From IMG/VR virus record IMGVR_UViG_3300049893_001204, positions 1-64,000 of that record: a stretch of 64,000 bases of DNA; one strand, written 5' to 3'. A program made the position numbers and the translations under genes. Every line of letters begins with the position of its first letter. Positions within the stretch are counted from its first letter, which is position 1. This document shows, one piece after another, positions 1 through 64,000 of this stretch. The notes below the pieces were generated by a model. That model saw only the letters and a list, made by a program, of their open reading frames with translations. It did not search any database and was not told where the DNA came from. The stretch is from a virus.

Positions 1-482
1 GGCGGTGATGCCAAGCCTGAGTAGGCCGCTGCATACCGGAGGCTGTTGACGCCTGGTGAGGTGTCATTAACAGCTTGCTCCGTCAGAGCGCCATCGTTCT
101 CAAGCAGAACTTCGGTATCGGGGATCGCCGTATTTGCGCCAGCGGTTACTGTTGCCGCTGACGCATACATCACCGTTGCGTTGTTGGTCCGGTTGACCGT
201 GATGGTCTGGTTGCCGGTACCAAGACCAGAGCCAAGGAAGAACGTGTCTGTTCTGCCTGGCTCACCCGCCGTGTCGATTGCTGCGGCGCCTGCAATACGG
301 GTTAGCGTCAACCCGCCATAGGTGACGCTAGTTACCGTATCGGTTGCGCTGATCGTGTGAACAAAGACCACCACACCCTGGGGCGTGCCGGTCTGTGTAT
401 GCGTCCAGCTGAAAGCTGCTTGGTTGGTTGAGCCTGTTGTCCCTGTATGGGACTCCGAGGCAGCACTATGGGCAACAGCCAT
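1..482 (-). CDS. Tail fibre/virion structural protein (runs off the window start)
   Basis: Not in the ORF track. ATG at 482 with GGAGG upstream reads MAVAHSAASESHTGTTGSTNQAAFSWTHTQ... and stays open to position 1. T/G/A-rich beta-type composition. Confidence 0.6.
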   Translation of the reverse strand, partial: MAVAHSAASESHTGTTGSTNQAAFSWTHTQTGTPQGVVVFVHTISATDTVTSVTYGGLTLTRIAGAAAIDTAGEPGRTDTFFLGSGLGTGNQTITVNRTNNATVMYASAATVTAGANTAIPDTEVLLENDGALTEQAVNDTSPGVNSLRYAAAYSGLASP

Positions 483-504
483 TGTCCTGCCTCCGCGTCA
501 GTTA

Positions 505-924
505 TCAGGCCAGAGTCAGGATGCCAGCAGCGTCCCAGGTGATCGTGAAGGTCTCGCCGTTCAGTAGGTCAACAGCGGCACCGTAGTCATACCAGCCGAT
601 TAGTTCGCCGCTTGCTGCAGTTGCGTTGTAGAGCACCACGTAGCGGAATTGAGGCACAGTGCCAGTAGCGGTAAGCACCAAGTCGTTGGCATCAAGCTTG
701 TAGGTGCCGCTCGTTTGCGCGGAAGTCACACCAGTCAGGTTGCGACCAGTGGTGGTGCCGTTCTGGATATTGGTGTAGGCAATTTGGGTGATGTTTGCAA
801 TCACCGTGTTGGTGTTAACGGGCACAGTGTTAGTCAGTGCTACCGTCAGCGTGTCAGAGCCGAGGTTATGAGTCTTCTCGGCAAGCGCTTCAACGAAAGA
901 GTTGAACTTATTAAAGGTTGCCAT
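505..924 (-). CDS. Virion structural/tail-associated protein
   Basis: 139 aa Thr-rich beta protein (LIGWYDYG...GETFTITW) of a type common next to phage tail fibres. Confidence 0.6.
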   Translation of the reverse strand: MATFNKFNSFVEALAEKTHNLGSDTLTVALTNTVPVNTNTVIANITQIAYTNIQNGTTTGRNLTGVTSAQTSGTYKLDANDLVLTATGTVPQFRYVVLYNATAASGELIGWYDYGAAVDLLNGETFTITWDAAGILTLA

Positions 925-954
925 AGCTGTAGCTTACTTACCTATATCTTAGCG

Positions 955-2880
955 TCAAAATGCAATGGATACATTAAATTCGTCTACGGTTCCACTGACA
1001 TTAGTAATCTTAAGCCAGATATAATATCCGGAAGCAATCGGTTGGTTTTGAATTGCAGCCGAATCTCCCGTAGTTGAATTAGTTACTGTATCTGGAGCCA
1101 TGGCTAAAGTACCTGATGTACTCCGATCGCTAGCATAGCGTATTTCATAAGTAACACTAGGTGTTGAGCTCCCCTGCACTATTCCAATTACAGAAGAAAA
1201 CGTAATCTCTCTATCTGTTCTAAAAAGCGTAAAGCCATCACCAGTTTGTGGTGCAGCAATAGTAATGCTACGTGGAGAAGCATTTGGTAGCGTAATAGGT
1301 TGCCAGCGCTGAAAAGCTTCTGTCCAACCCAAGTATTGAAGATTAGAAGCACCTAGCCCAACATCAACATCATGACAGTCAGCAATGTTGCGACCCGTTT
1401 CAGCCCTTACAAAAAGAATGCCATTTGTAGGATGTGACTTAATAACAGCAGCAGCGGCAATCTTTAGATTTGGGGCTTCTGGTTCTGTTAATTGAAATTC
1501 ACCAGGATTTGTTGGGCTTAACCAAAGGACCGAATCTTCGGGAAAAGCACTCGTATCAACATTACGTACCTTGCCTAATGTTGTGACATACCCTACAGCA
1601 CCGATTGCAATAGGCTCTGTAGCCACGCCAAAAAATACATAGCCAGGCAAAGTGCCATCGGCTATCATGTGGGCTATTTCTATGTATCCAGTAGTTGAAT
1701 CTGCCCCCATGAACATGACGGCTTCACCATCCAGGATATTGTCAGCTGAGGTATTTTTACATTTGAACGATATTTCTTGACCCAGTTGATACGTTACACC
1801 TGGAGTTCCAAGGCGCACGGTTCCTTCTGTGGGATCCCAACTAAGCTCACCAGAACTTGGTGCTAAGTCTAAAGTTGTATTGATTGCCAGCTTGCTAACC
1901 GTTGGGGTTGCAGTCCAGACAGTTGTGTAGTCAGGACCGGCACCACGTGTTAACAGATCATTTACGTTACCTCCTGATGCAACTCCAGGGCCTACTGCAC
2001 CTGTGGCACCAGTAACACCAATAGGGCCTGTAGCACCTGTTACGCCAATAGGACCGGTAACTCCAGTTGCACCAGTAACACCAACGGGACCTGTAGCACC
2101 TGTTACACCAATGGGGCCTGTTTCACCAATTAGCCCAGTTGGACCTACTGCACCTGTGGCACCAGTAACACCTGTCGCGCCCGTAATGCCAATAGGACCT
2201 GTAGCCCCTGTAACACCAATAGGACCGATAGGGCCTGTGGGGCCAGTGACACCGATTGGTCCTGTTGGGCCAATGGCACCTGTGGCACCTACACCACCTG
2301 TATTACCAAGTGGTCCAGTGGCTCCTGTTACGCCAATAGGGCCTGTAGCACCAGTGACACCTGTTAAACCCTGTGGGCCTGTAGGTCCTTGAGTACCTGT
2401 TGGTCCTTGTACGCCAGTAGGACCTGTAACACCAATAGGACCTGTAGGACCCGTGGCACCTGTAGGGCCGCCAGCTGGGCCTGTAGGACCCGTAGGTCCA
2501 ATCATTGTATAAACTTTTTCTAAACCATTTGCTGCATATACTTTCCAGGTTCCATCCTGAACAAGACTCAGCTCTTCTTCTGTTGCTAAGTCACCTTGCC
2601 AAATTGTAGATACTGTTGTCCCATTATCATGATTAACTGTCAGTGTATTGGTACCAAGCCCTTCATTCTTCAGGTAAAGAGTACGTACGTTACGTTGTGT
2701 TGTAGTTGCACTAGGACTTGAAACAATAGTAGTTGTTGTTGCCGTAGAAATTAAGGTGTTTGCTCTACCTGGAACAACTTCACCGGCTACGTTATCAACA
2801 TAAGAAGCATGTACCTCAATAGCATCAGCACTGCTGGTAACCAGTAAAATACGATCTGATGTAGAGGTTAATAAAAGCAT
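955..2880 (-). CDS. Collagen-like tail fibre protein
   Basis: Central uninterrupted G-X-Y repeats ([12 protein letters not shown]) flanked by beta-rich domains. Confidence 0.8.
1990..2500 (-). repeat. Collagen Gly-X-Y coding repeat
   Basis: 9/18-nt periodic repeats encoding [12 protein letters not shown]. Confidence 0.9.
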
Positions 2881-2921
2881 TACCTATATCGACCTGTGTT
2901 TTTCTATTTTACAGCAACTGG

Positions 2922-4559
2922 TTACGCCTGCGGCCGCTCACCGTTGGATGGAACATAGGAATTTCCATCCTTATCATACATAATAAAGCCTTGCATCAAA
3001 ATGAATGTAGATGGGATGTTAAACAATTTCTGCATCATCGGCATCATCATTGGAGATTGACAGTTGTAAGGAGGAACATCCATGTAAGACAAGGCTCTTG
3101 TTGTTAATGCTGATTGCCTTTCAACCTCTGTTTCTGCCTTTAACACAAGTTTCTGTTCCCATTCCACCATGCTTTCTTGTCCCATTGGGAAATCAGAAGG
3201 TTCAGGTGGGAACACATCTTCTCTAAACTTCATTGCATAGATGTGCTTGCAGTAACGCATCTCATCCAACAACGGAGCCCAATAGTCGTCAATACTTGTT
3301 ATCTCTCCTTCACTAGAAGTGTAGTCTTCATAAATAGGCATACCATCTGCCCTGGCACCAGGTAGAGAGGGGTCTGTACTAGACCGTAAATACATGGCAC
3401 CAAAATCTCTAAATACACCAGGATTATCTCGTGTGGTCCCAGGTACTGTAGAGGAGTTAGGAGTAATGGTAGGAGGAACGTTGTATTCAGGGGAAGGTGA
3501 CACAATCGTCATGTTTCTATTTGTGTTCCCCGGTGTCATTGCACTGTTGTCTACGTTATTCAAGCGATCTTTCATAATTTCGTAACGACCAGGCTTAAGA
3601 GAAGCAAGGCTGGTACGAGGAAATTTACGCTTGATACTATCTGTTAATGTTGTCATGTATGAATATTCTCTACGGCTAAAGTCTTGACAGGAGCAACAAT
3701 AACGTGTTCCAGTCATTAAGAACCTTCCAATAGAAGGTGGTCTTGTCGCAGGAGTTACTAGCGTAAGATCCGGTGTTGCTTCAACAGAACCTGCTTTGCG
3801 CAGTTTTAGTATGCCTGTAGAAGGATACGTTTCAACTAAAACTGCTTGAACGTAGCCATATCTTTTTTGTGTTTGTGGATCAATTGTATCGCGTGTTACA
3901 GGAACACCTCCTACAGTTAAGATTCGATCTTCTAGCACCTCACCATTGATTGCCTTGATTCCACCTGGAATACCCGGTACAGGCACATAAAGAGGAGGAG
4001 GTAAAGGAGTTGTTTCACTCCATCCACCAGCCAATTGCACATACCAATAATCAGCATCTTCTGTTACAGATTCAATAGATGCTGGTACTGTTGCAGAATG
4101 TGTTTCTTCATCAAAGAAAAGACCAGGGTTTTCGTAGTCTTCAAACTCTGAATCAGGCCAGTATTCTGTATCTAAGATTTTTGTATTGCGTATGTTATCT
4201 AAACGTAGACTGCCAGCTACACGAGTGCCTGCCCAATGCATGCCAAACTCTTTACAGGATGTAGGAAAGCCTTGGAAGAGTCCAGGAATTGTTGGGTAAT
4301 TACCTGTTATTGGCTGAACACCTGGTGGAAGTGGAATACGATAAGAAAAAGAGTATTCATAGTTGTTGTCCATTAAGGAAGAAACGGCTATCTCAAAGCC
4401 ACGGCGCCATCTTGTCCATGCCGCTTCCCTATTAACTGAATACAAAGAATCAGGGACAGAACCCTTGGAAAATTCTGTCGTGATTGGCTTTACAGGCCTT
4501 GGGTCAAATATGGTTGATCTTTGAAAATTACCAAAAGAGCTTCCACTCTTTTTTGCCAT
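2922..4559 (-). CDS. Hypothetical protein with a split SWIM-like zinc finger
   Basis: YCCSCQDF ... YCKHIYA, separated by about 145 aa. Confidence 0.55.
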   Translation of the reverse strand: MAKKSGSSFGNFQRSTIFDPRPVKPITTEFSKGSVPDSLYSVNREAAWTRWRRGFEIAVSSLMDNNYEYSFSYRIPLPPGVQPITGNYPTIPGLFQGFPTSCKEFGMHWAGTRVAGSLRLDNIRNTKILDTEYWPDSEFEDYENPGLFFDEETHSATVPASIESVTEDADYWYVQLAGGWSETTPLPPPLYVPVPGIPGGIKAINGEVLEDRILTVGGVPVTRDTIDPQTQKRYGYVQAVLVETYPSTGILKLRKAGSVEATPDLTLVTPATRPPSIGRFLMTGTRYCCSCQDFSRREYSYMTTLTDSIKRKFPRTSLASLKPGRYEIMKDRLNNVDNSAMTPGNTNRNMTIVSPSPEYNVPPTITPNSSTVPGTTRDNPGVFRDFGAMYLRSSTDPSLPGARADGMPIYEDYTSSEGEITSIDDYWAPLLDEMRYCKHIYAMKFREDVFPPEPSDFPMGQESMVEWEQKLVLKAETEVERQSALTTRALSYMDVPPYNCQSPMMMPMMQKLFNIPSTFILMQGFIMYDKDGNSYVPSNGERPQA

Positions 4560-4561
4560 AA

Positions 4562-5347
4562 TTAGAAGAAACCACCTTGAGCAATTACGTGTGCGCCAGG
4601 GATGTAACCAGAGCTATTAGGACCATCTGGGAACACACCGACATAAATGCGATCACCACGCTCCAGGTAAATCCCTTTGTTGCGTAGAGGAGCAGTAGAG
4701 CCAAGGCCTGTGGTATTACCCCCAGCTGGCATTGGATATGCAAGTTGCGGCATTACATCACTGCAATCAACAGTACCACTGTTGGCGGGAACTGTTTTAG
4801 CAAACAGAAGACGGTAGTCACCAGAACCAGGAATTGGTGTAGTTGTACCACGTGTTTGATAGAAAGCAAAGGTTACAGCTGGCTGGTAGCCGTAAGCAAC
4901 ACCTTTGTAATCAAAACCACTCGCAATGCCACCGGAGTAGTTAAGGGCTGTATTGACGCCTGTGAGGGTGCTAGAGCCTGTGTAGGTGTAGTACCCGTAA
5001 CCGCTGAAAGGAGCGCCTCCACCGGTCAGTACGCCAGTGCTGGAGATGAATACGATCTGACCACTGACCAAGGAGATGGGTGTGCCAGAGGTTGATGCGT
5101 TAACTGTGTAATCAGCTGCACGATAAGCATCATTACGTACGATGGTGATGGAGTCAACAACACCACCAGAGTTTGTGTCTTCGCTTAGGGCAGCATCCAT
5201 GTCAACAAGGATGGATGGTGCCTGACCACCTTGCACAAACAGTGTATTTGTGGATGCACTACCAACTGTTTGTGTAGTGACACGCACCGAATCAAACAGT
5301 GGGCGATCACTAAATACGGGTTGTTTATTCGAGCTTGTCGACGACAC
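4562..5347 (-). CDS. Putative virion structural protein
   Basis: 261 aa S/T/G-rich protein in the late block. Confidence 0.5.
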   Translation of the reverse strand: MSSTSSNKQPVFSDRPLFDSVRVTTQTVGSASTNTLFVQGGQAPSILVDMDAALSEDTNSGGVVDSITIVRNDAYRAADYTVNASTSGTPISLVSGQIVFISSTGVLTGGGAPFSGYGYYTYTGSSTLTGVNTALNYSGGIASGFDYKGVAYGYQPAVTFAFYQTRGTTTPIPGSGDYRLLFAKTVPANSGTVDCSDVMPQLAYPMPAGGNTTGLGSTAPLRNKGIYLERGDRIYVGVFPDGPNSSGYIPGAHVIAQGGFF

Positions 5348-5396
5348 TGTTACCGCTCAATATCTGTTAGTAGAAACATTCTAGTCTAATTTTTTC

Positions 5397-5663
5397 TTAT
5401 TGGCCAGCTTCGGCTAACCTGTTCATTAGTTGATACATGGCCGGAAGTTTAATGTTTTTAGATGCTATTGATTCAGGATTGCTCATCAAGTTTAAAAAGT
5501 TTTGAAAAGCGCCTCCTTTATCCGTTGGTTGGAATTTGAATTTTTTAGCCGTTAAGTATTGACCAGTAAGAAGAGGATTTTTTGCAAAGTATTCTGCATA
5601 ACCAGACCTCTGCACTTCTCCTGGGGTCACATCTGACTCTAAGTAGTCGGCGTAGCGTGCCAT
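5397..5663 (-). CDS. Hypothetical protein
   Basis: ATG overlaps the upstream stop (TAATG). Confidence 0.6.
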   Translation of the reverse strand: MARYADYLESDVTPGEVQRSGYAEYFAKNPLLTGQYLTAKKFKFQPTDKGGAFQNFLNLMSNPESIASKNIKLPAMYQLMNRLAEAGQ

Positions 5664-6406
5664 TAGATTAGTGCAGACAGACCTTGGTTGTTTGTTGCTA
5701 AATCAAATAAGCCCATCCCACGCATACCTCCTTGTTTATCAATCATTTCATTTAAAAGTTGATTTGCCATATCATCTGCAAGTGCTTTTTTAATGCTTGT
5801 TGAACTTACAAGAGAGGACAAGGAAGATCCAGAGGGGGATGCAGGCATACCACCTTCAGATAACTGAGCAACAGAAGGATCTACCCCTGCGTCAAGTTCG
5901 CTACGTGGCCCAGTTCGCTCCCACCACGGTGTTGTAGCTGGGCGAGGTCTTTCATTAAAAAATGTATTTTCCCTTATATCTGGTTTAAGACCAGAACTAC
6001 GCAATTGCGCGGGGGTCATGAATACACGTTGACCATTTTGAATTGTTGGAATTAAGTTATCGGGATAATTAAATAAGTTACCAGTATCTCTTAAATGCTT
6101 TGTTGCTCTGAAGTCGGTAACCCCTCTTAGCTGTTGTCCACGTGTTATTAACTCTTGCAGACCAGCCGGTGTTTGCAATCGCGATCGTAGAGTAGCGCCT
6201 GCTCCACGGGGGATTCCATGCTGTAAAACTTCATATTGACTGGGGTTTAGCCAAGTCTGCCAGTTAGATCCGTAAGAAGAATTGTAATAGCGATTAAGCA
6301 TGGACGCAAGAGAGGAGACTCCGCCTTCCCGCTCAGCAATTGGAATTGCTCGGTTTAAAAACTGTTCAGGAACACCAAGAACACTAAAAAGAGGACGTGG
6401 GGCCAT
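5663..6406 (-). CDS. Putative virion-associated cell-wall hydrolase (SleB/Hydrolase_2-like)
   Basis: E..G...ASMLNR...Y...PSQYE...GVTDF pattern loosely matches SleB-type hydrolases. Confidence 0.4.
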   Translation of the reverse strand: MAPRPLFSVLGVPEQFLNRAIPIAEREGGVSSLASMLNRYYNSSYGSNWQTWLNPSQYEVLQHGIPRGAGATLRSRLQTPAGLQELITRGQQLRGVTDFRATKHLRDTGNLFNYPDNLIPTIQNGQRVFMTPAQLRSSGLKPDIRENTFFNERPRPATTPWWERTGPRSELDAGVDPSVAQLSEGGMPASPSGSSLSSLVSSTSIKKALADDMANQLLNEMIDKQGGMRGMGLFDLATNNQGLSALI

Positions 6407-6444
6407 GGATATTTCTTGTTGTTTGTTAGTTTCAGTTTGTTCGA

Positions 6445-7311
6445 CTAATTGATTAGAGTCCTACCCAATTCGCGCTGGCTCGCAAGGACGGAAGAATAAG
6501 GGTCATCACCAAAACCGCTAAGGGGACTTGTGTCTTGATTACTTGAGAGAAGCAAGCGTGCGATAAGAGCTTTTTTAAAGGCATTAGTCAAATAACTGGG
6601 GTCATCGGCCCCCGTGGATCCTTGAGATCCTTGTCCGACTGGCGCCGGCTCTCCAAAATCCTCTACAGGAATTCCAAAGATTTGTGCTGGCGGTTGGCTT
6701 TGCTGTGCTCCAAGTGGATCAACAGCTGGCTCTTCTATGTTAGTACGTACCCATCTTGAACCATCCCACCTGACTTCATTACCATTTAATTTGGCAAGTT
6801 GTCCTGGATTAGGAGGTAACTTGGTATTGTAAAGCGTGTTAAAACTTTCAGGAGATTGATACCCCCAATTTTCACCAGCCCAGTATTGCCCTTGTTCGTT
6901 CTTTAAACCAATACGATTTCCTCTTGGGCGAATATTAGGATTAGACAAAGAAGCGCGAGCAGCAGCGTCTAAAGTGCCAGGTGCAACTGAGGTTGCGCCT
7001 AAAACAGTAGTAGTTGCAATACGCGGAACCAAGCCTCCAGGTGTACCCATTAACAACTCAATATTTCCCTTAAGAGGACTGCTTTCAGGAATAAAAGAAG
7101 AAATTACACCTCCTGCTAAAATATTGCGAGCATTTAATGGGTTTAAAGGATTGAATAGCTTACCTGCTCTACCCAAGATACTGGTTGGCTGCCTGGTTGC
7201 TAAAGGATTTAGTGCGGTTGGCAATTGTCCAGCGGCGCGTTGCAGCCTAGCTGGGATTCTTTGCCGCGCTTGATCAAGCAATTGTTGCAAGAATTTATCC
7301 ATTAACGACAA
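6445..7311 (-). CDS. Hypothetical (internal virion-type) protein
   Basis: 288 aa ORF in the late block. Confidence 0.55.
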   Translation of the reverse strand: MSLMDKFLQQLLDQARQRIPARLQRAAGQLPTALNPLATRQPTSILGRAGKLFNPLNPLNARNILAGGVISSFIPESSPLKGNIELLMGTPGGLVPRIATTTVLGATSVAPGTLDAAARASLSNPNIRPRGNRIGLKNEQGQYWAGENWGYQSPESFNTLYNTKLPPNPGQLAKLNGNEVRWDGSRWVRTNIEEPAVDPLGAQQSQPPAQIFGIPVEDFGEPAPVGQGSQGSTGADDPSYLTNAFKKALIARLLLSSNQDTSPLSGFGDDPYSSVLASQRELGRTLIN

Positions 7312-7763
7312 ACCTCTCTTAAATAAATGCGTGAACCGACAGCTGTATCGGCGGGTCCAGGTAACGCCTGGATGAATTCAGCACCAGAACGTTCGTAACG
7401 GTATCTAGCCTGGAACGGATCCTTGTAGTTAGGAACATAAAGGATACCGGCTAAACGATTGGTTTCGTAGAGATAAATCTCATCCCAAACCTTTAGCGCT
7501 TCCTTGGCATTACTAGATCTGATCGTACGATCAACGTCACCAGCAATACTTTCAAGGCGGGTAGAAGGTGAAGTAGCAACCTCAGTTTTCTTTTCTGCTG
7601 TATCACAGCGTCCAAGTTGAATAGCAATCTTGTCGTAGAAATAAGAATCTGGGATGGTATTCATTGCTTCTTCCAACCTGGCATAGTCACCAGCTGGAAC
7701 AGAAACCGTGAAGTATCCGAGGTGATATCTCACCCTACTTTTATCAAAATCACTTAACTGCAC
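7302..7763 (-). CDS. Putative head completion/adaptor protein
   Basis: N-terminal D+.RVRYHLG pattern, size and position near the capsid genes. Confidence 0.45.
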   Translation of the reverse strand: MQLSDFDKSRVRYHLGYFTVSVPAGDYARLEEAMNTIPDSYFYDKIAIQLGRCDTAEKKTEVATSPSTRLESIAGDVDRTIRSSNAKEALKVWDEIYLYETNRLAGILYVPNYKDPFQARYRYERSGAEFIQALPGPADTAVGSRIYLREVCR

Positions 7764-7787
7764 TTCCTTAACCCTTTATTGTTTTCA

Positions 7788-8453
7788 TTATAAGTTCTCA
7801 TAATCAAGCATGGGTCCAAAGCCAGGTACTTGTGAATAGATAGAAGAATCAGCCGATTTGTTTTTCTTTTTAAACAAAGCTTGTATCATTAACTCATTCA
7901 TGAAGTCACTTAAGGGATCACGAGGAGCAGGCTCGGGACCAGGTAAGACTGGCGCAGGGGGAGGAGGACCTGCAGCTCCGGCGCTTGCTTGGGAAGGAAG
8001 TGAATTAAGATGTAAAAAACGTAGATTAAAAGGCCTGTTGTCATGTGTTGTACCACTAAAACTTGCTATGTTACCTGCATTTTCAACGTTTGGAATAGCA
8101 GTTATACGTCCTGGGCCAAGGACTCTAAGTGCTGTGTTTTCTTGTAGAGAAAGATCATCGCCACCATGCCATACATTCCTTTGGCCTGTAACAGGATGAG
8201 TACCACGTACACCCATGGTGTCGGTTACGCGAACACCTGGATTAAGACCTAACTCCCCCCTGGGACCCGTAGGAAGGAATAAGCTTTGCCATTCATTTGC
8301 ACCAGGGGGCCTATATTGTATGCGTTGTCCAATGGATCTACCTGATTGAGTTATTGAAAATGGTTTACCATCTACTGTTAACTCAAGATGTAAATGAGGT
8401 CCTGTTACACGACCTGTTCTACCTACCGTTCCAGCATATGTTGCTTGGCTCAT
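7788..8453 (-). CDS. M23 family peptidase, circularly permuted
   Basis: VGRTGRVTGPHLHLE at the N-terminus, followed by HPVTG..WHGGDD and RFLHL. Confidence 0.8.
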   Translation of the reverse strand: MSQATYAGTVGRTGRVTGPHLHLELTVDGKPFSITQSGRSIGQRIQYRPPGANEWQSLFLPTGPRGELGLNPGVRVTDTMGVRGTHPVTGQRNVWHGGDDLSLQENTALRVLGPGRITAIPNVENAGNIASFSGTTHDNRPFNLRFLHLNSLPSQASAGAAGPPPPAPVLPGPEPAPRDPLSDFMNELMIQALFKKKNKSADSSIYSQVPGFGPMLDYENL

Positions 8454-8484
8454 TACAACACATAAATCTATATTTTCAATTCTA

Positions 8485-8519
8485 AAATAAAAACCCCTGG
8501 TTTCCCAGGGGCTTATTTT
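8485..8519 (-). terminator. Intrinsic terminator after the capsid operon
   Basis: On minus: GCCCCTGG-GAAA-CCAGGGGT followed by TTTTATTTT. Confidence 0.8.
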
Positions 8520-8529
8520 GCACTTTAGA

Positions 8530-8940
8530 TTACACTCGGATTAAATCAGCAGCGAGTACGGAATCCCAATCCACTCTTTTGATTTGTTTTAACTGCTCCA
8601 AGCTATTGAACTTTTCACCTGATAAAGACATCTGAAGGTCTTTAATCTCACGAGCAGTTTTAAGACCAATACCTTTGATGTGATCAGAGATCATTTGAGG
8701 TGTGGCCGTATTGACATTTAAACGCGTCTCAGGTGGAAAGGTACGGGGCTCTTCCTTCGCTGCTTTATCTTTTACCTGTAGAGTCTGCACTTTTTTAGTT
8801 GCAGCTTCATCAGGTAGCAGTTCAGTTTTGTAAGCAGTGTAGAGGCGACCGTCTTGATCTTCGACCATGAACCAATCGCCGTTATCCCACTCACTAACGA
8901 CTTTGACACGTGCACCCGTCTTTTTGTGCTGATAAAGCAT
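8530..8940 (-). CDS. Helix-hairpin-helix (ComEA-like) DNA-binding protein
   Basis: LNVNTAT...IKGIGLKTA.EI...F.SLEQL. Confidence 0.75.
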   Translation of the reverse strand: MLYQHKKTGARVKVVSEWDNGDWFMVEDQDGRLYTAYKTELLPDEAATKKVQTLQVKDKAAKEEPRTFPPETRLNVNTATPQMISDHIKGIGLKTAREIKDLQMSLSGEKFNSLEQLKQIKRVDWDSVLAADLIRV

Positions 8941-8976
8941 AAGGACCAGAATTACTCTGGTCCTAGTTTAACCTAA

Positions 8977-9780
8977 TCAGCTAACAGTGCGACCTGTCAG
9001 GTAGCCATCAATATCTTCGTAGCCAGGAGCCACATCAGGTTGGATGTAGCACACTTCGACCACCAGGTAACCGGTCTTACCGGCACTTGCATCACCGCTG
9101 GAGATGTAGAAGCCACCAGACGTTGTAGTGCTGTTAGCTGTCTCCTTGGCATACACCTTGAGAGTGGTAGCAGCAGTGGCGGAGTAGTACACGTTACCGG
9201 CGGTCACACCAGCGGCACCAGAAGCGATGACGAAGGGGTTAGTGCCATAAGCAGCTGCGCCAGCAGCAAAGAAGATTTCACCTGCTTGGCTACCAGAGGT
9301 AGTGGAAGTCAGGTTGGCTTGAATCACGCCTTCACCCACGCCAGAAGCAGCGGTAGGGCTGCCACCATTATCGCGGCCAAAGGAGATGACGTTACCTGTG
9401 GCAGCGTAGATGCCAGATGCAACACGGCCATCGCCCCAGCCAGAAGCAACGGAGACGGTGGTGCGATACACGTAAGCAGGCAGAGTGCTGCTGCCAGAGA
9501 TCACCATGCCAGTGATGTCAGGACGGGTGTCGTCTTGACGATATGGCGAAGGAACAATTACACTGCCACTAGCTTGGGCACCAGCACCAGAGGTGGTTGT
9601 CACAGGGACATAACCACGCTGCTGGAAGTAACGATAGCCAGGAAGTGCAAGGACAGAAGTAGGGCCGCCTTTAGAGCTGTCATTGGTACCGCTATCATCG
9701 GTATCAATGTTTTTGTACCAGCCATTCAGGGGCTCAGCCCAGTTACCTGGGTAGATTTTCTTTGCGGACAAATAGGTCAT
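8977..9780 (-). CDS. Putative capsid decoration/minor capsid protein
   Basis: G/S/T/A-rich, directly after the major capsid gene, with similar codon bias. Confidence 0.55.
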   Translation of the reverse strand: MTYLSAKKIYPGNWAEPLNGWYKNIDTDDSGTNDSSKGGPTSVLALPGYRYFQQRGYVPVTTTSGAGAQASGSVIVPSPYRQDDTRPDITGMVISGSSTLPAYVYRTTVSVASGWGDGRVASGIYAATGNVISFGRDNGGSPTAASGVGEGVIQANLTSTTSGSQAGEIFFAAGAAAYGTNPFVIASGAAGVTAGNVYYSATAATTLKVYAKETANSTTTSGGFYISSGDASAGKTGYLVVEVCYIQPDVAPGYEDIDGYLTGRTVS

Positions 9781-9815
9781 TTATCTTTCCTTTAGAGAGA
9801 TGTATTAGTTAACGA

Positions 9816-10979
9816 TCAGACGGTACCGTCATCTTGAACGTAGCTGAAGCCAGTGGTCACAAAGTCCTTATTCAGGATTTCAAAACCAGCATACAGCTGC
9901 CAAATGAGGATGATGAAGCGGCTGAAATCGTCGTTGTTGTTGATCAGCACCTGAGCGTTCGGGCCGCCGATACCAACGCCAACAGCTTGTGGACCAAAGA
10001 AGTAACCTTGAGCAACTTCCTTAGAAGCATAGGTGGAGCCACCATCAAAAGATGTGCTCACATTCTTAGTCGGGAAGTTAGTCGACTCAAAGAACTTCAC
10101 GCCTTCAAACTGGACACCAGTCGGCATCACAGGCTCACCAGCGAGGAAGTAAGCCTGACCAGCTTGAGGACCTTGGAAGAAGCTGGAGTTATTAGGCATC
10201 ATGGGGTTACCCATGTACATGCCTTGACCAGGATTACCAGCGTAACGGGCAATCTCACGGAAATCAGGGTCACGACGCAGGTGCATCATGAAGGTAGGAT
10301 CGCAAATGCAGCGATACAGACCATCACCATAGGTGGGGACGTTACGCTTGCGCAGATCCTTAACAACGGTCAGCAGGTCAGTGCGCACAGAGAACTGCTG
10401 CACTTCATTGCCATACTCAGTGCTGGTGTAAGAGATACGACCAGAAGAATCTTTGGTCTTTGCACCAGGGAAGTAGTAGCCACCTTGGCTAGTAGAAGCA
10501 GCGCCATTAGCTTCTGCTTTTGCAATTTCGTCAATGAAGACGCGATCACGCCAGCGGCGATAGTCGTCAAGCAGCGTCAGGCTACCGATCGACTGGTGGA
10601 ACATATTCAGGTTACCGGTGTCCAGCAGCAGACGCTGAGCAGTAACCAGAGTTTCGCGGGCAATCTTGAAGGTGCTGGGTTGAGTCGGGTCACCCGGATC
10701 AGCAGGGCCAGTGTATTCCTTAAGCACCACCAGGACTTTCTCCTTGGTGATGTTACGGCTGTTAGCGGTACCGATGGTTTGGTCGGCAATACGCTCACGG
10801 CTGTCCTTGGTACCAGGAGTAGCCCAGAACTTGTAGCGATCTAACTGAACGGTTTGACCAGGTTGACGAGTGAAGTCATGGACAACCACAGGCTCCACTG
10901 CCATTTCGGCAATATAGGCAGGGTGTGGACGGTAAAGTTCCGCACCAAGAATCTTTGGAAAGTCGGTATCGAGAAACAC
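9816..10979 (-). CDS. Major capsid protein
   Basis: 387 aa, GTG start with GGAGG SD, directly downstream of portal and scaffold; PGQTVQL.RY N-terminal pattern and strong codon bias. Confidence 0.8.
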   Translation of the reverse strand: MFLDTDFPKILGAELYRPHPAYIAEMAVEPVVVHDFTRQPGQTVQLDRYKFWATPGTKDSRERIADQTIGTANSRNITKEKVLVVLKEYTGPADPGDPTQPSTFKIARETLVTAQRLLLDTGNLNMFHQSIGSLTLLDDYRRWRDRVFIDEIAKAEANGAASTSQGGYYFPGAKTKDSSGRISYTSTEYGNEVQQFSVRTDLLTVVKDLRKRNVPTYGDGLYRCICDPTFMMHLRRDPDFREIARYAGNPGQGMYMGNPMMPNNSSFFQGPQAGQAYFLAGEPVMPTGVQFEGVKFFESTNFPTKNVSTSFDGGSTYASKEVAQGYFFGPQAVGVGIGGPNAQVLINNNDDFSRFIILIWQLYAGFEILNKDFVTTGFSYVQDDGTV

Positions 10980-11084
10980 TTTAGTTTATCCTCCAGTGTC
11001 GCAGGAAGTGTTTTTTATCAGGTGAAAGATTCAGACAATTTATGTCTTATCTAACACAAATTTTAGCAGCCGGTAATTTATTTA

Positions 11085-11570
11085 TTACGCGTACTGCATG
11101 GTTGGTGTTTTATACTGAGCACCAGGGGAATTGCTGGAGCCATAGGCCTCAGGATCTACAGCACCACCTTGGACAAAACCTGGTACACCCATCGAACCAG
11201 GAATAGCACCAAGTGCTACGCCACCAAGGCCAGCAGCAAGCGCAGAGACGGGAACAGTGGCGGCAGCTGCAGCTTTGCCAAGACCACGTGGTTGTAACTG
11301 ACCTGCTTTTTCAGCGGCGTTAAGCAATAAGGCTTGCCGCATTCCACCCTCACGGTTTTTAACAGCTGCGTCAAGTAGTTTACCCTGTGTCAAAACAGGA
11401 TCATACTTACCAGCAAGTTGACGAGCGCCAAGTAAACCTGCGGCTCCACCAAGGCCACCAGCAATACCTGCAAGTGCGGCAGAACCTGGATCTTCCCCTT
11501 GAGAAAGGGCGTACCCACCAGTAGCTAAGCCAGCGGCAAGAGGTACGCCATATTTAAGAGCTCCGCGCAT
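11085..11570 (-). CDS. Gly/Ala-rich putative membrane/internal virion protein
   Basis: Hydrophobic glycine-zipper segments. Confidence 0.55.
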   Translation of the reverse strand: MRGALKYGVPLAAGLATGGYALSQGEDPGSAALAGIAGGLGGAAGLLGARQLAGKYDPVLTQGKLLDAAVKNREGGMRQALLLNAAEKAGQLQPRGLGKAAAAATVPVSALAAGLGGVALGAIPGSMGVPGFVQGGAVDPEAYGSSNSPGAQYKTPTMQYA

Positions 11571-11574
11571 GGCA

Positions 11575-12540
11575 TCACTCCATTACAAACAGTTTGTTTG
11601 CCAGGACTTGAGGTTGAGCTTGGTTGATGACACGCCAAGCATTCTGGGGATCACGCTCCATCACTTCGTTAAAAGTGCCCCAGAAGTTTTCAGGCTGCTG
11701 AGGAGCAGCGGCAGCAGGAGGAGCAGGGAATTGACCGAGCTGTGGCTGCTGAACTGCTTGGGTTGGATACCCACGAGTCTCAAGTTGAGTCTCATTCTCG
11801 TACACAGGGTACGGGCCTTCTGGACCAAAGAACTTCAGCGTGTAATCGCTGAGGATATCTGGGTTGGTAAGGATCTCGTTATATGCCAGGTTCTCTTGAT
11901 GTTCGTTGGTAGCGAACTGGGCATAACCTTGGATTGTATTAGCGGCGCGGTTTCCCCACTCGACGGCGCTGTCCAGCATTGCCTCCAGATTCAGGGCGTA
12001 CCCGTTCAGAAGAGCTGGAGCTTCGATCCCGAACGCGTCCATCACCTGACGGCTTTCCTGGCTCATTCCCAGGTAATCCGCGATTTGCTCCAAGGAGGGA
12101 GTCGAGGAGGTTTGGGAAGAGTTGGGCGAGTAATCCTGGCTGGGAGACCAGGTCTGCGTCACCGATTGTTGCGTAGCTGGGCTGCTGACCTGACCGTAAT
12201 TGGCCGGGGTATACGCTGTCGCCGGAGTCGATGGTTGACCCTGGAACGGGGATTGAACTGGAGCGCTCAGCAGGTTCACTACCTTGTTGAACGCCGATTC
12301 CCATGGGTTCGCCTGTGGAGCTTCCGGTTGGGATTGGGGGGCGTACTGAGTAGGGGCTGATTGGTAGCTGGGGGCTGCCTGAGGTACCGCTTGGGGGTAG
12401 CTGGTACCCACCTGATACGCCACTGGAGCCGGCGCTTGTGTCGCCTGGTAGCTGGGGGCTGGTGCCACGTAGCTGCTCGGTGCGACGGCCGCTGGCACTT
12501 GGCTCGTCTGTGGGATCGATTGGACGGTAGCGTCCTGCAT
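11575..12540 (-). CDS. Putative capsid scaffolding protein
   Basis: Q/P/A-rich, AAGGAG SD, lies between portal and capsid. Confidence 0.6.
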   Translation of the reverse strand: MQDATVQSIPQTSQVPAAVAPSSYVAPAPSYQATQAPAPVAYQVGTSYPQAVPQAAPSYQSAPTQYAPQSQPEAPQANPWESAFNKVVNLLSAPVQSPFQGQPSTPATAYTPANYGQVSSPATQQSVTQTWSPSQDYSPNSSQTSSTPSLEQIADYLGMSQESRQVMDAFGIEAPALLNGYALNLEAMLDSAVEWGNRAANTIQGYAQFATNEHQENLAYNEILTNPDILSDYTLKFFGPEGPYPVYENETQLETRGYPTQAVQQPQLGQFPAPPAAAAPQQPENFWGTFNEVMERDPQNAWRVINQAQPQVLANKLFVME

Positions 12541-14290
12541 AACTCATCTCCTTTTGTAGAGCTTCTAAAGTGCGATACAGATATGGGGTTAAATCCAATC
12601 GCGGATCCGCAGCCATCGGTAGATCTGGTGACTGCGGGTGAGGGGTCTGCATCATTCCCCCCACAAGGCTGGCAAATTTAGAGTATGCACCCTGTAGTTC
12701 ACCTACCATCCTGAACGGGAACCCCGATAACATCGCGGCCCGCTCTTCATCCGTTTTTGACGGGAAGAGGTATTTCAGTGCTTCAATGCTATCAACACCT
12801 AACTCCTGCAGGTTGCGTACCACGATGGAGTTATTAAGAATATCTTGAGTTGACTCTTCATAAACAGGACCCAACCAGCGCCAGAGACAAGTAACATCGC
12901 CGTCTGGAATTAAACCAAGAACACCTGGTGGGATTTGTTCTGTCTTTAGACATGCCATCATAAGCTGTTTGACTTTATCTTCAAACATCTTCATGGCGTC
13001 GTTATACATCCGCATATCTTCATCTGTTGATTCCTCTGGTAGTTCCAGGGGGCGCTCAAGTCCTGCAGCTGCAGCAAGCGTTTCTTTAAACAAACGCTCT
13101 TCTTGATAAATAATCAATTCAAGGCAACGACAGATGCCATAGGTATAAATGGCATTTGCTTTCTTCTTGGCTGTAGCGGCAACACGACCAAACAATGATT
13201 TGTATTCAGTTGCAGTTACACCTGCAGAGATGGAAAGTTCATCAACGCCACCAAGTGCAGTACGAATTTCTTCTCGGTATTGACGTGCAAAAGAATTCTG
13301 GTCACCAGTGATTGCATCTGGGACGATGTAACCAACACGATCGTTTGGCTCCAGGTTTGCAATGACTCGTGGCACACGGATCTGGCCATCTACACCACGT
13401 GATACCGGATCTGATTTGAAGCGAGATTGAGATAAAGCTCCCATCCCAGTGAAGCCAGAGTTTGCTGCAATGGAAGGGCGTTGAACAACGGAATCACCAC
13501 CTGCTTCCATCAGGTCTGTCTTAGGCCTGGAAGAAAGAAGGGTCGGATTACCAAAGAATTGTACATTCTTACGCATGGTACGAACCATTTCATCATGCGT
13601 ACAAATGTGATTAGCAAGTGCGTCAAATTCACCCGTACCTTCTGTCGAGAAACCTTTGGGATTGTTAAAGATTTCAACGCAGGGAATGTATCCGAGTGTG
13701 TTTTTAAAAGTCTTTGTTTTACCAGTGGCTACTTGATAGTTTGTATCGAATGAAATCTCACCTTCTGAATGAGTTTCTTCAATTGTTTTACGCTTGATGG
13801 AAAGACGGATGTAGCGTTTAGCACCCCTTTGACCCATCATTTGTGGACCAGTAAGACTTGAGTTATCAATGTCCTGCTGGTAACCAAACCCTTGACGTAC
13901 GCGATAGCTGTAAATGATTACAACTTCATCAAGCTCGCCATCAACGTTGTAAAAGCTACGATATTCATGCTTACGAAAGTAATAAAGACGATAGTTATTT
14001 TGTGTGGGACGAACATAAAAGATACCCTGGCCATCACAAAGGAAGTAGTCCCAGATGGAATCTAAGCGTGTATCAATTTGATTGTATTTGAGTACACGAT
14101 CAATAAAGTCTTTGCGTTGATTGCCGAAGTTGTCTTGAGATGGAAAGAACTCAACCCCTTGGCGAATACCAAAGAGTTTCATTTGGGCAAGATGAGACGC
14201 AACAATGCCAGTATCAATTGCAGCCCCACCGTCCTTTTCAAGGTAGGAGTCAACAATTTCTTTAAGTCGAGATTTAGCGTCGCCAGCCAT
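11939..14290 (-). CDS. Putative portal protein with a C-terminal extension overlapping the scaffold gene
   Basis: About 580-aa globular part between terminase and scaffold, plus a 200-aa G/S/P-rich tail in an alternate frame of the scaffold gene. Confidence 0.65.
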   Translation of the reverse strand: MAGDAKSRLKEIVDSYLEKDGGAAIDTGIVASHLAQMKLFGIRQGVEFFPSQDNFGNQRKDFIDRVLKYNQIDTRLDSIWDYFLCDGQGIFYVRPTQNNYRLYYFRKHEYRSFYNVDGELDEVVIIYSYRVRQGFGYQQDIDNSSLTGPQMMGQRGAKRYIRLSIKRKTIEETHSEGEISFDTNYQVATGKTKTFKNTLGYIPCVEIFNNPKGFSTEGTGEFDALANHICTHDEMVRTMRKNVQFFGNPTLLSSRPKTDLMEAGGDSVVQRPSIAANSGFTGMGALSQSRFKSDPVSRGVDGQIRVPRVIANLEPNDRVGYIVPDAITGDQNSFARQYREEIRTALGGVDELSISAGVTATEYKSLFGRVAATAKKKANAIYTYGICRCLELIIYQEERLFKETLAAAAGLERPLELPEESTDEDMRMYNDAMKMFEDKVKQLMMACLKTEQIPPGVLGLIPDGDVTCLWRWLGPVYEESTQDILNNSIVVRNLQELGVDSIEALKYLFPSKTDEERAAMLSGFPFRMVGELQGAYSKFASLVGGMMQTPHPQSPDLPMAADPRLDLTPYLYRTLEALQKEMSYAGRYRPIDPTDEPSASGRRTEQLRGTSPQLPGDTSAGSSGVSGGYQLPPSGTSGSPQLPISPYSVRPPIPTGSSTGEPMGIGVQQGSEPAERSSSIPVPGSTIDSGDSVYPGQLRSGQQPSYATIGDADLVSQPGLLAQLFPNLLDSLLGANRGLPGNEPGKPSGDGRVRDRSSSSSERVRPESGGNAGQRRRVGKPRR

Positions 14291-14320
14291 TATTGGTGCC
14301 TTTTATTAAATACTAGCAAA

Positions 14321-14527
14321 TTAAAAGACGGATTTACCAGTGAATCCACCTGGAATATTTTGAGATGCTACGCCCGCAACATTACCTACTCCTACAACAA
14401 AAGGACTTGGTGGAGCACCATAGCAAACTTGGCAGGGAGTTGGTGTCACCATAAGATTGCTACGAGTGAACAAATTACCTGGGGCACCAGGGACGTTTAC
14501 TTCTCCGCCGTATCGCATGGCTATCAA
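14321..14527 (-). CDS. Hypothetical protein
   Basis: Fills the gap between the AbrB-like gene and the portal gene. Confidence 0.45.
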   Translation of the reverse strand: MIAMRYGGEVNVPGAPGNLFTRSNLMVTPTPCQVCYGAPPSPFVVGVGNVAGVASQNIPGGFTGKSVF

Positions 14528-14541
14528 TGCTTTTTTGTATT

Positions 14542-14724
14542 CTACTCTTCTATGACTTCGTAGCCGTCAGCTGCATTCAACTTAGAAAGGATGATGCCAT
14601 TACCCTTGATATTCCATTCAAGTAAGTCTCCTTCTTTCCAGCCAACTTCTTCAAGGAGTTCATCTGGTAACTCGATGAAACAGTCACCGTTATCGGCTTC
14701 CTGTACTTCGATGATGTAGCTCAT
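14542..14724 (-). CDS. AbrB/MazE/SpoVT-like DNA-binding protein
   Basis: FIELPDELLEEVGWKEGDLLEW...IILSK. Confidence 0.75.
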   Translation of the reverse strand: MSYIIEVQEADNGDCFIELPDELLEEVGWKEGDLLEWNIKGNGIILSKLNAADGYEVIEE

Positions 14725-15014
14725 TTTGCTAAAAGCTTTTCAATAAGCTTATCAAGCTTATTGTTAATTTCACGAAAGTTATCATGCATTTCTTGAATTT
14801 CCCTTAAGAAGTCCACCTTAAGGACATAGTCCAAAGGCATGCGATTAATCTGCTCTTCCAAGGAATCAATCCTACGTTTTTGAGAGGACGTATAACTAAG
14901 ACTTTGCTGGATTTTTTCAGTATGCCTCTGAAGAATCTTGTTAGCTACCCAGGTACCAGCACCTGCTGCTGGCACTGCAATAGCAACAAGGATTGCTAGG
15001 TACTCTGGTCCCAC
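14721..15014 (-). CDS. Membrane-anchored coiled-coil protein (holin-like?)
   Basis: N-terminal TM helix, then YVLKVDF...INNKLDKL. Confidence 0.5.
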   Translation of the reverse strand: MGPEYLAILVAIAVPAAGAGTWVANKILQRHTEKIQQSLSYTSSQKRRIDSLEEQINRMPLDYVLKVDFLREIQEMHDNFREINNKLDKLIEKLLAK

Positions 15015-15042
15015 CGCACTAAACTTTTCTTTTTATTCTAAA

Positions 15043-16569
15043 TCAATAATCCAGATGTAGTTGCCCTTTACGTGCAAGACCATTTACAAGCCAGACCAAA
15101 GCATCAACACAATCGTCGTGACTACTGATGCCAAAGTTAGTCAGCTCTTCAAACATGGTTGTGAAGTTGCGGAAACGATTGAAGATAATCTTGCGATCTT
15201 CAAACATGCCCATGATTCCACGGAAGCGAGCAAGTTTATCTGCTCGGAATCCTTTAACAGGATGCCAGATCAAGTTGTAGAGAGCTTCATTGTTTAGACA
15301 TACACGCTTGAAATCAGCTTCTAGTGATGCTTGGTATTGGACAGCTTCACTCCAGATGTCGCAAGTTGAATGAGTCGGAAAGTAATTGCCGTTATCATCG
15401 CGACCGAGAATAGACCAATCATTAAGCAATTCTTTAAGAGCGTCAAGCTTCTCCAAGTTACCCATGACACGCAGGCGCCTGTAGTCAATGATGTGGATAC
15501 GATCACCGATGCGGCCGCCCAAGACCATCACCGTATAGTCATTCTTCTCCTTGGTCCCAGCTGAGAGGTCAATACCAACACCAATAGTGTCGAATTCAGT
15601 TGAGATCTCTGCCTTAACCAACAGTTCTGGCGCCAGGGACAACTCGTTCTGTCTGACGACTTGATTCATGTACTGGAAAGAAAAAGCAATAGGTGCTTGC
15701 CTTTTCTTTTCTTTCAAGTAATCCAATGACCACATCTCAGGCCAATAGGAGTATTCATCGCCTGTTACAGGATCTGTCTGGATAGCAGAGAGTACAATCT
15801 GACGCCAGTTGTTTTGTTCGTTGAATGTGGTGGAGTGAATGTCATCATGCCTAAAGCGTGTGCCAAGACAGATTGCTCGTCCACCTTCAAACATGGTGGG
15901 AGCAATCACAGCATTCCAGTTATCTTGCATCTGTTTGCGGATATCTGGATTAGAAATATCTGCAGCAGATTTAATGGCGTCATCGATGATGACTAGATGA
16001 CTACGTTTAGATGTCACCGAACCTTTAAGGCCTGCAGCACAAAGCGTAAATTGCTCATCACCCGTGGTATCAATACCAGCAAACTTATGGTCAATAGACC
16101 AATACTCATTACTGTTTACATTCTTAAGAAGGCGAACAGTAGGAAATACTTCTTGGTATCGCTTGCTTTCAATGATGCGCTTGATTGTTGCCGACTTAGA
16201 GCGAGCAATATCAACCGTATAGGAAAGATAAAGAATCTGCAGAGGCTTCTTGGCAATGGTATGGATGCCGATAGCCCATGCCGTAAACAAACCTAAGATT
16301 GTGGACTTGGCTGAACCGCGTGGTGCCAAGAGATCAATGTTGGGTCCAGCAATATGTAGCAGACAGCTACTGTCTTCTTTCGTTACGAAGTGGCGATTCC
16401 ATTCTTTATGATGTGTAGCCGGTGGTTTATCTGCTACATACTCACAGAAGAAACCAAAGTCTTTTTGTGCCTTGGTGATGTTTTCTGCGTTACGTGGCTT
16501 ACGAATTTGTTGCCGCATGACAGCGGCCTTCGCGTTACGGCGGTAAGCAAGATGGGTATAGCTGGGCAC
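15043..16569 (-). CDS. terL: Terminase large subunit
   Basis: Walker A APRGSAKS, Walker B VIIDD, GTRF coupling motif, GIDLS and HDDCVDA nuclease motifs. Confidence 0.92.
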   Translation of the reverse strand: MPSYTHLAYRRNAKAAVMRQQIRKPRNAENITKAQKDFGFFCEYVADKPPATHHKEWNRHFVTKEDSSCLLHIAGPNIDLLAPRGSAKSTILGLFTAWAIGIHTIAKKPLQILYLSYTVDIARSKSATIKRIIESKRYQEVFPTVRLLKNVNSNEYWSIDHKFAGIDTTGDEQFTLCAAGLKGSVTSKRSHLVIIDDAIKSAADISNPDIRKQMQDNWNAVIAPTMFEGGRAICLGTRFRHDDIHSTTFNEQNNWRQIVLSAIQTDPVTGDEYSYWPEMWSLDYLKEKKRQAPIAFSFQYMNQVVRQNELSLAPELLVKAEISTEFDTIGVGIDLSAGTKEKNDYTVMVLGGRIGDRIHIIDYRRLRVMGNLEKLDALKELLNDWSILGRDDNGNYFPTHSTCDIWSEAVQYQASLEADFKRVCLNNEALYNLIWHPVKGFRADKLARFRGIMGMFEDRKIIFNRFRNFTTMFEELTNFGISSHDDCVDALVWLVNGLARKGQLHLDY

Positions 16570-16600
16570 AACAAAAGATCAGACGTACTTTAATAGTACG

Positions 16601-16759
16601 TCACTTTTTAGCTTTTTGCTTTTGATCTTTATATTTACGTGCTTTATCTAAGGCAGCTTTACGCTTTTCTTTATCTGACATCTCAGAACCATCCTCTTTC
16701 TTAGCTTCTTTTTTCTTGAGGTACTCAAGAAACTGAGGAGGCATTTTACCTTTGGCCAT
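16601..16759 (-). CDS. Small Lys-rich protein (52 aa)
   Basis: MAKGKMPPQFLEYLKKKEAKK...; has its own TAGAAT at 16793-16798; below the ORF-track cutoff. Confidence 0.6.
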   Translation of the reverse strand: MAKGKMPPQFLEYLKKKEAKKEDGSEMSDKEKRKAALDKARKYKDQKQKAKK

Positions 16760-16807
16760 AAGAATATCTGGTTTAGATCCAGGGATTGTTCAATTCTACT
16801 ACGTTAT

Positions 16808-17425
16808 TTACTCTTCCATTTGCATGCGTGCCCACACACTCATGGCAGCTTCTTCCAATGCAATCTCCATCGGGTCATCTTTAAAGACAAGAAGAAGCTC
16901 ACGAATAGCACGATCAGCACCAGACATCAGGAGTCCTTTGCGATCACGATTTGACATGAAACGATCTAATTGATCGATGTGTCCACGAAGCTCACGTTGT
17001 ACGTTAGCGATGCGTGCAACACCTGCATCACGTTTGACAACAGTTTCTTCAATGGCTGTACGTAGCTTACGGATGTCCTCCTGCATCTCATCAATTTCAG
17101 ACAGGAGTTTCTTGCGCTGATCAGGCTTTGGGTAATTGGTATTGACCCAAAGTTCACACGCAGTAATAGGACCCTTGTAACCAAGGAACCTGGCATAGAT
17201 ATAGATCTCAATGACAGAGTTTACATCTGCGGCAAAACCACAGAATGAATCTTGGGTTGATGCATCAAGATTATCAACCCAATAATCAAAGAGCTCAATA
17301 TCGATATGCTCGTTGGGCCTGATTGTAGTCTCGTTCTTCGTCTTTTTGCTTGAACTGCTGGGCTTGTTCAGCAGAGGTACGTTGTTCTTCTGCGCCCTTG
17401 CCGATGGTTTCACGTTCTTGCTCAC
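16808..17425 (-). CDS. Putative terminase small subunit (start uncertain)
   Basis: Helical/coiled-coil protein upstream of terL; only a GTG start is available, and it overlaps the upstream ORF. Confidence 0.4.
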   Translation of the reverse strand: MSKNVKPSARAQKNNVPLLNKPSSSSKKTKNETTIRPNEHIDIELFDYWVDNLDASTQDSFCGFAADVNSVIEIYIYARFLGYKGPITACELWVNTNYPKPDQRKKLLSEIDEMQEDIRKLRTAIEETVVKRDAGVARIANVQRELRGHIDQLDRFMSNRDRKGLLMSGADRAIRELLLVFKDDPMEIALEEAAMSVWARMQMEE

Positions 17426-17543
17426 CAGCAGTCTCCATTTTCTTTTTAGAGAATTCGTAAGCCACGCCAGCAGCCTGGCGGTATTTGTCTAGATCAAACC
17501 AGTCATCGGCATCGGTTTGACCCGCCGGTACGCTAGAAGTCAT
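17295..17543 (-). CDS. Small virion-type protein, paralogous N-terminus
   Basis: MTSSVPAGQTDADDWFDLDKY. Confidence 0.65.
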   Translation of the reverse strand: MTSSVPAGQTDADDWFDLDKYRQAAGVAYEFSKKKMETAGEQERETIGKGAEEQRTSAEQAQQFKQKDEERDYNQAQRAYRY

Positions 17544-17569
17544 GGCTTAAGAAATTATAGAGGAATGGA

Positions 17570-17746
17570 TCAGAAGTTGCCCATCATGCTGGCAAGACCC
17601 TGAGCAAAGATGTCACGGCGACCTTCAGTGGACTTTTGACGCTGTTGACGACCTTTAGAGGCTTCCAGGCGATTGAGAAGCTGCTCAAACTTATTGATAT
17701 CAAAATAGTCGTCAGCTTCAGTTTGGCCAGCAGGAGTAGTAGTCAT
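17570..17746 (-). CDS. Small virion-type protein (58 aa), paralogous N-terminus
   Basis: MTTTPAGQTEADDYFDINKF...; TGCTATAAT upstream; not in the ORF track. Confidence 0.7.
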   Translation of the reverse strand: MTTTPAGQTEADDYFDINKFEQLLNRLEASKGRQQRQKSTEGRRDIFAQGLASMMGNF

Positions 17747-17788
17747 TTATTTAGATGTTGACTCTTAAGTAATTATAGCAATTGATAC

Positions 17789-18682
17789 TTAGGACCAGAA
17801 GCCGGAGACAAGATTGGAATAGACATTGCCCATGGCACCAATCTTAGCAACTTCTTTAGTGCCTTCATTTTTTAACTTCTGTGTTTCTTTATCAATTTCT
17901 CCTTGGAGGTTAGTCAAACCTGCACTGTAAAGATACTGTCTGGTATCGCGAATATTTTGTGTCTGTTCTTCCAGCTCTGCCGGAGTCCCTTCAAACTGAT
18001 CTTTGAAATCTGGAATAGTAATTCCAGTACGTTGTTGAGTTGCTGCTGTGTAAGTGGGCAGTAAGCTCTTATCAAATTTGAAAGTACGTTTACCTGTTTT
18101 CTCACCAGCTGCATCAGTAAGCTGTTTGCCGTACTGAGTGTCGTAATAGTTATCAAGATAGCTTTGATTAAACTTCTTTTGATATTCAGGACTACGAGTA
18201 AGAGCGTCTCTCAGATCTTCATTGGTTTGATAATAGCCCTGGTTAAAACGCTCTTGTGCTTTTGAAAGTTCCTCAGGCGTGGCTTGACGGCCAAGAATTT
18301 CCTCATAAGCAGCAGAAACAGCGGTACCCCTTCGGCCTGGAAGCAACTCTTGTGTATAGATATTTGTAAGAGAAGAAACATCTTGCTCTGGTGGTGCTAG
18401 ATCATATTTTGCAGCATAGTCACGAAGTTGAGATGTGGCATCGCCATAGCTGATGAGCCCTTGTCGCAGCTGTGCTTCAATGCCACTACGAAGACCTGAA
18501 TAACCGGCAGCGCCAGCGGCTGTACGTGCGCTTTCTTTTGCTTTTGCTTCTGCTTCTTGAGCCGCAGCTTTAGCTTCTAGTGCCTGTTCGCGTTGCTGTT
18601 GATATGCAAGATAGTTTTTAAAACTATCATCACGCTCAATAGGAGGTGCTTTGTATTCAACGCGTGTGCCACCGCCACCCAT
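17789..18682 (-). CDS. Putative internal virion/ejection protein
   Basis: MGGGG start, Q/A/Y-rich helical protein. Confidence 0.55.
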   Translation of the reverse strand: MGGGGTRVEYKAPPIERDDSFKNYLAYQQQREQALEAKAAAQEAEAKAKESARTAAGAAGYSGLRSGIEAQLRQGLISYGDATSQLRDYAAKYDLAPPEQDVSSLTNIYTQELLPGRRGTAVSAAYEEILGRQATPEELSKAQERFNQGYYQTNEDLRDALTRSPEYQKKFNQSYLDNYYDTQYGKQLTDAAGEKTGKRTFKFDKSLLPTYTAATQQRTGITIPDFKDQFEGTPAELEEQTQNIRDTRQYLYSAGLTNLQGEIDKETQKLKNEGTKEVAKIGAMGNVYSNLVSGFWS

Positions 18683-18692
18683 GATTTAACTC

Positions 18693-19244
18693 CTAGCTTG
18701 TAAAACGTCGAGAGAATGCAGTCGGACCAAAGGCTGCTTCCATAGGTGCAGCAACATCAAAACCTTTTCTACGCTTGTAATCCAACAGGTTTTGAAACAT
18801 CTCTTCTTTTGCTTTTGGATTAGTGCGTAATTCTTGACCCCTTTTTGCAACATCATATTGAAACTCAACTGCTTTAGGGTTAAAGATGTTTGCCTGCTCC
18901 ATGGCAGCCGTACGTTGTCTGCCTTGTTCAAGATTAGCAAACAAATCAGAAAAATTACGACCTGCTAAGTTTTCTCCTGATTGCGCATATAAACCTGTAA
19001 TTTGATTTGCCGTGTTTTGTCGTGTAGCCCAGTCAGCAGCTGCCAACTGAGCTTCCATCGCGCTTCTTTGAAACTCACGCTGCTTAGCTGCCTCTCTTAG
19101 TTGAAAAGGCATCCCAATAGCACCAAGGATGGCACCAGGTAAGGCCGCGCCTAAACCGCCGCCAAAACCTTCGCCAAATGCAGCACCAAAGCTAAGAGGA
19201 GTAGCGCGAGAGTTAAGAAGAGAAGATAAATCAGTCGCAGCCAT
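18693..19244 (-). CDS. Putative DNA-pilot/ejection-like protein
   Basis: Gly-rich hydrophobic N-terminus followed by a Q/A-rich coiled coil. Confidence 0.5.
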   Translation of the reverse strand: MAATDLSSLLNSRATPLSFGAAFGEGFGGGLGAALPGAILGAIGMPFQLREAAKQREFQRSAMEAQLAAADWATRQNTANQITGLYAQSGENLAGRNFSDLFANLEQGRQRTAAMEQANIFNPKAVEFQYDVAKRGQELRTNPKAKEEMFQNLLDYKRRKGFDVAAPMEAAFGPTAFSRRFTS

Positions 19245-19276
19245 ATAACTTCTATGTTTAAATTATTCTACTATGT

Positions 19277-20083
19277 TTAACGATAGTAAGAATAGTTGGT
19301 TGGGTTAAAGCCTGCAGTGCGCGGCATCTCAATGGGGCGAACATTACTTGGTGATGTAATGTTTGCAATATTTGCGGTTACTTCTTGACTTAGTTGATAA
19401 GGCATAGGACTAAACGCACGTGGTACAGAGGTAAAGAGATTACCTAACTGCTGGAAAGTAAAGTTCCGGCCTTGCTCCCTAAGACTACGCGCTTCTTCCC
19501 TTTGTGATTTGCGAATTGATGCTGCTTCTTGCACTGCAAGATTCTCTAGAGCCATACGATTTGCCAGAGCTGCATTACTTGCAGTAAGTCCTGCCTGCAA
19601 AACAAGGTTACTTGGATCATTCATTGCAAAAGCAAGACCTGCAAGGTCTCCTCCTTTTTCTAAAGCTTTCCGCTTTAGTTCTGCCAACTCTTTAGCTTTA
19701 TCAGGTGATATAAAATCTTCAAAAGGATTTCTTCCTTGTTGTAAAAGCTCATATCGTTGATCCACGGTTAAAGCAGATCCTGGAGCTGGAGCAGTGGCTG
19801 CTGCAGAAGAAGCAGGAGCTGCTGGAGGAGTTGCTGCAGAAGACGCTGGAACAATCGGTTGAACAGGTGCTACTCCAGGGGGAGGGGTGCCTGGCTCTGT
19901 GGCAAGACCGCTGGAGGGAATAGGAAAAGGCTGTCCTGCGCCAGTTGTCTGTGCAATATCACCAAATTTTTTGCCTCTTTTTTGCAAGAAAGTTTCAAAA
20001 AATTTGGGGTTTACAGTGCCAGGTTGAAAATCAAAACCAGCAAGAGGGAAGTTAGCCATGTCAGTTGAAGGAGTACGGAGCAA
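19277..20083 (-). CDS. Hypothetical (internal virion-type) protein
   Basis: P/A-rich, probable ATG MANFPL at the upstream stop. Confidence 0.55.
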   Translation of the reverse strand: MLRTPSTDMANFPLAGFDFQPGTVNPKFFETFLQKRGKKFGDIAQTTGAGQPFPIPSSGLATEPGTPPPGVAPVQPIVPASSAATPPAAPASSAAATAPAPGSALTVDQRYELLQQGRNPFEDFISPDKAKELAELKRKALEKGGDLAGLAFAMNDPSNLVLQAGLTASNAALANRMALENLAVQEAASIRKSQREEARSLREQGRNFTFQQLGNLFTSVPRAFSPMPYQLSQEVTANIANITSPSNVRPIEMPRTAGFNPTNYSYYR

Positions 20084-21233
20084 GTGGCATCATGGCTGCT
20101 TTATAAGGACTGTTCTCTAATTGTGCACGACCCATTGCACCTGCTTCTGCCATGCCGCGCTCCAAGAGTTGAACCATGCCTGCAGTCTTAGTAAGACGTT
20201 GTGCAATAGCACCTTGTGTATTAAGTAATGCTTGTTGGCCAGCCAATTCTCTACGTTGAGCATCGGCAATAATTGGTGCCATGCCACGCATTAACTGCAA
20301 CTGGTTGTCACGTTGAAGGGCAGCCATTTGTGTAGCATACTGCAGATCCTGGGAATGAATAAAGCTTTGCTGCTTTTCCCATAATCCTTGTTCAGCTTTT
20401 ATGTCTTCAATGCGTTGCTCACGTTGGTATGCGGATTCCGCACGTCGTTGTGCACGCTCACCAATGGGGATTCTGCCTAAAAATGGAAGTGTTAACTCAA
20501 AGTCTTGAAGACTTGAACCAAGGCCCATGATTCCTCCGCCACCACCTGCAAGTTGAGGTGCATTACTGGACTGTTGAGGAGTGCCACGCATACCACGAGC
20601 AACACCTTGTTCAACAGCAGTACCAATAAAAGCAGGAGCTAAGTACCGAATAGCCATGCCCGCAGCTTTTGCCGGGCCAGGACCACTCATCAAGCCTTGT
20701 GTTAAGTTTGTAGTAAGTGCATTTGCAATACCACCTGCTGTTACACCAGCTGCTGTACTAACTGTGCCAGCTAATGGATTCTCAATAAAAGTACCTAAAC
20801 CTGAAAGAACTGCAGCAGAGCGTCCACCATGCGCCCTTCGATAATCACCTGCTTGAGTTTTAAACAGACCACCTGGTTGCAACAAATACTCTCTTGTTCC
20901 TGCTCTTGCTGCACGAAGAGATTCCCTTCCTTGATTGAATGTATTACGAATAGCTGACATCATGTCAGGAGCTGCTTCTTGAGCAACTTCTGCAGCAGCT
21001 GTGGCTGTGGCAGGTCCCGCAGAAGTAAAGAATGTTCTTCCAGGATCCCCGGACCTTACACGAGGCCTGACAGGAGGTTGCATGCCAGTTACAGCTGACC
21101 TCATGTTAGAAGCTGCTTCTTGCGCAACTTCTGCAGCAGCTCTGGCTGTGGCAGGTTCAACGGTATAACTAGAAGTGAATGGCTGTCCAGGAATGCCAAA
21201 AGGATAGTTAGGATAATCTGGCGGCAACATCAA
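20061..21233 (-). CDS. Hypothetical (internal virion-type) protein
   Basis: 390 aa with an internal repeat PATAxAAAEVAQEAA x2. Confidence 0.6.
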   Translation of the reverse strand: MMLPPDYPNYPFGIPGQPFTSSYTVEPATARAAAEVAQEAASNMRSAVTGMQPPVRPRVRSGDPGRTFFTSAGPATATAAAEVAQEAAPDMMSAIRNTFNQGRESLRAARAGTREYLLQPGGLFKTQAGDYRRAHGGRSAAVLSGLGTFIENPLAGTVSTAAGVTAGGIANALTTNLTQGLMSGPGPAKAAGMAIRYLAPAFIGTAVEQGVARGMRGTPQQSSNAPQLAGGGGGIMGLGSSLQDFELTLPFLGRIPIGERAQRRAESAYQREQRIEDIKAEQGLWEKQQSFIHSQDLQYATQMAALQRDNQLQLMRGMAPIIADAQRRELAGQQALLNTQGAIAQRLTKTAGMVQLLERGMAEAGAMGRAQLENSPYKAAMMPLAPYSFN

Positions 21234-21278
21234 TATCTCCTATTTAAATAAATTTTATCATCGGTATTTGAATACATT

Positions 21279-22229
21279 CTAACTCATTGGCAGTTGAGAA
21301 TTTAATTGTGTAGCAGCAAGTTGTTGGTTGTTGATATTGTTCTTGATGACTTGGTTAACGACGTTACCGGCACCAACGCCACCTAAGGAGCCGGCAAGGC
21401 CTCCAATGAGGCCACGCACTGCTTTTTGCCTTGGGGTACCAGGGGCTCTGGTAGCGAGGTTAGCGGCGACTGTACCGCCCGCAAAACCACCAACCATAGG
21501 GGCATTGACAGGGAAACCAAGCATGCGGATCTCAGGAGTACCCTGTAGGTTTTCCATGGTGCCCTTCACAATACCAAGACCAAGTAAACCTTTATCCTGG
21601 TACATGAAGTTCATGTAGTTTCCATAGCGCTGGGGAGTAAGATCTGGAATTTCTGCTTTGGCTGTAGCATATTTCAGAGGATCACCACTGCGTTGAAGAA
21701 CAAAACGTTCAAATATTTCTTGTACTGGTTGACCAGTTGTTCTGCGATCTTCTGCACCTTTTGGTGCATAGGATTGAGCAAAACCTTTTGGACGGCCTTG
21801 CTCATCTAAATTAGTGATGTCATATAAGCCAGTGGCAGCAATAGCTGGAACAGCAACACCTAAGCCAATAGCTGCACGTGCCGTAGGAGAAGCGAGCATA
21901 TCTTTATTAACACCTAAGCCAACCAACTTATCTGCAATAGCTAAAGGATGGTTAAAACGCCAGTAATATGAACGCGTTCCATCGTTAGCAACATCAATTA
22001 AAGCTCTGGATGTATAAGCACCAAGAAATTGCGCCGGTGTTTGACGTGCAGTAATTCCTTGTACGCCTAGTTCTTTTTTAAAGCCAGGACCTAAAATACT
22101 TTGCCCATAGGAAAGATTTTTTTCCTTGGCAGTGGCAATCATATCCTGCTGGATACGATCTGCTGTCTTAAAACCAGCTTTATAATCTCGTAAAAGCTGT
22201 TGTGCTTGCTGAAGAACATCCATGATCAA
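21279..22229 (-). CDS. Hypothetical protein with a C-terminal glycine zipper
   Basis: 316 aa ORF. Confidence 0.6.
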   Translation of the reverse strand: MIMDVLQQAQQLLRDYKAGFKTADRIQQDMIATAKEKNLSYGQSILGPGFKKELGVQGITARQTPAQFLGAYTSRALIDVANDGTRSYYWRFNHPLAIADKLVGLGVNKDMLASPTARAAIGLGVAVPAIAATGLYDITNLDEQGRPKGFAQSYAPKGAEDRRTTGQPVQEIFERFVLQRSGDPLKYATAKAEIPDLTPQRYGNYMNFMYQDKGLLGLGIVKGTMENLQGTPEIRMLGFPVNAPMVGGFAGGTVAANLATRAPGTPRQKAVRGLIGGLAGSLGGVGAGNVVNQVIKNNINNQQLAATQLNSQLPMS

Positions 22230-22810
22230 GCACTGGGTTGCATGAGTTCCCGCATCTCAGGAGGCAGGGTAATACCTGGGTAGTGGAACGCAGTTTGTTC
22301 AATGCCTTGCATTTGGAATTGTGTGCCAGGAGCTAAGGCTTGTTGTTGAAGTTGGTTAATCTGCTGACGTTGAAGAGCTTGTTGATATAGCTGTTGCTCT
22401 TGTGATTGTTGCGTCGGCTCAACTTGCGCAATCTGTTGTGCTTGCGGATATAACTTACCTTGTGTTGCAATATCAACTAAAGGTGCAGAAGCAAGGCTGG
22501 CAGCAAAGTTAACACCACTTTCAAGCTGAGATGGCATGTGTGGAATTTCTTTCTGAATAACCTGACCTGTTTTAGTGCGAATAGTAGCCATACCACCTGG
22601 TGTACCAGGGGCAATCTTGCGTGCTAAACCAACTAACGGGTAGTTAAGCAAGAAGTCACCTGCGGCATATGCAGCACCTGCAGCAGGGTTACCCGATAAT
22701 GCGCCAAGAGCAAAGTTAAGGCCTGCGCCAGGGAGCGCAGCAACTGCCGCACCACGAGAAGTTGGTCCTACTAATTTTCTAAATAGGTTACCTACAGATG
22801 AACTTGCCAT
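22226..22810 (-). CDS. Hypothetical Gln-rich protein
   Basis: 194 aa, ATGA coupling to the next gene. Confidence 0.6.
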   Translation of the reverse strand: MASSSVGNLFRKLVGPTSRGAAVAALPGAGLNFALGALSGNPAAGAAYAAGDFLLNYPLVGLARKIAPGTPGGMATIRTKTGQVIQKEIPHMPSQLESGVNFAASLASAPLVDIATQGKLYPQAQQIAQVEPTQQSQEQQLYQQALQRQQINQLQQQALAPGTQFQMQGIEQTAFHYPGITLPPEMRELMQPSA

Positions 22811-22838
22811 GCGCCTCTTGCCATATTGCCATTTTAAA

Positions 22839-23486
22839 TCAAGTTGTCATTGGCTTAACACCAGTGTCTTGTTCTGTTTGTGTAGCAAGCTCTTCTCCTT
22901 CCCTGTCTTCTTTCTCTTTTTCTTTTTTACTAGCTGAAGTATCTTCTGTAAGTAAATCAGCAACAGACTTATTATCTTCTATTTCGTTCTTAGCGCGACT
23001 TTCAGCAGTTGTCATTAAATAGCCATTAGGATCCGGGTTGCGAAGACGTGGCATTGGATTTCTAGCTCGATCTTCTGGATTAAGAGTAGGACTTAATTTA
23101 TATGCTTCTACCCATTGAGGATTGAAATCAGGTTGATCTTGGGGCCTCTGAAATGTTTTAGGACGCCCTTCTTCAAAATCATAGTCTAGTCGTTTAAAGC
23201 GACCAAGACCAGCAAAAAGTTCATACTCTGGTGTTACCTCTTGATTGTTATCAAAAAAGGGTGCATTACCAACAAAATTCAAATCAGGGTTTAAGGTAAC
23301 CTTACGTGTCATTGCACGTTTTACAAGGTCTACCTGATCAAATCTTGATGGGTTCCAGGGATAATCACCTGTTTCTGGTTTGGAGCGAAACAGGTCATCA
23401 AAGTCTAGTTTTTTATTGTTGGCTGAGTTCTTGTTAAAGGGGTTACGAATGTAACGTCCTAGATCAAGCCTTGCGTCGCGAGCCAT
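22839..23486 (-). CDS. Hypothetical protein
   Basis: 215 aa, TGATG coupling. Confidence 0.6.
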   Translation of the reverse strand: MARDARLDLGRYIRNPFNKNSANNKKLDFDDLFRSKPETGDYPWNPSRFDQVDLVKRAMTRKVTLNPDLNFVGNAPFFDNNQEVTPEYELFAGLGRFKRLDYDFEEGRPKTFQRPQDQPDFNPQWVEAYKLSPTLNPEDRARNPMPRLRNPDPNGYLMTTAESRAKNEIEDNKSVADLLTEDTSASKKEKEKEDREGEELATQTEQDTGVKPMTT

Positions 23487-23722
23487 CAGCTTTCAGCAGC
23501 TTTAGATTTCTTCTTACCGTGTAAGCCTACCAGCGTCTTACGTAACCTGGCTTGTTTAACAGTACGTTCATCATATTTCTCAGGATTAGACAAGACATTT
23601 TCTTGAAGTTGAGAAGTGGTAATGCCTTTACGCTTGGCTTTAGCAGTAAAGGCACCTTCCTTCATATCCATCCCCTGGATCCACTTCTTATCTTTTTTAT
23701 CTTTTTTGTTTTCTTCAGCCAT
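23486..23722 (-). CDS. Small basic virion-type protein
   Basis: KKWIQ...KEGAFTAKAKRKG...KQARLRKTL. Confidence 0.65.
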   Translation of the reverse strand: MAEENKKDKKDKKWIQGMDMKEGAFTAKAKRKGITTSQLQENVLSNPEKYDERTVKQARLRKTLVGLHGKKKSKAAES

Positions 23723-23724
23723 GA

Positions 23725-26655
23725 TTAACGCTTGCTACGTTTACCTAAGCGACGTTGTTTTTGTGCGTGCGCCTGACTAAGCGCATGTGCTATGCGCTCA
23801 GAAACCCGTTGATCATCGACAGAAAATGTTTCTGTTGTTCCAGGTGGTTCTATTTTAGCGCGTGCGGCTTGGCGTGCAGCTAATTCAGGATCAATTTCAA
23901 GAGCACGTGAGCTTTGAATGGCGGCCTCAATGTCTCCCCCGATAGTTTCTCCAAAATCATAAGCAGCTACAGTTTGAGCAACTTCTTCAGCAGGAGAAAT
24001 TCTATCCATAGCCGACAAGCCACGTCGACCTTCTTGCATCATTCGACCAGTGGCACGAGCTTGTCCAGAGCCTCTTGCAGATAACACCGCCTGCCGTTGA
24101 ACGTCTAGTGGATCTGCACCTTCTTGATTTGCAATATCTAAAGACATCTGCAAAAAGTCAGTACGCCTCATTGGCCGACCAGATCTTTCGCGATAGTCAA
24201 GCATTGCAGCAGCAAGTCGCCTACCACCTATTTCTTCAGGAGAAATTTCTTTATTTATTGTGCGATATTTTACTTGATCACCAATGTACTCCATTATCTC
24301 TTTTTCTTCATTCCATTCATAAACAGGCTCAGAAGATGCAGAAACCAAAGGAACAGTACGTTGCCTTGAAGGTAAAGTACGAGAAGGACGTTCAGAAACA
24401 CTAGCACCCAAACCATAACGCTCACTCAATTGGTCTGTTGCACCAGGTTCAAGAACTCGTTGGCGAGTAGGTTCCGCAACTTGCGTAATAGTATTTGCAA
24501 TTGTAAGTGCTTTATTTAAATAAGGGTTAGTAGAAGGTCCCCCAAGAAATTGACCACCTTTTTTCTGGTGAAGTGTAAGAGCAAGATCAAGATCTGCCAG
24601 CCTATTATTAGTTAGTGATTCGTATGCAGTTTGTACAGCCTGTAGATATTCATAATTATTACGCTTACCTTGTTGTAGGGTAGGTTCAAACTGACCAACA
24701 TGACCAAGACCAAGCGTCCACGCCTTTGTTTCTTGTTCATCAATAATTTCAGGAACAGAATAACGAGTTTGACGCAGATATTTAGCACCTTCTTCTGTTT
24801 GTGCTTCTTGAATCACGCCTTTTTGTAAAAGAATGTCTTGCATTTGAGAAGACAAAGTTGACTCATCAGTAGCAGACAAACGCTGATAAGGATCAACAAA
24901 AGTTTTACGCCGTCTTCCCGCTGGATCCGACAAAGCAACTTCTAAGGGGCCGCGATAAACTTCAGTTGTTTGAAGTTGTGTATTGATTTGTCCAAGTTGT
25001 TTTTGATTAAACTGTTCATGCACTTGATTTACAAACGCAGCAGCTTCTTCTGGTGATTGCCAGTATTTTCCAGTAACCGGATGTTTATAAAAGAAATTAC
25101 CATACTCTTGATCAAGTCTTGTTTGTAAACGAGAATCACCAACTAAAGAAACTGGTTTTACTTTTGCGTAGATATTACCATTTGAAGATTGGCCTACAAA
25201 TCCTTGCTGAATATGTTCATCTACAGATAAAACAGGTAAAGAATCAACCTCACCAGAAGTGCCAGCACCTGAGCTGCCTCCAAATTCTTTTACGCCGCCA
25301 ATGGCGTATCCAACACCCTGTCCTTTATAACGTTCAGTACCAGAACCTGTGGCACCAGGGGAGGCAACAAATTTAGCTACTTCTTCCCTAGGAACAAAAG
25401 CAACAGCTTGCCCTACTTCTTCTCCAATGCCGGTTCCCGTCGAAGCATCTGGTGTACCACTTGTACCAATATCCGATTTACGGATTAAATTACCATATTC
25501 ATCAAGATACAAAGGTTCGTAATCGCTAACGTCAAATTTGCCGGAAGCTCTCCTTGATATATTTACAACTTCAGGTTTGCCTTCTTCTCCTCTTTGCACA
25601 GTAACCACATCTGCTTGCGAGGCAGGTTTTGCAGACCAACCAAAACCACGCGATTGAATAGCTTGATAATCTCCTGGCTCTGTAACCAAATAATTTTTAA
25701 TAGAGTCTTGATAATCATGAGCTAAAAGATTTTCACGTACGTGACGAGTAGCTGTAAAAACAGCATTTGAATCTTTGAAGGAAAGAACATTTCCTCTAGC
25801 ATCTTTTATTGCACTAGACATTAATTGTTGTGCTATTGAACGAGGCACAACGTTATCATCTCCAAGATGATTAAGAATCACCTCGGTACGAAGCATGCCA
25901 CGATCATCAAATAGTTTTTGATTCCAATCGCGTGTTATTGGTGCTGGTTGACGTTGTTGCCTGCGTTCTTTTGCTTCATTTAATGCTTGTTGTGATGATT
26001 TACCAGCTGTTTCCACTTGTGGCGTAGATAAATCATACCCACTTTGCTCCTCTCCGCTAAGGAGAGCATTTCTTACAGTATTTGCAAGTTCTTGATTTTG
26101 TTGTGCACGAACAGCTTTCCGTTCATTTAGCTTTGAAATATAAGAGGGGGATTCTGGATTACGTTCTTCAGAACTTTCAAGCATTTGCCGTGCTACACGA
26201 TCGGCAATAGAACCAGGTCGATAAGGAGTTGTAGGACGTGGAATACTCCTAAGTTCTTCGCGTTCCCTTAAATCACGTAAAAACGAAGTAAGATTATCTT
26301 GCGCTCCAACAGGAGGCTCTTTGCTTGGTTGAACAGGCGTTTCCTTGTTAAGATTAGCAATTTCACGAACTGCTTCTTCACTTGATTGACGCCCGCTGAC
26401 CAATTCTTCTGCTGCCGCTGGCTGGCGACGCAGCAAACTCCTGGCACCAAAGGCTCCAAGACCTGCAAGACCTAAGCCTGCCGCCGCAAGACCAAGGTTT
26501 TGGAGGAGATTTGACTCTTCGCGGGGGGCAACAAGCTGATTACGGCGAAATGCAAGGACTTCTGGGGCCATCTGAGCCCTTTCTTCCGGATCTTCTGGTA
26601 CCGGGACACCTGTGGCACGGCTGTAGGCGTAGAAATCAGCAGGTGCAAGTACCAT
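23725..26655 (-). CDS. Large hypothetical (internal virion-type) protein
   Basis: 976 aa, first gene of the late block, one N-proximal hydrophobic segment. Confidence 0.6.
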   Translation of the reverse strand: MVLAPADFYAYSRATGVPVPEDPEERAQMAPEVLAFRRNQLVAPREESNLLQNLGLAAAGLGLAGLGAFGARSLLRRQPAAAEELVSGRQSSEEAVREIANLNKETPVQPSKEPPVGAQDNLTSFLRDLREREELRSIPRPTTPYRPGSIADRVARQMLESSEERNPESPSYISKLNERKAVRAQQNQELANTVRNALLSGEEQSGYDLSTPQVETAGKSSQQALNEAKERRQQRQPAPITRDWNQKLFDDRGMLRTEVILNHLGDDNVVPRSIAQQLMSSAIKDARGNVLSFKDSNAVFTATRHVRENLLAHDYQDSIKNYLVTEPGDYQAIQSRGFGWSAKPASQADVVTVQRGEEGKPEVVNISRRASGKFDVSDYEPLYLDEYGNLIRKSDIGTSGTPDASTGTGIGEEVGQAVAFVPREEVAKFVASPGATGSGTERYKGQGVGYAIGGVKEFGGSSGAGTSGEVDSLPVLSVDEHIQQGFVGQSSNGNIYAKVKPVSLVGDSRLQTRLDQEYGNFFYKHPVTGKYWQSPEEAAAFVNQVHEQFNQKQLGQINTQLQTTEVYRGPLEVALSDPAGRRRKTFVDPYQRLSATDESTLSSQMQDILLQKGVIQEAQTEEGAKYLRQTRYSVPEIIDEQETKAWTLGLGHVGQFEPTLQQGKRNNYEYLQAVQTAYESLTNNRLADLDLALTLHQKKGGQFLGGPSTNPYLNKALTIANTITQVAEPTRQRVLEPGATDQLSERYGLGASVSERPSRTLPSRQRTVPLVSASSEPVYEWNEEKEIMEYIGDQVKYRTINKEISPEEIGGRRLAAAMLDYRERSGRPMRRTDFLQMSLDIANQEGADPLDVQRQAVLSARGSGQARATGRMMQEGRRGLSAMDRISPAEEVAQTVAAYDFGETIGGDIEAAIQSSRALEIDPELAARQAARAKIEPPGTTETFSVDDQRVSERIAHALSQAHAQKQRRLGKRSKR

Positions 26656-26738
26656 GGCTAGCCTTATCTGTTTAATATGACCAATATTTGTATTTTAGGA
26701 TGGTATAGACTTAAAAGTACGCAGGAATTAGAAAACAA

Positions 26739-26951
26739 ATGGACGCCGGTACCAGGCAGAAGCGAGTAGAAGGGCTAGAAGCTATTAAAAATAAGGCGAT
26801 GGAGATGGCAAAGTCCGGTAAAGACTCGCTAGAGGTACGTGATTTTGTTACAGAAGCAAGAAAAAGCCTTGCATACGAACTTCCTGATGAAGAATCCTTC
26901 CAAAAAGCGAAGCAAGCAACCCTTGCTTACCGCAGAAGCAAAGGTGAATAG
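26739..26951 (+). CDS. Hypothetical protein
   Basis: TAGACT -10 upstream and a terminator downstream. Confidence 0.6.
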   Translation: MDAGTRQKRVEGLEAIKNKAMEMAKSGKDSLEVRDFVTEARKSLAYELPDEESFQKAKQATLAYRRSKGE

Positions 26952-26976
26952 GGTATAAATACGATAAGTAATCAAC

Positions 26977-27004
26977 GCCGGGGATAACACCCCGGCTTTT
27001 TGTT
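26977..27004 (+). terminator. Intrinsic terminator
   Basis: GCCGGGG-ATAACA-CCCCGGC-TTTTTGTT. Confidence 0.8.
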
Positions 27005-27224
27005 GAAAAGTTTGGGTAAGTCTGTATAAAACACTACATAAATAAAGGTTTTTATTTGGGAAGGGGCTCTTATATACCCCAAATAGGGAAAAAATTTATC
27101 TGGCGCTTCTCCCAACACCCACGCGAAGTGAAATGTGGGAAGAAAAAAAGAAAGGGTGGGTGGGTAAGTAAGAGTAACGGGGGCTGCGCATCCGTACCAC
27201 GCAGAGTTCCATCGCGTTCAGACA

Positions 27225-27527
27225 ATGCAATTGACCAAGGAAGAGCAGAAGTCTTATGACTTCGATACTCGCTGCCAGATGGTGGCAAGTTACCTGCATG
27301 AAGGTAAGCCTGTATCCATGACTGCGAAGCAGCTAGCTTACTATGGCGTAACGCCGCACCAGGTTATAGCTGAGCTGGGTGGTTGGCTTCGCTCGGAAGA
27401 GCAAGAAGCCTGCTGGGAAGCTGAGCATTTATACGGCGGCAGCCGCCGCAAGCGAACATATGTTGTGTACTGCACCAAGGTGCAGGACAAGTATGTGTTC
27501 AAGGCTAAGGTAGCTGACTACGCTTGA
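27225..27527 (+). CDS. Early hypothetical protein
   Basis: 100 aa; its TGA begins element C0. Confidence 0.6.
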   Translation: MQLTKEEQKSYDFDTRCQMVASYLHEGKPVSMTAKQLAYYGVTPHQVIAELGGWLRSEEQEACWEAEHLYGGSRRKRTYVVYCTKVQDKYVFKAKVADYA

Positions 27528-27572
27528 AGGTTACCTCTACCCCTGGGCAACCAGGGGTTTATGTAGCCCTCA
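27525..27572 (+). repeat. Structured element family C, copy 0
   Basis: TGA-A-GGTTAC...CCCCTGG-GCAA-CCAGGGG...GTAGCC-C-TCA. Confidence 0.65.
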
Positions 27573-27696
27573 CCCGCGTTTATTCCCCCATTTCTGATAC
27601 GAATTCGTATCGCGCGCGATGGGTTTGGGTGTAAGGATGGTCTTCTGGAAGAAGACAGTCTATGCATTAGGTGCCAGATATTTTATCATAGGTACA

Positions 27697-27721
27697 TGTC
27701 AAGCTGGACGTTAAACGTAGC
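27697..27721 (+). repeat. Pseudoknot family B, degenerate copy
   Basis: TGTC-AAGCTG-GACG-TTAAAC-G-TAGC. Confidence 0.45.
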
Positions 27722-27746
27722 AGACAACTTGGCGGTCGTTCACGAT

Positions 27747-27780
27747 CTTGGCAGCTGCAATTCCGCAGTGTAAGTCCAAG
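27747..27780 (+). repeat. Structured element family A, copy 1
   Basis: CTTGG-CAG-CTGC-AATTCC-GCAG-TGTAAGT-CCAAG. Confidence 0.75.
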
Positions 27781-27797
27781 CTCACCAGGAGAACATT

Positions 27798-27995
27798 GTG
27801 GACTACACCGTTAACATCATCGAGCTTGACAACAACTACTTCCTTCAGGAAGTTTTTGCTGTCACTGAGTTCCAGTACGTGGAACAGGTGACTGCAGGGC
27901 CGTTTCAGGCTCGATGGCAAGCAGACGTGCAACGTTCTGTTGCTTACCCCGCTTATCGGGGATTAACAGATGAGCATTGCCGTCTGCAACACTGA
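27798..27995 (+). CDS. Early hypothetical protein
   Basis: AGGAG SD and GTG start; its TGA begins element D1. Confidence 0.55.
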   Translation: MDYTVNIIELDNNYFLQEVFAVTEFQYVEQVTAGPFQARWQADVQRSVAYPAYRGLTDEHCRLQH

Positions 27996-28069
27996 GCTGT
28001 AGTACTGCACATCTGTGCAGGGCCAGGTGCAACTCCTGGCCTCAGTTATTGCCTCCAGCGGAGATAGGC
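27991..28069 (+). repeat. tRNA-like element family D, copy 1
   Basis: ACTGA...CTGCAC-ATCT-GTGCAG-GGCCAGG-TGCAACT-CCTGGCC-TCAGT-TATT-GCCT..AGGC. Confidence 0.7.
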
Positions 28070-28092
28070 ACCGCACACACACGGAGAAACCC

Positions 28093-28338
28093 GTGAGCAA
28101 CCGCGACCAGCACCACCTTGCTCCGCTCAACGGAGACGGCAACCTCCCAACCAGGGAAGAAGCCGGCGAGTACGTCTTTAACCAGTGCAAGCACTGGATG
28201 GAAGAAGGTCACTCGCAGGTGTTAACCCGCGACCAAGGTCTTCAGATTGCCTGCTGGGCATTGAAGATCGCAGGAGCTCAAGAGCTTCTGACACACGTTA
28301 TTGCAGAGCTTGTTGAGCTTCCCGATAACTACTGCTGA
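28093..28338 (+). CDS. Early hypothetical protein
   Basis: GGAG SD and GTG at 28093. Confidence 0.55.
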   Translation: MSNRDQHHLAPLNGDGNLPTREEAGEYVFNQCKHWMEEGHSQVLTRDQGLQIACWALKIAGAQELLTHVIAELVELPDNYC

Positions 28339-28403
28339 TCCGTAACCAAGCGGGTGGGCAGGTGCAAACCCTGCCCCAGTTATTGCCACCCACTGAGGGT
28401 GGC
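28334..28403 (+). repeat. tRNA-like element family D, copy 2
   Basis: GCTG-A-TCCGT-AACCAA-GCGGG-T-GGGCAGG-TGCAAAC-CCTGCCC-CAGT-TATT-GCCACCC-ACTGA-GGGTGGC. Confidence 0.7.
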
Positions 28404-28416
28404 CTAGCTCAAGTCA

Positions 28417-28626
28417 ATGTCCATGATCAAGAACTGTTTCGTTGTTGTCTTCAACGGCAACGTTGTTGGTATGCATGCAACTGAGGAGGCAGCTGCTCAG
28501 CAAGTATTACAGTTAGCTGAGGAGTGGCAACTTCATGCCGACTGCGGAGCCGAAGTGCCAAAACCAGTATTGGTTGCAATGTCTTTCAATGAATGGATGC
28601 AGCACGAAAGTGTTGTTGTATTCTGA
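28417..28626 (+). CDS. Early hypothetical protein
   Basis: 69 aa. Confidence 0.55.
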   Translation: MSMIKNCFVVVFNGNVVGMHATEEAAAQQVLQLAEEWQLHADCGAEVPKPVLVAMSFNEWMQHESVVVF

Positions 28627-28681
28627 TTTCTGCATCAAGCCCTGAGTAATCAGGGTTTCTTGCAGGACTCAACATCCTGTA
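28624..28681 (+). repeat. Structured element family C, copy 1
   Basis: TGA-T-TTCTGCA-TCAA-GCCCTGA-GTAA-TCAGGGT-TTCT-TGCAGGA-C-TCA-ACA-TCCTGTA. Confidence 0.85.
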
Positions 28682-28702
28682 TCCCACACCTCAAGTCAGT
28701 TC

Positions 28703-28888
28703 ATGACTGCACTCAACATTCGTAAGAACATTGGCGGTCTGCTCCATGCTACTGCATCAGCAGTGGAGCAGATCAAGGTACCTACCAAGCAGCAGCTTAA
28801 TGAGAAGGTAGATGAGTACCGCATTCGTGCGGCTGCACTCATCATGCCTAATGATGCTGCATTTGTTATTCCTGGAGCTAAGAAGTGA
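28703..28888 (+). CDS. Early hypothetical protein
   Basis: 61 aa. Confidence 0.55.
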   Translation: MTALNIRKNIGGLLHATASAVEQIKVPTKQQLNEKVDEYRIRAAALIMPNDAAFVIPGAKK

Positions 28889-29091
28889 AGAACGATTTTA
28901 CTGGAGCAGTAGTTGCCATTGCTATTGGCAACGGACTAGGCTTTCTTCTGTCCATTGCTGGACAGAAGATGATCAACAAGCATCAGATAGCTGTATGTCC
29001 GAGCAAACCTAATCATTCACTTGTGATGGTTAGGAGTGTAGTTGGTGACAGCTACTACTGCATTGCTGATAAGTACTTAGACAAGCACTGA
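28885..29091 (+). CDS. Early small membrane protein
   Basis: N-terminal hydrophobic helix, GTGA coupling. Confidence 0.55.
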   Translation: MKNDFTGAVVAIAIGNGLGFLLSIAGQKMINKHQIAVCPSKPNHSLVMVRSVVGDSYYCIADKYLDKH

Positions 29092-29146
29092 CGTTTGCAC
29101 ATTCCCTTGTGGTAACACAAGGGTTTCTGCAGACCTCACGTCTGCA
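29089..29146 (+). repeat. Structured element family C, copy 2
   Basis: TGA-C-GTTTGCA-CATT-CCCTTGTG-GTAA-CACAAGGG-TTTC-TGCAGAC-C-TCA-C-GTCTGCA. Confidence 0.85.
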
Positions 29147-29173
29147 CCAATTCAACTCAACCCAACTAGGACT

Positions 29174-29425
29174 ATGTCTCCTGCAAGTGTTGAATATCTG
29201 TTGACCCAAGATGCCAGGTTGCTGGCACGCAGGGATTCAACGCCTGCCCATCCTGCTATCGATGCAGAGATTGAGGACTGCCGTCAGGCAGCACTTGATC
29301 TTTACTTCAAGTGGCAAGATGGGACAGCACAGTTCCAGGAACTTACACCCTTTGTGGTGATCTTGGAGCGCAAGGTTGAATTAAACCGTGCACTCATCAA
29401 GTGGTTGAAGAACCACGAGGATTGA
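29174..29425 (+). CDS. Early hypothetical protein
   Basis: 83 aa. Confidence 0.6.
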   Translation: MSPASVEYLLTQDARLLARRDSTPAHPAIDAEIEDCRQAALDLYFKWQDGTAQFQELTPFVVILERKVELNRALIKWLKNHED

Positions 29426-29491
29426 TTCCTGTACTTAACCCTACCTATTCCATGTGATAGGTGGGTTTTCTACAGGACTTAACATCCTGTA
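29423..29491 (+). repeat. Structured element family C, copy 3
   Basis: TGA-T-TCCTGTA-CTTA-ACCCTACCTAT..ATAGGTGGGT-TTTC-TACAGGA-C-TTA-ACA-TCCTGTA. Confidence 0.85.
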
Positions 29492-29517
29492 CACCACAGC
29501 ACAACTCAGCACTAAAC

Positions 29518-29916
29518 ATGACTGAAGCCATCAAGAAGTATGCAGACTTCCAGCAAGTCGTCTTTCACGGACGCATTGCATACATGGAAGCTGTCAACTA
29601 TGACGGCAAAGAATTTCTTGCTGTTACGTTGATGCACACGTTGTCTGAGACAACGGATCTACGGATTCGTTTTACGAATGGCAACGGTCTTTTAACTGCC
29701 TACCGCAACGGTAATCTTGTGGTTGGTCAGGAGCTTACCATCAGTGGTAACATCAAGGGCATCCGTGCTTTCTACATGAAAGAGGATGAGCTTGTGCCAC
29801 TGAAGCATCCTGAGCTACAGGTCCGTTGCATGGGTTATGTCTTTGGTTCCAAGCCAGAGCAGAAACCTGAGGCAGTAGCAACAGCTGTGCCAACGCTGGA
29901 AGAAATTCCATTCTGA
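29518..29916 (+). CDS. SSB-like OB-fold protein with an EEIPF tail
   Basis: VVFHGRI...LVVGQELTISGNI...LEEIPF. Confidence 0.6.
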   Translation: MTEAIKKYADFQQVVFHGRIAYMEAVNYDGKEFLAVTLMHTLSETTDLRIRFTNGNGLLTAYRNGNLVVGQELTISGNIKGIRAFYMKEDELVPLKHPELQVRCMGYVFGSKPEQKPEAVATAVPTLEEIPF

Positions 29917-29980
29917 TTTCTGCACTAAACCCTGCCCATCGTTAGATGGGTGGGTTTTCTGCAGGACTCAACATCCTGCA
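29914..29980 (+). repeat. Structured element family C, copy 4
   Basis: TGA-T-TTCTGCA-CTAA-ACCCTGCCCATC-GTTA-GATGGGTGGGT-TTTC-TGCAGGA-C-TCA-ACA-TCCTGCA. Confidence 0.85.
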
Positions 29981-30005
29981 AACAGTCTACCCAACATCTC
30001 AACAC

Positions 30006-30269
30006 ATGCGATTATCAATTGATCAACATGATATCGACGAAGCTTGTGCTGAGTTCGGTATTTCTCAAAGCGACTATTACATAACGTGCACATCCAGTGC
30101 AATATATATGCACTGGGTAGCAACACCAGAGCAAATCAAGAAGTATTTTGAAACTGGACATTGTTGTTTATGCATAGATATAGGAGGTGAATGGATAATA
30201 TCTGATGAGGTAGAAGATTACAGAATGCCTAATCGTTTAACTGCATGCCGTTACATTCTTGATGCTTGA
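30006..30269 (+). CDS. Early hypothetical protein
   Basis: ATG after an A/C-rich leader. Confidence 0.55.
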   Translation: MRLSIDQHDIDEACAEFGISQSDYYITCTSSAIYMHWVATPEQIKKYFETGHCCLCIDIGGEWIISDEVEDYRMPNRLTACRYILDA

Positions 30270-30270
30270 T

Positions 30271-30471
30271 ATGAAACACATAGTTTCACTAGGCAACAAC
30301 CGCTATGTACACCTCGATTCTTATGGTGAGTCTTCTAAGACTCGAGCCGTAAGTCAGGTGATGGTTGTTGCCTTTGCACTTGTCATTGCCTGCATTACAG
30401 TGCCTGCACTGGTAGGCATTGACATTACCAACATCAACTCAACACAGAACCATGACAACATTAAGCGTTAA
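30271..30471 (+). CDS. Small membrane protein
   Basis: One TM segment. Confidence 0.5.
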   Translation: MKHIVSLGNNRYVHLDSYGESSKTRAVSQVMVVAFALVIACITVPALVGIDITNINSTQNHDNIKR

Positions 30472-30802
30472 CACTGCACTAATTGAAGAACGTCTGCAGC
30501 AGCTTATTACTGCACTCATCAAACAGTTTGATGAATACAGCAGACGAAACTATGGACATCCAAGTGATACTCATTACTTGTCCTTTGAGATTGTCAAAGG
30601 TACCAAGTATTACAAGCTCATTATGAGGCAAGGTACTGGTACATCGGTGCATGCATTTATCAGTCGTCAGACTGGTGCCATGTACAAACCAGCTAGCTGG
30701 AAAGCACCTGCCAAGCACGTCCGGTACAATCTGCTGGATGACACATCATTTGCTGAGTGTCTACGCAGAGCTGACTGGGCTGGTGGGTATCTATACCTAT
30801 GA
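30452..30802 (+). CDS. Conserved cyanophage hypothetical protein
   Basis: GTKYYKL...SVHAFI...TGAMYKPASWKAPAKHVRYNL. Confidence 0.7.
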   Translation: MTTLSVNTALIEERLQQLITALIKQFDEYSRRNYGHPSDTHYLSFEIVKGTKYYKLIMRQGTGTSVHAFISRQTGAMYKPASWKAPAKHVRYNLLDDTSFAECLRRADWAGGYLYL

Positions 30803-30851
30803 GCTTTATCAGTATTCCAGGTAACTAACGTTTACCAGGAATCCAACTAAC

Positions 30852-30891
30852 TGCTGGGCATCCATGGATATACATGGTGTAAGTCCCAGCA
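30852..30891 (+). repeat. Structured element family A, copy 2
   Basis: TGCTGGG-CAT-CCATG-GATATA-CATGG-TGTAAGT-CCCAGCA. Confidence 0.85.
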
Positions 30892-30907
30892 AATCACAAC
30901 TCCTCCT

Positions 30908-31285
30908 ATGAAGGGACGCATTTCAATCCTCAAAGAAGATCGCATCTGGCAGCTGAGAACACAAGGTTATTGCTATGACACAATCGCACAGATTGTCAAT
31001 TGCAAACCTGGTTCAGTTCCAGCTGCACTTAAACGTACAAGACAACGTCCACCACTGGCACAAGATCCAGTAAAACGTGGACGTGTACGTGGCTTTCTAT
31101 CTGATGATCAGATCTCTGACATCAGAAAACGCAAAGCACTAGGTGAAACATTACATTCCATTGCAGGTGACTATCACATTGAGATATCATCTGTGTGGAA
31201 TATTGTAACCTACAACTCTTACAAGGAACCATCAGGTGATTCTGGTTACCCATTCAAGTTTGGTAACCGCCTGATGCATGGTTAA
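30908..31285 (+). CDS. Tandem HTH DNA-binding protein
   Basis: LRTQGYCYDTIAQIVNC and LSDDQISDIR...GETLHSIAGDYHI. Confidence 0.6.
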   Translation: MKGRISILKEDRIWQLRTQGYCYDTIAQIVNCKPGSVPAALKRTRQRPPLAQDPVKRGRVRGFLSDDQISDIRKRKALGETLHSIAGDYHIEISSVWNIVTYNSYKEPSGDSGYPFKFGNRLMHG

Positions 31286-31286
31286 T

Positions 31287-31318
31287 ACCTGGGCATCCTT
31301 ATGGTGTAAGTCCCAGGT
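31287..31318 (+). repeat. Structured element family A, copy 3
   Basis: ACCTGGG-CAT-CC-TTAT-GG-TGTAAGT-CCCAGGT. Confidence 0.85.
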
Positions 31319-31346
31319 TGTTTACAACTCACACAAGTTTACTGCA

Positions 31347-31478
31347 ATGGACTCAAATCAATTTGAAAATGACATTCCTTCTGATGCATTAGATGCATTA
31401 GCTGATCTTGCCTATGAGCAAGAAGAAGCAATGAGGGAAGAACTTAACCAACCGGAGGTTTATGATGACCAAACATGA
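31347..31478 (+). CDS. Small acidic protein
   Basis: MDSNQFEND... Confidence 0.5.
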   Translation: MDSNQFENDIPSDALDALADLAYEQEEAMREELNQPEVYDDQT

Positions 31479-31565
31479 CTACACCTTTGAGCAGGCATGG
31501 GATGATGGCGACATCATCATCATTCTGCTCACAATCATTTCACTTATCATCACGGAAATTGGATC

Positions 31566-31913
31566 ATGTCTAGTGCCAAGCACTCAACAGCAACAGCACG
31601 TAAGTGGATTGCTGTCTACAACACATTCAAAGAGTGTGTTGGCAGAGAACCAACCACCATCTGTGTCTACGAATGCAGCACTGCATATGGAGGACCACAA
31701 GAAGGAGGTTGGTACTACGAAACCGGCTGGCCGCTCAAGACGATCTGCGTCTTCTCCAAAAAGCAAGCCATCCGTGAAGCCATCCGAGCGGAAGCGGAAA
31801 CCGAAGAGCAACTTGGTAATCGCAAAGACTATCTCGGATGGAACGCCTGGTGTGTTAACTTCGACGTTGAGTACGCCAAGCCGTACCCAGAAGAACGTCC
31901 TTACTATTGCTGA
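31566..31913 (+). CDS. Conserved phage hypothetical protein
   Basis: YGGPQEGGWYY...YPEERPYYC. Confidence 0.65.
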   Translation: MSSAKHSTATARKWIAVYNTFKECVGREPTTICVYECSTAYGGPQEGGWYYETGWPLKTICVFSKKQAIREAIRAEAETEEQLGNRKDYLGWNAWCVNFDVEYAKPYPEERPYYC

Positions 31914-31918
31914 TACCA

Positions 31919-32152
31919 ATGCAAACAATTGGACAGAATCTCACAATCAACCAGCGTAATCTATATCTGTATTACTTGAATCATAAGAAGAAGAACAAGA
32001 ATGCCGTATGCTTTGTTCCAAAGATGCCAATGCAATCAACCCGCATGCAAGACTACTTGCGTGCGATAGAAGCTTTAGAAGAGAAGAAGCTTATAGCTGT
32101 GGACAGAAGCTCAGATAATTACACTGGCTGGATCATTCGAGATCCAAAATAA
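31919..32152 (+). CDS. Putative winged-helix protein
   Basis: LTINQRNLY...AIEALEEKKLIAV. Confidence 0.45.
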   Translation: MQTIGQNLTINQRNLYLYYLNHKKKNKNAVCFVPKMPMQSTRMQDYLRAIEALEEKKLIAVDRSSDNYTGWIIRDPK

Positions 32153-32220
32153 TTACCAGGTAATGCCAGATAGATACTGGCCTACCTGCTACACAACCCA
32201 CTGCTATTTAACACAACACC

Positions 32221-32502
32221 ATGGCATTATCCCTTGAGCAACAACTGATTGGTGATCTGATGGGATACCAGCCCATGACACCAGAAGAAGCTGCAAAACC
32301 AGCGGACACATCACTGTGCAACCGTAAGGTTGAGATGCGTGATGGCTGGCCTCACATCATGTGGCGTAAGGAATGGACTCCAGTTCCAACGATGGAAGAG
32401 TTGGAGGAATGGACGTTTGATTCCGTATGTTTGACACCAGATGAAGATGAGGTGGAACCAGATGATGTACACTCGTGGCTTAGTATTCTTGGTTTAATCT
32501 AA
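32221..32502 (+). CDS. Hypothetical protein
   Basis: DSVCLTPD..VEPD..SWLSILGLI, a pattern seen in phage proteins. Confidence 0.6.
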   Translation: MALSLEQQLIGDLMGYQPMTPEEAAKPADTSLCNRKVEMRDGWPHIMWRKEWTPVPTMEELEEWTFDSVCLTPDEDEVEPDDVHSWLSILGLI

Positions 32503-32882
32503 TGCCTTATAAAGATCCGGACAAAAAGCGTGAGTATGATCGCATACGTCGTCAAACTCACAAAGACCAGATCGCCGGTAATAAACGTAAATGGTCAAAT
32601 GAAAATCGTGACAAGGTACGTTTAAGAAGTCAACGGCGACGAAAAGAGGATCCAGATTATTTTAAAAGATATCATGCAAATCAAGACCCTATTAAACGCA
32701 AAGCTAGGCACATGATTACAAATCGTGTGCGATCTGGCAAAATGCCAAGTTGTTCAGTATTTACTTGTGCAGATTGCAACAAGAAAGCTGAACATTACCA
32801 TCATGAATCGTATGAACAATGGTGGGCTGTTGTTGCTTTGTGTCAAGAGTGTCATTACCGTAGACACCAAAAACCAATTTGA
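32502..32882 (+). CDS. HNH-like endonuclease
   Basis: CADC...HYHH..Y...LCQECH. Confidence 0.7.
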   Translation: MPYKDPDKKREYDRIRRQTHKDQIAGNKRKWSNENRDKVRLRSQRRRKEDPDYFKRYHANQDPIKRKARHMITNRVRSGKMPSCSVFTCADCNKKAEHYHHESYEQWWAVVALCQECHYRRHQKPI

Positions 32883-32949
32883 TATTAGCAACAACTACGT
32901 GAGCCAGATCATCCGCATAGCTGGCTGCGTATACTGGGCATGATCTAAC

Positions 32950-33000
32950 ACTTAGGCATTCACATTATCACACTAGTGTTATGTGATGTAAGTCCTAAGT
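32950..33000 (+). repeat. Structured element family A, copy 4
   Basis: ACTTAGG-CAT-TCACAT...ATGTGA-TGTAAGT-CCTAAGT, compensatory changes in both stems. Confidence 0.85.
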
Positions 33001-33027
33001 ACACAGCTAACACAACACAACAACACC

Positions 33028-33384
33028 ATGGGACGTAGCAAGAAATCTGATGGGCCCTCACCAGATTATCCCCAAGGTCTACACAATGTCACATTTAAAG
33101 ACATTAGCGAAGATGATTGGTGGTTAATCATTCATCTGTTTGAAGGACGCATTGAATACTTTCAACGGAGGTTGAATGACATCATGCAGACTGGAGACCC
33201 TGACTTGATGGATAACACAACTCAGTGGTACAGAGAATCAATTGCACGTCTGACCAAGAGACTAACTGAGTTTGAAGATCAGATTAGTCCTGTTTACTTC
33301 AGACGTAAACGTGCAGAGAAAGCTGCGCGATGCAAGCAGTACAACCTACCTATTGACAAGAACGATCTAACAACTAGAACTTGA
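33028..33384 (+). CDS. Early hypothetical protein
   Basis: 118 aa. Confidence 0.6.
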   Translation: MGRSKKSDGPSPDYPQGLHNVTFKDISEDDWWLIIHLFEGRIEYFQRRLNDIMQTGDPDLMDNTTQWYRESIARLTKRLTEFEDQISPVYFRRKRAEKAARCKQYNLPIDKNDLTTRT

Positions 33385-33388
33385 TAAG

Positions 33389-33418
33389 CCTGGGCATCCG
33401 TAAGGTGTAAGTCCCAGG
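33389..33418 (+). repeat. Structured element family A, copy 5
   Basis: CCTGGG-CAT-CC-GTAA-GG-TGTAAGT-CCCAGG. Confidence 0.85.
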
Positions 33419-33449
33419 GTTTACAATCTATTCACAACATAACAACACC

Positions 33450-33776
33450 ATGCCGCAAGATCAACTGCATTTTGAACCAGAGGTATTCCGTTCTTATAAC
33501 GGTAATGAGGTTGTGCTTCAGATGAATGAAGCCAAACGCATTGACCTAATCATCAAAGAACTGCAGGCTATCTATGCAAGAGAGGAGAAACGTAATCACA
33601 TGTACCTGCATTTTCCATATGAAGCACCAGAGCTTTTGTTGGAAGCCATTGAGCTGCTTGAGAAAGCAACTGAGTGGGGTGAACCATCAGATGGTTATCT
33701 GACAGGTGAACCACCACTGACTGCAGATGAAATGCACACAGCAGCATGGAAGCAGCACCAGGAGTTGCACTCATAA
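33450..33776 (+). CDS. Early hypothetical protein
   Basis: 108 aa. Confidence 0.6.
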   Translation: MPQDQLHFEPEVFRSYNGNEVVLQMNEAKRIDLIIKELQAIYAREEKRNHMYLHFPYEAPELLLEAIELLEKATEWGEPSDGYLTGEPPLTADEMHTAAWKQHQELHS

Positions 33777-33955
33777 GTTGAGTAGTATTACTCACAGCAT
33801 GAGTAGAGGGTGTACCCCCAGACCCCCAGAGGGTACCAGGGGGGCACCCTTATTTCTATAAGGTAAACCTATGTATCTAACCATTACACATTAGATACAA
33901 CCCTTGACTACCCTGATAGACTACCCTCGTTCACTCATCTAACTTCACTTCACTT

Positions 33956-34159
33956 ATGTCTGATCAATTACGTATTCCTGATTCAATAGATAACCAACGA
34001 CTTGCTGCTATGCGTTTAGTTGCTCACCTTAAAGAGCAAGCAGATAAGTCAGGTGTTGGATTCATTGGGGGCTTTATTGCCCCCAATGGAGAAAAGTTTG
34101 TCATGTCCAATATGGATGATGAGGACATGCAGATGTTACTTCCTGATGAACTTCAGTGA
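33956..34159 (+). CDS. Hypothetical protein
   Basis: 67 aa, TAGACT upstream. Confidence 0.6.
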   Translation: MSDQLRIPDSIDNQRLAAMRLVAHLKEQADKSGVGFIGGFIAPNGEKFVMSNMDDEDMQMLLPDELQ

Positions 34160-34464
34160 CAACCATGACAACTACACACAAACTTATTGAACAAGTCATC
34201 AGCTCTTTCGAATTTGAAAAAGTGTTAATCACTATGCAAGCATTGGATTGGAAATGGAGAGATCCAAATACTAAAGAGATGCATGTACCTACTATTGCTC
34301 GCATGAAAGCAATGGCAACAAACCTGTTGTTCTCATCGATAGAAAACACATGCTGTGGCTCTGGTGGTTTTGAAGCTACATACACAGAACCAACAGAGCA
34401 TGAGCCAGAGTCATTTGAACTCAAGTTTATTGTTACCGAAATGAACACAAATTCCAATGCCTAA
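34156..34464 (+). CDS. Hypothetical protein
   Basis: FEFEKV..TM.ALDWKW...GSGGFEA. Confidence 0.6.
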   Translation: MTTMTTTHKLIEQVISSFEFEKVLITMQALDWKWRDPNTKEMHVPTIARMKAMATNLLFSSIENTCCGSGGFEATYTEPTEHEPESFELKFIVTEMNTNSNA

Positions 34465-34654
34465 GAAATCATCAATCAATTTCGACAAGACAATCCTGGG
34501 ATTTAACATTACAGAACATGGTGTTAAGTCTTATACCAAGTCGATCAAGCTTGGTCCATTCCAGGTAACATTGAATGCACGTGACTCAGGTGTACGTGCG
34601 TCAGTAGCATTGCCTGGTACAGGATTGTCTAAACGAAACATTAAATTATTCTAA
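34457..34654 (+). CDS. DUF4236-like protein
   Basis: KSIKLGPFQVTLN...SVALPGTGLS. Confidence 0.55.
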   Translation: MPKKSSINFDKTILGFNITEHGVKSYTKSIKLGPFQVTLNARDSGVRASVALPGTGLSKRNIKLF

Positions 34655-34690
34655 AGATCTGGGCATCCTTACGGTGTAAGTCCCAGGTCT
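34655..34690 (+). repeat. Structured element family A, copy 6
   Basis: AGATCTGGG-CAT-CC-TTAC-GG-TGTAAGT-CCCAGGTCT. Confidence 0.85.
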
Positions 34691-34712
34691 GTTCACCTAC
34701 CAATTCAATTCC

Positions 34713-34898
34713 ATGGATCAAATCACTTTGTTTGACAGAGTTAATCTTGCTAACTGCGCAATGCGCAGGGCAGAGGAGCATCTCTCAGATGCTGAACGCT
34801 TTACTGCGGAGTTTCAGACGGTACGTGCTTGGACTAAATACCGTTGCAACATCTACAAGTACGACAATCGTATTGTTGCTTACACGGAGTCAAACTGA
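34713..34898 (+). CDS. Hypothetical protein
   Basis: 61 aa, TGATG coupling. Confidence 0.55.
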   Translation: MDQITLFDRVNLANCAMRRAEEHLSDAERFTAEFQTVRAWTKYRCNIYKYDNRIVAYTESN

Positions 34899-35161
34899 TG
34901 GCATGCACTGTCCTTGCAATTGAAGAGACTACGATCAATGGATCTGATGTCACAGTTACAGCAATGGTTGAAGACATGCGTCTTCTATACCGTGCAACAT
35001 ATACAGATCCTGAGGAATGGGCTCCTGCATTATGCAGAGCTTCTTTCCAGCTGGCTGATGACGAACAGATTCCTACTGATGAAGATGGCTTCTGCCATTT
35101 CTTGTATCAGTTGGATCTTGAATGGCAACTGGTTGACACATCTGATTGGAGTTTAGACTAA
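34898..35161 (+). CDS. Acidic hypothetical protein
   Basis: ATYTDPEEWAPALC. Confidence 0.6.
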   Translation: MACTVLAIEETTINGSDVTVTAMVEDMRLLYRATYTDPEEWAPALCRASFQLADDEQIPTDEDGFCHFLYQLDLEWQLVDTSDWSLD

Positions 35162-35379
35162 TGCTTGGCTTTTCAATAGAATTCAAACGCTGGTACATTG
35201 TACTGCGTGGCCCCAGGGGTAGGGTTTACCTTGCCACTGGGTTTGCTAAGCAGTTGCCATTTTATGTATCACCAACACAAGCTGCAGCATTCGATGCTGC
35301 AGTAGATGATACACATTGTGCAATACTTGCAGATGAATGGCGTGAAGACGATAATGAAGATGAAGAAATAGAGAACTGA
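35161..35379 (+). CDS. Hypothetical protein
   Basis: TAATG coupling. Confidence 0.55.
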   Translation: MLGFSIEFKRWYIVLRGPRGRVYLATGFAKQLPFYVSPTQAAAFDAAVDDTHCAILADEWREDDNEDEEIEN

Positions 35380-35383
35380 TCAC

Positions 35384-35414
35384 ACGTCCTAGGTCATGAC
35401 GTTAAACTGACCTA
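35384..35414 (+). repeat. Pseudoknot family B, copy 1
   Basis: ACGTC-C-TAGGTCA-T-GACGT-TAAAC-TGACCTA. Confidence 0.85.
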
Positions 35415-35440
35415 CACTACAAACTCAATCCACACCAACC

Positions 35441-37189
35441 ATGCAATTCCGTCTGCCTGACAATCTGCAAACTGAGCTGCTTGCTTATGACCCAAGCCTT
35501 AAGACATTGGCTAAGCAACAGAAAGCTGCTGCTTCAGCAACTAAGAAGACAACACATCCACTTGGTAACCCATATGATTTAATCCCAGTGGATATTGTAT
35601 CTAAAGATACACTTGCTACTGCAATTGAACGTATTAATCGCATGGCTGCTAAGTTTCGTTATTATGTGTTTAATAGGTTTGAAACAATTGATAACCAACC
35701 TATACAGATTACTTATGCCATTATCTATTACTACGCACAATGTTGGTATGCAGCATGGCTTCCACCTGCTGACCAACGTGATAAGTATGTATATGGTTAT
35801 CGATATGCATTCAAGAATACTGAGGCTGCACGCAAAGCTATGTCGCATGCAGTAAAAGGTAAGATAGATCAACATCAAGAAATTAAGTATGGTCGCTCAA
35901 CCTTTTACATTTATGGTGAGACGGTTACCTTAGAGCAGATCAAGACAACACCATCAAACGAACTGCAATACGGATGGAACCTAGCTGGTGTGCCAACGTA
36001 TTACCAAAAGTCTGGTGAGATGCGACGCGCTTGTATCAATGAATTCTACAAGTCATTGTCATTGTTTATACCTACGTGGCAAGATAGCCGTGAAATCTTT
36101 GAGCGTGTTCGTAATCAACATTGCATTGCATCATTGTTGATTAGTTATTCAGACCTTAACATTTCCTATTGGGATACAGTTGACAAGAATACTTGGGTAC
36201 CATCACATGAATCATTGCTTAACTTGATTGACTACAATGTAATCTATGCAGAAAACCTGGGTTATAGCAGAGGCTATGAGTATAAAAGATTACACAAGAT
36301 CAAGCACATTATTAATACACCATTCTTTAAGAAATGGATAGAAGAACAATGTGCATTAGTTATGACGCGTATTAACGATAGTTCAATTACAGATTCAAAG
36401 CTAGTTGCTGCGCCATGGAAAACAATCATTGCTTTGTTGACTGCAATATATGGCATTCATAGTGTATGGGATGACTGTCCTATTGATTACTATCAATCAC
36501 ATATGTCTGCATTGATTGCTAGTGGTAATTGTTTTTCATACGCAAGTAACCTAGTTCAGAAGTGGTTGAAAGATAACATGCCTGTTGCATCATTCTTTAA
36601 GATAGTTGAGAAGTCATACGTTAAAGAATTAGCAGGCAATATGTATTTTGATAGAGATATTCAACATCACACGTATCGTTTGCATGAATGGCGTGACACT
36701 ATGAACATGCTAACTAATATACTTAACAAGCAAGATACATTTGATCCGCCTAGCCGCTGGCGTATTGAAGAGTTCCATGACCATGTGCAATCAACTGCAT
36801 GGAAACTAAACAATGAGAACCAATCATTACCACAAGATTTGTTTCCAACACCAATTAAGATTTCACTTGGTGAATCAACATGGACATTCTTCCAGCCCAT
36901 TGATACACATCAACTTGCAGCTTGGGGCCAGGCCGTACGTAACTGCGTTGGCTCTGCATCAGGCTATGCAGAAGGTGTACGCAAGAAGAAACATTTCATT
37001 GTACTGTGCATGATTGATAACAAGCCTGTGTTTACCATCCAGCTAGATGTCAACAATGGCGTCATGAATGTTAATCAAATTAAGGGGGTATCCAACACAT
37101 CACTTAAACCTGAACAACAAGAATTGTATACAACTGCATTCAGTCAGGCATTGAAAGCCAGGGATGCTGAGCTAGCATCTAAGAGCTGA
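35441..37189 (+). CDS. PcfJ-like domain protein
   Basis: C-terminal EFHD...L..WGQAVRNCVG...Y...FTIQL...QIKG. Confidence 0.7.
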   Translation: MQFRLPDNLQTELLAYDPSLKTLAKQQKAAASATKKTTHPLGNPYDLIPVDIVSKDTLATAIERINRMAAKFRYYVFNRFETIDNQPIQITYAIIYYYAQCWYAAWLPPADQRDKYVYGYRYAFKNTEAARKAMSHAVKGKIDQHQEIKYGRSTFYIYGETVTLEQIKTTPSNELQYGWNLAGVPTYYQKSGEMRRACINEFYKSLSLFIPTWQDSREIFERVRNQHCIASLLISYSDLNISYWDTVDKNTWVPSHESLLNLIDYNVIYAENLGYSRGYEYKRLHKIKHIINTPFFKKWIEEQCALVMTRINDSSITDSKLVAAPWKTIIALLTAIYGIHSVWDDCPIDYYQSHMSALIASGNCFSYASNLVQKWLKDNMPVASFFKIVEKSYVKELAGNMYFDRDIQHHTYRLHEWRDTMNMLTNILNKQDTFDPPSRWRIEEFHDHVQSTAWKLNNENQSLPQDLFPTPIKISLGESTWTFFQPIDTHQLAAWGQAVRNCVGSASGYAEGVRKKKHFIVLCMIDNKPVFTIQLDVNNGVMNVNQIKGVSNTSLKPEQQELYTTAFSQALKARDAELASKS

Positions 37190-37237
37190 AGCCACAGCAA
37201 GGCCATCGTATGCTTGGCATAGGTGGCCTTTTCTTTC

Positions 37238-37477
37238 ATGCCTGACTACACTGATGAACAGCTGCTTGCCATGGCAATGGCAAACATTGGTGAATACATT
37301 CATGATCACTCACCACACTATGTACTGATTGAAGATCCTCGTAATGAGGATGACTATGATACATGGGATTATGGTACTGAGCCATTACCTCATGATCACA
37401 CTTGGCATTCAACTGCAATCACAGTTGATGTAAGTCCAAGTGATGCCGGCGTAGCCCAATCGGAAGAAGGCAAGTGA
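37238..37477 (+). CDS. Small acidic hypothetical protein (3' end overlaps tRNA-Leu)
   Basis: MPDYTDEQLLAMAM... Confidence 0.5.
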   Translation: MPDYTDEQLLAMAMANIGEYIHDHSPHYVLIEDPRNEDDYDTWDYGTEPLPHDHTWHSTAITVDVSPSDAGVAQSEEGK

Positions 37478-37519
37478 CTTAAAATCACTCAAGTACGAGT
37501 TCGAATCTCGTCGCCGGCA
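37445..37519 (+). tRNA. tRNA-Leu(UAA), short variable loop
   Basis: GCCGGCG/CGCCGGC acceptor, AGTGA-CTTAAAA-TCACT anticodon arm, ACGAG-TTCGAAT-CTCGT T arm, A73. Confidence 0.9.
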
Positions 37520-37531
37520 GTCTTTCTTTTT

Positions 37532-38038
37532 ATGTTTATGAGCCAAGCTAAAGCTGCTTTAATACAAGCTTATGAAAAAGGTTATCGAGTTAAAGATAAC
37601 GTTGTTTATGGGATTGTTAAAAAGCAACCATTAAAACTCAGTTGCTCTAAGTCTGGCTATCTATTTTTTAATGTAAAGTTTGGTTCAAAAACAGTTAAAG
37701 TATTTCTGCATCGTTTAGTTGCATATGAAAAGTATCAAGACAAATTGCTTGAGCCGGGTATCTTGGTTCGACATTTAAACGGCAATAGCAAAGATAATTC
37801 ATTTGGAAATATTTGCATTGGAACTCAAACTGAAAACATGTTAGATAGAAGTCCGGAAGAACGTTTGAATCATGCTATTAAGGCATCTAGTTCTATACGT
37901 AAATTTACAAATGAGAAAGTAAATCAAATTAAACTTGACCATTCAAATGGTTTAGGTTATAAAGCTTTAATGGAAAAGTATGGCATTACTTCTAAAGGAA
38001 CCTTGCATTATATTCTTACTCATGAATATGTAACGTAA
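37532..38038 (+). CDS. HNH homing endonuclease
   Basis: SGY...VFLHRLVAY...VRHLNGNSKDN..N...GT..EN; AT-rich, next to a tRNA. Confidence 0.85.
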   Translation: MFMSQAKAALIQAYEKGYRVKDNVVYGIVKKQPLKLSCSKSGYLFFNVKFGSKTVKVFLHRLVAYEKYQDKLLEPGILVRHLNGNSKDNSFGNICIGTQTENMLDRSPEERLNHAIKASSSIRKFTNEKVNQIKLDHSNGLGYKALMEKYGITSKGTLHYILTHEYVT

Positions 38039-38041
38039 ACA

Positions 38042-38069
38042 CTGGGCATCCTTATGGTGTAAGTCCCAG
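38042..38069 (+). repeat. Structured element family A, copy 7
   Basis: CTGGG-CAT-CC-TTAT-GG-TGTAAGT-CCCAG. Confidence 0.85.
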
Positions 38070-38098
38070 CCACCAACCCACACAGCAACTTCAACATC

Positions 38099-38461
38099 AT
38101 GTCAATTTTTGCTTGCTTTAAGTACATCATTCCTGAGTTCCATGCCTTCAGTGATGAAGACAAGCGCTACAACGTAGGTGCGACATGGACTGCACAAGAT
38201 GGACTTAAGGATTACCACAACATTGAGTTGCGGTACGTCCACAACTCAGAACGTCTTGCGCTCCAAGGTGATCCACAACCTGATGGCAGCTGGCGTTATG
38301 TAGAACCCAATGGCAATGTCCATACCATCTCAGCTGATCGAGCTAAACACTTTATGGAGCAGACACAGTTGCATGCCACCATCATGGTTGAGATGCTAGA
38401 CAAGCTTAAGGAATCTGGTACAGGGCAGCCGCCCATTGACACTAGTGTCCAGCCTGCTTAA
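38099..38461 (+). CDS. Hypothetical protein
   Basis: 120 aa. Confidence 0.6.
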   Translation: MSIFACFKYIIPEFHAFSDEDKRYNVGATWTAQDGLKDYHNIELRYVHNSERLALQGDPQPDGSWRYVEPNGNVHTISADRAKHFMEQTQLHATIMVEMLDKLKESGTGQPPIDTSVQPA

Positions 38462-38482
38462 GCTACACTTGAACTGCTGACA

Positions 38483-38514
38483 GATCCCCGGCGCAAGCTG
38501 GGGTCTTTTCTTTT
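38483..38514 (+). terminator. Intrinsic terminator
   Basis: CCCCGGC-GCAA-GCTGGGG-TCTTTTCTTTT. Confidence 0.75.
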
Positions 38515-38579
38515 GATGGACACATTGCTAATCATTTTTATTATCTGTGGTATTTCATTTATTGTTGTTTCTGTAGTTT

Positions 38580-38930
38580 ATGACTGACCCAAACGAAGAA
38601 ACTCATCAAGGAGTTAGACCAATGACTGACATCACCCCACCGCCGGAGCTACTGGATAAGTGGGACAACTTACCAATAAGTACCCAGGAAATCTTTGTAA
38701 TTGCCGTCCAATGGGGCGCCAACCAGGAATTGGAGGCGTGCTGTGAGTGGCTTGACGATTACCTCTTGGCTCCTAAGTCAACTCAGCTTCGCGCCGCCCG
38801 CCGCCCCAAGCCACCGAGCTTGAAGGAGCAAAGCCTTGCCCTGATTGATCTCATCCAAGGCAACAAGAAATCCTGGGACCTCAGAGACTTGGATGTTGTC
38901 CGCCACGCACTGGAGCAACTCGATGCCTGA
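38580..38930 (+). CDS. Cyanophage hypothetical protein
   Basis: ITPPPEL...ELEACCEWL...LRAARRPKPPSLKEQ. Confidence 0.6.
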   Translation: MTDPNEETHQGVRPMTDITPPPELLDKWDNLPISTQEIFVIAVQWGANQELEACCEWLDDYLLAPKSTQLRAARRPKPPSLKEQSLALIDLIQGNKKSWDLRDLDVVRHALEQLDA

Positions 38931-39195
38931 CCTCTCCCCCGCCGCGCAAGCAGTGTTGGATGCCTTTGAGCGGGCTCGTGATGCCGCGCTTGATGAGGAC
39001 GACATGCTTGGTCTTGCCGCCGCCCTTATTGCGCTAGCGGATCAGGTGGTGCCGCACCAGTCAGATCCACCCAGTGGCGATGGTGAACCATGGCCTCGCG
39101 GCTACGCACTTCTTAGCGACGGATGGTGGGAACAGCGCCAAATGACACGCGCCGAGATCCTCGCCATTGCCGCCGAGCTGGAGGGTGAGCAATGA
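38923..39195 (+). CDS. Cyanophage hypothetical protein
   Basis: LSPAAQAVLDA...ALADQVVP...ILAIAAELEG. Confidence 0.6.
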   Translation: MPDLSPAAQAVLDAFERARDAALDEDDMLGLAAALIALADQVVPHQSDPPSGDGEPWPRGYALLSDGWWEQRQMTRAEILAIAAELEGEQ

Positions 39196-39557
39196 CTGAC
39201 TCAATTAATTTAGACCTTGTTGATCAAGTTGTTTCTGTAATTCCTACAGAAGCGTGGCCTGTTGTTAACACTGCATTGATTAATGCCATTGTTGATAACA
39301 TGCCATCTACTGTACTGGAGCAATTAACAAATGATCCGTGTGGGTTTGATGAAGCTCAGCATATCCTTACTAACTACTACAGTAAAGATGGGTATGAACG
39401 TGAGTTAATCATTGACTCATTTAAGATCCTTGGAGATAGTTACGTTTGTAGCATCCTTGATTCTTTAGAACTTTACAAACATGTCATTCACGAAGGGACA
39501 GGTACCTCACTGCAATCAATGCAAGACGGGGAGGATGTTAGTCAAGGAATCTCGTAA
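39192..39557 (+). CDS. Hypothetical protein
   Basis: 121 aa, ATGA coupling. Confidence 0.6.
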   Translation: MTDSINLDLVDQVVSVIPTEAWPVVNTALINAIVDNMPSTVLEQLTNDPCGFDEAQHILTNYYSKDGYERELIIDSFKILGDSYVCSILDSLELYKHVIHEGTGTSLQSMQDGEDVSQGIS

Positions 39558-39852
39558 GGTTGATTCATACATGCGACGCAGGCGCATGTGTGATCATTGT
39601 GGTTATAGAGATACCACATATGAAGTACCAATCGAATTCTTTGAACAAGCTAAAGCCAATCAACAAATTGTTGCAAAGCTAACCCAGCTTGTTACTGGTA
39701 CTGCTACCCTGCAACCACTCCCACTTCAACAGGAGATCAAATGTATTAGATGTCATTTCAATAACAGAACATCATGTTCTTTTGAGTTACCTGAGTACAA
39801 CACTCAGGATGCATTTGATTGTGTTCATTTTTCTTTGCCTTATGCCAACTAA
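39481..39852 (+). CDS. NrdR-like zinc-ribbon protein lacking the ATP cone
   Basis: CxxC...VKESR...RRRRMCxxCGYRDTTYE. Confidence 0.7.
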   Translation: MSFTKGQVPHCNQCKTGRMLVKESRKVDSYMRRRRMCDHCGYRDTTYEVPIEFFEQAKANQQIVAKLTQLVTGTATLQPLPLQQEIKCIRCHFNNRTSCSFELPEYNTQDAFDCVHFSLPYAN

Positions 39853-40141
39853 AGCTAAGTTTAAATACAGCATTGGTGATCGCGTAGCTGAACGCCCCAA
39901 GCTACGTGGTGTCTTTGCACGCACTCAAGAGACACGTGATCGCATTGCGCAGCATCGTAACCAACGCTATGGCACAGTAGTTGGCTTTGATTCCAAGCGT
40001 AATGTAGATGGTCGTACCATGCAGTTCTTAGTTATTCAGTGGGATCATTTGACATCACCAACAGCTCATGCTCAGATGCGTATTTGTCCTATTGATCAGT
40101 TACAAGAACTGACGAATCAAATCATTGTGCCTGGAGAATGA
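39842..40141 (+). CDS. Hypothetical SH3-like protein
   Basis: KYSIGDRV...YGTVVG...LVIQWD. Confidence 0.5.
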   Translation: MPTKAKFKYSIGDRVAERPKLRGVFARTQETRDRIAQHRNQRYGTVVGFDSKRNVDGRTMQFLVIQWDHLTSPTAHAQMRICPIDQLQELTNQIIVPGE

Positions 40142-40833
40142 TCATGAATGTCAAGTTGATCTGGGTAACCCCCAACGCAGAGGAGCTAATTACTTATATG
40201 GCACGTGTCAGTGCCCCAAAAAATCAGGAGAATATGGAGACTGCTCCTAAGTTGTTGCGTTATTTAATTCAACATAAGCATTGGTCTCCTTATGAGATGG
40301 CTAACATGTGTGTTGAAATTAACACAACCCGTGCAATATCTGCACAGATTATTAGACATCGCTCATTTAGTTTCCAGGAGTTTAGTGCTCGCTATGCAGA
40401 TGTCAGTGAACTAGGTTCTGCTGTCATCCCACACTTGCGTAGACAAGATCATAAGAACAGACAAAATAGTATTGATGATTTAGATACAGAGATGGTTGGT
40501 AGTTATTACCGACGTATCAGTCAACTTTTTGAGGATGCTGAACATCTCTATCGTGAGATGATAAGCACTGGTGTTGCTAAAGAGTGCGCCAGGAACATTC
40601 TGCCAATGGCAGCTCAGACTAGAATCTATATGCAAGGATCCTTGCGGTCATGGATCCATTACTTACAGCTACGTTGTGACAACGGAACTCAAGCAGAACA
40701 CCGACAAATTGCAGAAGAAATCAAACGAATCTTCTGTCAACAATTCCCAGTCACTGGAGAAGTTGCCTTCTCAGGAGAAGACAACACAACGCAACCACCT
40801 GAGGAACAACGCATTAGTCGTTTGTTTTTCTAA
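40138..40833 (+). CDS. thyX: Flavin-dependent thymidylate synthase
   Basis: HWSPYE, RHRSFSFQEFSARY, GVAKECARNILP, LRSW...Q.EHR. Confidence 0.95.
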   Translation: MIMNVKLIWVTPNAEELITYMARVSAPKNQENMETAPKLLRYLIQHKHWSPYEMANMCVEINTTRAISAQIIRHRSFSFQEFSARYADVSELGSAVIPHLRRQDHKNRQNSIDDLDTEMVGSYYRRISQLFEDAEHLYREMISTGVAKECARNILPMAAQTRIYMQGSLRSWIHYLQLRCDNGTQAEHRQIAEEIKRIFCQQFPVTGEVAFSGEDNTTQPPEEQRISRLFF

Positions 40834-40958
40834 GAGGGTGTGACCTCACGGTGATCAAGCCGCAAGGTCATTCGTTTACTAGCCAGGGGAAGCAGCAGAA
40901 ACCCTGACTCCCTCGGGACTGACGCTGCTCTTCTGCGTCCCACAACAGTCTACTTGAC

Positions 40959-40985
40959 ACGTCCTAAGCATGACGTTAAACTGCT
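40959..40985 (+). repeat. Pseudoknot family B, copy 2
   Basis: ACGTC-CTA-AGCA-T-GACGT-TAAAC-TGCT. Confidence 0.8.
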
Positions 40986-41008
40986 CCACACCAACTCACT
41001 ACAACATC

Positions 41009-41797
41009 ATGAAACTTCTTAAGTTTTCTACTGGGAACGGCAAGCTCAAGAATCGTTTGATCTTTTCGTTGCCAGCGGGTTATGCATGCCCACATGCTGG
41101 TGTATGCAAGACCTTTGCAGATCGTGTCACAGGTAACATTACTGACTTACCTCAGCACACTGGTACTACAGCGGATGAGTTCCGCTGCTTTGCTGCAATG
41201 GCAGAGACTAGGCCAACCGTACGTGATGCACGTTGGCATAACTGGGATCTGCTGCGTAATACCATCCATCTCAATGGCAATCAGTCAATGCTGATGCGTG
41301 ATCTGATTGACATGTCGTTGTTGATGGAACCAGAGAAGGAACTTGTACGCATCCATGAGAGTGGTGACTTCTGGATTGAAACCTACATGCGTGCATGGGC
41401 AATGGTTGCAGCACAGCGACCTAAGCAGAAGTTCTATGCCTATACCAAGTCTCTTGGCATGTGGTTGAACTTACGTGATCAGCTGCCATCTAACTTCTAT
41501 CTCACTGCATCTTACGGTGGTACGCTTGACTATCTCTTGCCAAAGTATCCAGATGTGTTCAAGCGTATTGCTTATGTGGTATACACAGAAGATGAAGCTA
41601 AAGAGCGTGGTCTAGAGATTGACCATGACGACAGCCATTGCTTTGGCAACAAGCCGTTTGCACTCCTTGTGCATGGCAGCCAACGCGCTGGATCAGACGC
41701 CATGAAAGCTTTGTCTCAACGTAAGAAAGACAAGGGATTCGTTGGGTACGGTAAAACATTCCAAAAAGAATCCGTACCTATTAACGTCTTTGCTTAG
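41009..41797 (+). CDS. Gene product 88 (GP88)-like protein
   Basis: GNGKL...FSLPAG.ACP.A..C...CFA...VRIHESGDF...FYAYTKS. Confidence 0.7.
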   Translation: MKLLKFSTGNGKLKNRLIFSLPAGYACPHAGVCKTFADRVTGNITDLPQHTGTTADEFRCFAAMAETRPTVRDARWHNWDLLRNTIHLNGNQSMLMRDLIDMSLLMEPEKELVRIHESGDFWIETYMRAWAMVAAQRPKQKFYAYTKSLGMWLNLRDQLPSNFYLTASYGGTLDYLLPKYPDVFKRIAYVVYTEDEAKERGLEIDHDDSHCFGNKPFALLVHGSQRAGSDAMKALSQRKKDKGFVGYGKTFQKESVPINVFA

Positions 41798-41833
41798 ACC
41801 CGCTACTATCAGTTAGTTATACCTAACTGATTA

Positions 41834-42061
41834 ATGGCTTATCTGCTGGCATGTTGGAAGTCTGGTACACCATATGGTGTCCGGGCTTCCACTGATTCTT
41901 TTGAGTTGATTCCGTTAGACTCGGAAACAGCATTAGGAAAAGTCTTTAGTCATCCGTATCGCTCAGGTGCACAAAAGATTTTGTCCTGGATCCAGCAGAA
42001 TGATCATGTCCTCAATCGTGAAGAACTCTCAATTCAAGATTGCGCCAGGTTCCAGCGATGA
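41834..42061 (+). CDS. Hypothetical protein
   Basis: 75 aa, TACTAT upstream. Confidence 0.55.
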   Translation: MAYLLACWKSGTPYGVRASTDSFELIPLDSETALGKVFSHPYRSGAQKILSWIQQNDHVLNREELSIQDCARFQR

Positions 42062-43862
42062 ACGTTGGCTCATCTTTGATTTGGAATCGGATGGGTTGTA
42101 TGACGTTGTATCCGTTATCCATTGCATTGTCATCTATGACATTGGAGCCAACCAAACTTTTACTTATGGGCCTGATTGCATTGCTATTGCTCTTGATCAT
42201 TTGGCAACCGCTGATGTTTTGATAGGGCACAACATCATCTTTTATGATCTGCCTGTTCTGCAAAAGTTGCATTCATTTGTCTGCAAAAGTCGGATTGTAG
42301 ACACACTTATTTGCACTCGATTGATCTGGCCTAAGGAGGTACTCTATGACCTTGACACAGAACAATATCCGCAGGTTCCAGAAAAGAACCGTGGATCCGC
42401 ATCACTTAAGGCTTGGGGATGGCGCTTGGCCAATCACAAGATCGACTTCAAAGACTTCAGTGAATACAGCCAAGAGATGTTGGACTACTGTGTCCAGGAT
42501 GTTGTTGTCACCCTTAGCCTTTGGCAATTCATTGTCAAACAAAACTATCCGCAAGCAGCTTACAAACTTGAACACGACTTTGCTATTGCCATTAACAAAC
42601 AAATTAGAGCAGGCATTCCTTTTGACGTTGATGCATCTCTTGATCTTGTGGATGGTCTTAGAACAAAACAAAAAGAACTCGAAGTTCATTTAAAAAAAAT
42701 CTTTCCACCTATCAAACATGAGACTACCTTTATCCCCAAGGTTAACAACTCCACGAAGGGTTACGTTAAAGGCCAAGCTTTTACTAAAGTACATTGGGAG
42801 GAATTTAATCCTGGCTCTCGTGAGCAGATTGTACAAAGGCTACAAGCAAAGTACGGATGGACCCCTGAAACAACTACGGAGAAAGGTAATCCAATTCTTA
42901 ATGACGATATACTTGCGGCACTTCCATATCCCGAGGCAATTCAGTTATCCGAATACATGTTGGTTAAGAAGCGTCTTGGCCAAATAGCAGATGGTCGTAA
43001 CGCATGGCTCAAGCTTGTTAACAATGACACTGGTCGTATGCATGGTGATCTAGTAACCAATGGTTGCATCACAGGTCGTTGTGCTCACCGCAACCCAAAC
43101 ATGGGTCAAGTACCAGCAAGCTATTCACCTTATGGTCATGAGTGCCGTAGTTTGTTCCATGCCCCGCAAGGTTGGGATCTTATTGGTATTGATGCCAAAG
43201 CATTGGAGCTGCGTTGTTTAGCTGGTTATCTTGCCCTCTGGGATGATGGTGAGTATGCATCAATGGTTATTAATCCAGAAGTAGATATCCATAGCTATAA
43301 CCAAGAGCAATTTGGTGTAGCAACCAGGGACATAAGCAAACGTCTTTTATATGGGCTTCTATACGGGTGTGGTGCAATTAAAGCAGGTACTATCATCAAT
43401 GCAGAAGAGAAAGATCCTGAGGTACTTGCAACTTTAGGGCGTAATGCTATCGATGGTTTTATGCGTGGTGTACCAGCACTGAAAAAGCTTAAACAAAAGA
43501 TTGAAGAGACTATTGGAACTCGTGGTTATCTTATTGGTCTTGATGGTCGCACTCTACATTGTCGTTCCGCTTTTAAAGGATTGAATGTTTTGTTGCAATC
43601 CAGTGGTGCAATCATCATGAAACAAGTTGTAATTAATATGCACAACAACATTGAACAAAACCTGGCTTTACCACATGGTCAGGAGTGGGAACAAATGCTT
43701 ATGATCCATGACGAAGTCCAGTTGGCATGCAAGCCTGAGCACACAGAACACATCCGTGAACAAGCATTGCAAGCCTTCCCCCAAGCAGGTGCGTTCTTTG
43801 GATTTAAATGTACAATTGAAGGCGACTCCCGCGTTGGCAAGACGTGGGCTGATACACATTAA
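42000..43862 (+). CDS. polA: DNA polymerase family A (T7-like) with 3'-5' exonuclease
   Basis: FDLESDG, GHNIIFYD, YCVQDV exonuclease motifs; TGR...PN, DAKALELR, R..SK.LLYG.LYG, IHDEVQ. Confidence 0.95.
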   Translation: MIMSSIVKNSQFKIAPGSSDERWLIFDLESDGLYDVVSVIHCIVIYDIGANQTFTYGPDCIAIALDHLATADVLIGHNIIFYDLPVLQKLHSFVCKSRIVDTLICTRLIWPKEVLYDLDTEQYPQVPEKNRGSASLKAWGWRLANHKIDFKDFSEYSQEMLDYCVQDVVVTLSLWQFIVKQNYPQAAYKLEHDFAIAINKQIRAGIPFDVDASLDLVDGLRTKQKELEVHLKKIFPPIKHETTFIPKVNNSTKGYVKGQAFTKVHWEEFNPGSREQIVQRLQAKYGWTPETTTEKGNPILNDDILAALPYPEAIQLSEYMLVKKRLGQIADGRNAWLKLVNNDTGRMHGDLVTNGCITGRCAHRNPNMGQVPASYSPYGHECRSLFHAPQGWDLIGIDAKALELRCLAGYLALWDDGEYASMVINPEVDIHSYNQEQFGVATRDISKRLLYGLLYGCGAIKAGTIINAEEKDPEVLATLGRNAIDGFMRGVPALKKLKQKIEETIGTRGYLIGLDGRTLHCRSAFKGLNVLLQSSGAIIMKQVVINMHNNIEQNLALPHGQEWEQMLMIHDEVQLACKPEHTEHIREQALQAFPQAGAFFGFKCTIEGDSRVGKTWADTH

Positions 43863-43864
43863 CC

Positions 43865-44020
43865 ATGTACTTACTTGTAAAATTACTTAACGAATTACTT
43901 ACTCTTGGTGTTTATTCAACATTGATTAAATGTGCATTTGACTTTACTTGGTATCAAGGATTTGCTCTTGGTTATTTGTTTTGGATTTTACGTGATGCCT
44001 GTAAAAATCCCAACAAATGA
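43865..44020 (+). CDS. Small membrane protein (51 aa)
   Basis: MYLLVKLLNELLTLG...; fills the gap before element B3. Confidence 0.45.
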   Translation: MYLLVKLLNELLTLGVYSTLIKCAFDFTWYQGFALGYLFWILRDACKNPNK

Positions 44021-44025
44021 TTATT

Positions 44026-44052
44026 CGTCCCAGGTATGACGTTAAACTGCCT
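44026..44052 (+). repeat. Pseudoknot family B, copy 3
   Basis: CGTC-CC-AGGTA-T-GACG-TTAAAC-TGCCT. Confidence 0.8.
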
Positions 44053-44073
44053 TAACACCTTGCATCTGTACTC

Positions 44074-44889
44074 ATGAACTTTGCTTCTGTCTGCGCTCAA
44101 ACTAACGAAACTCCACGGGAAGTATTTATTAGTGCAACAGCTACAGCTATCCGCTGTTCGGTAACATTGCCTCCTGTTGGCAAGAAAGCTCCTACTGTAC
44201 TTGAACTCAATGTATATGGAAAAAACGCAGAGCGTTTTGTCCAAGCACCCAAAGGATCCCTCATCTACATTCACGGCGCCAAGCTACGTCACGATCTTGA
44301 CACCAAAACGTTTTTGTTACATGGAGGAATTATTGCTCCGGTTACGGAACAATTCCCGATCTTTAATACAATCATCTTGAGTGGTCGTTGTATTAAAGAC
44401 ATTGACCACGATGACGCACGTGCATTTCGTACAACACCAGATGGTTTGATGATTTGCAATCAAACACTATCTGTTAGCACTGGTCGCAATCAAGCTGATC
44501 TCTTCAACTTCTTTGCGATGAACAATGCACAGGACAAACTTAACAATGCCGAATTGTTAGTTAACTTCACACGCAAGGGAACTGGTCTAACCATTAACGG
44601 TCGCCTTGTAACAGATACATGGATTGACCGTGAAACAAAAGAAAAGAAATCTCAGACCAAGATCCAGCTGGTTAATATGACCCTGGCTCCCAAGGGATCT
44701 GTTGAACCGCAGCCAATTACACCGCAAACCACCGTTGCCTCTACTGAGAATGTTGCCACGCTTTGGGGTGGCCGCACTGCTGACGAAACTCCTGATCCCT
44801 GGAACAAAGCCTCAGGTGGTGGTCTGCCTGATCTCCCTGGACACTATGGCCCTGCTCCAACTGAAATCGATGAAGAGGTTCCGTTCTGA
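44074..44889 (+). CDS. ssb: Single-stranded DNA-binding protein, tandem OB folds
   Basis: Two SSB-like repeats (VYGKNAE..KGSLIYI; NTIILSGR..RKGTGLTINGRL.TDTW.D) and an EEVPF tail. Confidence 0.8.
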   Translation: MNFASVCAQTNETPREVFISATATAIRCSVTLPPVGKKAPTVLELNVYGKNAERFVQAPKGSLIYIHGAKLRHDLDTKTFLLHGGIIAPVTEQFPIFNTIILSGRCIKDIDHDDARAFRTTPDGLMICNQTLSVSTGRNQADLFNFFAMNNAQDKLNNAELLVNFTRKGTGLTINGRLVTDTWIDRETKEKKSQTKIQLVNMTLAPKGSVEPQPITPQTTVASTENVATLWGGRTADETPDPWNKASGGGLPDLPGHYGPAPTEIDEEVPF

Positions 44890-45209
44890 TGTCTGATCAC
44901 ACTCCTGTCAAGCCACTGAAAAGTGAGTTTTGTTTTCTACATGAAGACTCAGATGGTACTGAAACCATTGTTAAGTTTGACCAGGTTTTTACCGACAAGA
45001 TCATTGAGAACTTCATTCAGTTCTTAAGGGGTTGCGGTCACCATGACATTTGTATTTACACTGCATTGCAATTTTTTGCAGAAGAATACTTTCAATCCAT
45101 GGAGTCTATGGATCTTGTAGAGATCCATGAAGATAACAAAGAAATGTTAAAAGACCTTAGAAAGAAAAAGAAGAAGGGAGTTAAGCAAGAAGCTGATGAC
45201 TTAAACTGA
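44889..45209 (+). CDS. Hypothetical protein
   Basis: IIENFIQFLRGCG. Confidence 0.6.
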   Translation: MSDHTPVKPLKSEFCFLHEDSDGTETIVKFDQVFTDKIIENFIQFLRGCGHHDICIYTALQFFAEEYFQSMESMDLVEIHEDNKEMLKDLRKKKKKGVKQEADDLN

Positions 45210-45214
45210 TGGCC

Positions 45215-45242
45215 CGTCCTGGGATGACGTTAAACTCATCCA
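45215..45242 (+). repeat. Pseudoknot family B, copy 4
   Basis: CGTC-C-TGGGA-T-GACG-TTAAAC-TCATCCA, second stem bulged. Confidence 0.7.
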
Positions 45243-45263
45243 CTAACCCACTCGGAACTGACC

Positions 45264-46367
45264 ATGACTTCAACTCCGATTGACATCTTGAGTGATTCCT
45301 GGATGGATGAAATCCAACCTGAAACAACTTCTGCACCACTCCCTGCTTCTACCAACAAAATGACCATGAAGAAAACCTCTTCCCTTGCCAAGCGTGACAT
45401 TGCTTCTTTCCAAATTTTCCAATCTAAGGAATTTGTTTCTGGGTACCAGAACCTCGTCACAATTCAACCTCTTAACAAGTCCAAGACACGAGGTTGGTTC
45501 GTGCGGAAGTCAGACCTGGACACTTGCGGATGGAGTGCCACTGAAAGTGACTTTGCTACAGGTTCAGTTATCTGGAACTACAAGCAAACTTTTGGCATGG
45601 CTCCCAACACTTCAGTGGAAGAAGGACTCAATTTTACTGAGCCTCGTATTCAAATCCTTCTACGTTCTCCCCTCATGGTTGAGGAAACCACAGGGATGAG
45701 GCAAACGATTGGTACGTTTGATAACCCTGAGGTTAAGGAATTGTTTGAAGCCGATAAGGTTGCATCTGATCTTGCCGGCAGCAAAGGTGAGCTGTACAAG
45801 CGCAAGTACAGTGTGCGGACCAAATACCTGATCTACCTGCTGACCAAAGACAACAAGCGTGCCCATAATATTCCTATGGTGCTGACGCTGAAAGGTCTTA
45901 ATGGTACAGATGTATCTGATAAGGTACGTATCTATGAGCGTGAGATGTCTAAGTGTCTGAGCAAAGCTCTGGATACTGAGATTCCTCTGAGCTTCAATGA
46001 GAAGTTCTATGCCACTACAGTGTTCTCTCCTGTGTTGGCTAATGAGATGCGTGGTGCTAACAACGTAGAGATCTGCGCTGTTGAATCATTTGACATTCCT
46101 GATTACAGCACACAAGAAGATGCGATTGAATCTTTGAATCGTTTGTCGATTCCAGATGAAGATCGTGAATCAACTTGGAAGTACCAGGAACTGTTCTTTG
46201 ATTACATCAACATCCATGCCAAGCAGGATGCACAGAAACTGGGTGGTGCCTATGGTATGAAAGATGGTGTAGAAGTATTGCCTGCTTCTCGTACCACAGA
46301 TGCCATTGAGGTTAAGGCATTGCCTTCTCGTAACCCCATCACTGGTGAGGATTCTGATCTGAGCTAA
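45264..46367 (+). CDS. Replication/recombination-region protein (DUF5895-like?)
   Basis: 367 aa, near ssb and gp157; RTKYLIYLL..DNK..H.IP.VLTLKG. Confidence 0.45.
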   Translation: MTSTPIDILSDSWMDEIQPETTSAPLPASTNKMTMKKTSSLAKRDIASFQIFQSKEFVSGYQNLVTIQPLNKSKTRGWFVRKSDLDTCGWSATESDFATGSVIWNYKQTFGMAPNTSVEEGLNFTEPRIQILLRSPLMVEETTGMRQTIGTFDNPEVKELFEADKVASDLAGSKGELYKRKYSVRTKYLIYLLTKDNKRAHNIPMVLTLKGLNGTDVSDKVRIYEREMSKCLSKALDTEIPLSFNEKFYATTVFSPVLANEMRGANNVEICAVESFDIPDYSTQEDAIESLNRLSIPDEDRESTWKYQELFFDYINIHAKQDAQKLGGAYGMKDGVEVLPASRTTDAIEVKALPSRNPITGEDSDLS

Positions 46368-46632
46368 CACTAACAGAAGGATTAGCTAGGTCATTCGGAT
46401 TGATAATCACTTGATTAAAGATCCGAATGTCCTTTACTAAACCTTTAATAATTCCTTGACGTTGAGTGGCAATCCTCGCCAAGAGGGTTGCCATCTCTTT
46501 TAGTTCACTAACGGAATTACATTCAGCAATGGAGCGTTTGATCTTTTCTTCCCAGAACTTATCATCAATTGATGGTTCAATTTCAAACGCATGCAATGGA
46601 GTGTACTCAAGTTCTTGTGTAGATTCTTCCAT
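46339..46632 (-). CDS. nblA: NblA-like phycobilisome degradation adaptor
   Basis: PSIDDKF..KIKRSI..SVSELKEM..LLARI..RQGIIKGLVK aligns by eye with the NblA helix-loop-helix; own TAGAAT at 46655-46660. Confidence 0.55.
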   Translation of the reverse strand: MEESTQELEYTPLHAFEIEPSIDDKFWEEKIKRSIAECNSVSELKEMATLLARIATQRQGIIKGLVKDIRIFNQVIINPNDLANPSVSVSSDQNPHQ

Positions 46633-46684
46633 TGTTTATGTAATTGTTAGTGACATTCTACTCAAAAACAATCAGAGATTCAAA

Positions 46685-46888
46685 ATGAAACCTGAAGAAA
46701 AAGCTGCATTACAGACAGGTGCCATTGCTGCTGGGCTAGGAAGCCTAGTAGCTCTGGTCGTAAGCAGCCCCATTACCTGGGGTGTGCTGGCCTACGGCAC
46801 CTATCGAATCAGTCGTCAGGCGTACCAGCGGACCAAGTACCGTGGTAAGCTGAAGCCTATCCCTGAGGAAGACACCTGGGGGATCTGA
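46685..46888 (+). CDS. Small membrane protein
   Basis: MKPEEKAAL... followed by a hydrophobic segment. Confidence 0.55.
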   Translation: MKPEEKAALQTGAIAAGLGSLVALVVSSPITWGVLAYGTYRISRQAYQRTKYRGKLKPIPEEDTWGI

Positions 46889-46924
46889 TTCCAACTCAAC
46901 TCAAACCACAACACACTATTAGCC

Positions 46925-47866
46925 ATGACAACTGCTCAACTTACAGAACTCAATGAAGGTCAGAAACTTATCTACACACGCACGAATATTGGCCGTGCGT
47001 TCCATGGGTTTGATGACACCGAAATTGCTGGCATTTATTTGCGAGATGATGATTGTTGCGTGGTGCGCCGCGATGGTAGCCAGCAGACTTACAACAGGGA
47101 ACTGATAAGAAAAGCTTATATATGCCACAAGGGTAGGCTTAAGGATTTCTTTTCATATTTAGGTCCTAACTATAGGGGTCCTAGCATATGGCGTAACAAC
47201 GCCTATGTTCTTTTCAAAGGATGGAACTATGTCCATGCACTCGGACACACAACACCCAACGCAAAGTTACAAAACCACTGGGCAGACAAATTTATACACC
47301 TATCAGATCAACACAAACTCACAACCCTCCTTCAATCTGACCAAACAGACCTGGGGCATCTGGTTGCGCCGGACGGGTTGCGGTCTACAGATCGGCCCAT
47401 TGATCTGGACTCTGAGTTGGTGGAAGACGAGAGTACCCTTCCGACATGTGAACCTTGGTGTTCATGCGGGTCCTTTCAGCGTCAGCTCCACAATCTTCCT
47501 CTGCTCAGACAAGAAGCAGAAGGAATCATGCCCTGGTGCATCCACCTGAGTTGGTTTATTAAGTACAGGCAACTGCTATGCAAGCGCACAGAGGTACGTA
47601 ATGCAGCACCATCTGGTACACCAGATAAATGCGTGGCTTGGTTTTATGCTCCACCGGTAGATGCAACCAGTGACGGTAAGTTTGTATTGCTGCATACCAA
47701 GCATGGGTCACAGGCACCGCTAACACACTGGCGTACCTACAAGAAAGATGAAGTCTTTACGCAAGCTGATGCATGGGCTTTGTTTGACAGTATGCTAGAT
47801 GCTGGTTATGTGCCATACCCTGGCACTTCTTTGCCACAACTTAAGACTGCACTCAAGAAACAATGA
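46925..47866 (+). CDS. SWIM zinc-finger protein
   Basis: WCSCGSF...PWCIH. Confidence 0.6.
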   Translation: MTTAQLTELNEGQKLIYTRTNIGRAFHGFDDTEIAGIYLRDDDCCVVRRDGSQQTYNRELIRKAYICHKGRLKDFFSYLGPNYRGPSIWRNNAYVLFKGWNYVHALGHTTPNAKLQNHWADKFIHLSDQHKLTTLLQSDQTDLGHLVAPDGLRSTDRPIDLDSELVEDESTLPTCEPWCSCGSFQRQLHNLPLLRQEAEGIMPWCIHLSWFIKYRQLLCKRTEVRNAAPSGTPDKCVAWFYAPPVDATSDGKFVLLHTKHGSQAPLTHWRTYKKDEVFTQADAWALFDSMLDAGYVPYPGTSLPQLKTALKKQ

Positions 47867-48030
47867 CACCAACCCAACGTTATGATCTGGACATTCCAGA
47901 AGACACCCATTGGGCACTTGTTAAGTTAGCTGCAGAACTTAAGATGCATCATGAAGACTATGCACAAAACATTCTGATTGGTCATGTCGAACACGAATTG
48001 GATCGACAAGCTGCAGCTAACAACGATTGA
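47863..48030 (+). CDS. Small ribbon-helix-helix-like protein (55 aa)
   Basis: RYDLDIPEDTHWALVKLAAE...YAQNIL; ATGA coupling. Confidence 0.45.
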   Translation: MTPTQRYDLDIPEDTHWALVKLAAELKMHHEDYAQNILIGHVEHELDRQAAANND

Positions 48031-48184
48031 AGAACCTGATGGGTCTTTGACAATTCAGATTGACTGGGATCCAGAAGATCCGGAGTTAGCTCTTTGGACT
48101 TCATGGGGTGAGGAAAAACAAAAACAACTTTTCCTCGATGCTTTAACCAAAACTCTTGACAAGGAAATTGACAATGACTATTGA
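47984..48184 (+). CDS. Hypothetical protein
   Basis: EEPDGSLTIQIDWD. Confidence 0.55.
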   Translation: MSNTNWIDKLQLTTIEEPDGSLTIQIDWDPEDPELALWTSWGEEKQKQLFLDALTKTLDKEIDNDY

Positions 48185-48512
48185 TCAGTATGGCTTGAAT
48201 GATCCAGAGTATACCAAGCTGTTCCTTAAGAATGCAGATCAACTAATTGATCTGTACTATAGGTTTAGCAATAAGCTAACGGCTGGTTACCAAATGGGTG
48301 TGCCAGAGGATGTTAAGCGTCAGCTCTTTGATGATGTTGTTTACAGAACCAATGACTGCGCTCGTGAGAAACATAAAGAAGAACATCCTGAAAGCATTGA
48401 ACTATATGTAAGTAATACAGAGTTGAAGAAAGAGATTGATTCTCTTAAAACAATTCTTCTTAATTTAGTTGAAGTATTGATTGCAGCCGAAGAAAATAAA
48501 CCGATGGAATAA
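48174..48512 (+). CDS. Hypothetical protein
   Basis: 112 aa. Confidence 0.55.
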   Translation: MTIDQYGLNDPEYTKLFLKNADQLIDLYYRFSNKLTAGYQMGVPEDVKRQLFDDVVYRTNDCAREKHKEEHPESIELYVSNTELKKEIDSLKTILLNLVEVLIAAEENKPME

Positions 48513-48516
48513 TAGT

Positions 48517-48545
48517 GCGTCCTGGTCATGACGTTAAACTGACCA
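48517..48545 (+). repeat. Pseudoknot family B, copy 5
   Basis: GCGTC-C-TGGTCA-T-GACGT-TAAAC-TGACCA. Confidence 0.85.
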
Positions 48546-48571
48546 CAACCCATCTCAATTAAATCAAGTTC

Positions 48572-48691
48572 ATGTTTGAATCCATCCTTGGTGCCATTGC
48601 TCCAGTGCTTAAAGATTTGCTGTGGGCTGCAGCTGGTATGCTGCTGTCCTACTGCATCAACAAACTCCAAGCTCACTTCAACCTCATCTGA
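48572..48691 (+). CDS. Small hydrophobic peptide (39 aa)
   Basis: MFESILGAIAPVLKDLLWAAAGMLL...; directly follows element B5. Confidence 0.5.
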   Translation: MFESILGAIAPVLKDLLWAAAGMLLSYCINKLQAHFNLI

Positions 48692-48694
48692 GTC

Positions 48695-49393
48695 ATGACA
48701 CAAATTACTTCAACAAAACTCAATACGCTAAACATCATTCAGCTCTATGAGCACTATGCTGCTCTGGAACGCTCTCTTCCTTTGCTCACTCCTCAGTCCC
48801 AGGAGATGGCAAAAGCAGAGCTGGAAATTTGTGCTAACCTCCGATCAGAAAAGATTGATCGCATCCATTACGCAATGGCATCCCATGAAGATGCTATTGA
48901 ACGCATCAAGAAAGAATCAGAGATGATTGCGGATTCCAAACGCCATCACGAATCTCAAATCAAGTCTCTCAAGGGATTGCTAAGCTGGTTACGTCGCGCT
49001 CTGCCCAACGACTCCAATAAAATTACAGGGCGCAACTATCAGTTCACCTTAGTCAAGAAGAAGGAGTTAACCGTTGAAGTCACGTCGGACCCTAACCTTT
49101 GGGACACTGAACAAAAATCTAAATTCTGCATCGAACAAGAAACAACCACAACTAGAAGAACCGTGGTACGTTCAATATCAGGAGAAGTCCTATCCGACAG
49201 GACAGAACCTAAAACCAAACTTGAAATCCTCCCTAACGTCGATGCAATCCGTAACGCCTACCAAACCGGGCAACAACTACCACAAGGAGTCAAAGTTGCA
49301 CAAGAATATTCCATCCGTACACGACGACTTTTCTCCAACCGGTTGGAGATGGATGCATCCGAATATGCAGGAGAACTTCTACCAGAAGCTTGA
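48695..49393 (+). CDS. Siphovirus Gp157-like protein
   Basis: EKID...IKKE...coiled coil, KITG..YQFTL, DAIR.A...G..LP.GV. Confidence 0.75.
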   Translation: MTQITSTKLNTLNIIQLYEHYAALERSLPLLTPQSQEMAKAELEICANLRSEKIDRIHYAMASHEDAIERIKKESEMIADSKRHHESQIKSLKGLLSWLRRALPNDSNKITGRNYQFTLVKKKELTVEVTSDPNLWDTEQKSKFCIEQETTTTRRTVVRSISGEVLSDRTEPKTKLEILPNVDAIRNAYQTGQQLPQGVKVAQEYSIRTRRLFSNRLEMDASEYAGELLPEA

Positions 49394-49646
49394 ACCTCCT
49401 GTTGACATCGAAGATGCACGCATCAAGATGGCATGTCATAACCACAGCGTAGAAGACTTTGATCTACAGCTGGAAATGAATGCTCTTGAGATGGGTATGC
49501 TATGCGATGGTGCTGAGCCCCTCCCTTACCAACAAGATAAAGCAGAGGATCTTGAACAAAAGAAACTTAAGCTTCTTCTTGGTAAACGTTTTCATCAGAA
49601 CGCAGCACGGTGTTACTGGTACTGGATTGCTAAGTCTGAAAAATAA
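49353..49646 (+). CDS. Hypothetical protein
   Basis: MHPNMQENFY... Confidence 0.55.
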   Translation: MHPNMQENFYQKLEPPVDIEDARIKMACHNHSVEDFDLQLEMNALEMGMLCDGAEPLPYQQDKAEDLEQKKLKLLLGKRFHQNAARCYWYWIAKSEK

Positions 49647-49682
49647 CTTCACATACAATTGAATAATACATAGAGGTGTACC

Positions 49683-49943
49683 ATGGCTGATGAAAACCTG
49701 ATCCGTTTATTGGCAGGGTTCACCAGTGATGGTACACCCCTTTCTGCAACGATTGGTTCCAAGATGGAGCATGGTGTTGTCATCTTGACAGCTGCCATGT
49801 TAAGCAATGAAAACCTTGCTGCATCTATGGATGCAGAAGAGATGGTTGATGCTGCTGTTACTTACTACAATCTCATTCAAAAACGACTTGGTTACTACCA
49901 GGAATGTCAAGCACATTCTTTAGAGCGTCTCCTAAACAGCTAA
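49683..49943 (+). CDS. Hypothetical protein
   Basis: TACAAT -10 and GAGG SD. Confidence 0.6.
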   Translation: MADENLIRLLAGFTSDGTPLSATIGSKMEHGVVILTAAMLSNENLAASMDAEEMVDAAVTYYNLIQKRLGYYQECQAHSLERLLNS

Positions 49944-49978
49944 TTACTGCTATGGTAAGAGGGTCTTAAATCCTAGCG

Positions 49979-50179
49979 ATGGATCCAATTCCTGTACCAA
50001 AGCTTACCGTCTCCTTTGCTGTTGAGGTAGACATTGAATACAACTCGTTTGGTGGTCGTACCAAACAAGACATTGCTATTGCTCTAGCAGATGATGTCGA
50101 AAACCTTATCTATGAGGTAACACCAGACATCAAAGCTGTTTTTGTTTCTATTACTGGAATTGATTCCGATGACAACTGA
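49979..50179 (+). CDS. Hypothetical protein
   Basis: 66 aa. Confidence 0.55.
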   Translation: MDPIPVPKLTVSFAVEVDIEYNSFGGRTKQDIAIALADDVENLIYEVTPDIKAVFVSITGIDSDDN

Positions 50180-50471
50180 TCTTAAAACAAAACTTAATAC
50201 TGCTGGTGCTTTTGATACCCCCTGGCTTAAGGAGCAACTCCTTAGGTGGGACGCAAAGGCCGAGCAACGCAAGGCAGACTTCACCGAGCACATGTACCGC
50301 TGCAGTAACAGGACAGACCCCGCTCACCCCATGCACAGCCTCTACACAGGCCTCTGGCATGACTTCTGCATCCGTGAAGCAGGGCCCATCATGCGTGATA
50401 GGTTCTTTGAAATGATGGCAGCCATTGACCTTTATGAGCAAGGTCTGCTGACACCAGAGCTTGCTTCTTAA
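50169..50471 (+). CDS. Cyanophage hypothetical protein
   Basis: EHMY.CS.R..P.HPMHSLYTGLW. Confidence 0.6.
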   Translation: MTTDLKTKLNTAGAFDTPWLKEQLLRWDAKAEQRKADFTEHMYRCSNRTDPAHPMHSLYTGLWHDFCIREAGPIMRDRFFEMMAAIDLYEQGLLTPELAS

Positions 50472-50531
50472 GGTTTCTTTCTTGCACATCTTGTTAGGAC
50501 GGGCCACCATAGTGGAACGTCCTTCCTACTT

Positions 50532-50927
50532 ATGGAATCTACTGACCCCGGCTGGACTAAAAACGCACCCATGGATGCGATTAAAGATTGGCAAATCTGG
50601 TACAAACAACACCGCGTTGTTGCTGAAATGGATGAGCCCCTGGTAACAAAAGACTCACGCGAAAAACTTCATGACACCACTAATGCAACTAATTCTCAAT
50701 TAGAGGATTGGCGTTCCAGCCTTGGGTACCAAGATTGTTATTTCAAGTCAGCTGTTGAGCACTTTAGTGATACGTTAGCTGAGTTTGCTAATGAACTTAC
50801 TGCTGCTCAAATGTATGAAGCTTTCTTGTATGCTGCAATGGATTCAGTAAAACAAATAAAACAAGACTATGAGAATGCTCAAGAACTTGTTGATCTGATT
50901 AAAGGAGAAAAAAACAATGACAAATAA
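50532..50927 (+). CDS. Hypothetical protein
   Basis: 131 aa. Confidence 0.6.
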   Translation: MESTDPGWTKNAPMDAIKDWQIWYKQHRVVAEMDEPLVTKDSREKLHDTTNATNSQLEDWRSSLGYQDCYFKSAVEHFSDTLAEFANELTAAQMYEAFLYAAMDSVKQIKQDYENAQELVDLIKGEKNNDK

Positions 50928-51189
50928 ACCTGTAATTATGAACCCTATTCCTTACCCAGAATGGGTTTGTCATACCTGTGGCATGGACTTTGGTGGCTGG
51001 TATAAAAAAGGTGTGTACACTGGACCAACACATCACTGCTCAACACACCACATGGGTACATGTGGTGTTTGCGGTGCAACAGATGTAAGTGTCACAGAGC
51101 CCAGGGACTATGGTCACCTGCGTAAGGACTGGCGACATGCTGCCTATGAAGCTAAGAAAAAATCAACCCCCAGCAGCAAGGCTGAATAA
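50917..51189 (+). CDS. Zinc-ribbon protein
   Basis: WVCHTCG...STHH.G.CGVCG...TEPRDYG. Confidence 0.65.
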   Translation: MTNKPVIMNPIPYPEWVCHTCGMDFGGWYKKGVYTGPTHHCSTHHMGTCGVCGATDVSVTEPRDYGHLRKDWRHAAYEAKKKSTPSSKAE

Positions 51190-51504
51190 AACTGTTGCAT
51201 TGGTACCACCTGCTTCTGATACAAAGACAGGTTGAACGTATTTAACCGGGTGGTTTGCTACGTTGTAATGGGTGGTGCCATTTGCAGTAATAGTTTGGTT
51301 TGCAATAACCTTAGACCAATTGGTGCCATCAATTGAACCATTTAGTGCCACAACAACGTTGGTATCAACTGTTGCAACGGTAACAAACAATACATAGTTC
51401 TTGGTTACAAGCTTAGGCGGTAGTTGTACTACAGTCGATACACCAGATGCAGGTGCAGTTAAAACTGGATAGTTAATGAATAGATTTTCTTCTTGGTTAG
51501 CCAT
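51163..51504 (-). CDS. Beta-sandwich putative virion protein
   Basis: VVALNGSIDGTNW; TAGAAT upstream. Confidence 0.55.
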   Translation of the reverse strand: MANQEENLFINYPVLTAPASGVSTVVQLPPKLVTKNYVLFVTVATVDTNVVVALNGSIDGTNWSKVIANQTITANGTTHYNVANHPVKYVQPVFVSEAGGTNATVLFSLAAGG

Positions 51505-51543
51505 AACACCATTGGTTTTTACTCATTCTAATTGAATGACTAG

Positions 51544-52362
51544 TTAAAACTTATCCAACATGGAGTTAACATACTTGCTAGTCCAATCTTGTACTTCCTT
51601 TGTTTTTTGTTGGAACGATGGATCAAGAGCTAACCCTAAAGGTGTTCCTGTTTGCCTAGCAAAAATTCTTGTTGCTGGTTGATCCAAAGCATCTGTAGGA
51701 TTTGTAGTTTGATATTGTGGAATGCTTAAACCATAAATGTCTTGAATAGTTTCATCTGCATAAGAGGAAGGATAGCCTTTAAACCATGGATCTGTTTCAA
51801 AAGATTTAGTGTCAATTCCTAGATTAGGATTTAATGATGCATATTCTCTTACTGTTTTTGCACCATACCGCTGAGCTTCTGTTTCAGCTTTTACGTTTGG
51901 TTGTATTTGATTGGTAAAAAGATGTTGTAAATAATCTGTTGGTGTGTCAAAAAATCTTGTTTGAGCAGTTCTTTGTTGGGCATTTAACATGCGTAAATCT
52001 GGATCTCTGGTATGACCAACTTCATGCGCTAATGTCTCATAGCTTGCTCCTGGTGCAAGGAACACGTTACGTTCATTGCTTTTGTTTGGTGGGTTAAATA
52101 GGCCACCAGTAGGATGCTCTGGAAAAAATGCCCCGAGTGTATTTGGATTTCCTTGTGGAAACTGTTGATTGAATGGTTGAACAATGATATTTTTTCCGGT
52201 TTTATTCTGTAAGTAGTTTAAGTAATTACCAAAATCATTGGGTGTTATTTTTGTGCCTGTTGCAGGTCTTTCTTTAGAAAGAATGTTTTCTAGAAAGGGG
52301 TTAAGACTAACTGCAGTATCTCTAACAAGATTAGAAACACCTCTAAGATTTGGAGCTACCAT
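51544..52362 (-). CDS. HExxH zinc metallopeptidase-like protein
   Basis: TLAHEVGH ... ETEAQ. Confidence 0.6.
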   Translation of the reverse strand: MVAPNLRGVSNLVRDTAVSLNPFLENILSKERPATGTKITPNDFGNYLNYLQNKTGKNIIVQPFNQQFPQGNPNTLGAFFPEHPTGGLFNPPNKSNERNVFLAPGASYETLAHEVGHTRDPDLRMLNAQQRTAQTRFFDTPTDYLQHLFTNQIQPNVKAETEAQRYGAKTVREYASLNPNLGIDTKSFETDPWFKGYPSSYADETIQDIYGLSIPQYQTTNPTDALDQPATRIFARQTGTPLGLALDPSFQQKTKEVQDWTSKYVNSMLDKF

Positions 52363-52434
52363 CTAACATGTTGCCATTATGTTTATTTTAATTGCATTAC
52401 TTCAGTGATAAACTTGTATTAGTGCAAGAAATCT

Positions 52435-52986
52435 ATGTATACCCCTGCTCCTCAAGCGCCTGCTCAGCCTGAACTTACTGTTGTTCAACAGTTGCCGCAA
52501 GAGCAAGCAAAGCCCAAGGCTCCTGCTAAATCCAAAGGGACTGATGTTGGATCCTTTATCCAGCAGTGCATCTCTCTGTGCTCGTATCTAAAGGATCTTG
52601 AGACCCAGAGTCACTTAATCCATTTAAACTACGAGGGTGCAAACTTTCTTGGGGTGCATGCCTTCCTTAAAGAGCAGTATGAAGCGCACCTAGAGCAGTT
52701 TGATACCCTTGCTGAGTTTGTACGCAGCATGGATTACCTGATGCCAATGTGTGGTTGTGGTTTAGCTGATGCTTCTCCAGGGCTCCAGAAAGTAACTAGC
52801 TATAAAGGTAATGATCAGCTAGCGGTGTACTACAAGAATCTTGAAGAGTTAGCCAATAAAGCTAAGAAATTAGAACCTATTGCTGCCAAGGTAGGTGCTA
52901 TTGATATCCAAAACTACATGGCAGATCTTGTTGGTCAAGCTTTTAAAGCCGCTTGGTTTGTTAAAGCTACTTTGAGGAATGGGTGA
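52435..52986 (+). CDS. dps: Dps/ferritin-like protein
   Basis: HLNYEGANFLGVH..L.EQYE....FDTLAE..R, W near the C-terminus. Confidence 0.8.
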   Translation: MYTPAPQAPAQPELTVVQQLPQEQAKPKAPAKSKGTDVGSFIQQCISLCSYLKDLETQSHLIHLNYEGANFLGVHAFLKEQYEAHLEQFDTLAEFVRSMDYLMPMCGCGLADASPGLQKVTSYKGNDQLAVYYKNLEELANKAKKLEPIAAKVGAIDIQNYMADLVGQAFKAAWFVKATLRNG

Positions 52987-54071
52987 TGAATTTATTCCAG
53001 AAACTATTAAATACATATAGACGTGCTGATAAATCTTTGGGTGGCTGGTTGCCAGGTGGTGGAACTGCTAATCCTTTAAGCAGAACAGTTTCTAGTATTA
53101 ATCCTCAAGATGCACTTGGTTATTTGGTAACAACAACAGCTCAACCTGTTCAATCAAGAATAAAGAGAGAAGTCCAAAACATTGCTAACTCAGGTAGCTG
53201 GGGAACAACGCTTAGAGAAGTGCCAAGACTAATGTCTGCGGCAACTAAACAAATGAATCGACTTGGTCTTCCTGGTGTTTGGTCTACAGATTTTGCAAAC
53301 ACAACACCAAAAAATTTAGGACAAGGAACGCTTCCTGCTGGAGTTCGAGTTGATGCAACTGGTGCTTATAATATGTTCTCAAGTATGGGTCCGCATTATG
53401 ACATTGAAGGTAAAGTTGTAAGTACAGGTCCAAGGACTCCTTCGTGGATTGTTGCACATGAATTAGGACATGCTGTTGACGTAGCAAGACGACCGCAAAA
53501 TTTTGCATTTATTAACAACCCAGATATTTTTAAATCAGTTATAAAAAATGAACCTTTACGACAAGCATCGCCAGGTGCATTGGTAGTTGGAGCAGGTACA
53601 CTTAAAGATTCAAATCAAGATCAATCATTATTAAGTGCAGGCATCGAAGGTGCTTTAGCTGGACTTGGCGCTGGCCAGCACATATTAAATGCAGAAATAC
53701 AAGCCGATCGTCATGGCATGCCAATAGCAAGAAGAGCAGGTGTTCAATGGAATCACCCACAGAATCTATGGGCTAAAGGAAGTTATGTTTCAACTTTTGC
53801 ATACCCAGGATTTGCTCAAGGAGTTATAGGTGAATTAGGAAACCGTGCTGTTAATACAATAGGTGGGTTATTTAATGCAGCAACCAGGGCTTTAAAAGGA
53901 CCTGGTCTTTCGGAAACAGAACAAGCCTTAACAAAATACGGATACAATCCACTAGAATATAAAATGGAACTAAACAATAATGAAGTAAGACTAAACAGAC
54001 GAAGCAGACAAGAACAAGCCTTGTATGATTTTATAAGCAATCCAGAACAAAAGGTTCAAAAAGGATATTGA
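52983..54071 (+). CDS. HExxH zinc metallopeptidase-like protein
   Basis: IVAHELGHA ... EIQADRHG. Confidence 0.6.
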   Translation: MMNLFQKLLNTYRRADKSLGGWLPGGGTANPLSRTVSSINPQDALGYLVTTTAQPVQSRIKREVQNIANSGSWGTTLREVPRLMSAATKQMNRLGLPGVWSTDFANTTPKNLGQGTLPAGVRVDATGAYNMFSSMGPHYDIEGKVVSTGPRTPSWIVAHELGHAVDVARRPQNFAFINNPDIFKSVIKNEPLRQASPGALVVGAGTLKDSNQDQSLLSAGIEGALAGLGAGQHILNAEIQADRHGMPIARRAGVQWNHPQNLWAKGSYVSTFAYPGFAQGVIGELGNRAVNTIGGLFNAATRALKGPGLSETEQALTKYGYNPLEYKMELNNNEVRLNRRSRQEQALYDFISNPEQKVQKGY

Positions 54072-54088
54072 TTTACTGAATAACTACA

Positions 54089-54202
54089 ATGGCTAAATCT
54101 AAAAACAAAAAGAAGAAAGGTGCAGCAGCAAAGCAAAACGCTAAGCAGAATGCTGGCAATGCTACGGCCAAGAAAGCAAAGAATGGTGGGAAAAAGAAAT
54201 AA
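54089..54202 (+). CDS. Lys/Ala-rich microprotein (37 aa)
   Basis: MAKSKNKKKKGAAAKQNAKQNAGNATAKKAKNGGKKK. Confidence 0.5.
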   Translation: MAKSKNKKKKGAAAKQNAKQNAGNATAKKAKNGGKKK

Positions 54203-54284
54203 ATTAGTGAGTTTTCATCCAGTCCTGCCCTTCTCTAGCTTCACCAGTAAAAGGACACCTTAACTTGAAGAAGAAGTAGAAACC

Positions 54285-55886
54285 ATGCCAGTAGCTCCAA
54301 GCGATTCCGGATTTTTTAACACTATTGGACAAAAGGTCGATCAATACTTAACTAATTACCTGCGCAGTACAACTACTGATCAGGAAATTTTAGATTTTTA
54401 TGGCGAAGGTAATGTCGTAGGTCGCAAAGGAATACCTGCAAATGATGAAGACCTGATTAAATCAGTCGAAGCTGCTCATCGCAATCCTTCCTATAGACCA
54501 GATACTGGTAGGAAAGATTTTAGAGTTGGCAGTATTGACCAAGAGATTGGCTATAACTATTCAACTAAAGACATCCCAGGAGCAGTTTCTCCTGACACTG
54601 GACGGCCTTGGCAAATGACCTTTGGGGTACTGCCAAAAGATTTTGGGGCTAGTTCATTAACACCAGCGGCCAGACAATTCTTAGAAGATTTTCGTATTCC
54701 TAAAAACGCAGGCAACGATTACAGCTTTGCAACAGGACCAAATATACAAGACAGAATTAATTTTGAAACGCAACAGTTAATTGAAAATGATCCTTACTAT
54801 GGTAAACAACCAGAAAAATTAAATCAAAAACTTGAAGAGATACGAAACCAATCCAATCGTATTGGTGACTTTAGCGGGCAACCCGTAACGCCAACAACCT
54901 GGAGAGAACGTGGATACATACAACAAAAACCTGAAGGTTTCAAAGAAAAGACATTAAACGAATTCAGGAATCGAATTTTTCAAGAGCAAGGGCCTTTTGG
55001 TGGCGTTTCTACACTGACGCCAGTGGAACACCGTAGCGCAGAAAATCCAACTTGGCGTGCAAATTTGTATGAAACAGAAGGGTTGGCAGGACCGCTGAGC
55101 GAACAAGGGTACTCAAGCGGGTATGGTGCCGGATCAAGAGATGTACAACGGTTTACAACTGGTTCTGAACGCACGCTTCCATTACAACCGTACACAGAAT
55201 TTTTTCAAAAGATAAGTGGTGCTACAGAGCCAAGCTCACTCGGAACAGTGCCTGCACCTGACTTCACGCCTCTCCAAAAGTTTATTGGAACAAGGAATTA
55301 TCTAATTGGAAAAAATATTCTTGAGGGTCGAGGACATTTAGGAGCCGGGTTTAATGCGACAGCTGATCTTACTGGATCTATCCCATTGTTTGATCCTAAG
55401 TTCAGGGAAGCTGTTGAAAAAGGTGACGTGGGAGCAGCAGCTAGACAAGTTGGTACTGAGTATGTAGCAGGAACGTTGGCAGCACCTGTTGTCGGTGCTG
55501 GCATGGGAGTTCTGCAACGCGTAGCTCCTAGGGCCGCAGCAGCTGCTATCACTGGTCTTAATGCTGTCCGCATAGCAAATCCTGTTGCAGTTGTCTCACA
55601 GCTTGGTGGAGATGCGCCGCAACCAAGAGCTGTTGGCACTTACAACGGCTCGACTGTTTACCGGAATCCACAAGGAGCATTTGTAGCTGCGCCTTTAAAC
55701 GGTCGTCCGATTCGTCTAGGCACAGCTGTCAGAGGCGGGCGGCAAACCTTTGTTCCTTGGGGATCCGTCGCTGGCGAGCGCCGCGTTGGACCGAAGACAG
55801 TTGGTCGGCCTTGGTGGGATGTTCTTGGATCTAAATTTGAAGACGCATTAAACCGCTTTAACTCCGGAAAAATTATCGGACGTTAA
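54285..55886 (+). CDS. Hypothetical (internal virion-type) protein
   Basis: 533 aa. Confidence 0.6.
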   Translation: MPVAPSDSGFFNTIGQKVDQYLTNYLRSTTTDQEILDFYGEGNVVGRKGIPANDEDLIKSVEAAHRNPSYRPDTGRKDFRVGSIDQEIGYNYSTKDIPGAVSPDTGRPWQMTFGVLPKDFGASSLTPAARQFLEDFRIPKNAGNDYSFATGPNIQDRINFETQQLIENDPYYGKQPEKLNQKLEEIRNQSNRIGDFSGQPVTPTTWRERGYIQQKPEGFKEKTLNEFRNRIFQEQGPFGGVSTLTPVEHRSAENPTWRANLYETEGLAGPLSEQGYSSGYGAGSRDVQRFTTGSERTLPLQPYTEFFQKISGATEPSSLGTVPAPDFTPLQKFIGTRNYLIGKNILEGRGHLGAGFNATADLTGSIPLFDPKFREAVEKGDVGAAARQVGTEYVAGTLAAPVVGAGMGVLQRVAPRAAAAAITGLNAVRIANPVAVVSQLGGDAPQPRAVGTYNGSTVYRNPQGAFVAAPLNGRPIRLGTAVRGGRQTFVPWGSVAGERRVGPKTVGRPWWDVLGSKFEDALNRFNSGKIIGR

Positions 55887-56131
55887 TCCGCCCAGTGCTC
55901 AAGCCGGTGGCAGTTGCAGCACAGTGGAATGCATTTATTAATCTCTTCTTTGATTTTGTTCCAGCTATATCCATGGTTCACCATGTTTGATATGTTGTGA
56001 TCCTTATCACCTACGTGGTGAAATTCAAGAATACGATGGTCATCTATCCCACAGTTACTGCAAGATAAAGTCTTCTTGTACTCCAAGAACTTGTTTCGAT
56101 TCTCTTGAAGCCTTGGCTTGGAACTTGGCAC
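55883..56131 (-). CDS. HNH endonuclease
   Basis: CSNCG...LEFHH...KCIPLCCNCHRLEH; GTG start just downstream of the tRNAs. Confidence 0.75.
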   Translation of the reverse strand: MPSSKPRLQENRNKFLEYKKTLSCSNCGIDDHRILEFHHVGDKDHNISNMVNHGYSWNKIKEEINKCIPLCCNCHRLEHWAD

Positions 56132-56175
56132 TAATATCAACAATTCACTGCAATAACTATAACTAACTTTTGAAA

Positions 56176-56247
56176 AGCTGGATAACAGATTTGAACTGTT
56201 GGCCTGAGATTTACAAAATCCCTGCTCTACCACTGAGCTAATCCAGC
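56176..56247 (-). tRNA. tRNA-Thr(UGU)
   Basis: GCTGGAT/ATCCAGC acceptor, GGGAT-TTTGTAA-ATCTC anticodon arm, TTCAAAT T loop. Confidence 0.9.
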
Positions 56248-56250
56248 ACA

Positions 56251-56324
56251 TCGGAATGGTAGGATTTGAACCTACGGCATGTACGTCCCAAACGTACCGC
56301 TCTACCAAACTGAGCTACATCCCG
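56251..56324 (-). tRNA. tRNA-Pro(UGG)
   Basis: CGGGATG/CATTCCG acceptor, GTACG-TTTGGGA-CGTAC anticodon arm, GTAGG-TTCAAAT-CCTAC T arm. Confidence 0.92.
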
Positions 56325-56341
56325 AACTTAAATAGTCTACA

Positions 56342-56443
56342 GCACCCAGGGAGGATTTGAACCCCCATCGCCATATCCACTGAAAGCATTGCGTCCAATA
56401 CCCAGGCTGGTGGCCGCACTATCCAATTGTTTCGGACTGGGTG
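56342..56443 (-). ncRNA. tRNA-like RNA with an expanded anticodon-arm region
   Basis: CACCCAG/CTGGGTG acceptor and GGGGG-TTCAAAT-CCTCC T arm; about 45-nt irregular hairpin replaces the anticodon arm. Confidence 0.6.
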
Positions 56444-56586
56444 GATCTGTACGGTTCCGTAAGTTCACAGTTCTCGTCAATTATGCCAGCATCTTGCAAG
56501 AACTTCTTACATGCCTCAGGATCTTTAAGCATTTTATCCAACCATGGTTGGAGTTTTTCGTGAGTTAATCTTTCTATCTTGTACAT
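56419..56586 (-). CDS. Small hypothetical protein (55 aa)
   Basis: MYKIERL...KKFLQDAGIIDENCELTEPYR; ends inside the tRNA-like RNA. Confidence 0.5.
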   Translation of the reverse strand: MYKIERLTHEKLQPWLDKMLKDPEACKKFLQDAGIIDENCELTEPYRSTQSETIG

Positions 56587-56644
56587 AATTATGGGCGACA
56601 GTATCCACCTACGATCACCTTAGCAGTGCGTTTACGTTGTGGCT

Positions 56645-56900
56645 TAGGGGACTGTTCGTTTAATACAACGTTCCTTGTTGTACCCAAATAGTTGCCTGGG
56701 GAACCACCCCAGGACTTGCGCCTTATCTGCTGCAGCAGAGTTTGGCTGGTGTGAGTCCATCTCTCACGTGGTCTGATTGTCAATCCCCCTACAGACATCG
56801 GGAACCCTCCAAGCGGGAGGATAACGCTGTTCCAGATTCATGGGGAACATTGCCACGGCCACCAACTTTGCTGGTTAAGGGTGGTGGTGCGCTCCACCCA
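56645..56900 (-). ncRNA. Candidate multibranched structured ncRNA
   Basis: GGGGGAUUG/CAGUCCCCU closing helix enclosing four hairpins, with three more hairpins 5' of it. Confidence 0.5.
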
Positions 56901-56922
56901 AGGGAATCATACACCAGATTGA

Positions 56923-56994
56923 GGGGTCGTGCCGGAATCAAACCGACTTTCTGTGTGGCTTGTCGCCCTGTCCTTATCAATGGACTACCGACCC
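56923..56994 (-). ncRNA. tRNA-like RNA/pseudo-tRNA with a non-canonical anticodon arm
   Basis: GGGTCG/CGACCC acceptor, GTCC-ATTGATAA-GGAC D arm, GTCGG-TTTGATT-CCGGC T arm, GGC-GACAA-GCC in place of the anticodon arm. Confidence 0.6.
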
Positions 56995-57048
56995 AGTGAC
57001 CCCCAGGTTTGTGCATCGTTGAGAGGCATAGGGGGTATTGCTGTACAC

Positions 57049-57057
57049 AGTATAACA
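57049..57057 (-). promoter_or_regulatory. Extended -10 promoter for the ncRNA/tRNA cluster
   Basis: TGTTATACT on the minus strand. Confidence 0.55.
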
Positions 57058-57064
57058 GCTTAAA

Positions 57065-57226
57065 TTACTTTGGTTTCTTTGTTGTCTTAGCTGAGTCTTT
57101 AAATGCTTTGGCAGTAGGTGCTCCCTTATCACCAGGCTTGCGCATCTTTTCACCGCTACCTGCAGCAATGCGTTCACGCTTGGCGTTGATGTTCGCATAA
57201 AGACCAGGCTTCTTCTTCTCTGCCAT
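57065..57226 (-). CDS. Small basic protein (53 aa)
   Basis: KPGLYANINAKRERIAAGSGEKMRKPG.KGAPTAKAF, a common phage microprotein. Confidence 0.7.
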   Translation of the reverse strand: MAEKKKPGLYANINAKRERIAAGSGEKMRKPGDKGAPTAKAFKDSAKTTKKPK

Positions 57227-57374
57227 CTTCTAATAACCGTTTGCGTTCTTCTAGTATTTTAGCGTACTTACATGGCTTAGCACTCCTGGCCCAATTAGGG
57301 CCAGGATTTGGAATCATTGTTTCTAGTTTCCAGAAGTAATCTTGGAGACGTTGTTCTTCTGTGATACGTGCCAC
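57174..57374 (-). CDS. Hypothetical protein
   Basis: 66 aa. Confidence 0.5.
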   Translation of the reverse strand: MARITEEQRLQDYFWKLETMIPNPGPNWARSAKPCKYAKILEERKRLLEDGREEEAWSLCEHQRQA

Positions 57375-57580
57375 TAGCTCAGGGTTGTTGGTGTGTCCTT
57401 GGTTTGACTGAACCGCTGCATGAATTCATCCATGTGCTCCAGGGAATCCAGGCGGCATAGAACGTCAGTGAGGCTGCTGATGGTAATGGGATGTTCGGTG
57501 CGGGCGGCAAAGGCTAGCGCATCACGCAGGTGGCCGGCAGCAGCATCAACAGATTCTTTGACTTGAGAAGACAGAGACAT
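57374..57580 (-). CDS. Cyanophage hypothetical protein
   Basis: LSSQVKES..A...LRDALAFAARTE.P. Confidence 0.65.
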   Translation of the reverse strand: MSLSSQVKESVDAAAGHLRDALAFAARTEHPITISSLTDVLCRLDSLEHMDEFMQRFSQTKDTPTTLS

Positions 57581-57705
57581 TTCAGATTCCTTGGGGTTAC
57601 GTAAGAGGGGAGCAATAACAAACATTGTAGTTCATGTGTCTAGTAATAGTATGAACTACAAGTCATGAGTAGAAAAGTAAGGTAAACACAACAGGTAGGT
57701 TGGGA

Positions 57706-58296
57706 TTACTCGTCATCAAAGTCGGTCCAGATCCAGCCAATTTGATAGTCATCAAACAAAGGATCAATGCCAATGGCATCCATGACTTCGTAGATTAAAC
57801 GACCTTTGCCGTTGCGCTTACCTTTGAGTATAAGATTGTCGTCAACAACGATCAAAGTGCCAGGGCAAATGATGTCTTTGGCGGCAAACAGTTCCTTTAG
57901 GTGGTGGGATGCTGCTTCCCAGTCGTCTGCCCAATTAGTAATGTTGAAAGAATCTAGGTAGAGTAGGGCAACATTGCCGCTCAAGCTGGAGAGATACTCA
58001 ACGGAATCTGATTGGATGATTTCTGTTTTGGAGCTGGTGTTGCTGCGGGCAAGTTTGCAGGCAACAGGATCAATATCAATTGAAATCAGGTGGCCTCCAT
58101 TGTGTTGGATGTAGTTGTCAAAGAGAAGGGTTGAGCAACCATCGCCCGTGTAGTTGTCCTGTTCTCGGTAAGTACCTGTCTCAACAATGATGGGATGATT
58201 GGTGGAATCTAGAAACTTAAAGATTTGATCAAAGGTCTTTTCTCGGGCACCAAGGCGGCCTTTGATCCCTTCGTAGTATTCAGTCCAACCGCTCAT
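57706..58296 (-). CDS. Class I SAM-dependent methyltransferase
   Basis: IVETGT...DGCST...SIDI...DSVEYL...LLYLDS...IVVDD. Confidence 0.75.
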   Translation of the reverse strand: MSGWTEYYEGIKGRLGAREKTFDQIFKFLDSTNHPIIVETGTYREQDNYTGDGCSTLLFDNYIQHNGGHLISIDIDPVACKLARSNTSSKTEIIQSDSVEYLSSLSGNVALLYLDSFNITNWADDWEAASHHLKELFAAKDIICPGTLIVVDDNLILKGKRNGKGRLIYEVMDAIGIDPLFDDYQIGWIWTDFDDE

Positions 58297-58431
58297 GGTG
58301 TGTGCTATAAATCAATCCGAGTATAGGTGATTTCTTTTGACTGGAGTTCCTTCTCTTTTTCTTCAGCTTCAATAGTTTCTACATCTTCTACCACAGGCCA
58401 CTCCTCAATGTCGTAATAGAACCTTGTCAAA

Positions 58432-58680
58432 TTACAAGACACCGATGAGACTCCAGATGGATTGTTTGTGGAACAGCTCCCAGTACATGATGAACATGAC
58501 CGCAAGCATGGCGACTCTTCCATTCCAGCGCTCTGCAAACCACATATAGTCATTTGGATGTGTTGGAATCTTGAATAAGTTTAGGTCTGGGCAATACTCG
58601 TTAATCATTTCTTTGGCTAACCAGGCAAGGCACATAGCCATTCCTTGGATGAAAAGCAACGTCTTCATGAATCCGTTCAT
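58432..58680 (-). CDS. hli: High-light inducible protein (alternative start 58608)
   Basis: AERWNGRVAML chlorophyll-binding motif followed by a TM helix. Confidence 0.9.
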   Translation of the reverse strand: MNGFMKTLLFIQGMAMCLAWLAKEMINEYCPDLNLFKIPTHPNDYMWFAERWNGRVAMLAVMFIMYWELFHKQSIWSLIGVL

Positions 58681-58781
58681 TGTCTTGCCAGGAGTTCGCG
58701 GATGAAAATGAAGGCATCAATGCCTGTGATTAGGAGGATAGCACCCAAGATGCTGGCAATGGCATAGACAAAACCATTCAT
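58677..58781 (-). CDS. Small TM peptide (34 aa)
   Basis: MNGFVYAIASILGAILLITG...; ATGA coupling to hli. Confidence 0.45.
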   Translation of the reverse strand: MNGFVYAIASILGAILLITGIDAFIFIRELLARQ

Positions 58782-58831
58782 CGCAAAAAGGAAAATACCT
58801 GGTACATTGAGGTTAATATACAAAACCTCAG

Positions 58832-59686
58832 ATGGTTGCTAAAGTAGACATATCCAAACCTTGGATTCAAGTCCAGGATAAGCAGCCAGATATAATGCGG
58901 AACCTTAATAAGGCCGCAACTAGGGTTTCAATCAATGGTAGGCGGCATTACAGCACTCCGCTACCCGTTAACTTTGCTCCCTCAGTTACCACAATATTAA
59001 GTGAGACTGCATCTGAGGCAAACAAACGTAAGCTGGAGATGTGGTCAAAAGCAAATCCAGGTGTTAAGGAGGCTGCTGCTGAGCGTGGAACAGCTATCCA
59101 CTATGGCATGGAGCAGTATCTCAAAGGGAATAAGGAGCCCAGTATTCCGGAAGAGTATCAAGATTTTTGGTGTGGTATGCCGCCAATCTTGGATCAGTTC
59201 CAGGAGGTCTTATGGGCTGAAACTCCAGTGGATCCTAAGTTTGATTTTACTGTTGGTGCTGATGACGTGGCTCGTGTGTGGGGTTGCGATGCTGACGGGA
59301 GGGCATGGGCTGGTGCTCCCGATATTATTGGCGTGGTTAATAATAAGCTCACTCTTGCTGACTTGAAAACCAGTGTCAAGCCTTATAGCCGCAACTGGCC
59401 TAAAGACTTAGAGAAAGGCTCAGTTGAATGGCGTGATCTACTGGGTGGTCATATGAAGTTTAAAAAAACCTGTAAACAGTTAGCTGCGTATGACATTGCA
59501 ATTGAACAGACTCTTGGGATGACAGTACAACAAGCAGCTATTTTGGTATCAACGCCAACACGTACACAGGTATTTAAGATTTCCAGGAATTTCTTGAATA
59601 TGTTAAGGGAAGATTGGTATAAGATTCTTGAGTCTTACTATAATCAAGTAGAAGAGTTTGGGGAGTCAGACCCAGATCTGATTTGA
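58832..59686 (+). CDS. PD-(D/E)xK exonuclease
   Basis: PSVTTIL, ERGTAIH, AGAPD, DLKTS, QLAAY. Confidence 0.85.
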   Translation: MVAKVDISKPWIQVQDKQPDIMRNLNKAATRVSINGRRHYSTPLPVNFAPSVTTILSETASEANKRKLEMWSKANPGVKEAAAERGTAIHYGMEQYLKGNKEPSIPEEYQDFWCGMPPILDQFQEVLWAETPVDPKFDFTVGADDVARVWGCDADGRAWAGAPDIIGVVNNKLTLADLKTSVKPYSRNWPKDLEKGSVEWRDLLGGHMKFKKTCKQLAAYDIAIEQTLGMTVQQAAILVSTPTRTQVFKISRNFLNMLREDWYKILESYYNQVEEFGESDPDLI

Positions 59687-59689
59687 ATT

Positions 59690-59896
59690 ATGGATGGCGC
59701 CCCAGATGAACAACTTGAGAAATTGAGAATGGCTTGGAATCCAGAAGATCCGATTGAGAAACAAAAGCGTATCGCGTGGGCGGTGGCAACATCAACAGCT
59801 ATTGAGACCAGGGAGGATCCTGTGCTGATTTATGAAAGGTTGATGAAACAACCAGTGTTAATGGGCGTCTCACTTAGTGACGCAGATAAGACATAA
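59690..59896 (+). CDS. Hypothetical protein
   Basis: 68 aa. Confidence 0.5.
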   Translation: MDGAPDEQLEKLRMAWNPEDPIEKQKRIAWAVATSTAIETREDPVLIYERLMKQPVLMGVSLSDADKT

Positions 59897-59972
59897 AGAT
59901 TTCAACTTTTTATCCCGGCCTTTTGGATTCCCGGAAGTAGGATAAATAGACATCCAAAACCACACCTCCGTC

Positions 59973-60155
59973 ATGGACATTCATCATGTCTTTGTCGGTG
60001 AGTGGATGAATACGCTCCAATGCCTCATGTCTAATGCGGCAGATGGGGATGTTTTTTGTCTACCCACACCGATGCATCTTCATGCTTTCCTTCTTGTTAA
60101 GGAGAATTTTCCTGAACGAGACTTTAAAGTAGAAGTGCTCCAGGGGGATTGCTGA
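59973..60155 (+). CDS. Hypothetical protein
   Basis: 60 aa, TGATG-coupled to the primase gene. Confidence 0.55.
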   Translation: MDIHHVFVGEWMNTLQCLMSNAADGDVFCLPTPMHLHAFLLVKENFPERDFKVEVLQGDC

Positions 60156-62794
60156 TGTCTAGTACGCAGAAACTGTCGCTGTCGCCAGGAGAGATTCGCC
60201 TTGACTATATTCCCATTGAATGGCCGCTTACACCGCTGGGTGGCAACAAGGATCCCTACATCGTTGGTTGGCAGAATCAACCATTTACGGTACGTGAAAT
60301 TGAGGAAGAAATTATTAGTGGCAAATGCAAAGCTGTTGGCCTGCATTCTGGTCCTGTTTACAACTATCCATATGGTCTTATCTGGGTCGACGTGGATGGA
60401 CCAACGGTTTATGAACTGGTCAAGCAGCTTTCAAACCTTGAATTTTCTGATGCACTCCCCAGTACCTTAACCATTCTCAGTGGCAAGGAAGGGAGAGAGC
60501 GTAAGTTATACAAGATTGATCGAGAAAAACACAAGCATCTTGTAAGGAACAAGTACACCTGGACTGCAGGTGGCAATAAAGAAAAGCTTGAGATTCTTTG
60601 GCGTCGGCACCAAGGTGTGCTAATGGGGTTGCATCCGGATACGGATGGTTACTACACGGCACAAGATCAAGGGTTTGAGTGGATCCAGCAGTTGCCTGAA
60701 TTTCCGGATTGGTTGCTGAATCAGATCATCAATAAGAATGTCAAGCAAGGGGTACCTGCTCGGCAAACAACACGGGTTGTTGGTCCAGGGTTTGTAGTTA
60801 ATGCTCAGATCGATTTAGATCGTGACATTAAAAAGGCAGCAGAGGCAATGTGGAAATTACCTCAAGCTGCCGTAGATGATTACGACATCTGGATTGCTAT
60901 TGGTCAGTCGCTCCATTCATTGGATGAATCCCTGCTAGAGCAATGGGATGAATGGTCTAAGCAATCAGATAAGTATAGAGAAGGTGAATGCCACAGGCGC
61001 TGGCTTTCGTTTACTAAAGGTGGTGGCAGAGGCATCGGTACTATTCTGCATATTGCTCAGGAGAATGGTGTCCGACTCTCTGATGATTCCCGTGTACTTC
61101 CTGTTGATGATGCGCTGTTAGATCACCAGGCACAACTCCTTTCTCAATATGAAGGTGAATCCATGGAAGCTGTTCATGTTTCTGAAGTCCTTGCTCCCAA
61201 TTTGGGACAGACGTTTGCCGAAGCGCCGCATCAGCAGAAGCGTGCAAAGCGCAAGCAAGGAGACAAGGAAACAAGACAAGGGAACTATTCATGCAACCAG
61301 ATTGCTGACAGAGTCATGCAAGAGTTTAAGGGGGATGTGGTCTACAGTCAAGCCCGTGATTCCTTCTTTTACTACGGACGTAAGTCAAAAGGTGTTTGGT
61401 CCCAGCTGTCTGATACAGAAATTAAGGGGGCCATTAAGGAGGTTGTGGATCGCGTCAGTGGAGAAATGTTGCCTAGTGGGTATGGTATTAACTTGATTAA
61501 TAATCTTACGGAGCTAATTAAGATTGAGCTGTGCTCAGATGAGTGGTACGAAAGTAATGATCTGTTGTTGTTTACGAATGGTGTGTTGAATGTGGCAACA
61601 AGGCAACTGATGCCTTTTGATCGGGAGCTGCGCATGACACAGCAACTGCCATATGACTATGACGCAGGTGCTACTTGTGAGCCAATCATTAAGTGGCTGA
61701 AGAATGCACAGGAAAATAACTGGGGTAGGGTCCAGGTGCTTAGGGCTTGGTTACGTGCAGTGCTGTTGAGTTACTCTGATATTCAAAAGTTTGTTGAGAT
61801 TGTGGGACCTGGTAAGTCTGGTAAGTCCACATATTCAAATTTGGCGCATGCACTGGTTGGTGATGACAATGCCATGATCTCGTCATTGGAGCATCTTGAA
61901 AAGAATAGGTTTGAGACGGCAAACCTCTATAAGAAAAAGCTGTTGCTCTTCAATGATGTTGAACGGTATGGCGGATCTGTCTCCGTGCTCAAGGCTATTA
62001 CTGGTCGTGACCTGATCCGTAATGAACGTAAGTTTCAAGCTGGGTCCCAGAAGCCGTTTAAGTTCAATGGCCTGGTTATGATCACGGCTAATGAACCCAT
62101 CCAAACTACTGATCCGACTTCTGGTCTGGCTCGTCGTCGGCTCACCATTCCTTTTGACAAGCCTTTTACTGGCAATTCTGCAGAACAACGCACACTTATT
62201 GACATGGACGATAACGGTCGTCCTTTCGGTGAGTTTGCTGCTCTCATTCCAGGGCTTGTGAATTGGGTGCTGGATATGTCAGAAGAAGAGATGAGGGAAT
62301 ATCTGATGGAAACAAATAATAAGGTTGACTTCTTTGCTAAGCACCACAGGGATCAGATCCTTAAATCCAATCAGATCATGGATTGGATGGAGCATTGTGT
62401 GGTGTTTGATCCAGGGGTGTCAACGGCAGTGGGCTTGGCTAAGCGGGCAACGGGTGGTGCATCTAATGTGTATGCAGGCTGGGATACAATGCTCTACGCC
62501 AGCTACTGCGAGTTTGCCTGTGCTTCCAATAGCAACATCTTGGGTAGGACTCGTTTTGAGACTCTGTTAATGGATGTGTGTATCCACCAGCTGGGGCTGA
62601 ACGTCTACAAATTCAAGAACAGGAAAGGTATGCGTGCTGTCAACATTGCATGCCGTGCTTCTGATCAGAAGTACACAAGCTTTCCTTCCATTGTGGAAGT
62701 GGGCTTGAATAAAGAAGAGTGGAGAGTTTACTACGGAAATGTACTGGATAAGCAGATGGATGAGAAAATAGAATCTGCAGAGGAAATCCAGTGA
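60155..62794 (+). CDS. Prim-pol primase / PriCT-2 / D5-like SF3 helicase
   Basis: K.P...GW, VDVD, HPDT; DYDIWIAIG..L...WDEWS.QS.KY; FTNGV; GPGKSGKST; ITAN; RR. Confidence 0.9.
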   Translation: MSSTQKLSLSPGEIRLDYIPIEWPLTPLGGNKDPYIVGWQNQPFTVREIEEEIISGKCKAVGLHSGPVYNYPYGLIWVDVDGPTVYELVKQLSNLEFSDALPSTLTILSGKEGRERKLYKIDREKHKHLVRNKYTWTAGGNKEKLEILWRRHQGVLMGLHPDTDGYYTAQDQGFEWIQQLPEFPDWLLNQIINKNVKQGVPARQTTRVVGPGFVVNAQIDLDRDIKKAAEAMWKLPQAAVDDYDIWIAIGQSLHSLDESLLEQWDEWSKQSDKYREGECHRRWLSFTKGGGRGIGTILHIAQENGVRLSDDSRVLPVDDALLDHQAQLLSQYEGESMEAVHVSEVLAPNLGQTFAEAPHQQKRAKRKQGDKETRQGNYSCNQIADRVMQEFKGDVVYSQARDSFFYYGRKSKGVWSQLSDTEIKGAIKEVVDRVSGEMLPSGYGINLINNLTELIKIELCSDEWYESNDLLLFTNGVLNVATRQLMPFDRELRMTQQLPYDYDAGATCEPIIKWLKNAQENNWGRVQVLRAWLRAVLLSYSDIQKFVEIVGPGKSGKSTYSNLAHALVGDDNAMISSLEHLEKNRFETANLYKKKLLLFNDVERYGGSVSVLKAITGRDLIRNERKFQAGSQKPFKFNGLVMITANEPIQTTDPTSGLARRRLTIPFDKPFTGNSAEQRTLIDMDDNGRPFGEFAALIPGLVNWVLDMSEEEMREYLMETNNKVDFFAKHHRDQILKSNQIMDWMEHCVVFDPGVSTAVGLAKRATGGASNVYAGWDTMLYASYCEFACASNSNILGRTRFETLLMDVCIHQLGLNVYKFKNRKGMRAVNIACRASDQKYTSFPSIVEVGLNKEEWRVYYGNVLDKQMDEKIESAEEIQ

Positions 62795-63165
62795 GCAATG
62801 GTAAGCACTTAATCCTAGATCTTTATGGCTGTGATCCAGAGCTGTTGAATAACTATGAGATGTTGGAAGAGTGGTTGCAAACCGCTCTTCTGATGGCTAA
62901 GGCTACGATCTTGCGCATTATTGGTGAGAAGTTTAAGCCGCAAGGAGTTACGTTACTTGCGTTGTTGGCTGAATCGCATGCCTCTGTGCATACGTGGCCT
63001 GAGATGGAATACTGTGCAATTGATCTCTATACGTGTGGTGCCACGACTGATGGGAAGAAGGCAGCTGATTTTTTGAAGTACAAGTTAAAAGCTCAACTAT
63101 CAGAAGAACGTGAGCTTATTAGGTCTGTTACACCTGTTATCGGTGGTCAATCAACTGATCAATAG
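62791..63165 (+). CDS. speD: S-adenosylmethionine decarboxylase proenzyme
   Basis: GKHLILDLYGC, F.PQGVT..ALLAESHASVHTWPE, DLYTCG. Confidence 0.95.
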   Translation: MSNGKHLILDLYGCDPELLNNYEMLEEWLQTALLMAKATILRIIGEKFKPQGVTLLALLAESHASVHTWPEMEYCAIDLYTCGATTDGKKAADFLKYKLKAQLSEERELIRSVTPVIGGQSTDQ

Positions 63166-64000
63166 TACCGATTACCTAACTGTTGCTGGAGTTGCTCAAT
63201 CTTTTTATCTTTGTCACTTTTAATTCCTAGTGCTCCAGCAGCTACTCCACCTAAGCCCATGCCTGTAAGAACACCTATTTCATCTCCAATAAAACGACCT
63301 GCAGCTCTCCCAACATGCTCACCTGTGATATCCTTTGCTGGCTTTAAAAGAGATTCAAATACAGTTCCCATATTCACATCTACACCAGGAATTGTTTCAT
63401 TTTTATGTTTAGCGGCTGCATAAGCAAGGCCTTCATCCATTTTTCCTGCTGCTTGCTTGGCGATTAACTGTTCAACTTGACCATATCCTTCTTTAAGCTT
63501 CCCTTATATTTGTTCTTTAATTGCTTGTTTTTCTGCTGTTCCTAAGGTTTCATAAGTTTCTAAACCAGCCTTAAGGCGACCTCCTTGTTTAACAAGAGGT
63601 GCATGTTTTTGAAAAGTTTCAGCATCTATGCCGTAGCGCCCTGCAAATTGAACTGGATTTTCTAGAGCCTCATGCATTAAACGCGCAGATGTTTGCTCCA
63701 TTAATTCTTGTTTAATTCCTGCTTTTCCATATCTTGCCATCTCAGCAGCACCTGAAGCAAGTGTTTTTTGACCTGCAAGACGACCAACTTGTGACAATAA
63801 ACTATTTTGATTTTTAAGTGCTTGTGAGTGTAAAGCTTCACCAATACGTGCGCCAATACGTGTTCCTAACAAACCAAGCCCAACACCTCCGACCATTCCA
63901 CCCAACGTTTGAAGAGCGACTTGTGGAAGGGGTGTGTTTGTACCTAGCAATCCTAAGCCTGCTAAAGCGCCTCCCATCACACCTTCTTGTGCTTCTTGAA
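63159..64000 (-). pseudogene. Gly-rich virion-type gene interrupted by one in-frame TAA (5' end outside the window)
   Basis: ORFs 63504-63980 and 63159-63440 share a frame and are joined by 21 sense codons after the TAA at 63504-63506. Confidence 0.6.

Follow-up and report, generated by a model that had tools for sequence, protein, structure and literature searches.

What is the function of the structured elements that separate the early and replication genes of a lake cyanophage, gap after gap? The phage is S-EIV1-like with a 77.7-kb genome, and the window analysed here is a stretch of 64,000 nucleotides (positions 1 to 64,000 of its record). A preliminary description had placed about 20 elements of four families (A to D) between 27.5 and 48.5 kb, zoned by family, missing from the late block and set in the order stop codon, element, leader, start codon. 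Our survey bore this out. We found 20 strand-specific intergenic elements (eight A, five B, five C and two D), all on the + (coding) strand and confined to 27.5–48.5 kb, with none elsewhere in the genome; their neighbours are early and replication genes, their positions agree with the described zoning, and the order from stop to start holds on checking the copies. A supposed degenerate B copy at 27.7 kb was not supported: when a B covariance model was run with filters off over both strands of the whole 77.7-kb genome, it recovered just the five B copies (31–46 bits), and the degenerate site scored 10.8 bits (E = 4), equal to a chance match on the opposite strand. The features of the region are as follows.

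C0, 27525–27572, + strand: long hairpin from the UGA stop of the upstream ORF (fold z = −5.65)
A1, 27747–27780, + strand: bulged hairpin CUUGG-CAG...UG-UAAGU-CCAAG
D1, about 27991–28053, + strand: tRNA-like, with closing CUGA/UCAG, a variable hairpin and a 7-bp T-arm with loop UGCAACU, then UUAUUGCC
Second small pseudoknot after D1, 28050–28074, + strand: UGCCU-CCA-GCGG-AGAU-AGGCA-CCGC, read from the sequence
D2, 28335–28403, + strand: tRNA-like module and 3′ hairpin, with the upstream stop codon inside its CUGA
C1, 28624–28681, + strand: UGA, lower stem UUCUGCA/UGCAGGA, internal loop, GNRA-capped upper stem and alternative partner UCCUGU (z = −3.68)
C2, 29089–29143, + strand: the C1 fold with three segments changed together, GUUUGCA, UGCAGAC and GUCUGC (z = −4.15)
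C3, 29423–29491, + strand: C element (z = −4.08)
C4, 29914–29980, + strand: C element (z = −5.85)
A2, 30854–30889, + strand: A element
A3, 31289–31316, + strand: minimal 28-nt A form
A4, 32952–32998, + strand: A element with a long inner stem
A5, 33390–33417, + strand: A element
A6, 34659–34686, + strand: A element at a junction where some relatives have B
B1, 35385–35414, + strand: coremin-like H-type pseudoknot (predicted), preceding a PcfJ-like gene (44.9 bits)
A7, 37401–37440, + strand: A element 3–4 nt 5′ of tRNA-Leu
tRNA-Leu(UAA), 37444–37520, + strand: part of the punctuated transcript
A8, 38042–38069, + strand: A element that, with the HNH gene at 37532–38038, forms an insertion relative to the relative L006
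B2, 40960–40987, + strand: B element preceding a gp88-like gene (44.2 bits)
B3, 44026–44053, + strand: B element preceding ssb (45.4 bits)
B4, 45215–45242, + strand: B element with stem 2 in a shifted register, preceding a DUF5895 gene (30.8 bits)
B5, 48518–48545, + strand: B element (46.2 bits)

The elements are packed closely against the preceding gene. The stop codon lies 5 nt upstream in four of the five B copies and 3–8 nt upstream in six of the eight A copies, and in family C it forms the first three bases of the element, UGA in all five. Where an element precedes an mRNA, a leader of 10–32 nt follows; these leaders have no Shine–Dalgarno sequence and are G-poor, as had been noted earlier (11.6% G versus 21.9% for the region). 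On the + strand of the window, the word TAAGTCC occurs ten times, eight of them inside the A copies. Directly 5′ of A4, at about 32934–32941, is CUGGGCAU, the 5′ half of an A element without its partner. Many relatives keep the pseudoknot that follows D1 with altered stem letters.

Other uncultured phages carry all four families, their stems altered in compensating ways and their loops unchanged, and these copies confirmed for A, B, C and D the earlier claim that stems covary while loops stay fixed. B is an H-type pseudoknot with covariation in both stems. Across 119 copies, 92% of the cells in stem 2 were paired compared with 83% after shuffling, and 121 cells had changed on both sides compared with 46. 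In the same stem, G–U pairs outnumbered A–C mismatches by 83 to 14. Stem 1 took six co-changing forms (CGUC/GACG, GGUC/GACC, GGAC/GUCC, UGUC/GACA, AGAC/GUCU and AGUC/GACU), to which cultured phages add CGAC/GUCG and UCUC/GAGA; its inner C–G pair was constant across the seven covariant forms seen, and several stem variants coexist inside one genome. A is a bulged hairpin, GGCA.../...R-UAAGU-CC, of about 9–17 bp, with pairing of 95% versus 84% and a covariation score of 0.314 versus 0.103. C folds into an RNase III-like hairpin that spans about 20 bp, contains an internal loop and has a covarying alternative partner; its upper stem varies freely across 29 contigs, and from C1 to C2 three segments change in compensation, as read from the sequence. 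D is a tRNA-like module in which a 7-bp covarying T-arm stem with loop UGCAAAC is closed by CUG/CAG, and at five pairs of the T-arm both sides had changed in 19–36 of 60 sequences. The invariant letters are unpaired: UAAGU in A, UUAAAC in B (fixed by the search pattern) and UGCAAAC in D. A comparison with Rfam, which the preliminary description had proposed, left all four families without a match in Rfam 15. Because the stems covary, G–U exceeds A–C in B and all copies lie on the coding strand, a structure-based function at the RNA level is well supported.

In L006, a relative that is 95–98% identical, an A element is followed by tRNA-Leu, a 25-nt leader and the ATG of the gene that follows A8 in the present phage. 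The tRNA thus occupies the slot of A8, so RNA processing must occur at that junction; the message 3′ of the tRNA would have an unprotected 5′ end, and protection is therefore not obligatory. An A element 3–4 nt before tRNA-Leu is found in the present phage and nine relatives. In unrelated phages carrying tRNA arrays, B lies 0–1 nt after tRNA-Met, where no ORF ends. Thus, the elements are not tied to translation, as A precedes a tRNA and B follows tRNAs. A and B also replace each other at one junction, which holds A6 here and B in L034, L043 and L071.

With its core CGUC..GACGUUAAACU, B resembles a motif of plant viruses, coremin (xrRNA-C), in its Watson–Crick type. Coremin and its Watson–Crick variant, xrRNA-WCC, occur in beny-, cucumo- and many other eukaryotic RNA viruses (PMC6546385, PMC10520033, PMC10321173, PMC5869530). 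Coremin stalls Xrn1 and scanning ribosomes, and the Watson–Crick type resists ribosomes (PMC6546385, PMC10520033, PMC10321173). The hp1 of coremin has 3–5 bp and a 5′ pyrimidine–3′ purine loop-closing pair; B has a 4-bp hp1, CGUC/GACG, with a C–G closing pair, and resembles coremin in the spacer letters G9–U19 (GACGUUAAACU), part of which the search pattern imposed. As in xrRNA-WCC, the hp1 loop pairs canonically with letters past the spacer, the pairing for which stem 2 covaries in the 119 copies. Coremin tolerates loops of 6–8 nt with the consensus YGAD or YGNNAD; the B loop, C-(U/C)-N5-A-U, agrees at Y, A and D but has U or C instead of G as its second letter, and a few tandem phage copies carry the published hexaloop CGAAAU exactly. 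The coremin spacer is about 10 nt, (G)UUAAACUAC; in B, UUAAAC was preset in this way, at least 90% of copies continue with U, and a variable stem 2 strand stands where coremin has the CUAC end with its final AC. B further differs in having a stem 2 of 5–6 bp rather than about 3, in lying between genes of double-stranded DNA phages and bacteria rather than in a 3′ UTR, and in being followed by an unstructured A/C-rich leader, where coremin has hp2 directly after its spacer. The coremin papers describe hp2 as strictly necessary for Xrn1 resistance, and the Watson–Crick type without hp2 is reported still to stimulate −1 frameshifting. A flavivirus xrRNA stops bacterial RNase J1 (PMC5760640). B is predicted to adopt a coremin-like fold and, by analogy with coremin, may stall exonucleases.

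Cyanobacteria, Firmicutes, Actinobacteria, Paracoccus and Vibrio all have phages that carry B; bacterial genomes contain it as well, and a search of 28 Gb of E. coli genomes returned nothing. Most hosts of its cultured phages belong to taxa that have RNase J, namely Staphylococcus, Bacillus, cyanobacteria, Mycobacterium, Arthrobacter and Paracoccus. Vibrio is not known to have RNase J.

We propose, with slightly less than even confidence, that the elements punctuate polycistronic RNA independently of proteins, serving both as processing sites and as roadblocks that protect the message downstream. We infer every enzymatic step and the protective effect, as follows. The early and replication genes would be transcribed as long multi-gene RNAs, each intergenic gap supplying a self-folding module that acts in cis and then a short, G-poor, unstructured leader that would load the next ribosome. 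D and tRNA-Leu would be excised by RNase P and RNase Z, and C would be cut by RNase III, after which its freed 5′ end could refold with the conserved third segment into a terminal hairpin. B and A, placed at the 5′ edge of each unit, would form compact roadblocks that act mechanically, stopping trackers that move 5′ to 3′ (RNase J, RNase E scanning from the 5′ end and ribosomes from the upstream gene) and so shielding the leader and the gene that follow. The repeated modules would, as a by-product, serve as recombination joints that exchange single-gene cassettes.

An mRNA processing and stabilization system acting on one long early transcript had been suggested from the start. Function at the RNA level stood, and the processing role gained indirect support from the tRNA in the L006 slot, the B copies abutting tRNA 3′ ends, the coremin core of B, the fold of C, which is like that of a T7-type RNase III site, and the T-arm of D. 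A single transcript is too simple a picture, because terminator-like hairpins at about 33.84 and 38.49 kb, and another read by eye at about 37.2 kb, would split the block. In favour of punctuation, a search of 47 early proteins found neither an RNA-binding nor a nuclease domain. Counting against roadblocks, short A copies have about 9 bp and no known roadblock property, B lacks hp2, and B occurs in Vibrio phages and in two metagenome-assembled genomes without a full RNase J match. We regard a more specific version as less likely than not. In it, bacterial phages would possess a set of RNA roadblocks that need no protein: B would be a working knot, resistant to exoribonucleases and ribosomes, whose core is common to the coremin element of plant and fungal RNA viruses, A would be a second, structurally new roadblock class able to replace it, and together with the tRNA-like and RNase III-like modules they would yield separately stabilized single-gene messages. 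B would then be the first xrRNA from viruses of prokaryotes, and bacterial and eukaryotic viruses would have a fold in common.

Alternatively, the elements could be translational insulators with no role in RNA decay: placed at the mRNA entrance of the terminating ribosome, they would cause a pause that bars readthrough or onward scanning and frees the leader, so that each gene is translated separately. The packing of the elements counts for this view as well as for punctuation. Among scored copies the minimum distance from stop to B is a sharp 5 nt (44 of 114 copies lie at exactly 5 nt) and that from stop to A is 3 nt, with leader lengths peaking at 20–22 nt after B and 29–31 nt after A; an exact 5-nt spacing matches that of stimulators of frameshifting or readthrough and may point to a role in termination instead. 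The leaders without Shine–Dalgarno sequences, the block to scanning ribosomes by coremin and the frameshifting activity retained without hp2 are also consistent with insulation. However, the spacing is equally explained as the tightest packing that escapes melting by the ribosome, and the A copies before a tRNA and B copies after tRNAs, where no ORF ends, fit insulation poorly; we consider it improbable.

The elements might also be operators for a phage or host RNA-binding protein that switches sets of early messages, as T4 RegA or gene 32 protein does. Invariant unpaired letters alongside variable stems (those letters in B being fixed by the search) and the zoning of the families would suit such a protein, but the spread of B over so many host groups makes a shared phage partner unlikely, the early proteins yielded no RNA-binding domain, and A and B swap at one junction and flank tRNAs. 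Operators are quite unlikely.

Still less probable is that the elements are DNA-level promoter and terminator cassettes, each closing one transcript and opening the next, that matter mainly as recombination sites. The PeSL (promoter-early stem-loop) of T4-type phages is a conserved DNA sequence that combines a sigma-70 promoter with a terminator (PMC2839356, PMC4122927). Like PeSLs, the present modules are repeated between genes of a variable early region, at the edges of gene-sized insertions or replacements. Blocks shared with L006 resume at 27524 (C0; a block of 97% identity), 28331 (D2), 34637 (A6) and 38072 (just past A8), and because several differences from L006 start or stop at element edges, the earlier idea of recombination joints is supported. 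C3 and C4 also score as terminator-like, B contains a TAnnnT hexamer, B2 has a full −35/−10 match and one Staphylococcus phage copy of B is annotated as a predicted promoter. By contrast with PeSLs, loops here are fixed while stems covary and admit G–U; this G–U excess and the stem variants within one genome speak for pairing in RNA and against duplex DNA bound by a protein. Sigma-70-like sites were not enriched (30 found, 38 expected), only B2 overlaps one, a −35 match is confined to one B copy in five, promoter-like hexamers are absent from A, and the 25 nt from tRNA to ATG in L006 leave no room for a promoter.

Least probable is that at least one family is a new, small self-cleaving ribozyme able to cut the long transcript unaided by protein. 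In phage regions, known ribozyme classes occupy common intergenic slots, much as the unrelated structured classes do here; strict conservation of some unpaired nucleotides also fits, and the stem-loop and pseudoknot of B resemble the layout of the 5′ half of pistol. However, Rfam ribozyme and riboswitch models (pistol, preQ1 and others) gave no hit at the gathering score or, on short stretches, at E up to 10, B and minimal A (28 nt each) are smaller than any known self-cleaving class, and counterparts of pistol P2/P3 and the cleavage site are missing.

If punctuation by processing and roadblocks is correct, a large group of aquatic phages would set message boundaries and lifetimes by tiny self-folding RNAs rather than by promoters or proteins, and through B the same control would extend to phages of Staphylococcus, Bacillus, Mycobacterium and others. 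Exonuclease-resistant RNAs would be extended from eukaryotic RNA viruses to bacterial viruses. RNA catalogues would gain four new families, and synthetic operons 28-nt parts to stabilize or insulate genes. Cultured phages in which the motifs occur (S-EIV1, Nostoc and Microcystis phages and S. aureus phietaviruses) make the idea directly testable.

Two further known systems resemble the proposed one. In animal mitochondria, tRNAs punctuate polycistronic transcripts, and tRNA-like RNAs are substrates of RNase P. The present phage has a real tRNA-Leu within the operon, which in L006 adjoins the leader of the next gene, and in D a closing stem is stacked on the 7-bp arm, whose heptaloop is T-loop-like (U...A). 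D differs from a tRNA in lacking an anticodon arm and in its helix lengths, and neither ARAGORN nor the Rfam tRNA model (E up to 10) recognized it. In the early transcript of T7 and T3, the RNase III sites R0.3–R1.3 convert a long RNA into stable single-gene messages. C alone has the form of such a site and is predicted to be cleaved: the hairpin is irregular, spans about 20 bp (about two helical turns), has an internal loop and separates cistrons of an early operon. A (9–17 bp) and B (a 28-nt knot) are too small to fit. Unlike the T7 and T3 sites, C begins at the stop codon, and its conserved third segment offers the 3′ half of the lower stem an alternative pairing.

The intergenic gaps of the early block hold 20 structured RNA elements, which fall into four families (A to D) and all lie on the + strand:

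27747, 30854, 31289, 32952, 33390, 34659, 37401 and 38042 (+): family A, eight copies
35385, 40960, 44026, 45215 and 48518 (+): family B, five copies
27525, 28624, 29089, 29423 and 29914 (+): family C, five copies, each beginning at a UGA stop codon
about 27991 and 28335 (+): family D, two copies

The preliminary description had reported such elements punctuating this block, and that observation proved real and well above chance; all four families are conserved and covary. The comparison with Rfam that it had called for was run on families A to D and matched no family, either at the gathering score or with relaxed limits (E up to 5 for 22 kb of sequence, E up to 10 for two short segments); all four families are without a counterpart in Rfam. 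Using the motif letters as literature search terms returned nothing relevant. Scanning both strands of the whole genome with a covariance model of B, filters off, recovered only the five copies listed; the degenerate B copy previously proposed at 27.7 kb scored 10.8 bits (E = 4), a level that a chance match on the opposite strand also reached. By our own count, the block has some 26 gaps of at least 40 nt, and about 20 of them contain an A–D element. Most of the other gaps have either terminator-like hairpins (33.84 and 38.49 kb, plus one at about 37.2 kb identified by eye) or other strong hairpins (32.16, 41.8 and 46.4 kb; z −3.8 to −5.7). Among the strong intergenic hairpins outside all four families are those at 46388-46433 (+; z = −5.5) and 32157-32188 (+; z = −3.8).

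The source record, from IMG/VR, is 77.7 kb long and rated 98% complete, the window being its first 64 kb, and Synechococcus phage S-EIV1 was the sole nucleotide match among cultured phages. The run of + strand genes that begins at about 26.7 kb and reaches at least 51 kb includes those for PcfJ-like, ThyX, gp88-like, family A DNA polymerase, SSB, DUF5895 and Gp157-like proteins; genes for a large primase and an exonuclease follow farther along the genome. Searches of PHROGs and Pfam found no RNA polymerase among the large proteins, and a search for a phage-encoded partner of the elements found a Pfam RNA-binding or nuclease domain in 0 of 47 early proteins. A reading of the elements as sigma-70 promoters was dropped, as promoter-like sites were not enriched. 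A 140-nt gap at 41795-41967 (+), strongly structured (z = −5.7), precedes the DNA polymerase ORF, where a 75-aa ATG ORF (41834-42061) overlaps the polymerase frame with its putative GTG start; given this overlap, a frameshift is possible. Separately, positions 56999-57035 (−) match the Rfam abiF RNA motif (52 bits against a gathering score of 37), upstream on the same strand of a tRNA-Pro and tRNA-Thr pair at 56176-56325.

Family A is a bulged hairpin. In the consensus the outer stem has 5 bp, its 5' strand ending in GG and its 3' strand starting with CC; between the two strands lie, in order, C-A-N, an inner stem-loop with no fixed length and N'-R-UAAGU. Copies were aligned with MAFFT, end anchors and regular expressions; in the resulting alignment of 52 copies, chosen partly by eye, 95% of cells were paired compared with 84% in the control, and the covariation score was 0.314 compared with 0.103. 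An unselected search on the anchors only (GGCA...TAAGTCC) gave 80 matches, in which the three unconstrained outer pairs were 72-81% paired, compared with 46-64% with permuted partners. Comparison by eye gave no fit of the A loop to an 11-nt tetraloop receptor, a K-turn or a sarcin-ricin loop. At the junction behind a gene ending in ...IKLF*, this phage has A, and three other contigs (L034, L043 and L071) have B.

The B pattern matched more than 114 IMG/VR contigs, and its gap was 5 nt long in 121 of 140 matches, which is not expected by chance. Among 119 distinct copies, the variable stem was paired in 92% of cells (83% when shuffled) and had both sides changed in 121 cells (46 when shuffled). 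The other stem had been held constant by that pattern, so a second search required just UUAAAC and pairing in stem 2; there the formerly fixed stem also covaried (GGUC/GACC, GGAC/GUCC, UGUC/GACA, AGAC/GUCU and AGUC/GACU). Two further forms are CGAC/GUCG in a Staphylococcus phage and UCUC/GAGA in a Vibrio phage. Covariation of both stems indicates that B is an H-type pseudoknot, and the excess of G-U pairs (83) over A-C pairs (14) indicates that the pairing occurs in the coding-strand RNA. With at least five copies per genome ahead of unrelated genes, a preQ1-like riboswitch was ruled out.

The closest likeness of B is to coremin, the xrRNA-C of plant and fungal RNA viruses, which reads C1-G-U-C, loop, G9-A-C-G-U-U-A-A-A-C-U-A-C, with a first hairpin (hp1) of 3-4 bp whose closing pair must be pyrimidine-purine, a loop of 4-8 nt (consensus YGAD or YGNNAD), a conserved spacer and an obligatory second hairpin, hp2 (PMC6546385, PMC10520033, PMC10321173). 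In the Watson-Crick variant the loop pairs with the end of the spacer; without hp2 this variant is still ribosome-resistant, whereas resistance to Xrn1 strictly needs hp2 (PMC6546385, PMC10520033, PMC10321173). B shares CGUC, GACGUUAAACU and an invariant C-G closing pair with coremin and has the topology of the Watson-Crick variant with a longer stem 2. B thus resembles coremin and, by analogy, may work in a similar way, but we do not class it as coremin, because despite the common core it lacks hp2 and differs in the second loop letter. Three IMG/VR contigs (L083, L093 and L038) carry two or three B- or coremin-like units in tandem; in some units the loop is a short hexaloop (CGAAAU, for example) and the long stem 2 is missing, which brings them nearer to the plant-virus form.

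Xrn1-resistant RNAs are general mechanical blocks that also stop bacterial RNase J1 (PMC5760640). Among cultured phages, B occurs in those of Staphylococcus (83 records), cyanobacteria, Bacillus, Lactobacillus, Moorella, Mycobacterium, Arthrobacter and Paracoccus, as well as in 27 Vibrio phages that are near-identical to each other; it was absent from 28 Gb of E. coli genomes searched. S-EIV1 is one of the phages that carry it. RNase J was found in three of five genomes carrying B, and further B matches (2 in 400 Bacillota and 0 in 400 Gammaproteobacteria genomes) were too few to inform. This distribution is suggestive of B tracking hosts with RNase J, a link that is not clean, and the Vibrio phages argue against a role through RNase J only. 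Staphylococcus phage B166 has a B-type pseudoknot at 1501-1530 (stem 1, CGAC/GUCG) in its late operon, between a head-morphogenesis gene and the gene preceding the major capsid gene, where the record annotates a BPROM-predicted promoter. This phage is cultured and so offers a handy experimental system for B. In S. aureus phietaviruses, B is located between a head-morphogenesis gene and a scaffold gene.

All five C copies form a single long hairpin from the stop codon (z −3.7 to −5.9), and a further 29 contigs have an upper stem with wholly different letters and the pairing kept. Three segments can pair alternatively, 1:2 or 2:3, and between C2 (GUUUGCA / UGCAGAC / GUCUGC) and C1 (UUCUGCA / UGCAGGA / UCCUGU) all three compensate, so both alternative helices seem to be selected. 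Such selection would fit a cut-and-refold process, but could just as well reflect a conformational switch that the terminating ribosome senses. A 16-nt palindrome at 27597-27612 (+), GATACGAATTCGTATC, recurs in four other phage contigs (L155, L164, L178 and L087), forms the tip of the C upper stem in some relatives and could be a protein-binding site.

D occurs in at least 108 contigs and comprises a closing stem CUG(A)/CAG, a conserved hairpin (UCCG-UNAAAG-CGGG) and a 7-bp stem with the loop UGCAAAC, followed 3' by UUAUUGCC and then a hairpin or a second small pseudoknot. At five pairs of the 7-bp stem, both sides were changed in 19-36 of 60 sequences. The T-arm is present, yet neither ARAGORN nor the Rfam tRNA model called a tRNA. 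Directly 3' of D-type modules we observed a fifth small element, an H-type pseudoknot at 28050-28074 (+; UGCCY-CCA-GYGG-AGAU-RGGCA-CCRC), with a GGAG Shine-Dalgarno sequence and a GUG start downstream; in many relatives its stem letters are changed and their complementarity is kept.

The spacing of the elements bears on insulation from ribosomes, the main rival to a role in mRNA processing and stabilisation and one compatible with it. Between stop codon and B the spacer is never shorter than 5 nt, its length in 44 of 114 scored copies, and before A it is never shorter than 3 nt. Every element ahead of an mRNA has a 10-32 nt leader behind it, and the leaders contain 11.6% G compared with 21.9% in the region; leader lengths peak at 20-22 nt for B and 29-31 nt for A. 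Given the footprint of a ribosome, such spacings would keep the fold closed under terminating and initiating ribosomes alike. The elements also adjoin tRNAs: A lies 3-4 nt upstream of tRNA-Leu in this phage and nine relatives, and B 0-1 nt after tRNA-Met in the tRNA arrays of unrelated large phages. The elements are thus not tied to translation.

The near-identical relative L006 (95-98% identity across common blocks) has the order A, tRNA-Leu, 25-nt leader and ATG. The tRNA-Leu there adjoins the leader, so a tRNA can occupy the slot of an element and the message behind it must come from RNA processing. On the basis of position, analogy and this one forced case, processing and stabilisation, as the preliminary description had proposed, is the best available reading, one that we put forward tentatively. 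Between the same tRNA and leader, this phage has an insertion of an HNH endonuclease gene and A8, which resembles the outcome of homing, with an A element carried along or duplicated. Judged by its sequence, we take the ORF at 37532-38038 (+) for the HNH endonuclease that the domain search detected in the early protein set.

The further suggestion that the elements act as recombination joints was supported. Collinearity with L006 is broken by gene-sized replacements or insertions, and the collinear blocks restart at 27524 (the start of C0), 28331 (the start of D2), 34637 (22 nt before A6) and 38072 (3 nt after A8). An orphan 5' half of A (CTGGGCAT; 32934-32941, +) precedes the complete A4 by 10 nt and is probably a scar of recombination between two A elements. 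The breakpoints near elements support a comparison with the promoter-early stem-loop (PeSL) cassettes of T4-type phages (PMC2839356, PMC4122927), although the elements here are RNA folds rather than promoters.

Follow-up and report, generated by a model that had tools for sequence, protein, structure and literature searches.

The hairpin elements and their surroundings

The window considered here comprises 64,000 nucleotides (positions 1 to 64,000 of IMG/VR virus record IMGVR_UViG_3300049893_001204) from the 77.7-kb genome of a relative of Synechococcus phage S-EIV1. It carries five copies of a repeated element, termed Family C, at 27525, 28624, 29089, 29423 and 29914, each beginning at the TGA of the upstream ORF. 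From the base up, the element forms a long hairpin in which UGA pairs with UCA or UUA, followed by a 1 × 1 mismatch, a lower stem of 6–7 bp between two strands designated X and Y, an internal loop, and a GC-rich upper stem. Four of the five copies contain a second copy of X (X') 3–7 nt past the UCA, offering Y an alternative partner, and X' is missing from copy 27525, as is usual for the GGT/GCC subfamily to which this copy belongs. The features are arranged as follows (bits are covariance-model scores):

27525–27572, + strand, copy 0 long hairpin (RNAfold minimum energy −32.3 kcal/mol, z-score −5.3; 59 bits): TGA 27525–27527 (stop of ORF 27225–27527), X 27529–27534, upper stem 27539–27558, GCAA loop 27547–27550, Y 27563–27568, TCA 27570–27572; no gene directly downstream
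28624–28671, + strand, copy 1 long hairpin (z-score −3.5; 66.5 bits): TGA 28624–28626 (stop of ORF 28417–28626), X 28628–28634, upper stem 28637–28658, GUAA loop 28646–28649, Y 28661–28667, TCA 28669–28671
28675–28681, + strand, copy 1 X' (TCCTGTA): Y/X' loop CTCAACA; next ATG 28703, 36 nt past Y
29089–29138, + strand, copy 2 long hairpin (z-score −3.6; 56.1 bits): TGA 29089–29091 (stop of ORF 28885–29091), X 29093–29099 (GTTTGCA), upper stem 29104–29123, GUAA loop 29112–29115, Y 29128–29134 (TGCAGAC), TCA 29136–29138
29140–29146, + strand, copy 2 X' (GTCTGCA): covaries with its own Y (GAC/GTC, not GGA/TCC); next ATG 29174, 40 nt past Y
29423–29481, + strand, copy 3 long hairpin (z-score −4.5): TGA 29423–29425 (stop of ORF 29174–29425), X 29427–29433 (TCCTGTA), upper stem 29437–29467, Y 29471–29477 (TACAGGA), TTA 29479–29481 pairing with TGA (G·U)
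29485–29491, + strand, copy 3 X' (TCCTGTA): next ATG 29518 (SSB-like gene), 41 nt past Y
29914–29970, + strand, copy 4 long hairpin (z-score −5.3; 60.9 bits): TGA 29914–29916 (stop of the SSB-like ORF 29461–29916, ending in EIPF), X 29918–29924, upper stem 29927–29957, GUUA loop 29941–29944, Y 29960–29966, TCA 29968–29970
29974–29980, + strand, copy 4 X' (TCCTGCA): likely next start ATG 30006, 40 nt past Y

The ATG at 29946 proposed by the ORF finder falls within the upper stem of copy 4. The long hairpin is the RNAfold minimum-energy structure in all five copies, with z-scores of −3.5 to −5.3 and none of 200 shuffles as stable, and GNRA tetraloops cap three of them (GCAA, GUAA and GUAA). Folding copy 1 with X blocked yields the upper hairpin together with a Y/X' hairpin, and a 23-nt motif running from Y to X' has three matches against 0.00 expected. 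The initial annotation had anchored the five copies at the upstream TGA, folded them as long hairpins with three GNRA caps and recognized the second X in four of them, all of which is recovered here; it had also drawn the internal loops as 4 × 4 (5 × 5 in copy 0), and of this the loop itself stands while its size does not, being predicted at 2 × 2 to 4 × 4 with flanking A-U pairs lengthening the upper stem.

As our own permissive hairpin scan was too unspecific, it was replaced by a covariance model, which matches only these five copies in the phage genome. Among relatives, the model returns 252 non-redundant matches (160 distinct) in 64 related loci from roughly 60 viral contigs; every copy sits between same-strand ORFs, and all primary matches lie on the sense strand. 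The number of copies ranges from one in S-EIV1 to at least six per 7-kb locus. The single S-EIV1 copy (L004, 6784–6852) is orthologous in position to copy 3, and at the positions of the copies at 29089 and 29914, S-EIV1 carries unrelated sequence without the element. No published description of the element was found in the literature, and no Rfam family matches it in region 26000–40000 at E values up to 1, nor was homology to described sites found there. Other than a tRNA, the same Rfam search gives only a below-threshold match to BjrC68, an sRNA family, at 38457–38515 and thus outside the element.

Covariation and geometry of the element

Both helices formed by Y are maintained across the family. 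In the long hairpin, 95.1% of the cells are paired compared to 83.9% in shuffles, and 149 cells show double changes against 41.8 ± 5.1 (0 of 500 shuffles as high), with pairing in slid controls reaching at most 59%. As MAFFT cannot register X' owing to the varying loop lengths, covariation between Y and X' was assessed by our own script and chimeric controls instead of alignment-based pair counts. A Y/X' helix of at least 6 bp is found in 142 of the 160 copies, and a strong one in 129 of 160 compared to 248 of 3200 chimeras in which the downstream segment was foreign. The matched triplets include GGA/TCC, GAC/GTC, GAG/CTC, GGG/CCC, GTC/GAC and GGC/GCC. Y is hence shared by two mutually exclusive helices, each supported by covariation, which is what marks an alternative-hairpin switch, and the proposal in the initial annotation that Y has two exclusive partners, with X' covarying with Y, is borne out for X/Y and Y/X' alike. 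The two states are also close in energy, with the long fold only about 4.4 kcal/mol more stable than the two-hairpin fold, while the Y/X' hairpin, with loops of 4–8 nt, amounts to about −8.3 kcal/mol alone.

Several features show that selection acts on the structure of the RNA, since G·U pairs greatly exceed A·C mismatches in the X/Y stem (111 versus 12) and the apical loops are commonly UUCG (21), UACG (10) or GNRA (about 13). The helix is interrupted only by symmetric pyrimidine mismatches, comprising a 1 × 1 pyrimidine-pyrimidine mismatch above UGA/UCA and an internal loop of 1–4 nt, which in 102 of 103 copies is symmetric and consists of pyrimidines only. The total helix of 3 + 7 + at least 7 bp measures 17–22 bp in 74 of the 103 copies and 23–44 bp in the other 29. 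The sequence of the upper stem is free to vary, and its length ranges from 7 to 34 bp, which excludes any ruler that counts from the loop. In the lower stem, the core hardly varies (X4 U-A in 160 of 160, X5 G-C in 144 and X6 C-G in 149), so that CUGCA/UGCAG is conserved beyond the needs of structure alone, and these positions covary in some copies (UAC/GUA, UGU/ACA).

The element is also fixed relative to the flanking codons. The stop codon is the first stem triplet in 108 of 160 copies and lies at most 5 nt upstream of the stem in 25 more; in about 17% of copies, the actual stop is found 7–40 nt upstream. Five copies exchange UGA/UCA for UAA/UUA, keeping both stop identity and pairing, and the TGA is retained also in copies whose stop codon lies elsewhere. 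The upper stem begins 12–15 nt past the U of UGA, Y begins 1–4 nt past the upper stem, and the next start codon follows at a median of 38 nt past Y. The leader after the element contains 6% G, 15 of 147 copies have a Shine-Dalgarno-like motif, and the ATG follows X' at a distance of only about 20 nt. The 40 nt past X' hold at most 0.3 bit per position, except for the first base (0.8 bit, T in 57%); no conserved −10/−35 was found in this leader, TANNNT having no preferred position, and no promoter-like site was found on the + strand between the copies. Judged from these comparisons, Family C is an mRNA element that lies between cistrons, is bistable and is conserved in S-EIV1-like cyanophages.

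Processing, termination and refolding as possible functions

A possible role, already put forward in the initial annotation, which we adopt tentatively and rate as short of probable, is that of an intercistronic cut-and-refold signal for the processing and stability of the early message. As transcribed, the RNA would by default form one long hairpin, a two-turn helix of RNase III type, and a host double-strand-specific endonuclease, most likely RNase III, would nick it on the 3' side, in the stretch from the upper stem to Y. This would give the upstream cistron the upper hairpin as its 3' end, blocking 3' exonucleases. As Y starts so close to the upper stem, cutting the internal loop on its 3' side would place Y at the very 5' end of the downstream cistron, free to re-pair with X' into a 5'-terminal hairpin of 6–7 bp. 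This hairpin could shield the newly made 5'-monophosphate against RNase E and RNase J, and about 20 nt of G-poor, unstructured leader would stay free for the ribosome. The long helix fits the features published for RNase III substrates, namely a reactivity shaped by two helical turns and an internal loop, and protective 3' hairpins after cutting (PMC1540722, PMC3867540). RNase III, RNase E and RNase J genes occur in all sequenced cyanobacteria (PMC10989914), and Ribonucleas_3_3 matches in the Synechococcus elongatus control, the host of the phage being assigned only by kinship to S-EIV1. A profile search found no genes for a phage RNA polymerase, sigma factor or RNase III; its PF00940 part is uninformative, since the PF00940 control matched nowhere. 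Set against cut-and-refold processing are the conservation of the CUGCA/UGCAG core, which may speak for a sequence-specific protein instead of RNase III, the widely varying length of the upper stem, the retention of TGA where it is not a stop codon, for which processing offers no explanation, and the lack of X' in copy 27525 and its subfamily.

Most copies further carry UUU(U)C right past the GC-rich stem, which could terminate some transcripts. The upper hairpin and UUU(U)C might act as a leaky intrinsic terminator or attenuator at which some of the host RNA polymerases halt behind every early gene, so that expression declines from 5' to 3', with X/Y and X' as accessories, for example insulating the terminator hairpin or stabilizing the read-through RNA; we consider this unlikely. 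In 82 of 103 copies, the upper stem runs directly into a U-run of 3–4, the 3' shoulder has the consensus TTTTCTG, the A-rich 5' shoulder paired with the U-run resembles strong or bidirectional terminators, and two of the five window copies pass a lenient terminator scan. Yet 20 of 103 copies have a U-run of at most 2 and still keep X/Y/X', which makes pure termination unlikely as the conserved function on sequence grounds. In these short-run copies, the A-U pair at the stem base is swapped for C-G (overall AU 42, CG 23 and GU 13 at that pair). X/Y and X' are the most conserved parts, yet they cannot influence termination, as Y is transcribed after the U-run. The canonical terminators of the phage have longer U-rich tails (26977–26996 followed by TTTTTGTTGA, and 38486–38503 followed by TCTTTTCTTT), and a series of five true terminators in 2.5 kb without an intervening promoter-like site would leave the replication genes farther downstream short of transcripts.

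The position of the stop codon invites another explanation, the alternative named in the initial annotation, in which no cleavage is obligatory and the ribosome terminating at UGA itself frees Y for X'. A ribosome footprint of about 12–13 nt downstream covers exactly UGA + N + X, and the resulting fold would report upstream translation and act either on decay, for instance by opening the pyrimidine linker to RNase E, or on the initiation downstream. Such a switch fits the geometry as well as cut-and-refold does, given the placement of stop codon and upper stem, the UAA/UUA swaps and the small energy difference between the folds. In addition, G·U wobbles to the guanines of Y are more frequent for X (93 of 394) than for X' (41 of 394), so that X' wins once X is displaced. 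However, where the stop lies 7–40 nt upstream, a terminating ribosome would not cover X, and as the G-poor leader contains no complement to X', it is not obvious how the fold would act on the ribosome site downstream. Stem-base stop codons also occur at T7 RNase III sites, where there is no such switch, and compact packing may therefore explain the placement. Ribosome actuation appears rather improbable, as does, to the same degree, its wider form, a ligand-free switch in which the footprint on UGA + X flips the long hairpin into the upper hairpin plus Y/X' and thereby licenses cleavage or sets the downstream lifetime.

A sequence-specific phage or host protein could also read the CUGCA/UGCAG lower stem, be it a translational repressor, a hairpin endonuclease of the Cas6/Csy4 kind or an antiterminator, and/or the element may be a recombination cassette that shuffles early genes in the manner of promoter-early stem-loop (PeSL) cassettes; we give this only a slim chance. 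The near-invariant core beside a free upper stem, the varying copy number with unrelated S-EIV1 sequence at two of the window positions, and the TGA kept even without serving as the stop codon, which would fit a cassette that brings its own stop, are in its favor. Yet the core covariation implies that pairing rather than sequence is kept when the core changes, no candidate protein was found, the sigma-70 promoter that defines PeSL cassettes is absent, and the G·U over A·C bias and the UNCG/GNRA loops favor selection on RNA over DNA.

Other identities were rejected. A host sigma-70 or PeSL promoter lacks both a conserved −10/−35 and the room for one, and an N4-like hairpin promoter served by a phage RNA polymerase is contradicted by Y/X' loops that are not 3 nt long and by the absence of a detected polymerase. 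For a bacterial SECIS or stop read-through, the next in-frame stop comes too soon past UGA (median 18 codons, quartiles 3 and 35), just 14 of the 97 downstream ORFs could be reached in frame, and the upper stem is not conserved. A DNA palindrome or cruciform for a dimeric protein disagrees with a half-site spacing of 16 to more than 100 nt, as well as with the G·U bias and the common UNCG/GNRA loops. A small self-cleaving ribozyme is unlikely, given tiny, pyrimidine-only internal loops unconserved in sequence and no Rfam match.

Relation to known systems and significance

The T7 RefSeq record has no RNase III site annotation, and the intercistronic regions known to contain the sites were folded instead. 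The five early regions fold into a mismatched lower stem of some 10 bp that leads, past an internal loop, into a GC-rich upper stem (9–13 bp) with A-rich 5' and U-rich 3' shoulders. A tetraloop caps this stem in three regions, and loops of 3 and 5 nt do so in the other two; for genes 0.4 and 0.7, the UGA sits at the base of the lower stem or within it. The layout thus agrees with the likeness to the long T7 RNase III hairpins with internal loops drawn in the initial annotation, as both are two-tier hairpins with a stem-base stop codon between small early cistrons. Signals of the T7 type sit in a transcript of the host RNA polymerase and are typically cut by RNase III at a single bond, on the internal loop's 3' side. 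The early polycistronic mRNA of T7 contains five RNase III signals in a ~7000-nt precursor (PMC3867540), and RNase III substrates span about two helical turns, which stacking renders quasi-continuous, with mismatches that could limit cutting to one strand (PMC1540722). The likeness is architectural only, without sequence homology: the internal loops of the element are symmetric and all-pyrimidine, unlike those of T7, and the 3' arm of the T7 sites lacks a second partner such as X'. Moreover, cleavage of the element is only predicted, and its host would be a cyanobacterium, which, unlike the T7 host, also has the 5'-exonuclease RNase J.

PeSL cassettes are repeated composite intergenic modules in T4-like phages (PMC2839356, PMC4122927). 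Like the present element, they lie between small early ORFs with a stem-loop immediately behind the gene upstream and a leader of set length before the next start, and their copy number and presence vary between close relatives, the repeats here being likewise tied to indels. However, PeSLs are defined by a sigma-70-like −35/−10 and a Shine-Dalgarno sequence past the stem-loop, both of which are missing here, where a competing second hairpin is found instead. Attenuators and riboswitch expression platforms share with the element a common strand with two exclusive, covarying partners and folds close in energy, yet the element has neither aptamer nor leader peptide, and as its U-run precedes Y, the choice of fold cannot decide termination. 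In plastids, intercistronic expression elements and stem-loops yield stable monocistronic mRNAs (PMC2230500, PMC2758277). These elements are also intercistronic and of cyanobacterial lineage, with polycistronic RNAs cut and their ends protected, yet protection relies largely on bound helical-repeat proteins, and no sequence or fold is shared.

The S-EIV1-like cyanophages are a widespread, almost unstudied lineage, and they appear to lack an RNA polymerase of their own. About 250 natural variants and the three-way covariation provide a handle on how such phages partition and stabilize a polycistronic early message. If the cut-and-refold reading is true, it would extend the T7 RNase III paradigm by a built-in 5' cap hairpin and could provide cyanobacterial synthetic biology with compact parts that split operons and insulate themselves. 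If it is instead the ribosome-driven flip, and not the site as such, that licenses cleavage or sets the downstream lifetime, each early message would be cut or stabilized only after its upstream neighbor has been translated, and this could be a general phage device coupling translation to mRNA punctuation.

Fold of the Family C hairpins

The five Family C elements in the window, intercistronic RNA hairpins named by their start positions (27525, 28624, 29089, 29423 and 29914), each begin at the TGA of the upstream ORF, as the initial annotation had stated, and the long hairpin it described is the RNAfold minimum-energy fold of all five, with Z-scores of -3.5 to -5.3 against dinucleotide shuffles. 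At the base, UGA pairs with UCA (UUA instead in copy 29423), followed by one mismatch, a 6-7 bp stem formed by strands X and Y, a small internal loop, and a GC-rich upper stem. The only correction concerns the internal loops, first described as 4x4 (5x5 in one copy), which are 2x2 to 4x4, as A-U pairs shrink them. A second complement of Y, termed X', does indeed occur in four copies, 3-7 nt 3' of UCA, and folding with X blocked gives the upper hairpin together with a Y/X' hairpin. The start assigned by the ORF finder to the gene after copy 29914, ATG 29946, falls within the upper stem. A likelier start is ATG 30006 in the same frame, which fits the fixed spacing of 38-42 nt from Y seen in the family.

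Distribution and selection on both pairings

A covariance model built from 13 copies finds only these five in the phage's own genome and one to three copies in each of four relatives. Around homologues of a small SSB-like gene (29518-29916 in the window), 129 sense-strand matches occur across 46 IMG/VR loci, with a copy just upstream of the gene in 43 of the 46 and just downstream in 43. A degenerate pattern scan combined with the covariance model added 131 matches, strand echoes included, on further contigs of mostly 30-85 kb, and removing strand echoes and duplicates left 160 distinct copies; every primary match lies on the coding strand. No published description of Family C was found in the literature on S-EIV1 hairpins, cyanophage RNase III, or intercistronic processing. 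The product of the SSB-like gene itself is 132 aa long, with a terminal ..EIPF that we take to resemble the C-terminal tail of SSB; a Pfam SSB domain occurs in a different protein, of 271 aa, encoded at 44074-44889. Synechococcus phage S-EIV1 (KJ410740), the only cultured relative found at the DNA level, has this gene annotated in truncated form only (record 42195-42386), with a 146-codon frame open (L004:6872-7309). S-EIV1, a phage of Synechococcus sp. PCCC-A2c, carries a single Family C element, at about 42652-42720 of KJ410740.

In 108 of the 160 copies the TGA of the model is the true stop codon of the upstream gene, and in 25 others that stop lies upstream by 1-5 nt. The stem-base triplets are TGA/TCA in 112 copies and TGA/TTA in 15, and TAA and TTA occur together in five. 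Of 103 copies, 94 have two pyrimidines opposed at the mismatch after TGA, and 102 have a symmetric internal loop made up of pyrimidines alone; the helix is therefore quasi-continuous. It spans 17-22 bp in most copies and is longer where the apex has palindrome inserts, the upper stem varying freely in sequence and length (7-34 bp). Apical loops include UUCG (21), UACG (10), and GNRA (about 13), with a C-G closing pair. The next start codon lies a median of 38 nt after Y (mostly 35-42 nt) and about 20 nt after X'. The leader preceding it contains 6% G and rarely a Shine-Dalgarno sequence, and neither a conserved motif nor a -10/-35 was found in it.

Pairing in the long hairpin reaches 95.1% of cells compared with 83.9% in shuffles, and both-side changes number 149 cells against 41.8 +/- 5.1, a count that none of 500 shuffles reached; when the partner is shifted by 1-3 columns, pairing falls to 33-59%. 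In 142 of 160 copies, Y pairs with X' over 6 or more contiguous bp, enclosing a loop of 4-8 nt. The Y/X' helix is strong in 129 of the 160, versus 248 of 3200 chimeras, each built by joining one copy's Y to downstream sequence from another copy whose Y tail differs. The covariation of Y with its second partner, noted initially in the window, extends across the family, the Y tail covarying with the heads of both X and X' (GGA/TCC, GAC/GTC, GAG/CTC, GGG/CCC, GTC/GAC, GGC/GCC), as is also directly visible in orthologous copies upstream of the SSB-like gene. X/Y contains 111 G.U pairs versus 12 A.C, a bias that points to RNA structure, as do the apical loops and the coding-strand location of the primary matches. 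Both pairings, X/Y and Y/X', are under selection at the RNA level. Among the 394 partners of Y's guanines, wobbles number 93 in X versus 41 in X', and the median advantage of the long fold over two hairpins is only 4.4 kcal/mol; Family C looks tuned to be bistable.

The upper-stem apex also hosts inserts. The perfect 16-bp palindrome GATACGAATTCGTATC has a single occurrence in the window (27596-27611), just downstream of copy 27525, and lies at the apex in 15 of the 160 copies, in other genomes (e.g., L047:3380-3464, L011:3960-4045, and L019:3876-3966); compensated variants such as GATACGGATCCGTATC occur, and GTAC..GTAC is a second type of insert. GATACGAATTCGTATC might serve as a DNA site of operator type, or it could be a mobile palindrome hosted by a tolerant hairpin apex.

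Genomic setting and neighbouring elements

The full IMG/VR record is 77.7 kb and about 98% complete, the window being its first 64 kb. Structural genes occupy the minus strand up to 26655, and from 27225 the plus strand carries small early genes followed by replication genes, encoding a PcfJ-like protein, a family A DNA polymerase, a primase-helicase, and SSB; a tRNA gene (37445-37519; Rfam RF00005, 64.8 bits) lies within this block. The structural block is closed by a canonical terminator, GCCGGGG..CCCCGGC (26977-26996) followed by TTTTTGTTGA. Directly after it, TTGAAA-N16-TATAAA (27003-27030), preceded by TG, is a candidate promoter of host type that may drive early transcription of the plus-strand operon with Family C. 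Other structured intergenic elements are found nearby:

30860-38071: second hairpin family (Family A), six copies, e.g., 31284-31318, 33385-33419, 34654-34688, and 38037-38071
27990-28075 and 28335-28405: structured element GGGCAGGTGCAAACCCTGCCCCAGTTATTGCC.., two copies, the 'mini-tRNA mimic' of the initial annotation

Family A hairpins have a CCTGGG/CCCAGG stem with conserved inner motifs, CATCC and GGTGTAAGT, and are conserved in S-EIV1 (L004:8040-8065 and 8718-8780); at about 27180-27210, ahead of the first early gene, lies a related hairpin, GGGGCTGCGCATCC..CGCAG. The GGGCAGGTGCAAACCCTGCCCCAGTTATTGCC.. element, common to the window and S-EIV1, shows 81% identity over 68 nt to podovirus S-SBP1 and a Mediterranean fosmid phage and is therefore conserved across otherwise unrelated cyanophages.

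Possible mechanism and its rivals

E. coli RNase III substrates typically comprise two helical turns, and internal loops, bulges, or mismatches can confine the cut to one strand, leaving protective 3' hairpins (PMC1540722, PMC3867540); the T7 early precursor contains five such signals (PMC3867540). When folded here, the T7 intercistronic regions resemble Family C in having two tiers with A-rich and U-rich shoulders, a tetraloop capping three of the five, and at genes 0.4 and 0.7 UGA lies at or beside the lower-stem base. Family C differs by having X', present in none of the T7 regions, and is not homologous to them; by analogy, it at least looks like an element working as a T7-type RNase III site. 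In their repeated intergenic placement, the PeSL cassettes of T4-like phages are similar, but what defines them is a sigma-70 promoter (PMC4122927), which Family C lacks. A read-through or SECIS signal was excluded.

A leaky terminator seems unlikely. Of 103 copies, 82 have a U-run of 3-4 nt behind the upper stem and 20 have one of at most 2 nt; in these 20, C-G pairs stand in for the A-U pairs, a natural example being L022:3388-3445, and X/Y/X' is retained. Competing helices recall attenuator-like switches, yet the Family C U-run comes before the shared strand, and fold choice therefore cannot control termination. A switch flipped by the ribosome, with cleavage not obligatory, agrees well with the placement of the stop codon, as the upper stem begins 12-15 nt after the U of UGA, and is rated slightly more doubtful still. 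The least probable reading is a sequence-specific protein site or recombination cassette, suggested by a CUGCA/UGCAG core that hardly varies and by copies having been gained and lost from one relative to another. These readings and cleavage by RNase III are not all mutually exclusive.

Cut-and-refold by host RNase III is the favoured, though tentative, reading. Searches of the phage revealed no gene for a T7-like RNA polymerase, a sigma factor, or RNase III (a PF00940 search was uninformative, its control giving no match), nor were promoter-like sites found on the plus strand between Family C copies. Because neither a phage polymerase nor such a site was found, the host polymerase probably reads through the early operon in a single transcript. 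The long hairpin would form during transcription, and host RNase III would nick it on the 3' side, past the upper stem and ahead of Y. This would leave the upper hairpin as the 3' end of the upstream cistron, and the downstream cistron would begin at Y, folded onto X'. Ends made by RNase III bear a 5' monophosphate. Cyanobacteria possess an RNase E that senses 5' ends as well as RNase J, a 5'-exonuclease (PMC10989914; PMC10939160). Given these enzymes and such ends, a 5'-terminal hairpin would be of obvious protective value, a protection that T7 in E. coli may need less.

Follow-up and report, generated by a model that had tools for sequence, protein, structure and literature searches.

A predicted RNA hairpin family at the gene boundaries of an S-EIV1-like cyanophage

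Background and comparison with described elements

Structured elements between phage cistrons include RNase III processing signals, such as R0.3 to R1.3 between the early genes of phage T7 and the SP82 early-mRNA sites. These are repeated, conserved hairpins with an internal loop that lie within a polycistronic transcript and, after the cut, remain on the upstream message as a 3' shield. RNase III requires about two helical turns of duplex. Exonuclease-resistant RNAs, for example, coremin (xrRNA-C; GUCCGAAGACGUUAAACUAC) of plant RNA viruses (PMC10520033, PMC6546385), rely on a pseudoknot or ring. The virion RNA polymerase of phage N4 initiates at short, strand-specific hairpin promoters that, like family A, have conserved bases and lie in front of early genes; these are read from the template strand, with a stem of 5 to 7 bp, a fixed 3-nt loop, and the junction at the stem base at -5/-4, and need a giant virion polymerase (PMC4496689). 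The PeSL (promoter-early stem-loop) repeats of T4-type phages reportedly combine a terminator-like stem-loop with a sigma-70 early promoter, border small early genes, and accompany gene gain and loss in hyperplastic regions (Arbiol et al. 2010).

The element analyzed here, denoted family A, differs from each of these. It comprises a 5-bp P1 (6 bp in one copy), an inner helix P2 that can be as short as 1 to 2 bp, and, as its conserved part, an asymmetric 2x6 internal loop; a cut at the hairpin is only inferred. Family A has neither the YGAD-loop hairpin nor the GUUAAACUAC spacer of coremin and shows no evident pseudoknot; furthermore, its hosts are bacteria, with RNase J rather than Xrn1, its genome is dsDNA, and exonuclease resistance is purely hypothetical. 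Compared with the N4 promoters, the 3- to 4-nt distance from the stem base to the first base of a downstream tRNA matches the N4 stem-to-+1 distance, but the wobble pairs favor the sense strand, the inner stem and loop are free in length, and no polymerase gene was found. Unlike the PeSLs, family A has no promoter hexamers and has a conserved internal loop. Finally, the 11-nt GAAA tetraloop receptor (CCUAAG...UAUGG) also places UAAG on one strand opposite (Y)AU on the other, next to C-G pairs, which may point to an A-A platform, although this is only a lead: family A has two extra bases (N1', R2') before UAAG and one (Y) after it, G-C instead of G.U, and no conserved partner GAAA loop.

Eight copies in the phage genome

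The window consisted of 64,000 nt (positions 1 to 64,000) of IMG/VR record IMGVR_UViG_3300049893_001204, an S-EIV1-like phage genome of 77,678 bp (98% complete). An earlier note had described seven hairpins of the form P1-CA(T/G)-P2-loop-P2'-TGTAAGT-P1', and this observation was confirmed: all seven copies exist, TGTAAGT is identical in each, and each is flanked by a complementary P1 and preceded by CA(T/G). The positions given in the note were off by 0 to 4 nt, and an eighth copy, adjacent to tRNA-Leu(UAA), had been missed (Table 1). A covariance model finds exactly these eight copies in the whole genome, all on the + strand. Chance does not explain this number: at most one copy was obtained in 300 block shuffles, 291 of which gave none. 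TGTAAGT alone occurs 22 times against 10 expected. The distance to the next start codon is 17 to 32 nt for seven copies (16 to 31 nt in the note), whereas one copy precedes a tRNA instead.

Table 1 Coordinates of the family A copies and associated features
Feature	Position	Strand	Sequence or type	Context and supporting data
Copy 1	27747..27780	+	CTTGG-CAG-CTGC-aattc-GCAG-TGTAAGT-CCAAG	First element of the early block; leader contains AGGAG; GTG start 17 nt downstream (27798); MFE -10.2 kcal/mol, z -2.25; orthologous copy in L005 at 745
Copy 2	30854..30889	+	CTGGG-CAT-CCATG-gatata-CATGG-TGTAAGT-CCCAG	18 nt before the ATG at 30908
Accessory gene	30908-31285			Endonuclease-like; absent from relatives
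Copy 3	31289..31316	+	CTGGG-CAT-CC-ttat-GG-TGTAAGT-CCCAG	Minimal 28-nt form; starts 3 nt after a TAA; ends 30 nt before the ATG at 31347; identical to copy 8; orthologue in S-EIV1 at 41439-41475(-)
Accessory gene	32502-32882		phrog_2340	Endonuclease-like; absent from relatives
Copy 4	32951..32999	+	6-bp P1 (CTTAGG/CCTAAG); long P2 (TCACAT...ATGTGA)	Ends 28 nt before the ATG at 33028 (accessory gene absent from relatives); z -2.72
Copy 5	33390..33417	+	CTGGG-CAT-CC-gtaa-GG-TGTAAGT-CCCAG	Starts 5 nt after a TGA; ends 32 nt before the ATG at 33450; orthologous site in S-EIV1 at 40729-40784(-)
Copy 6	34659..34686	+	CTGGG-CAT-CC-ttac-GG-TGTAAGT-CCCAG	Starts 4 nt after a TAA; ends 26 nt before the ATG at 34713; most widely conserved site in relatives
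Leader	34687..34712	+	G-poor, C/A/U-rich, no Shine-Dalgarno	Example of the leaders that follow the mRNA-type copies (except copy 1)
Copy 7	37401..37440	+	CTTGGCAT-TCAACTG-caatca-CAGTTGA-TGTAAGT-CCAAG	Missed in the earlier note; ends 3 nt before tRNA-Leu; same hairpin-tRNA arrangement in 17 other loci; z -3.04
tRNA-Leu(UAA)	37444..37520	+	Rfam tRNA, 64.8 bits	Immediately downstream of copy 7
Accessory gene	37532-38038		HNH_3	Endonuclease-like; absent from relatives
Copy 8	38042..38069	+	Identical to copy 3	Starts 3 nt after the TAA of the accessory HNH gene; ends 29 nt before the ATG at 38099
Terminator-like hairpins	29440, 29931, 38486			Downstream of some copies

Structure, distribution, and genomic position

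The compensatory P1 variants (CTGGG/CCCAG, CTTGG/CCAAG, and CTTAGG/CCTAAG) and the variable P2 were confirmed and extend to relatives. Over 121 distinct sequences, P1 is 99.7% paired, with G-C, A-U, and U-A exchanges, the first P2 pair exchanges C-G for U-A 21 times, and none of 500 shuffles reached the observed covariation. P2 sequences are unrelated between copies yet still pair. The first U of UGUAAGU covaries with the last base of CAU (U.U, G.U, G-C, U-A, and A-U), and position 2 varies between G and A; the unpaired loop is therefore RUAAGY opposite CA, although most metagenome copies were retrieved with an exact pattern that fixed CAT and TGTAAGT. The helices contain 17 G.U against 4 A.C pairs, consistent with folding in the sense strand, with the caveat that covariance-model hits lean towards the structure of the model and towards G.U pairs. 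Every copy in an identifiable gene context is co-oriented with the flanking genes.

The motif matches no Rfam family at gathering or permissive thresholds, and no credible copy was found in the bacterial genomes searched, including 151 of the cyanobacterial phylum. In contrast, it recurs in more than a hundred aquatic phage contigs, and metagenome contigs hold 73 distinct exact-pattern sequences. Most of these are S-EIV1-like, but some come from phages that share no detectable protein with this one (GC 37 to 62%), including S-CBWM1-like contigs, where the element sits 51 nt upstream of the major head gene. S-CBWM1 itself lacks it. Copy number ranges from 1 to about 10 per phage contig.

The gap between the upstream stop codon and P1 has a median of 5 nt, and 75 of 107 gaps are 3 to 7 nt; TAA and TGA alternate at the same place in orthologues, so this is a stop codon and not a -10 box. 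The distance from the hairpin to the ATG has a median of 29 nt (interquartile range, 26 to 31; 141 instances). Of 25 tRNA-Leu(UAA) genes in S-EIV1-like loci, 18 have the hairpin 3 to 6 nt upstream. Conversely, a downstream gene is not needed. For example, in contig G003, the element lies 2 nt after a stop codon and 27 nt before a hairpin followed by T10, and in contig G004, it is followed by 210 nt of noncoding sequence. The leaders that follow the hairpin are G-poor (2 to 12% G at positions +3 to +30 over 89 instances), and CUCAACUCAA-type words occur in 30 to 33 of 75 leaders. Positions +1 to +5 read G(51%)-N-U(50%)-U(51%)-W(69%).

In this phage lineage, family A swaps places with a second element, family B, which precedes DNA-metabolism genes. 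Both precede orthologous genes: PcfJ-like B9/A4, GP88-like B4/A10, and SSB B3/A3. Family B carries GACGUUAAACU, the core of the coremin Xrn1-resistant RNA (PMC10520033, PMC6546385). This link concerns family B and not family A, rests on an 11-nt identity, and involves an RNA assayed in the literature only against eukaryotic Xrn1.

The interpretation offered in the earlier note was only partly supported. Family A is a real, covarying, strand-specific structured element without an Rfam counterpart, in line with the note's failure to recognize a known riboswitch or ribozyme, and a recognition site for a nuclease or binding factor remains a live reading, although binding by any protein is hypothetical. 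The proposed analogy of UGUAAGU to a 7-nt T-loop fails because its first U behaves as paired, and translational control cannot be the whole story given the copies that precede a tRNA or lie in a 3'UTR far from any start codon. The tight coupling to the upstream stop codon, the spread beyond this genome, and the exchange with family B did not figure in the note.

A putative intercistronic end-cap or roadblock

The best, although tentative, reading (probability of about 0.4) is that family A is a cis-acting element that folds in the sense-strand RNA of long early transcripts and works as an intercistronic end-cap or roadblock. In this view, the hairpin forms directly behind the stop codon of one cistron, and the transcript is cut just 3' of it, by RNase P where a tRNA follows and by an RNase E-type cut in the G-poor leader elsewhere. 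The compact hairpin, with its specially folded CA/RUAAGY loop, would then survive as a terminal structure that stops 3'-to-5' exonucleases from entering the upstream cistron and/or stops the host 5'-to-3' exonuclease RNase J from running into the downstream cistron; the downstream message would be left with an unstructured leader of about 25 to 30 nt that lacks a Shine-Dalgarno sequence. The analysis itself establishes the fold and its covariation, the strand, the positions, the spread, the exchange with family B, and the absence of a recognizable phage RNA polymerase. That the element acts as RNA, that cuts occur next to it, and that it blocks exonucleases, whether alone or with a bound host factor, is inferred from sequence without RNA data.

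Several findings support this model, among them the covarying fold in the sense strand, the anchoring to the upstream stop codon, the copies without a downstream gene, and the exchange with family B. RNase P cleavage at the tRNA would leave the upstream RNA ending in the hairpin plus a 3- to 6-nt tail, the sequence at +1 to +5 appears to resemble the RN|WUU preference of RNase E, and presence in phages without shared proteins fits a host-factor-dependent or self-sufficient RNA. The host group has the enzyme: the RNase J family is found in the Synechococcus elongatus control genome but not in Escherichia coli. However, the helices are short: the minimal form is 26 to 28 nt with an MFE of only -7 to -8 kcal/mol, the short copies have z-scores of -1.0 to -1.5, and a plain hairpin of this strength is a weak exonuclease barrier. 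No pseudoknot or ring is evident; ACUUAC, complementary to GUAAGU, is enriched in leaders but present in only 7 of 75. The narrow spacing to the ATG fits a translational operator or a fixed 5'UTR from a promoter equally well.

Alternative explanations

The strongest alternative, although unlikely, is an operator at which a phage or host RNA-binding protein, by nucleating on the hairpin and covering or exposing the unstructured leader, switches translation of the downstream early cistron on or off, as modeled on T4 RegA and the gp32 pseudoknot-plus-leader. The spacing to the ATG places the hairpin at the edge of a 30S footprint, the leaders are unstructured and lack a Shine-Dalgarno sequence, the copies in this genome are confined to the early block, the invariant loop bases suggest sequence-specific recognition, and two element classes are expected for class-wise control. 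However, there is nothing to translate next to the 18 tRNA-associated copies, the copies in G003 and G004 have no nearby downstream open reading frame (ORF), S-CBWM1-like and G001-like copies (those resembling contig G001) lie 50 to 63 nt from start codons with their own Shine-Dalgarno sequence, no shared protein was detected among the phage groups that carry the element, and no RNA-binding domain was found in the conserved early proteins. Less likely still is a hairpin promoter, read as extruded single-stranded DNA or as an RNA-primed signal by an unrecognized phage RNA polymerase, or by host polymerase with a phage factor, with transcription starting a few bases 3' of P1'. The near-constant distance to the ATG, the N4-like gap to tRNA +1, the G at +1 in 51% of copies, the inserted accessory genes that come with their own copy, and the two element classes, which would match temporal promoter classes, are compatible with such a role. 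Nevertheless, the 98%-complete genome contains no sigma-70 region 2, no DxDGD motif, and no T7-like polymerase domain (PF00940, although that search matched none of the control genomes either). Furthermore, TGTAAGT/TATAAGT is a poor -10 box, mismatching at -11 and/or -7 in every register, wobble pairs favor the sense strand and not the template strand used by N4, and the variation of P2 from 1 bp to more than 9 bp, with loops of up to about 20 nt, is unfavorable for cruciform extrusion. The element is also present in phages that share no detectable protein with this one and in 3'UTRs directly before a terminator.

The remaining readings are improbable. A put- or nut-like antitermination RNA, which would bind the elongating host polymerase directly or through a small phage peptide, is compatible with the cis action and sense orientation, could work on a conserved host enzyme in unrelated phages, and would have targets in the terminator-like hairpins downstream of some copies, here and in G003; cyanobacteria are not known to possess Rho, so intrinsic terminators would be the only barriers. 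However, there are eight or more copies per 10 kb where one or two would do, most are not followed by a terminator before the next copy, the 26-nt minimal form is much smaller than the two-stem put RNAs (about 65 nt), and the coupling to stop codons and tRNA 5' ends is left unexplained. A self-cleaving ribozyme or ligand-binding aptamer is even less likely. The invariant 2x6 loop flanked by helices of free sequence, the occurrence in phages without a shared protein, and an intergenic, phage-rich distribution like that of several ribozyme classes speak for it. Conversely, with 26 to 28 nt and only about 8 conserved unpaired bases, the element is smaller than any described natural self-cleaving ribozyme, it shows no expression platform or alternative pairing that reaches the start codon, and it matches no Rfam ribozyme or riboswitch. 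Similarly improbable is a primary role in recombination or mobility, with the repeats as boundaries for exchange of small gene cassettes, like PeSL repeats or folded attC sites, or as targets of the neighboring homing endonucleases. No recombinase-type family (integrase, transposase) was identified in PHROG/Pfam scans of about 44 of the phage ORFs, and the strict co-orientation with transcription, the fixed distance to the ATG, and the invariant loop bases maintained at orthologous sites across relatives whose neighboring protein is only about 40% identical point to an expression function; recombination at the repeats can be a by-product. Still, the outer stem, unpaired bases, and variable inner stem recall attC, copies 3 and 8 are identical, copy number varies among contigs, the element appears in an S-CBWM1-like intergenic region although S-CBWM1 lacks it, and the extra copies in this genome (copies 2, 4/5, and 8) flank genes absent from relatives, three of them endonuclease-like.

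A family of hairpins in the + strand gene block

The window is the first 64 kb of a single 77,678-bp contig, which belongs to a phage related to Synechococcus phage S-EIV1, the only isolate that matches: a 783-aa structural protein is 81% identical to its S-EIV1 counterpart. S-EIV1 was found through a protein search, whereas a megablast search with positions 27000-39000 and a blastn search with 32 nt of copy 3 of the hairpin returned no isolate phage. Genes on the minus strand encode the terminase, structural and tail-fibre proteins; they are followed by a + strand block that begins with many small ORFs and continues into a PcfJ-like gene, a GP88-like gene, DNA polymerase A, SSB and a primase. 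The hairpins examined here (family A) lie within this block. The earlier note had listed seven of them, and that observation holds and can be enlarged: all seven are present with the described architecture, and an eighth copy, which the note missed, ends 3 nt before tRNA-Leu(UAA). A covariance model built from diverse copies finds exactly these eight in the whole genome, all on the + strand. When the window was shuffled in 500-nt blocks, 291 of 300 trials contained no such hairpin, and none contained more than 1. RNA folding recovers the outer helix (P1) and the inner helix (P2) for every copy, although the 28-nt copies are only modestly stable, at -7 to -8 kcal/mol.

Positions of the family-A hairpins and of other features of the phage contig and related loci
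Feature	Position	Strand	Remark
Family A, copy 1 (P1 start)	27747	+	
Family A, copy 2 (P1 start)	30854	+	
Family A, copy 3 (P1 start)	31289	+	identical to copy 8
Family A, copy 4 (P1 start)	32951	+	
Family A, copy 5 (P1 start)	33390	+	
Family A, copy 6 (P1 start)	34659	+	
Family A, copy 7	37401-37440	+	missed in the earlier note
Family A, copy 8 (P1 start)	38042	+	identical to copy 3
tRNA-Leu(UAA)	37444-37520		
Hairpin and tRNA-Leu(UAA) in the relative L003	11958-12080		compared with 37401-37520 of the window
Leader after copy 3	31317-31346		
Leader after copy 8	38070-38098		
Family B	35384-35423		
Family B	40959-40998		
Family B	44026-44065		
Family B	45215-45254		
Family B	48517-48556		
Family B, degenerate copy	27697		
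Accessory gene	30908-31285		weak HTH/HNH match (HTH or endonuclease)
Accessory gene	32502-32882		phrog_2340 endonuclease
Accessory gene	33028-33384		
Accessory gene	37532-38038		HNH_3
Segment of about 210 nt without a convincing ORF	37190-37400		between the PcfJ-like gene and copy 7
Terminator-like hairpin	29440-29475	+	
Terminator-like hairpin	29931-29964	+	
End of the minus-strand genes	26655	-	
Start of the + strand block	26739	+	
976-aa ORF	23725-26655	-	first gene of the minus-strand block that holds the virion genes
abiF RNA match	56999-57035	-	
tRNA-Thr and tRNA-Pro	56176-56325	-	
Region with a second mini-hairpin, S-CBWM1-like contig L129 (G002)	1449-1500		

A comparison with six relatives provides an explanation for the high number of copies in this genome. 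The four accessory genes are absent from all six, and the additional hairpins (copy 2, one of copies 4 and 5, and copy 8) flank exactly these insertions. Inserted genes thus arrive with, or acquire, their own copy, which fits an expression module and also makes the repeats likely recombination points. Three of the four genes are endonuclease-like, which suggests free-standing homing-endonuclease cassettes that carry or duplicate the hairpin.

Covariation and the internal loop

To examine the structure across phages, relatives were collected through the PcfJ-like protein, through DNA patterns and through covariance-model searches of whole records. The first pattern applied to viral sequences, GGCATN{6,36}TGTAAGTCC, was too loose and yielded mostly chance hits, with only 8 of 80 loci passing the model. 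An exact 20-base pattern (CTGGGCAT N4-34 TGTAAGTCCCAG) hit more than 118 metagenome contigs, which hold 95 instances and 73 distinct sequences; P2 nearly always pairs in these, although its sequence is unrelated between copies. Over 121 distinct model-aligned sequences, P1 is 99.7% paired. Pair 3 exchanges G-C, A-U and U-A (17 double changes), the first P2 pair exchanges C-G and U-A (21 double changes), and none of 500 shuffles reached the observed covariation. These alignments are fitted to the model, and many of the sequences were fetched with a fixed pattern; however, the outer P1 pairs and all of P2 were free in the looser first scan, and they pair there too.

The invariant bases are G4, G5, C6, U3', A4', A5', G6' and the two C's that follow, whereas A7 is A in 116 of 121 sequences and R2' is G in 111 or A in 10. 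The last base of CAU and the first base of UGUAAGU change together: of 121 sequences, 113 have U.U, 3 have G.U, 2 have G-C and 1 has U-A, and A-U is found in the related locus L140. The unpaired loop is therefore 5'-CA opposite 5'-RUAAGY. The earlier note had compared UGUAAGU to a 7-nt T-loop. In the T-loop motif, a five-base U-G/U-N-R-A turn, base 1 forms a reverse Hoogsteen pair with base 5 and is not otherwise paired; judging from covariation rather than from three-dimensional geometry, the element does not fit this motif. The note's interpretation is supported only in part, as a recognition element but not as a T-loop. Wobble pairs favor the sense strand, with 17 G.U against 4 A.C, which favors a fold on that strand, most simply in the RNA, and counts against a template-strand DNA hairpin, with the caveat that the model itself prefers G.U.

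Distribution among phages and bacteria

No family of Rfam 15 matches the element: the whole window contained only 3 tRNAs and abiF at gathering thresholds, and a permissive scan of 30840-31330 returned only chance-level hits (E 5-8). A full-text literature search for the heptamer returned only unrelated papers. In one genome from each of about 185,000 bacterial and archaeal species, the exact pattern gave 7 hits, of which six lack a P2 and look random and the seventh is an S-EIV1-like fragment binned in a MAG. The model found no credible copy in 151 genomes of the cyanobacterial phylum.

Conversely, the element is common among S-EIV1-like phages. Of 80 metagenome loci, 69 encode S-EIV1-like proteins, and the copy number in relatives ranges from 2-4, in S-EIV1 and five near-complete IMG/VR genomes, to 8-10 within 7-14 kb in the loci L151 and L165. 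It also occurs, usually once, in phages that share no detectable protein with this one: a GC-rich group (contigs G001, L029, L170 and L187), in which it lies at the same place after a phrog_4652 gene; an S-CBWM1-like group (G002, L191, L206 and L223), in which it lies 51 nt upstream of the major head gene; and contigs G003 and G004. No protein shared by all carriers was found by tblastn or blastp among contigs G000-G004 and L029, although G001, L029 and G003 are related to each other. In the S-CBWM1-like contigs, the hairpin is followed by a second covarying mini-hairpin (GGTTGCAACC or GTGTGCACAC), a conserved AUUUGAAGACAA box and GGAG before the major head gene. S-CBWM1 itself keeps a similar box (CCATTTTTGAACAA) but has no family-A hairpin; the element can therefore be gained or lost at an otherwise conserved intergenic site.

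Position relative to genes

Every copy in an identifiable gene context is co-oriented with the flanking genes. Over 148 distinct instances, the gap from the upstream stop codon to P1 has a median of 5 nt, with 75 of 107 gaps being 3-7 nt and none 0-2, and the gap from P1' (the 3' strand of P1) to the next ATG has a median of 29 nt (IQR 26-31). The conserved T-A-A upstream of the hairpin alternates with T-G-A in orthologues, so that it is a stop codon and not a -10 box. The leader that follows is strikingly G-poor (2-12% G), rich in C, A and U, and usually lacks a Shine-Dalgarno sequence. In this genome, the leaders after copies 2-6 and 8 are almost free of G, lack a Shine-Dalgarno sequence and are rich in CA/CU words; words of the CUCAACUCAA type recur, in 30-33 of 75 related leaders, which suggests S1-type, Shine-Dalgarno-independent initiation.

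Of the 25 tRNA-Leu(UAA) genes in these loci, 18 have the hairpin 3-6 nt upstream, even where the tRNA sequence differs. For example, L003, a relative whose PcfJ-like protein is 94% identical, carries a different tRNA-Leu(UAA) sequence behind the same hairpin, in which the heptamer reads TATAAGT; the tRNA has been replaced while the hairpin-tRNA spacing was kept. In the segment without a convincing ORF that precedes copy 7, the last 30 nt (…gagccattacctcatgatcaca) are conserved in the related loci L005 and L140, whereas in L004 and L139 the hairpin follows the PcfJ-like stop codon by 4-7 nt instead. In contig G003, the element lies 2 nt after a stop codon and 27 nt before a hairpin followed by T10, and in G004, it is followed by 210 nt without an ORF. 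The one constant across all groups is the upstream stop codon, not a downstream gene.

Exchange with a coremin-like element

A second repeat of this genome (family B) was compared with coremin, a two-hairpin Xrn1-resistant RNA of plant viruses (PMC6546385) that also stalls scanning ribosomes (PMC10520033). The five family-B sites read (A)CGUCC, a loop of 7-9 nt, AUGACGUUAAACU and a segment that pairs with the loop, and they precede the PcfJ-like, GP88-like and SSB genes and the 45264 ORF by 14-21 nt. The published coremin motif is GUCCGAAGACGUUAAACUAC (PMC10520033), and the two share GUC...GACGUUAAACU. Coremin, however, consists of hp1 with a YGAD (or YGNNAD) loop, the conserved spacer GUUAAACUAC and hp2 (PMC6546385, PMC10520033). 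Family A contains none of these sequences; family B contains GACGUUAAACU, but its loop starts C-U or C-C and departs from the YGAD rule, and for this reason it is not assigned to coremin here. Families A and B occupy the same place in front of orthologous genes in different phages (PcfJ-like B9/A4, GP88-like B4/A10 and SSB B3/A3) and are therefore functional alternatives. The RNase J family, the bacterial 5'->3' exonuclease, is present in the Synechococcus elongatus control genome and absent from E. coli.

Comparison with known signals

An RNase III processing signal of the T7 type comprises about 20 bp of near-continuous duplex around the internal loop, which family A does not provide: P1 is 5-6 bp, P2 is 0-2 bp in 35 of 73 distinct exact-pattern sequences, and the minimal forms are 26-28 nt. 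Nor are the hairpins intrinsic terminators, that is, G+C-rich hairpins directly followed by a U-tract, because none of the eight copies is among the terminator-like sites detected, T downstream is at most 51% at any position, and no T run follows. A promoter scan placed no + strand site at any copy, and the element does not qualify as a sigma-70 promoter, with a -10 hexamer that has A at -11 and T at -7 and a -35 box at 16-18 nt. An N4-type promoter is a template-strand hairpin with a 5-7-bp stem and a 3-nt purine-centred loop, whereas the inner stem and loop of family A vary from 6 to more than 45 nt and the wobble bias favors the sense strand. N4 also supplies a single-subunit RNA polymerase packaged in the virion; a PF00940 search of this 98%-complete genome gave no match, but it matched none of the 14 control genomes either and so does not show absence. 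The largest ORF in the window, of 976 aa, has no Pfam, PHROG or ESM Atlas match, and a very divergent enzyme is not excluded. Searches for sigma-70 region 2 (Sigma70_r2) and for a DxDGD motif found nothing. An integron attC-like site has R/L boxes with extrahelical bases and is served by a tyrosine recombinase (IntI); no recombinase-type family appeared among the ORFs covered by general PHROG and Pfam scans, as opposed to a dedicated search. Pfam and PHROG scans of the small early proteins for a candidate RNA-binding protein gave only DUF4236 and weak HTH or endonuclease matches.

Other readings were considered and dropped. Mimicry of an S8 site, a K-turn or a sarcin-ricin loop does not fit the strand topology, and a mimic of the initiator-tRNA anticodon stem is contradicted by P1 variants that lack GGG/CCC. 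Stop-codon readthrough fails because the neighboring ORFs are out of frame, and a dimeric DNA operator fails because the half-site spacing varies by more than 25 bp. Pairing of GUAAGU with ACUUAC in the leader corresponds to a real enrichment (7 against 1.6 expected) but is possible in under 10% of leaders.

Possible roles of the element

The reading that covers most observations, to which a probability of about 0.4 is assigned, is that of an end-cap or roadblock between cistrons. In this view, the sense RNA would fold behind each stop codon, and the transcript would be cut just 3' of the hairpin, by RNase P at the tRNA and possibly by an RNase E-type cut at the G-N-U-U-W that follows P1'; the specially folded hairpin would then remain as the terminal structure that protects the neighboring cistrons. 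The covarying fold, its positions, its spread and its exchange with family B are shown by the sequence comparisons, whereas the cuts, the protection and any resistance to exonucleases are inferred. The weak points of this reading are the low helix stability, the absence of an evident pseudoknot and the complete lack of RNA-end data: all 24 public sequencing runs found to contain 28500-38499 are DNA metagenomes.

The alternatives account for less. A promoter for a phage polymerase is attractive on position, and the 3-4-nt gap to the tRNA equals the N4 stem-to-+1 distance (PMC4496689); but no T7-like polymerase domain (within the limits of the PF00940 search), sigma region 2 or DxDGD motif was detected, the heptamer is a poor -10 box, the wobble bias is on the wrong strand for the N4 model, the inner stem-loop is free in length, and the element also occurs in unrelated phages and in 3'UTRs. 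A purely translational operator explains the narrow spacing to the ATG, but neither the copies in front of tRNAs nor those without a downstream gene, and antitermination does not explain eight copies or the anchoring to stop codons. A more far-reaching but unlikely possibility, which the evidence nevertheless permits, is that family A, together with the coremin-like family B, is the first class of exonuclease-resistant or roadblock RNA in dsDNA bacteriophages, a 26-50-nt fold that, without any protein, would stop bacterial RNase J (and perhaps trailing ribosomes) at gene boundaries. A cyanophage could then turn one long transcript into a set of separately stabilized messages and a tRNA, and the fold would be a portable module that unrelated cyanophages exchange.

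The element is a new, widespread, phage-specific family of predicted RNAs that resembles known intercistronic processing and stability signals in logic but belongs to none of the families tested; the covariance model and the 121 distinct sequences aligned here are enough to define a new RNA family. S-EIV1-like phages are a widespread lineage of freshwater and marine cyanophages, and most of their genes have no known function. A covarying element that recurs gene by gene, sits in front of the phage tRNA and swaps with a coremin-like element points to post-transcriptional organization of early expression, across this lineage, in hosts that have RNase E and RNase J. If the element blocks exonucleases or marks cleavage sites, it would extend the concept of exonuclease-resistant RNA from eukaryotic RNA viruses to bacteriophages and yield a very small insulator or stabilizer part for cyanobacterial synthetic operons; if it is instead a promoter or operator, it would identify the missing control system of this phage group.

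Additional RNA features of the contig

The abiF RNA match scores 52.2 bits against a gathering score of 37 and lies near the tRNA-Thr and tRNA-Pro genes. The two terminator-like hairpins in the early block are similar to each other, reading CCT.CC...GGTGGG followed by TTTTCT(A/G)CAG, and each abuts the start of the next ORF; they probably belong to another repeat family of the early block.
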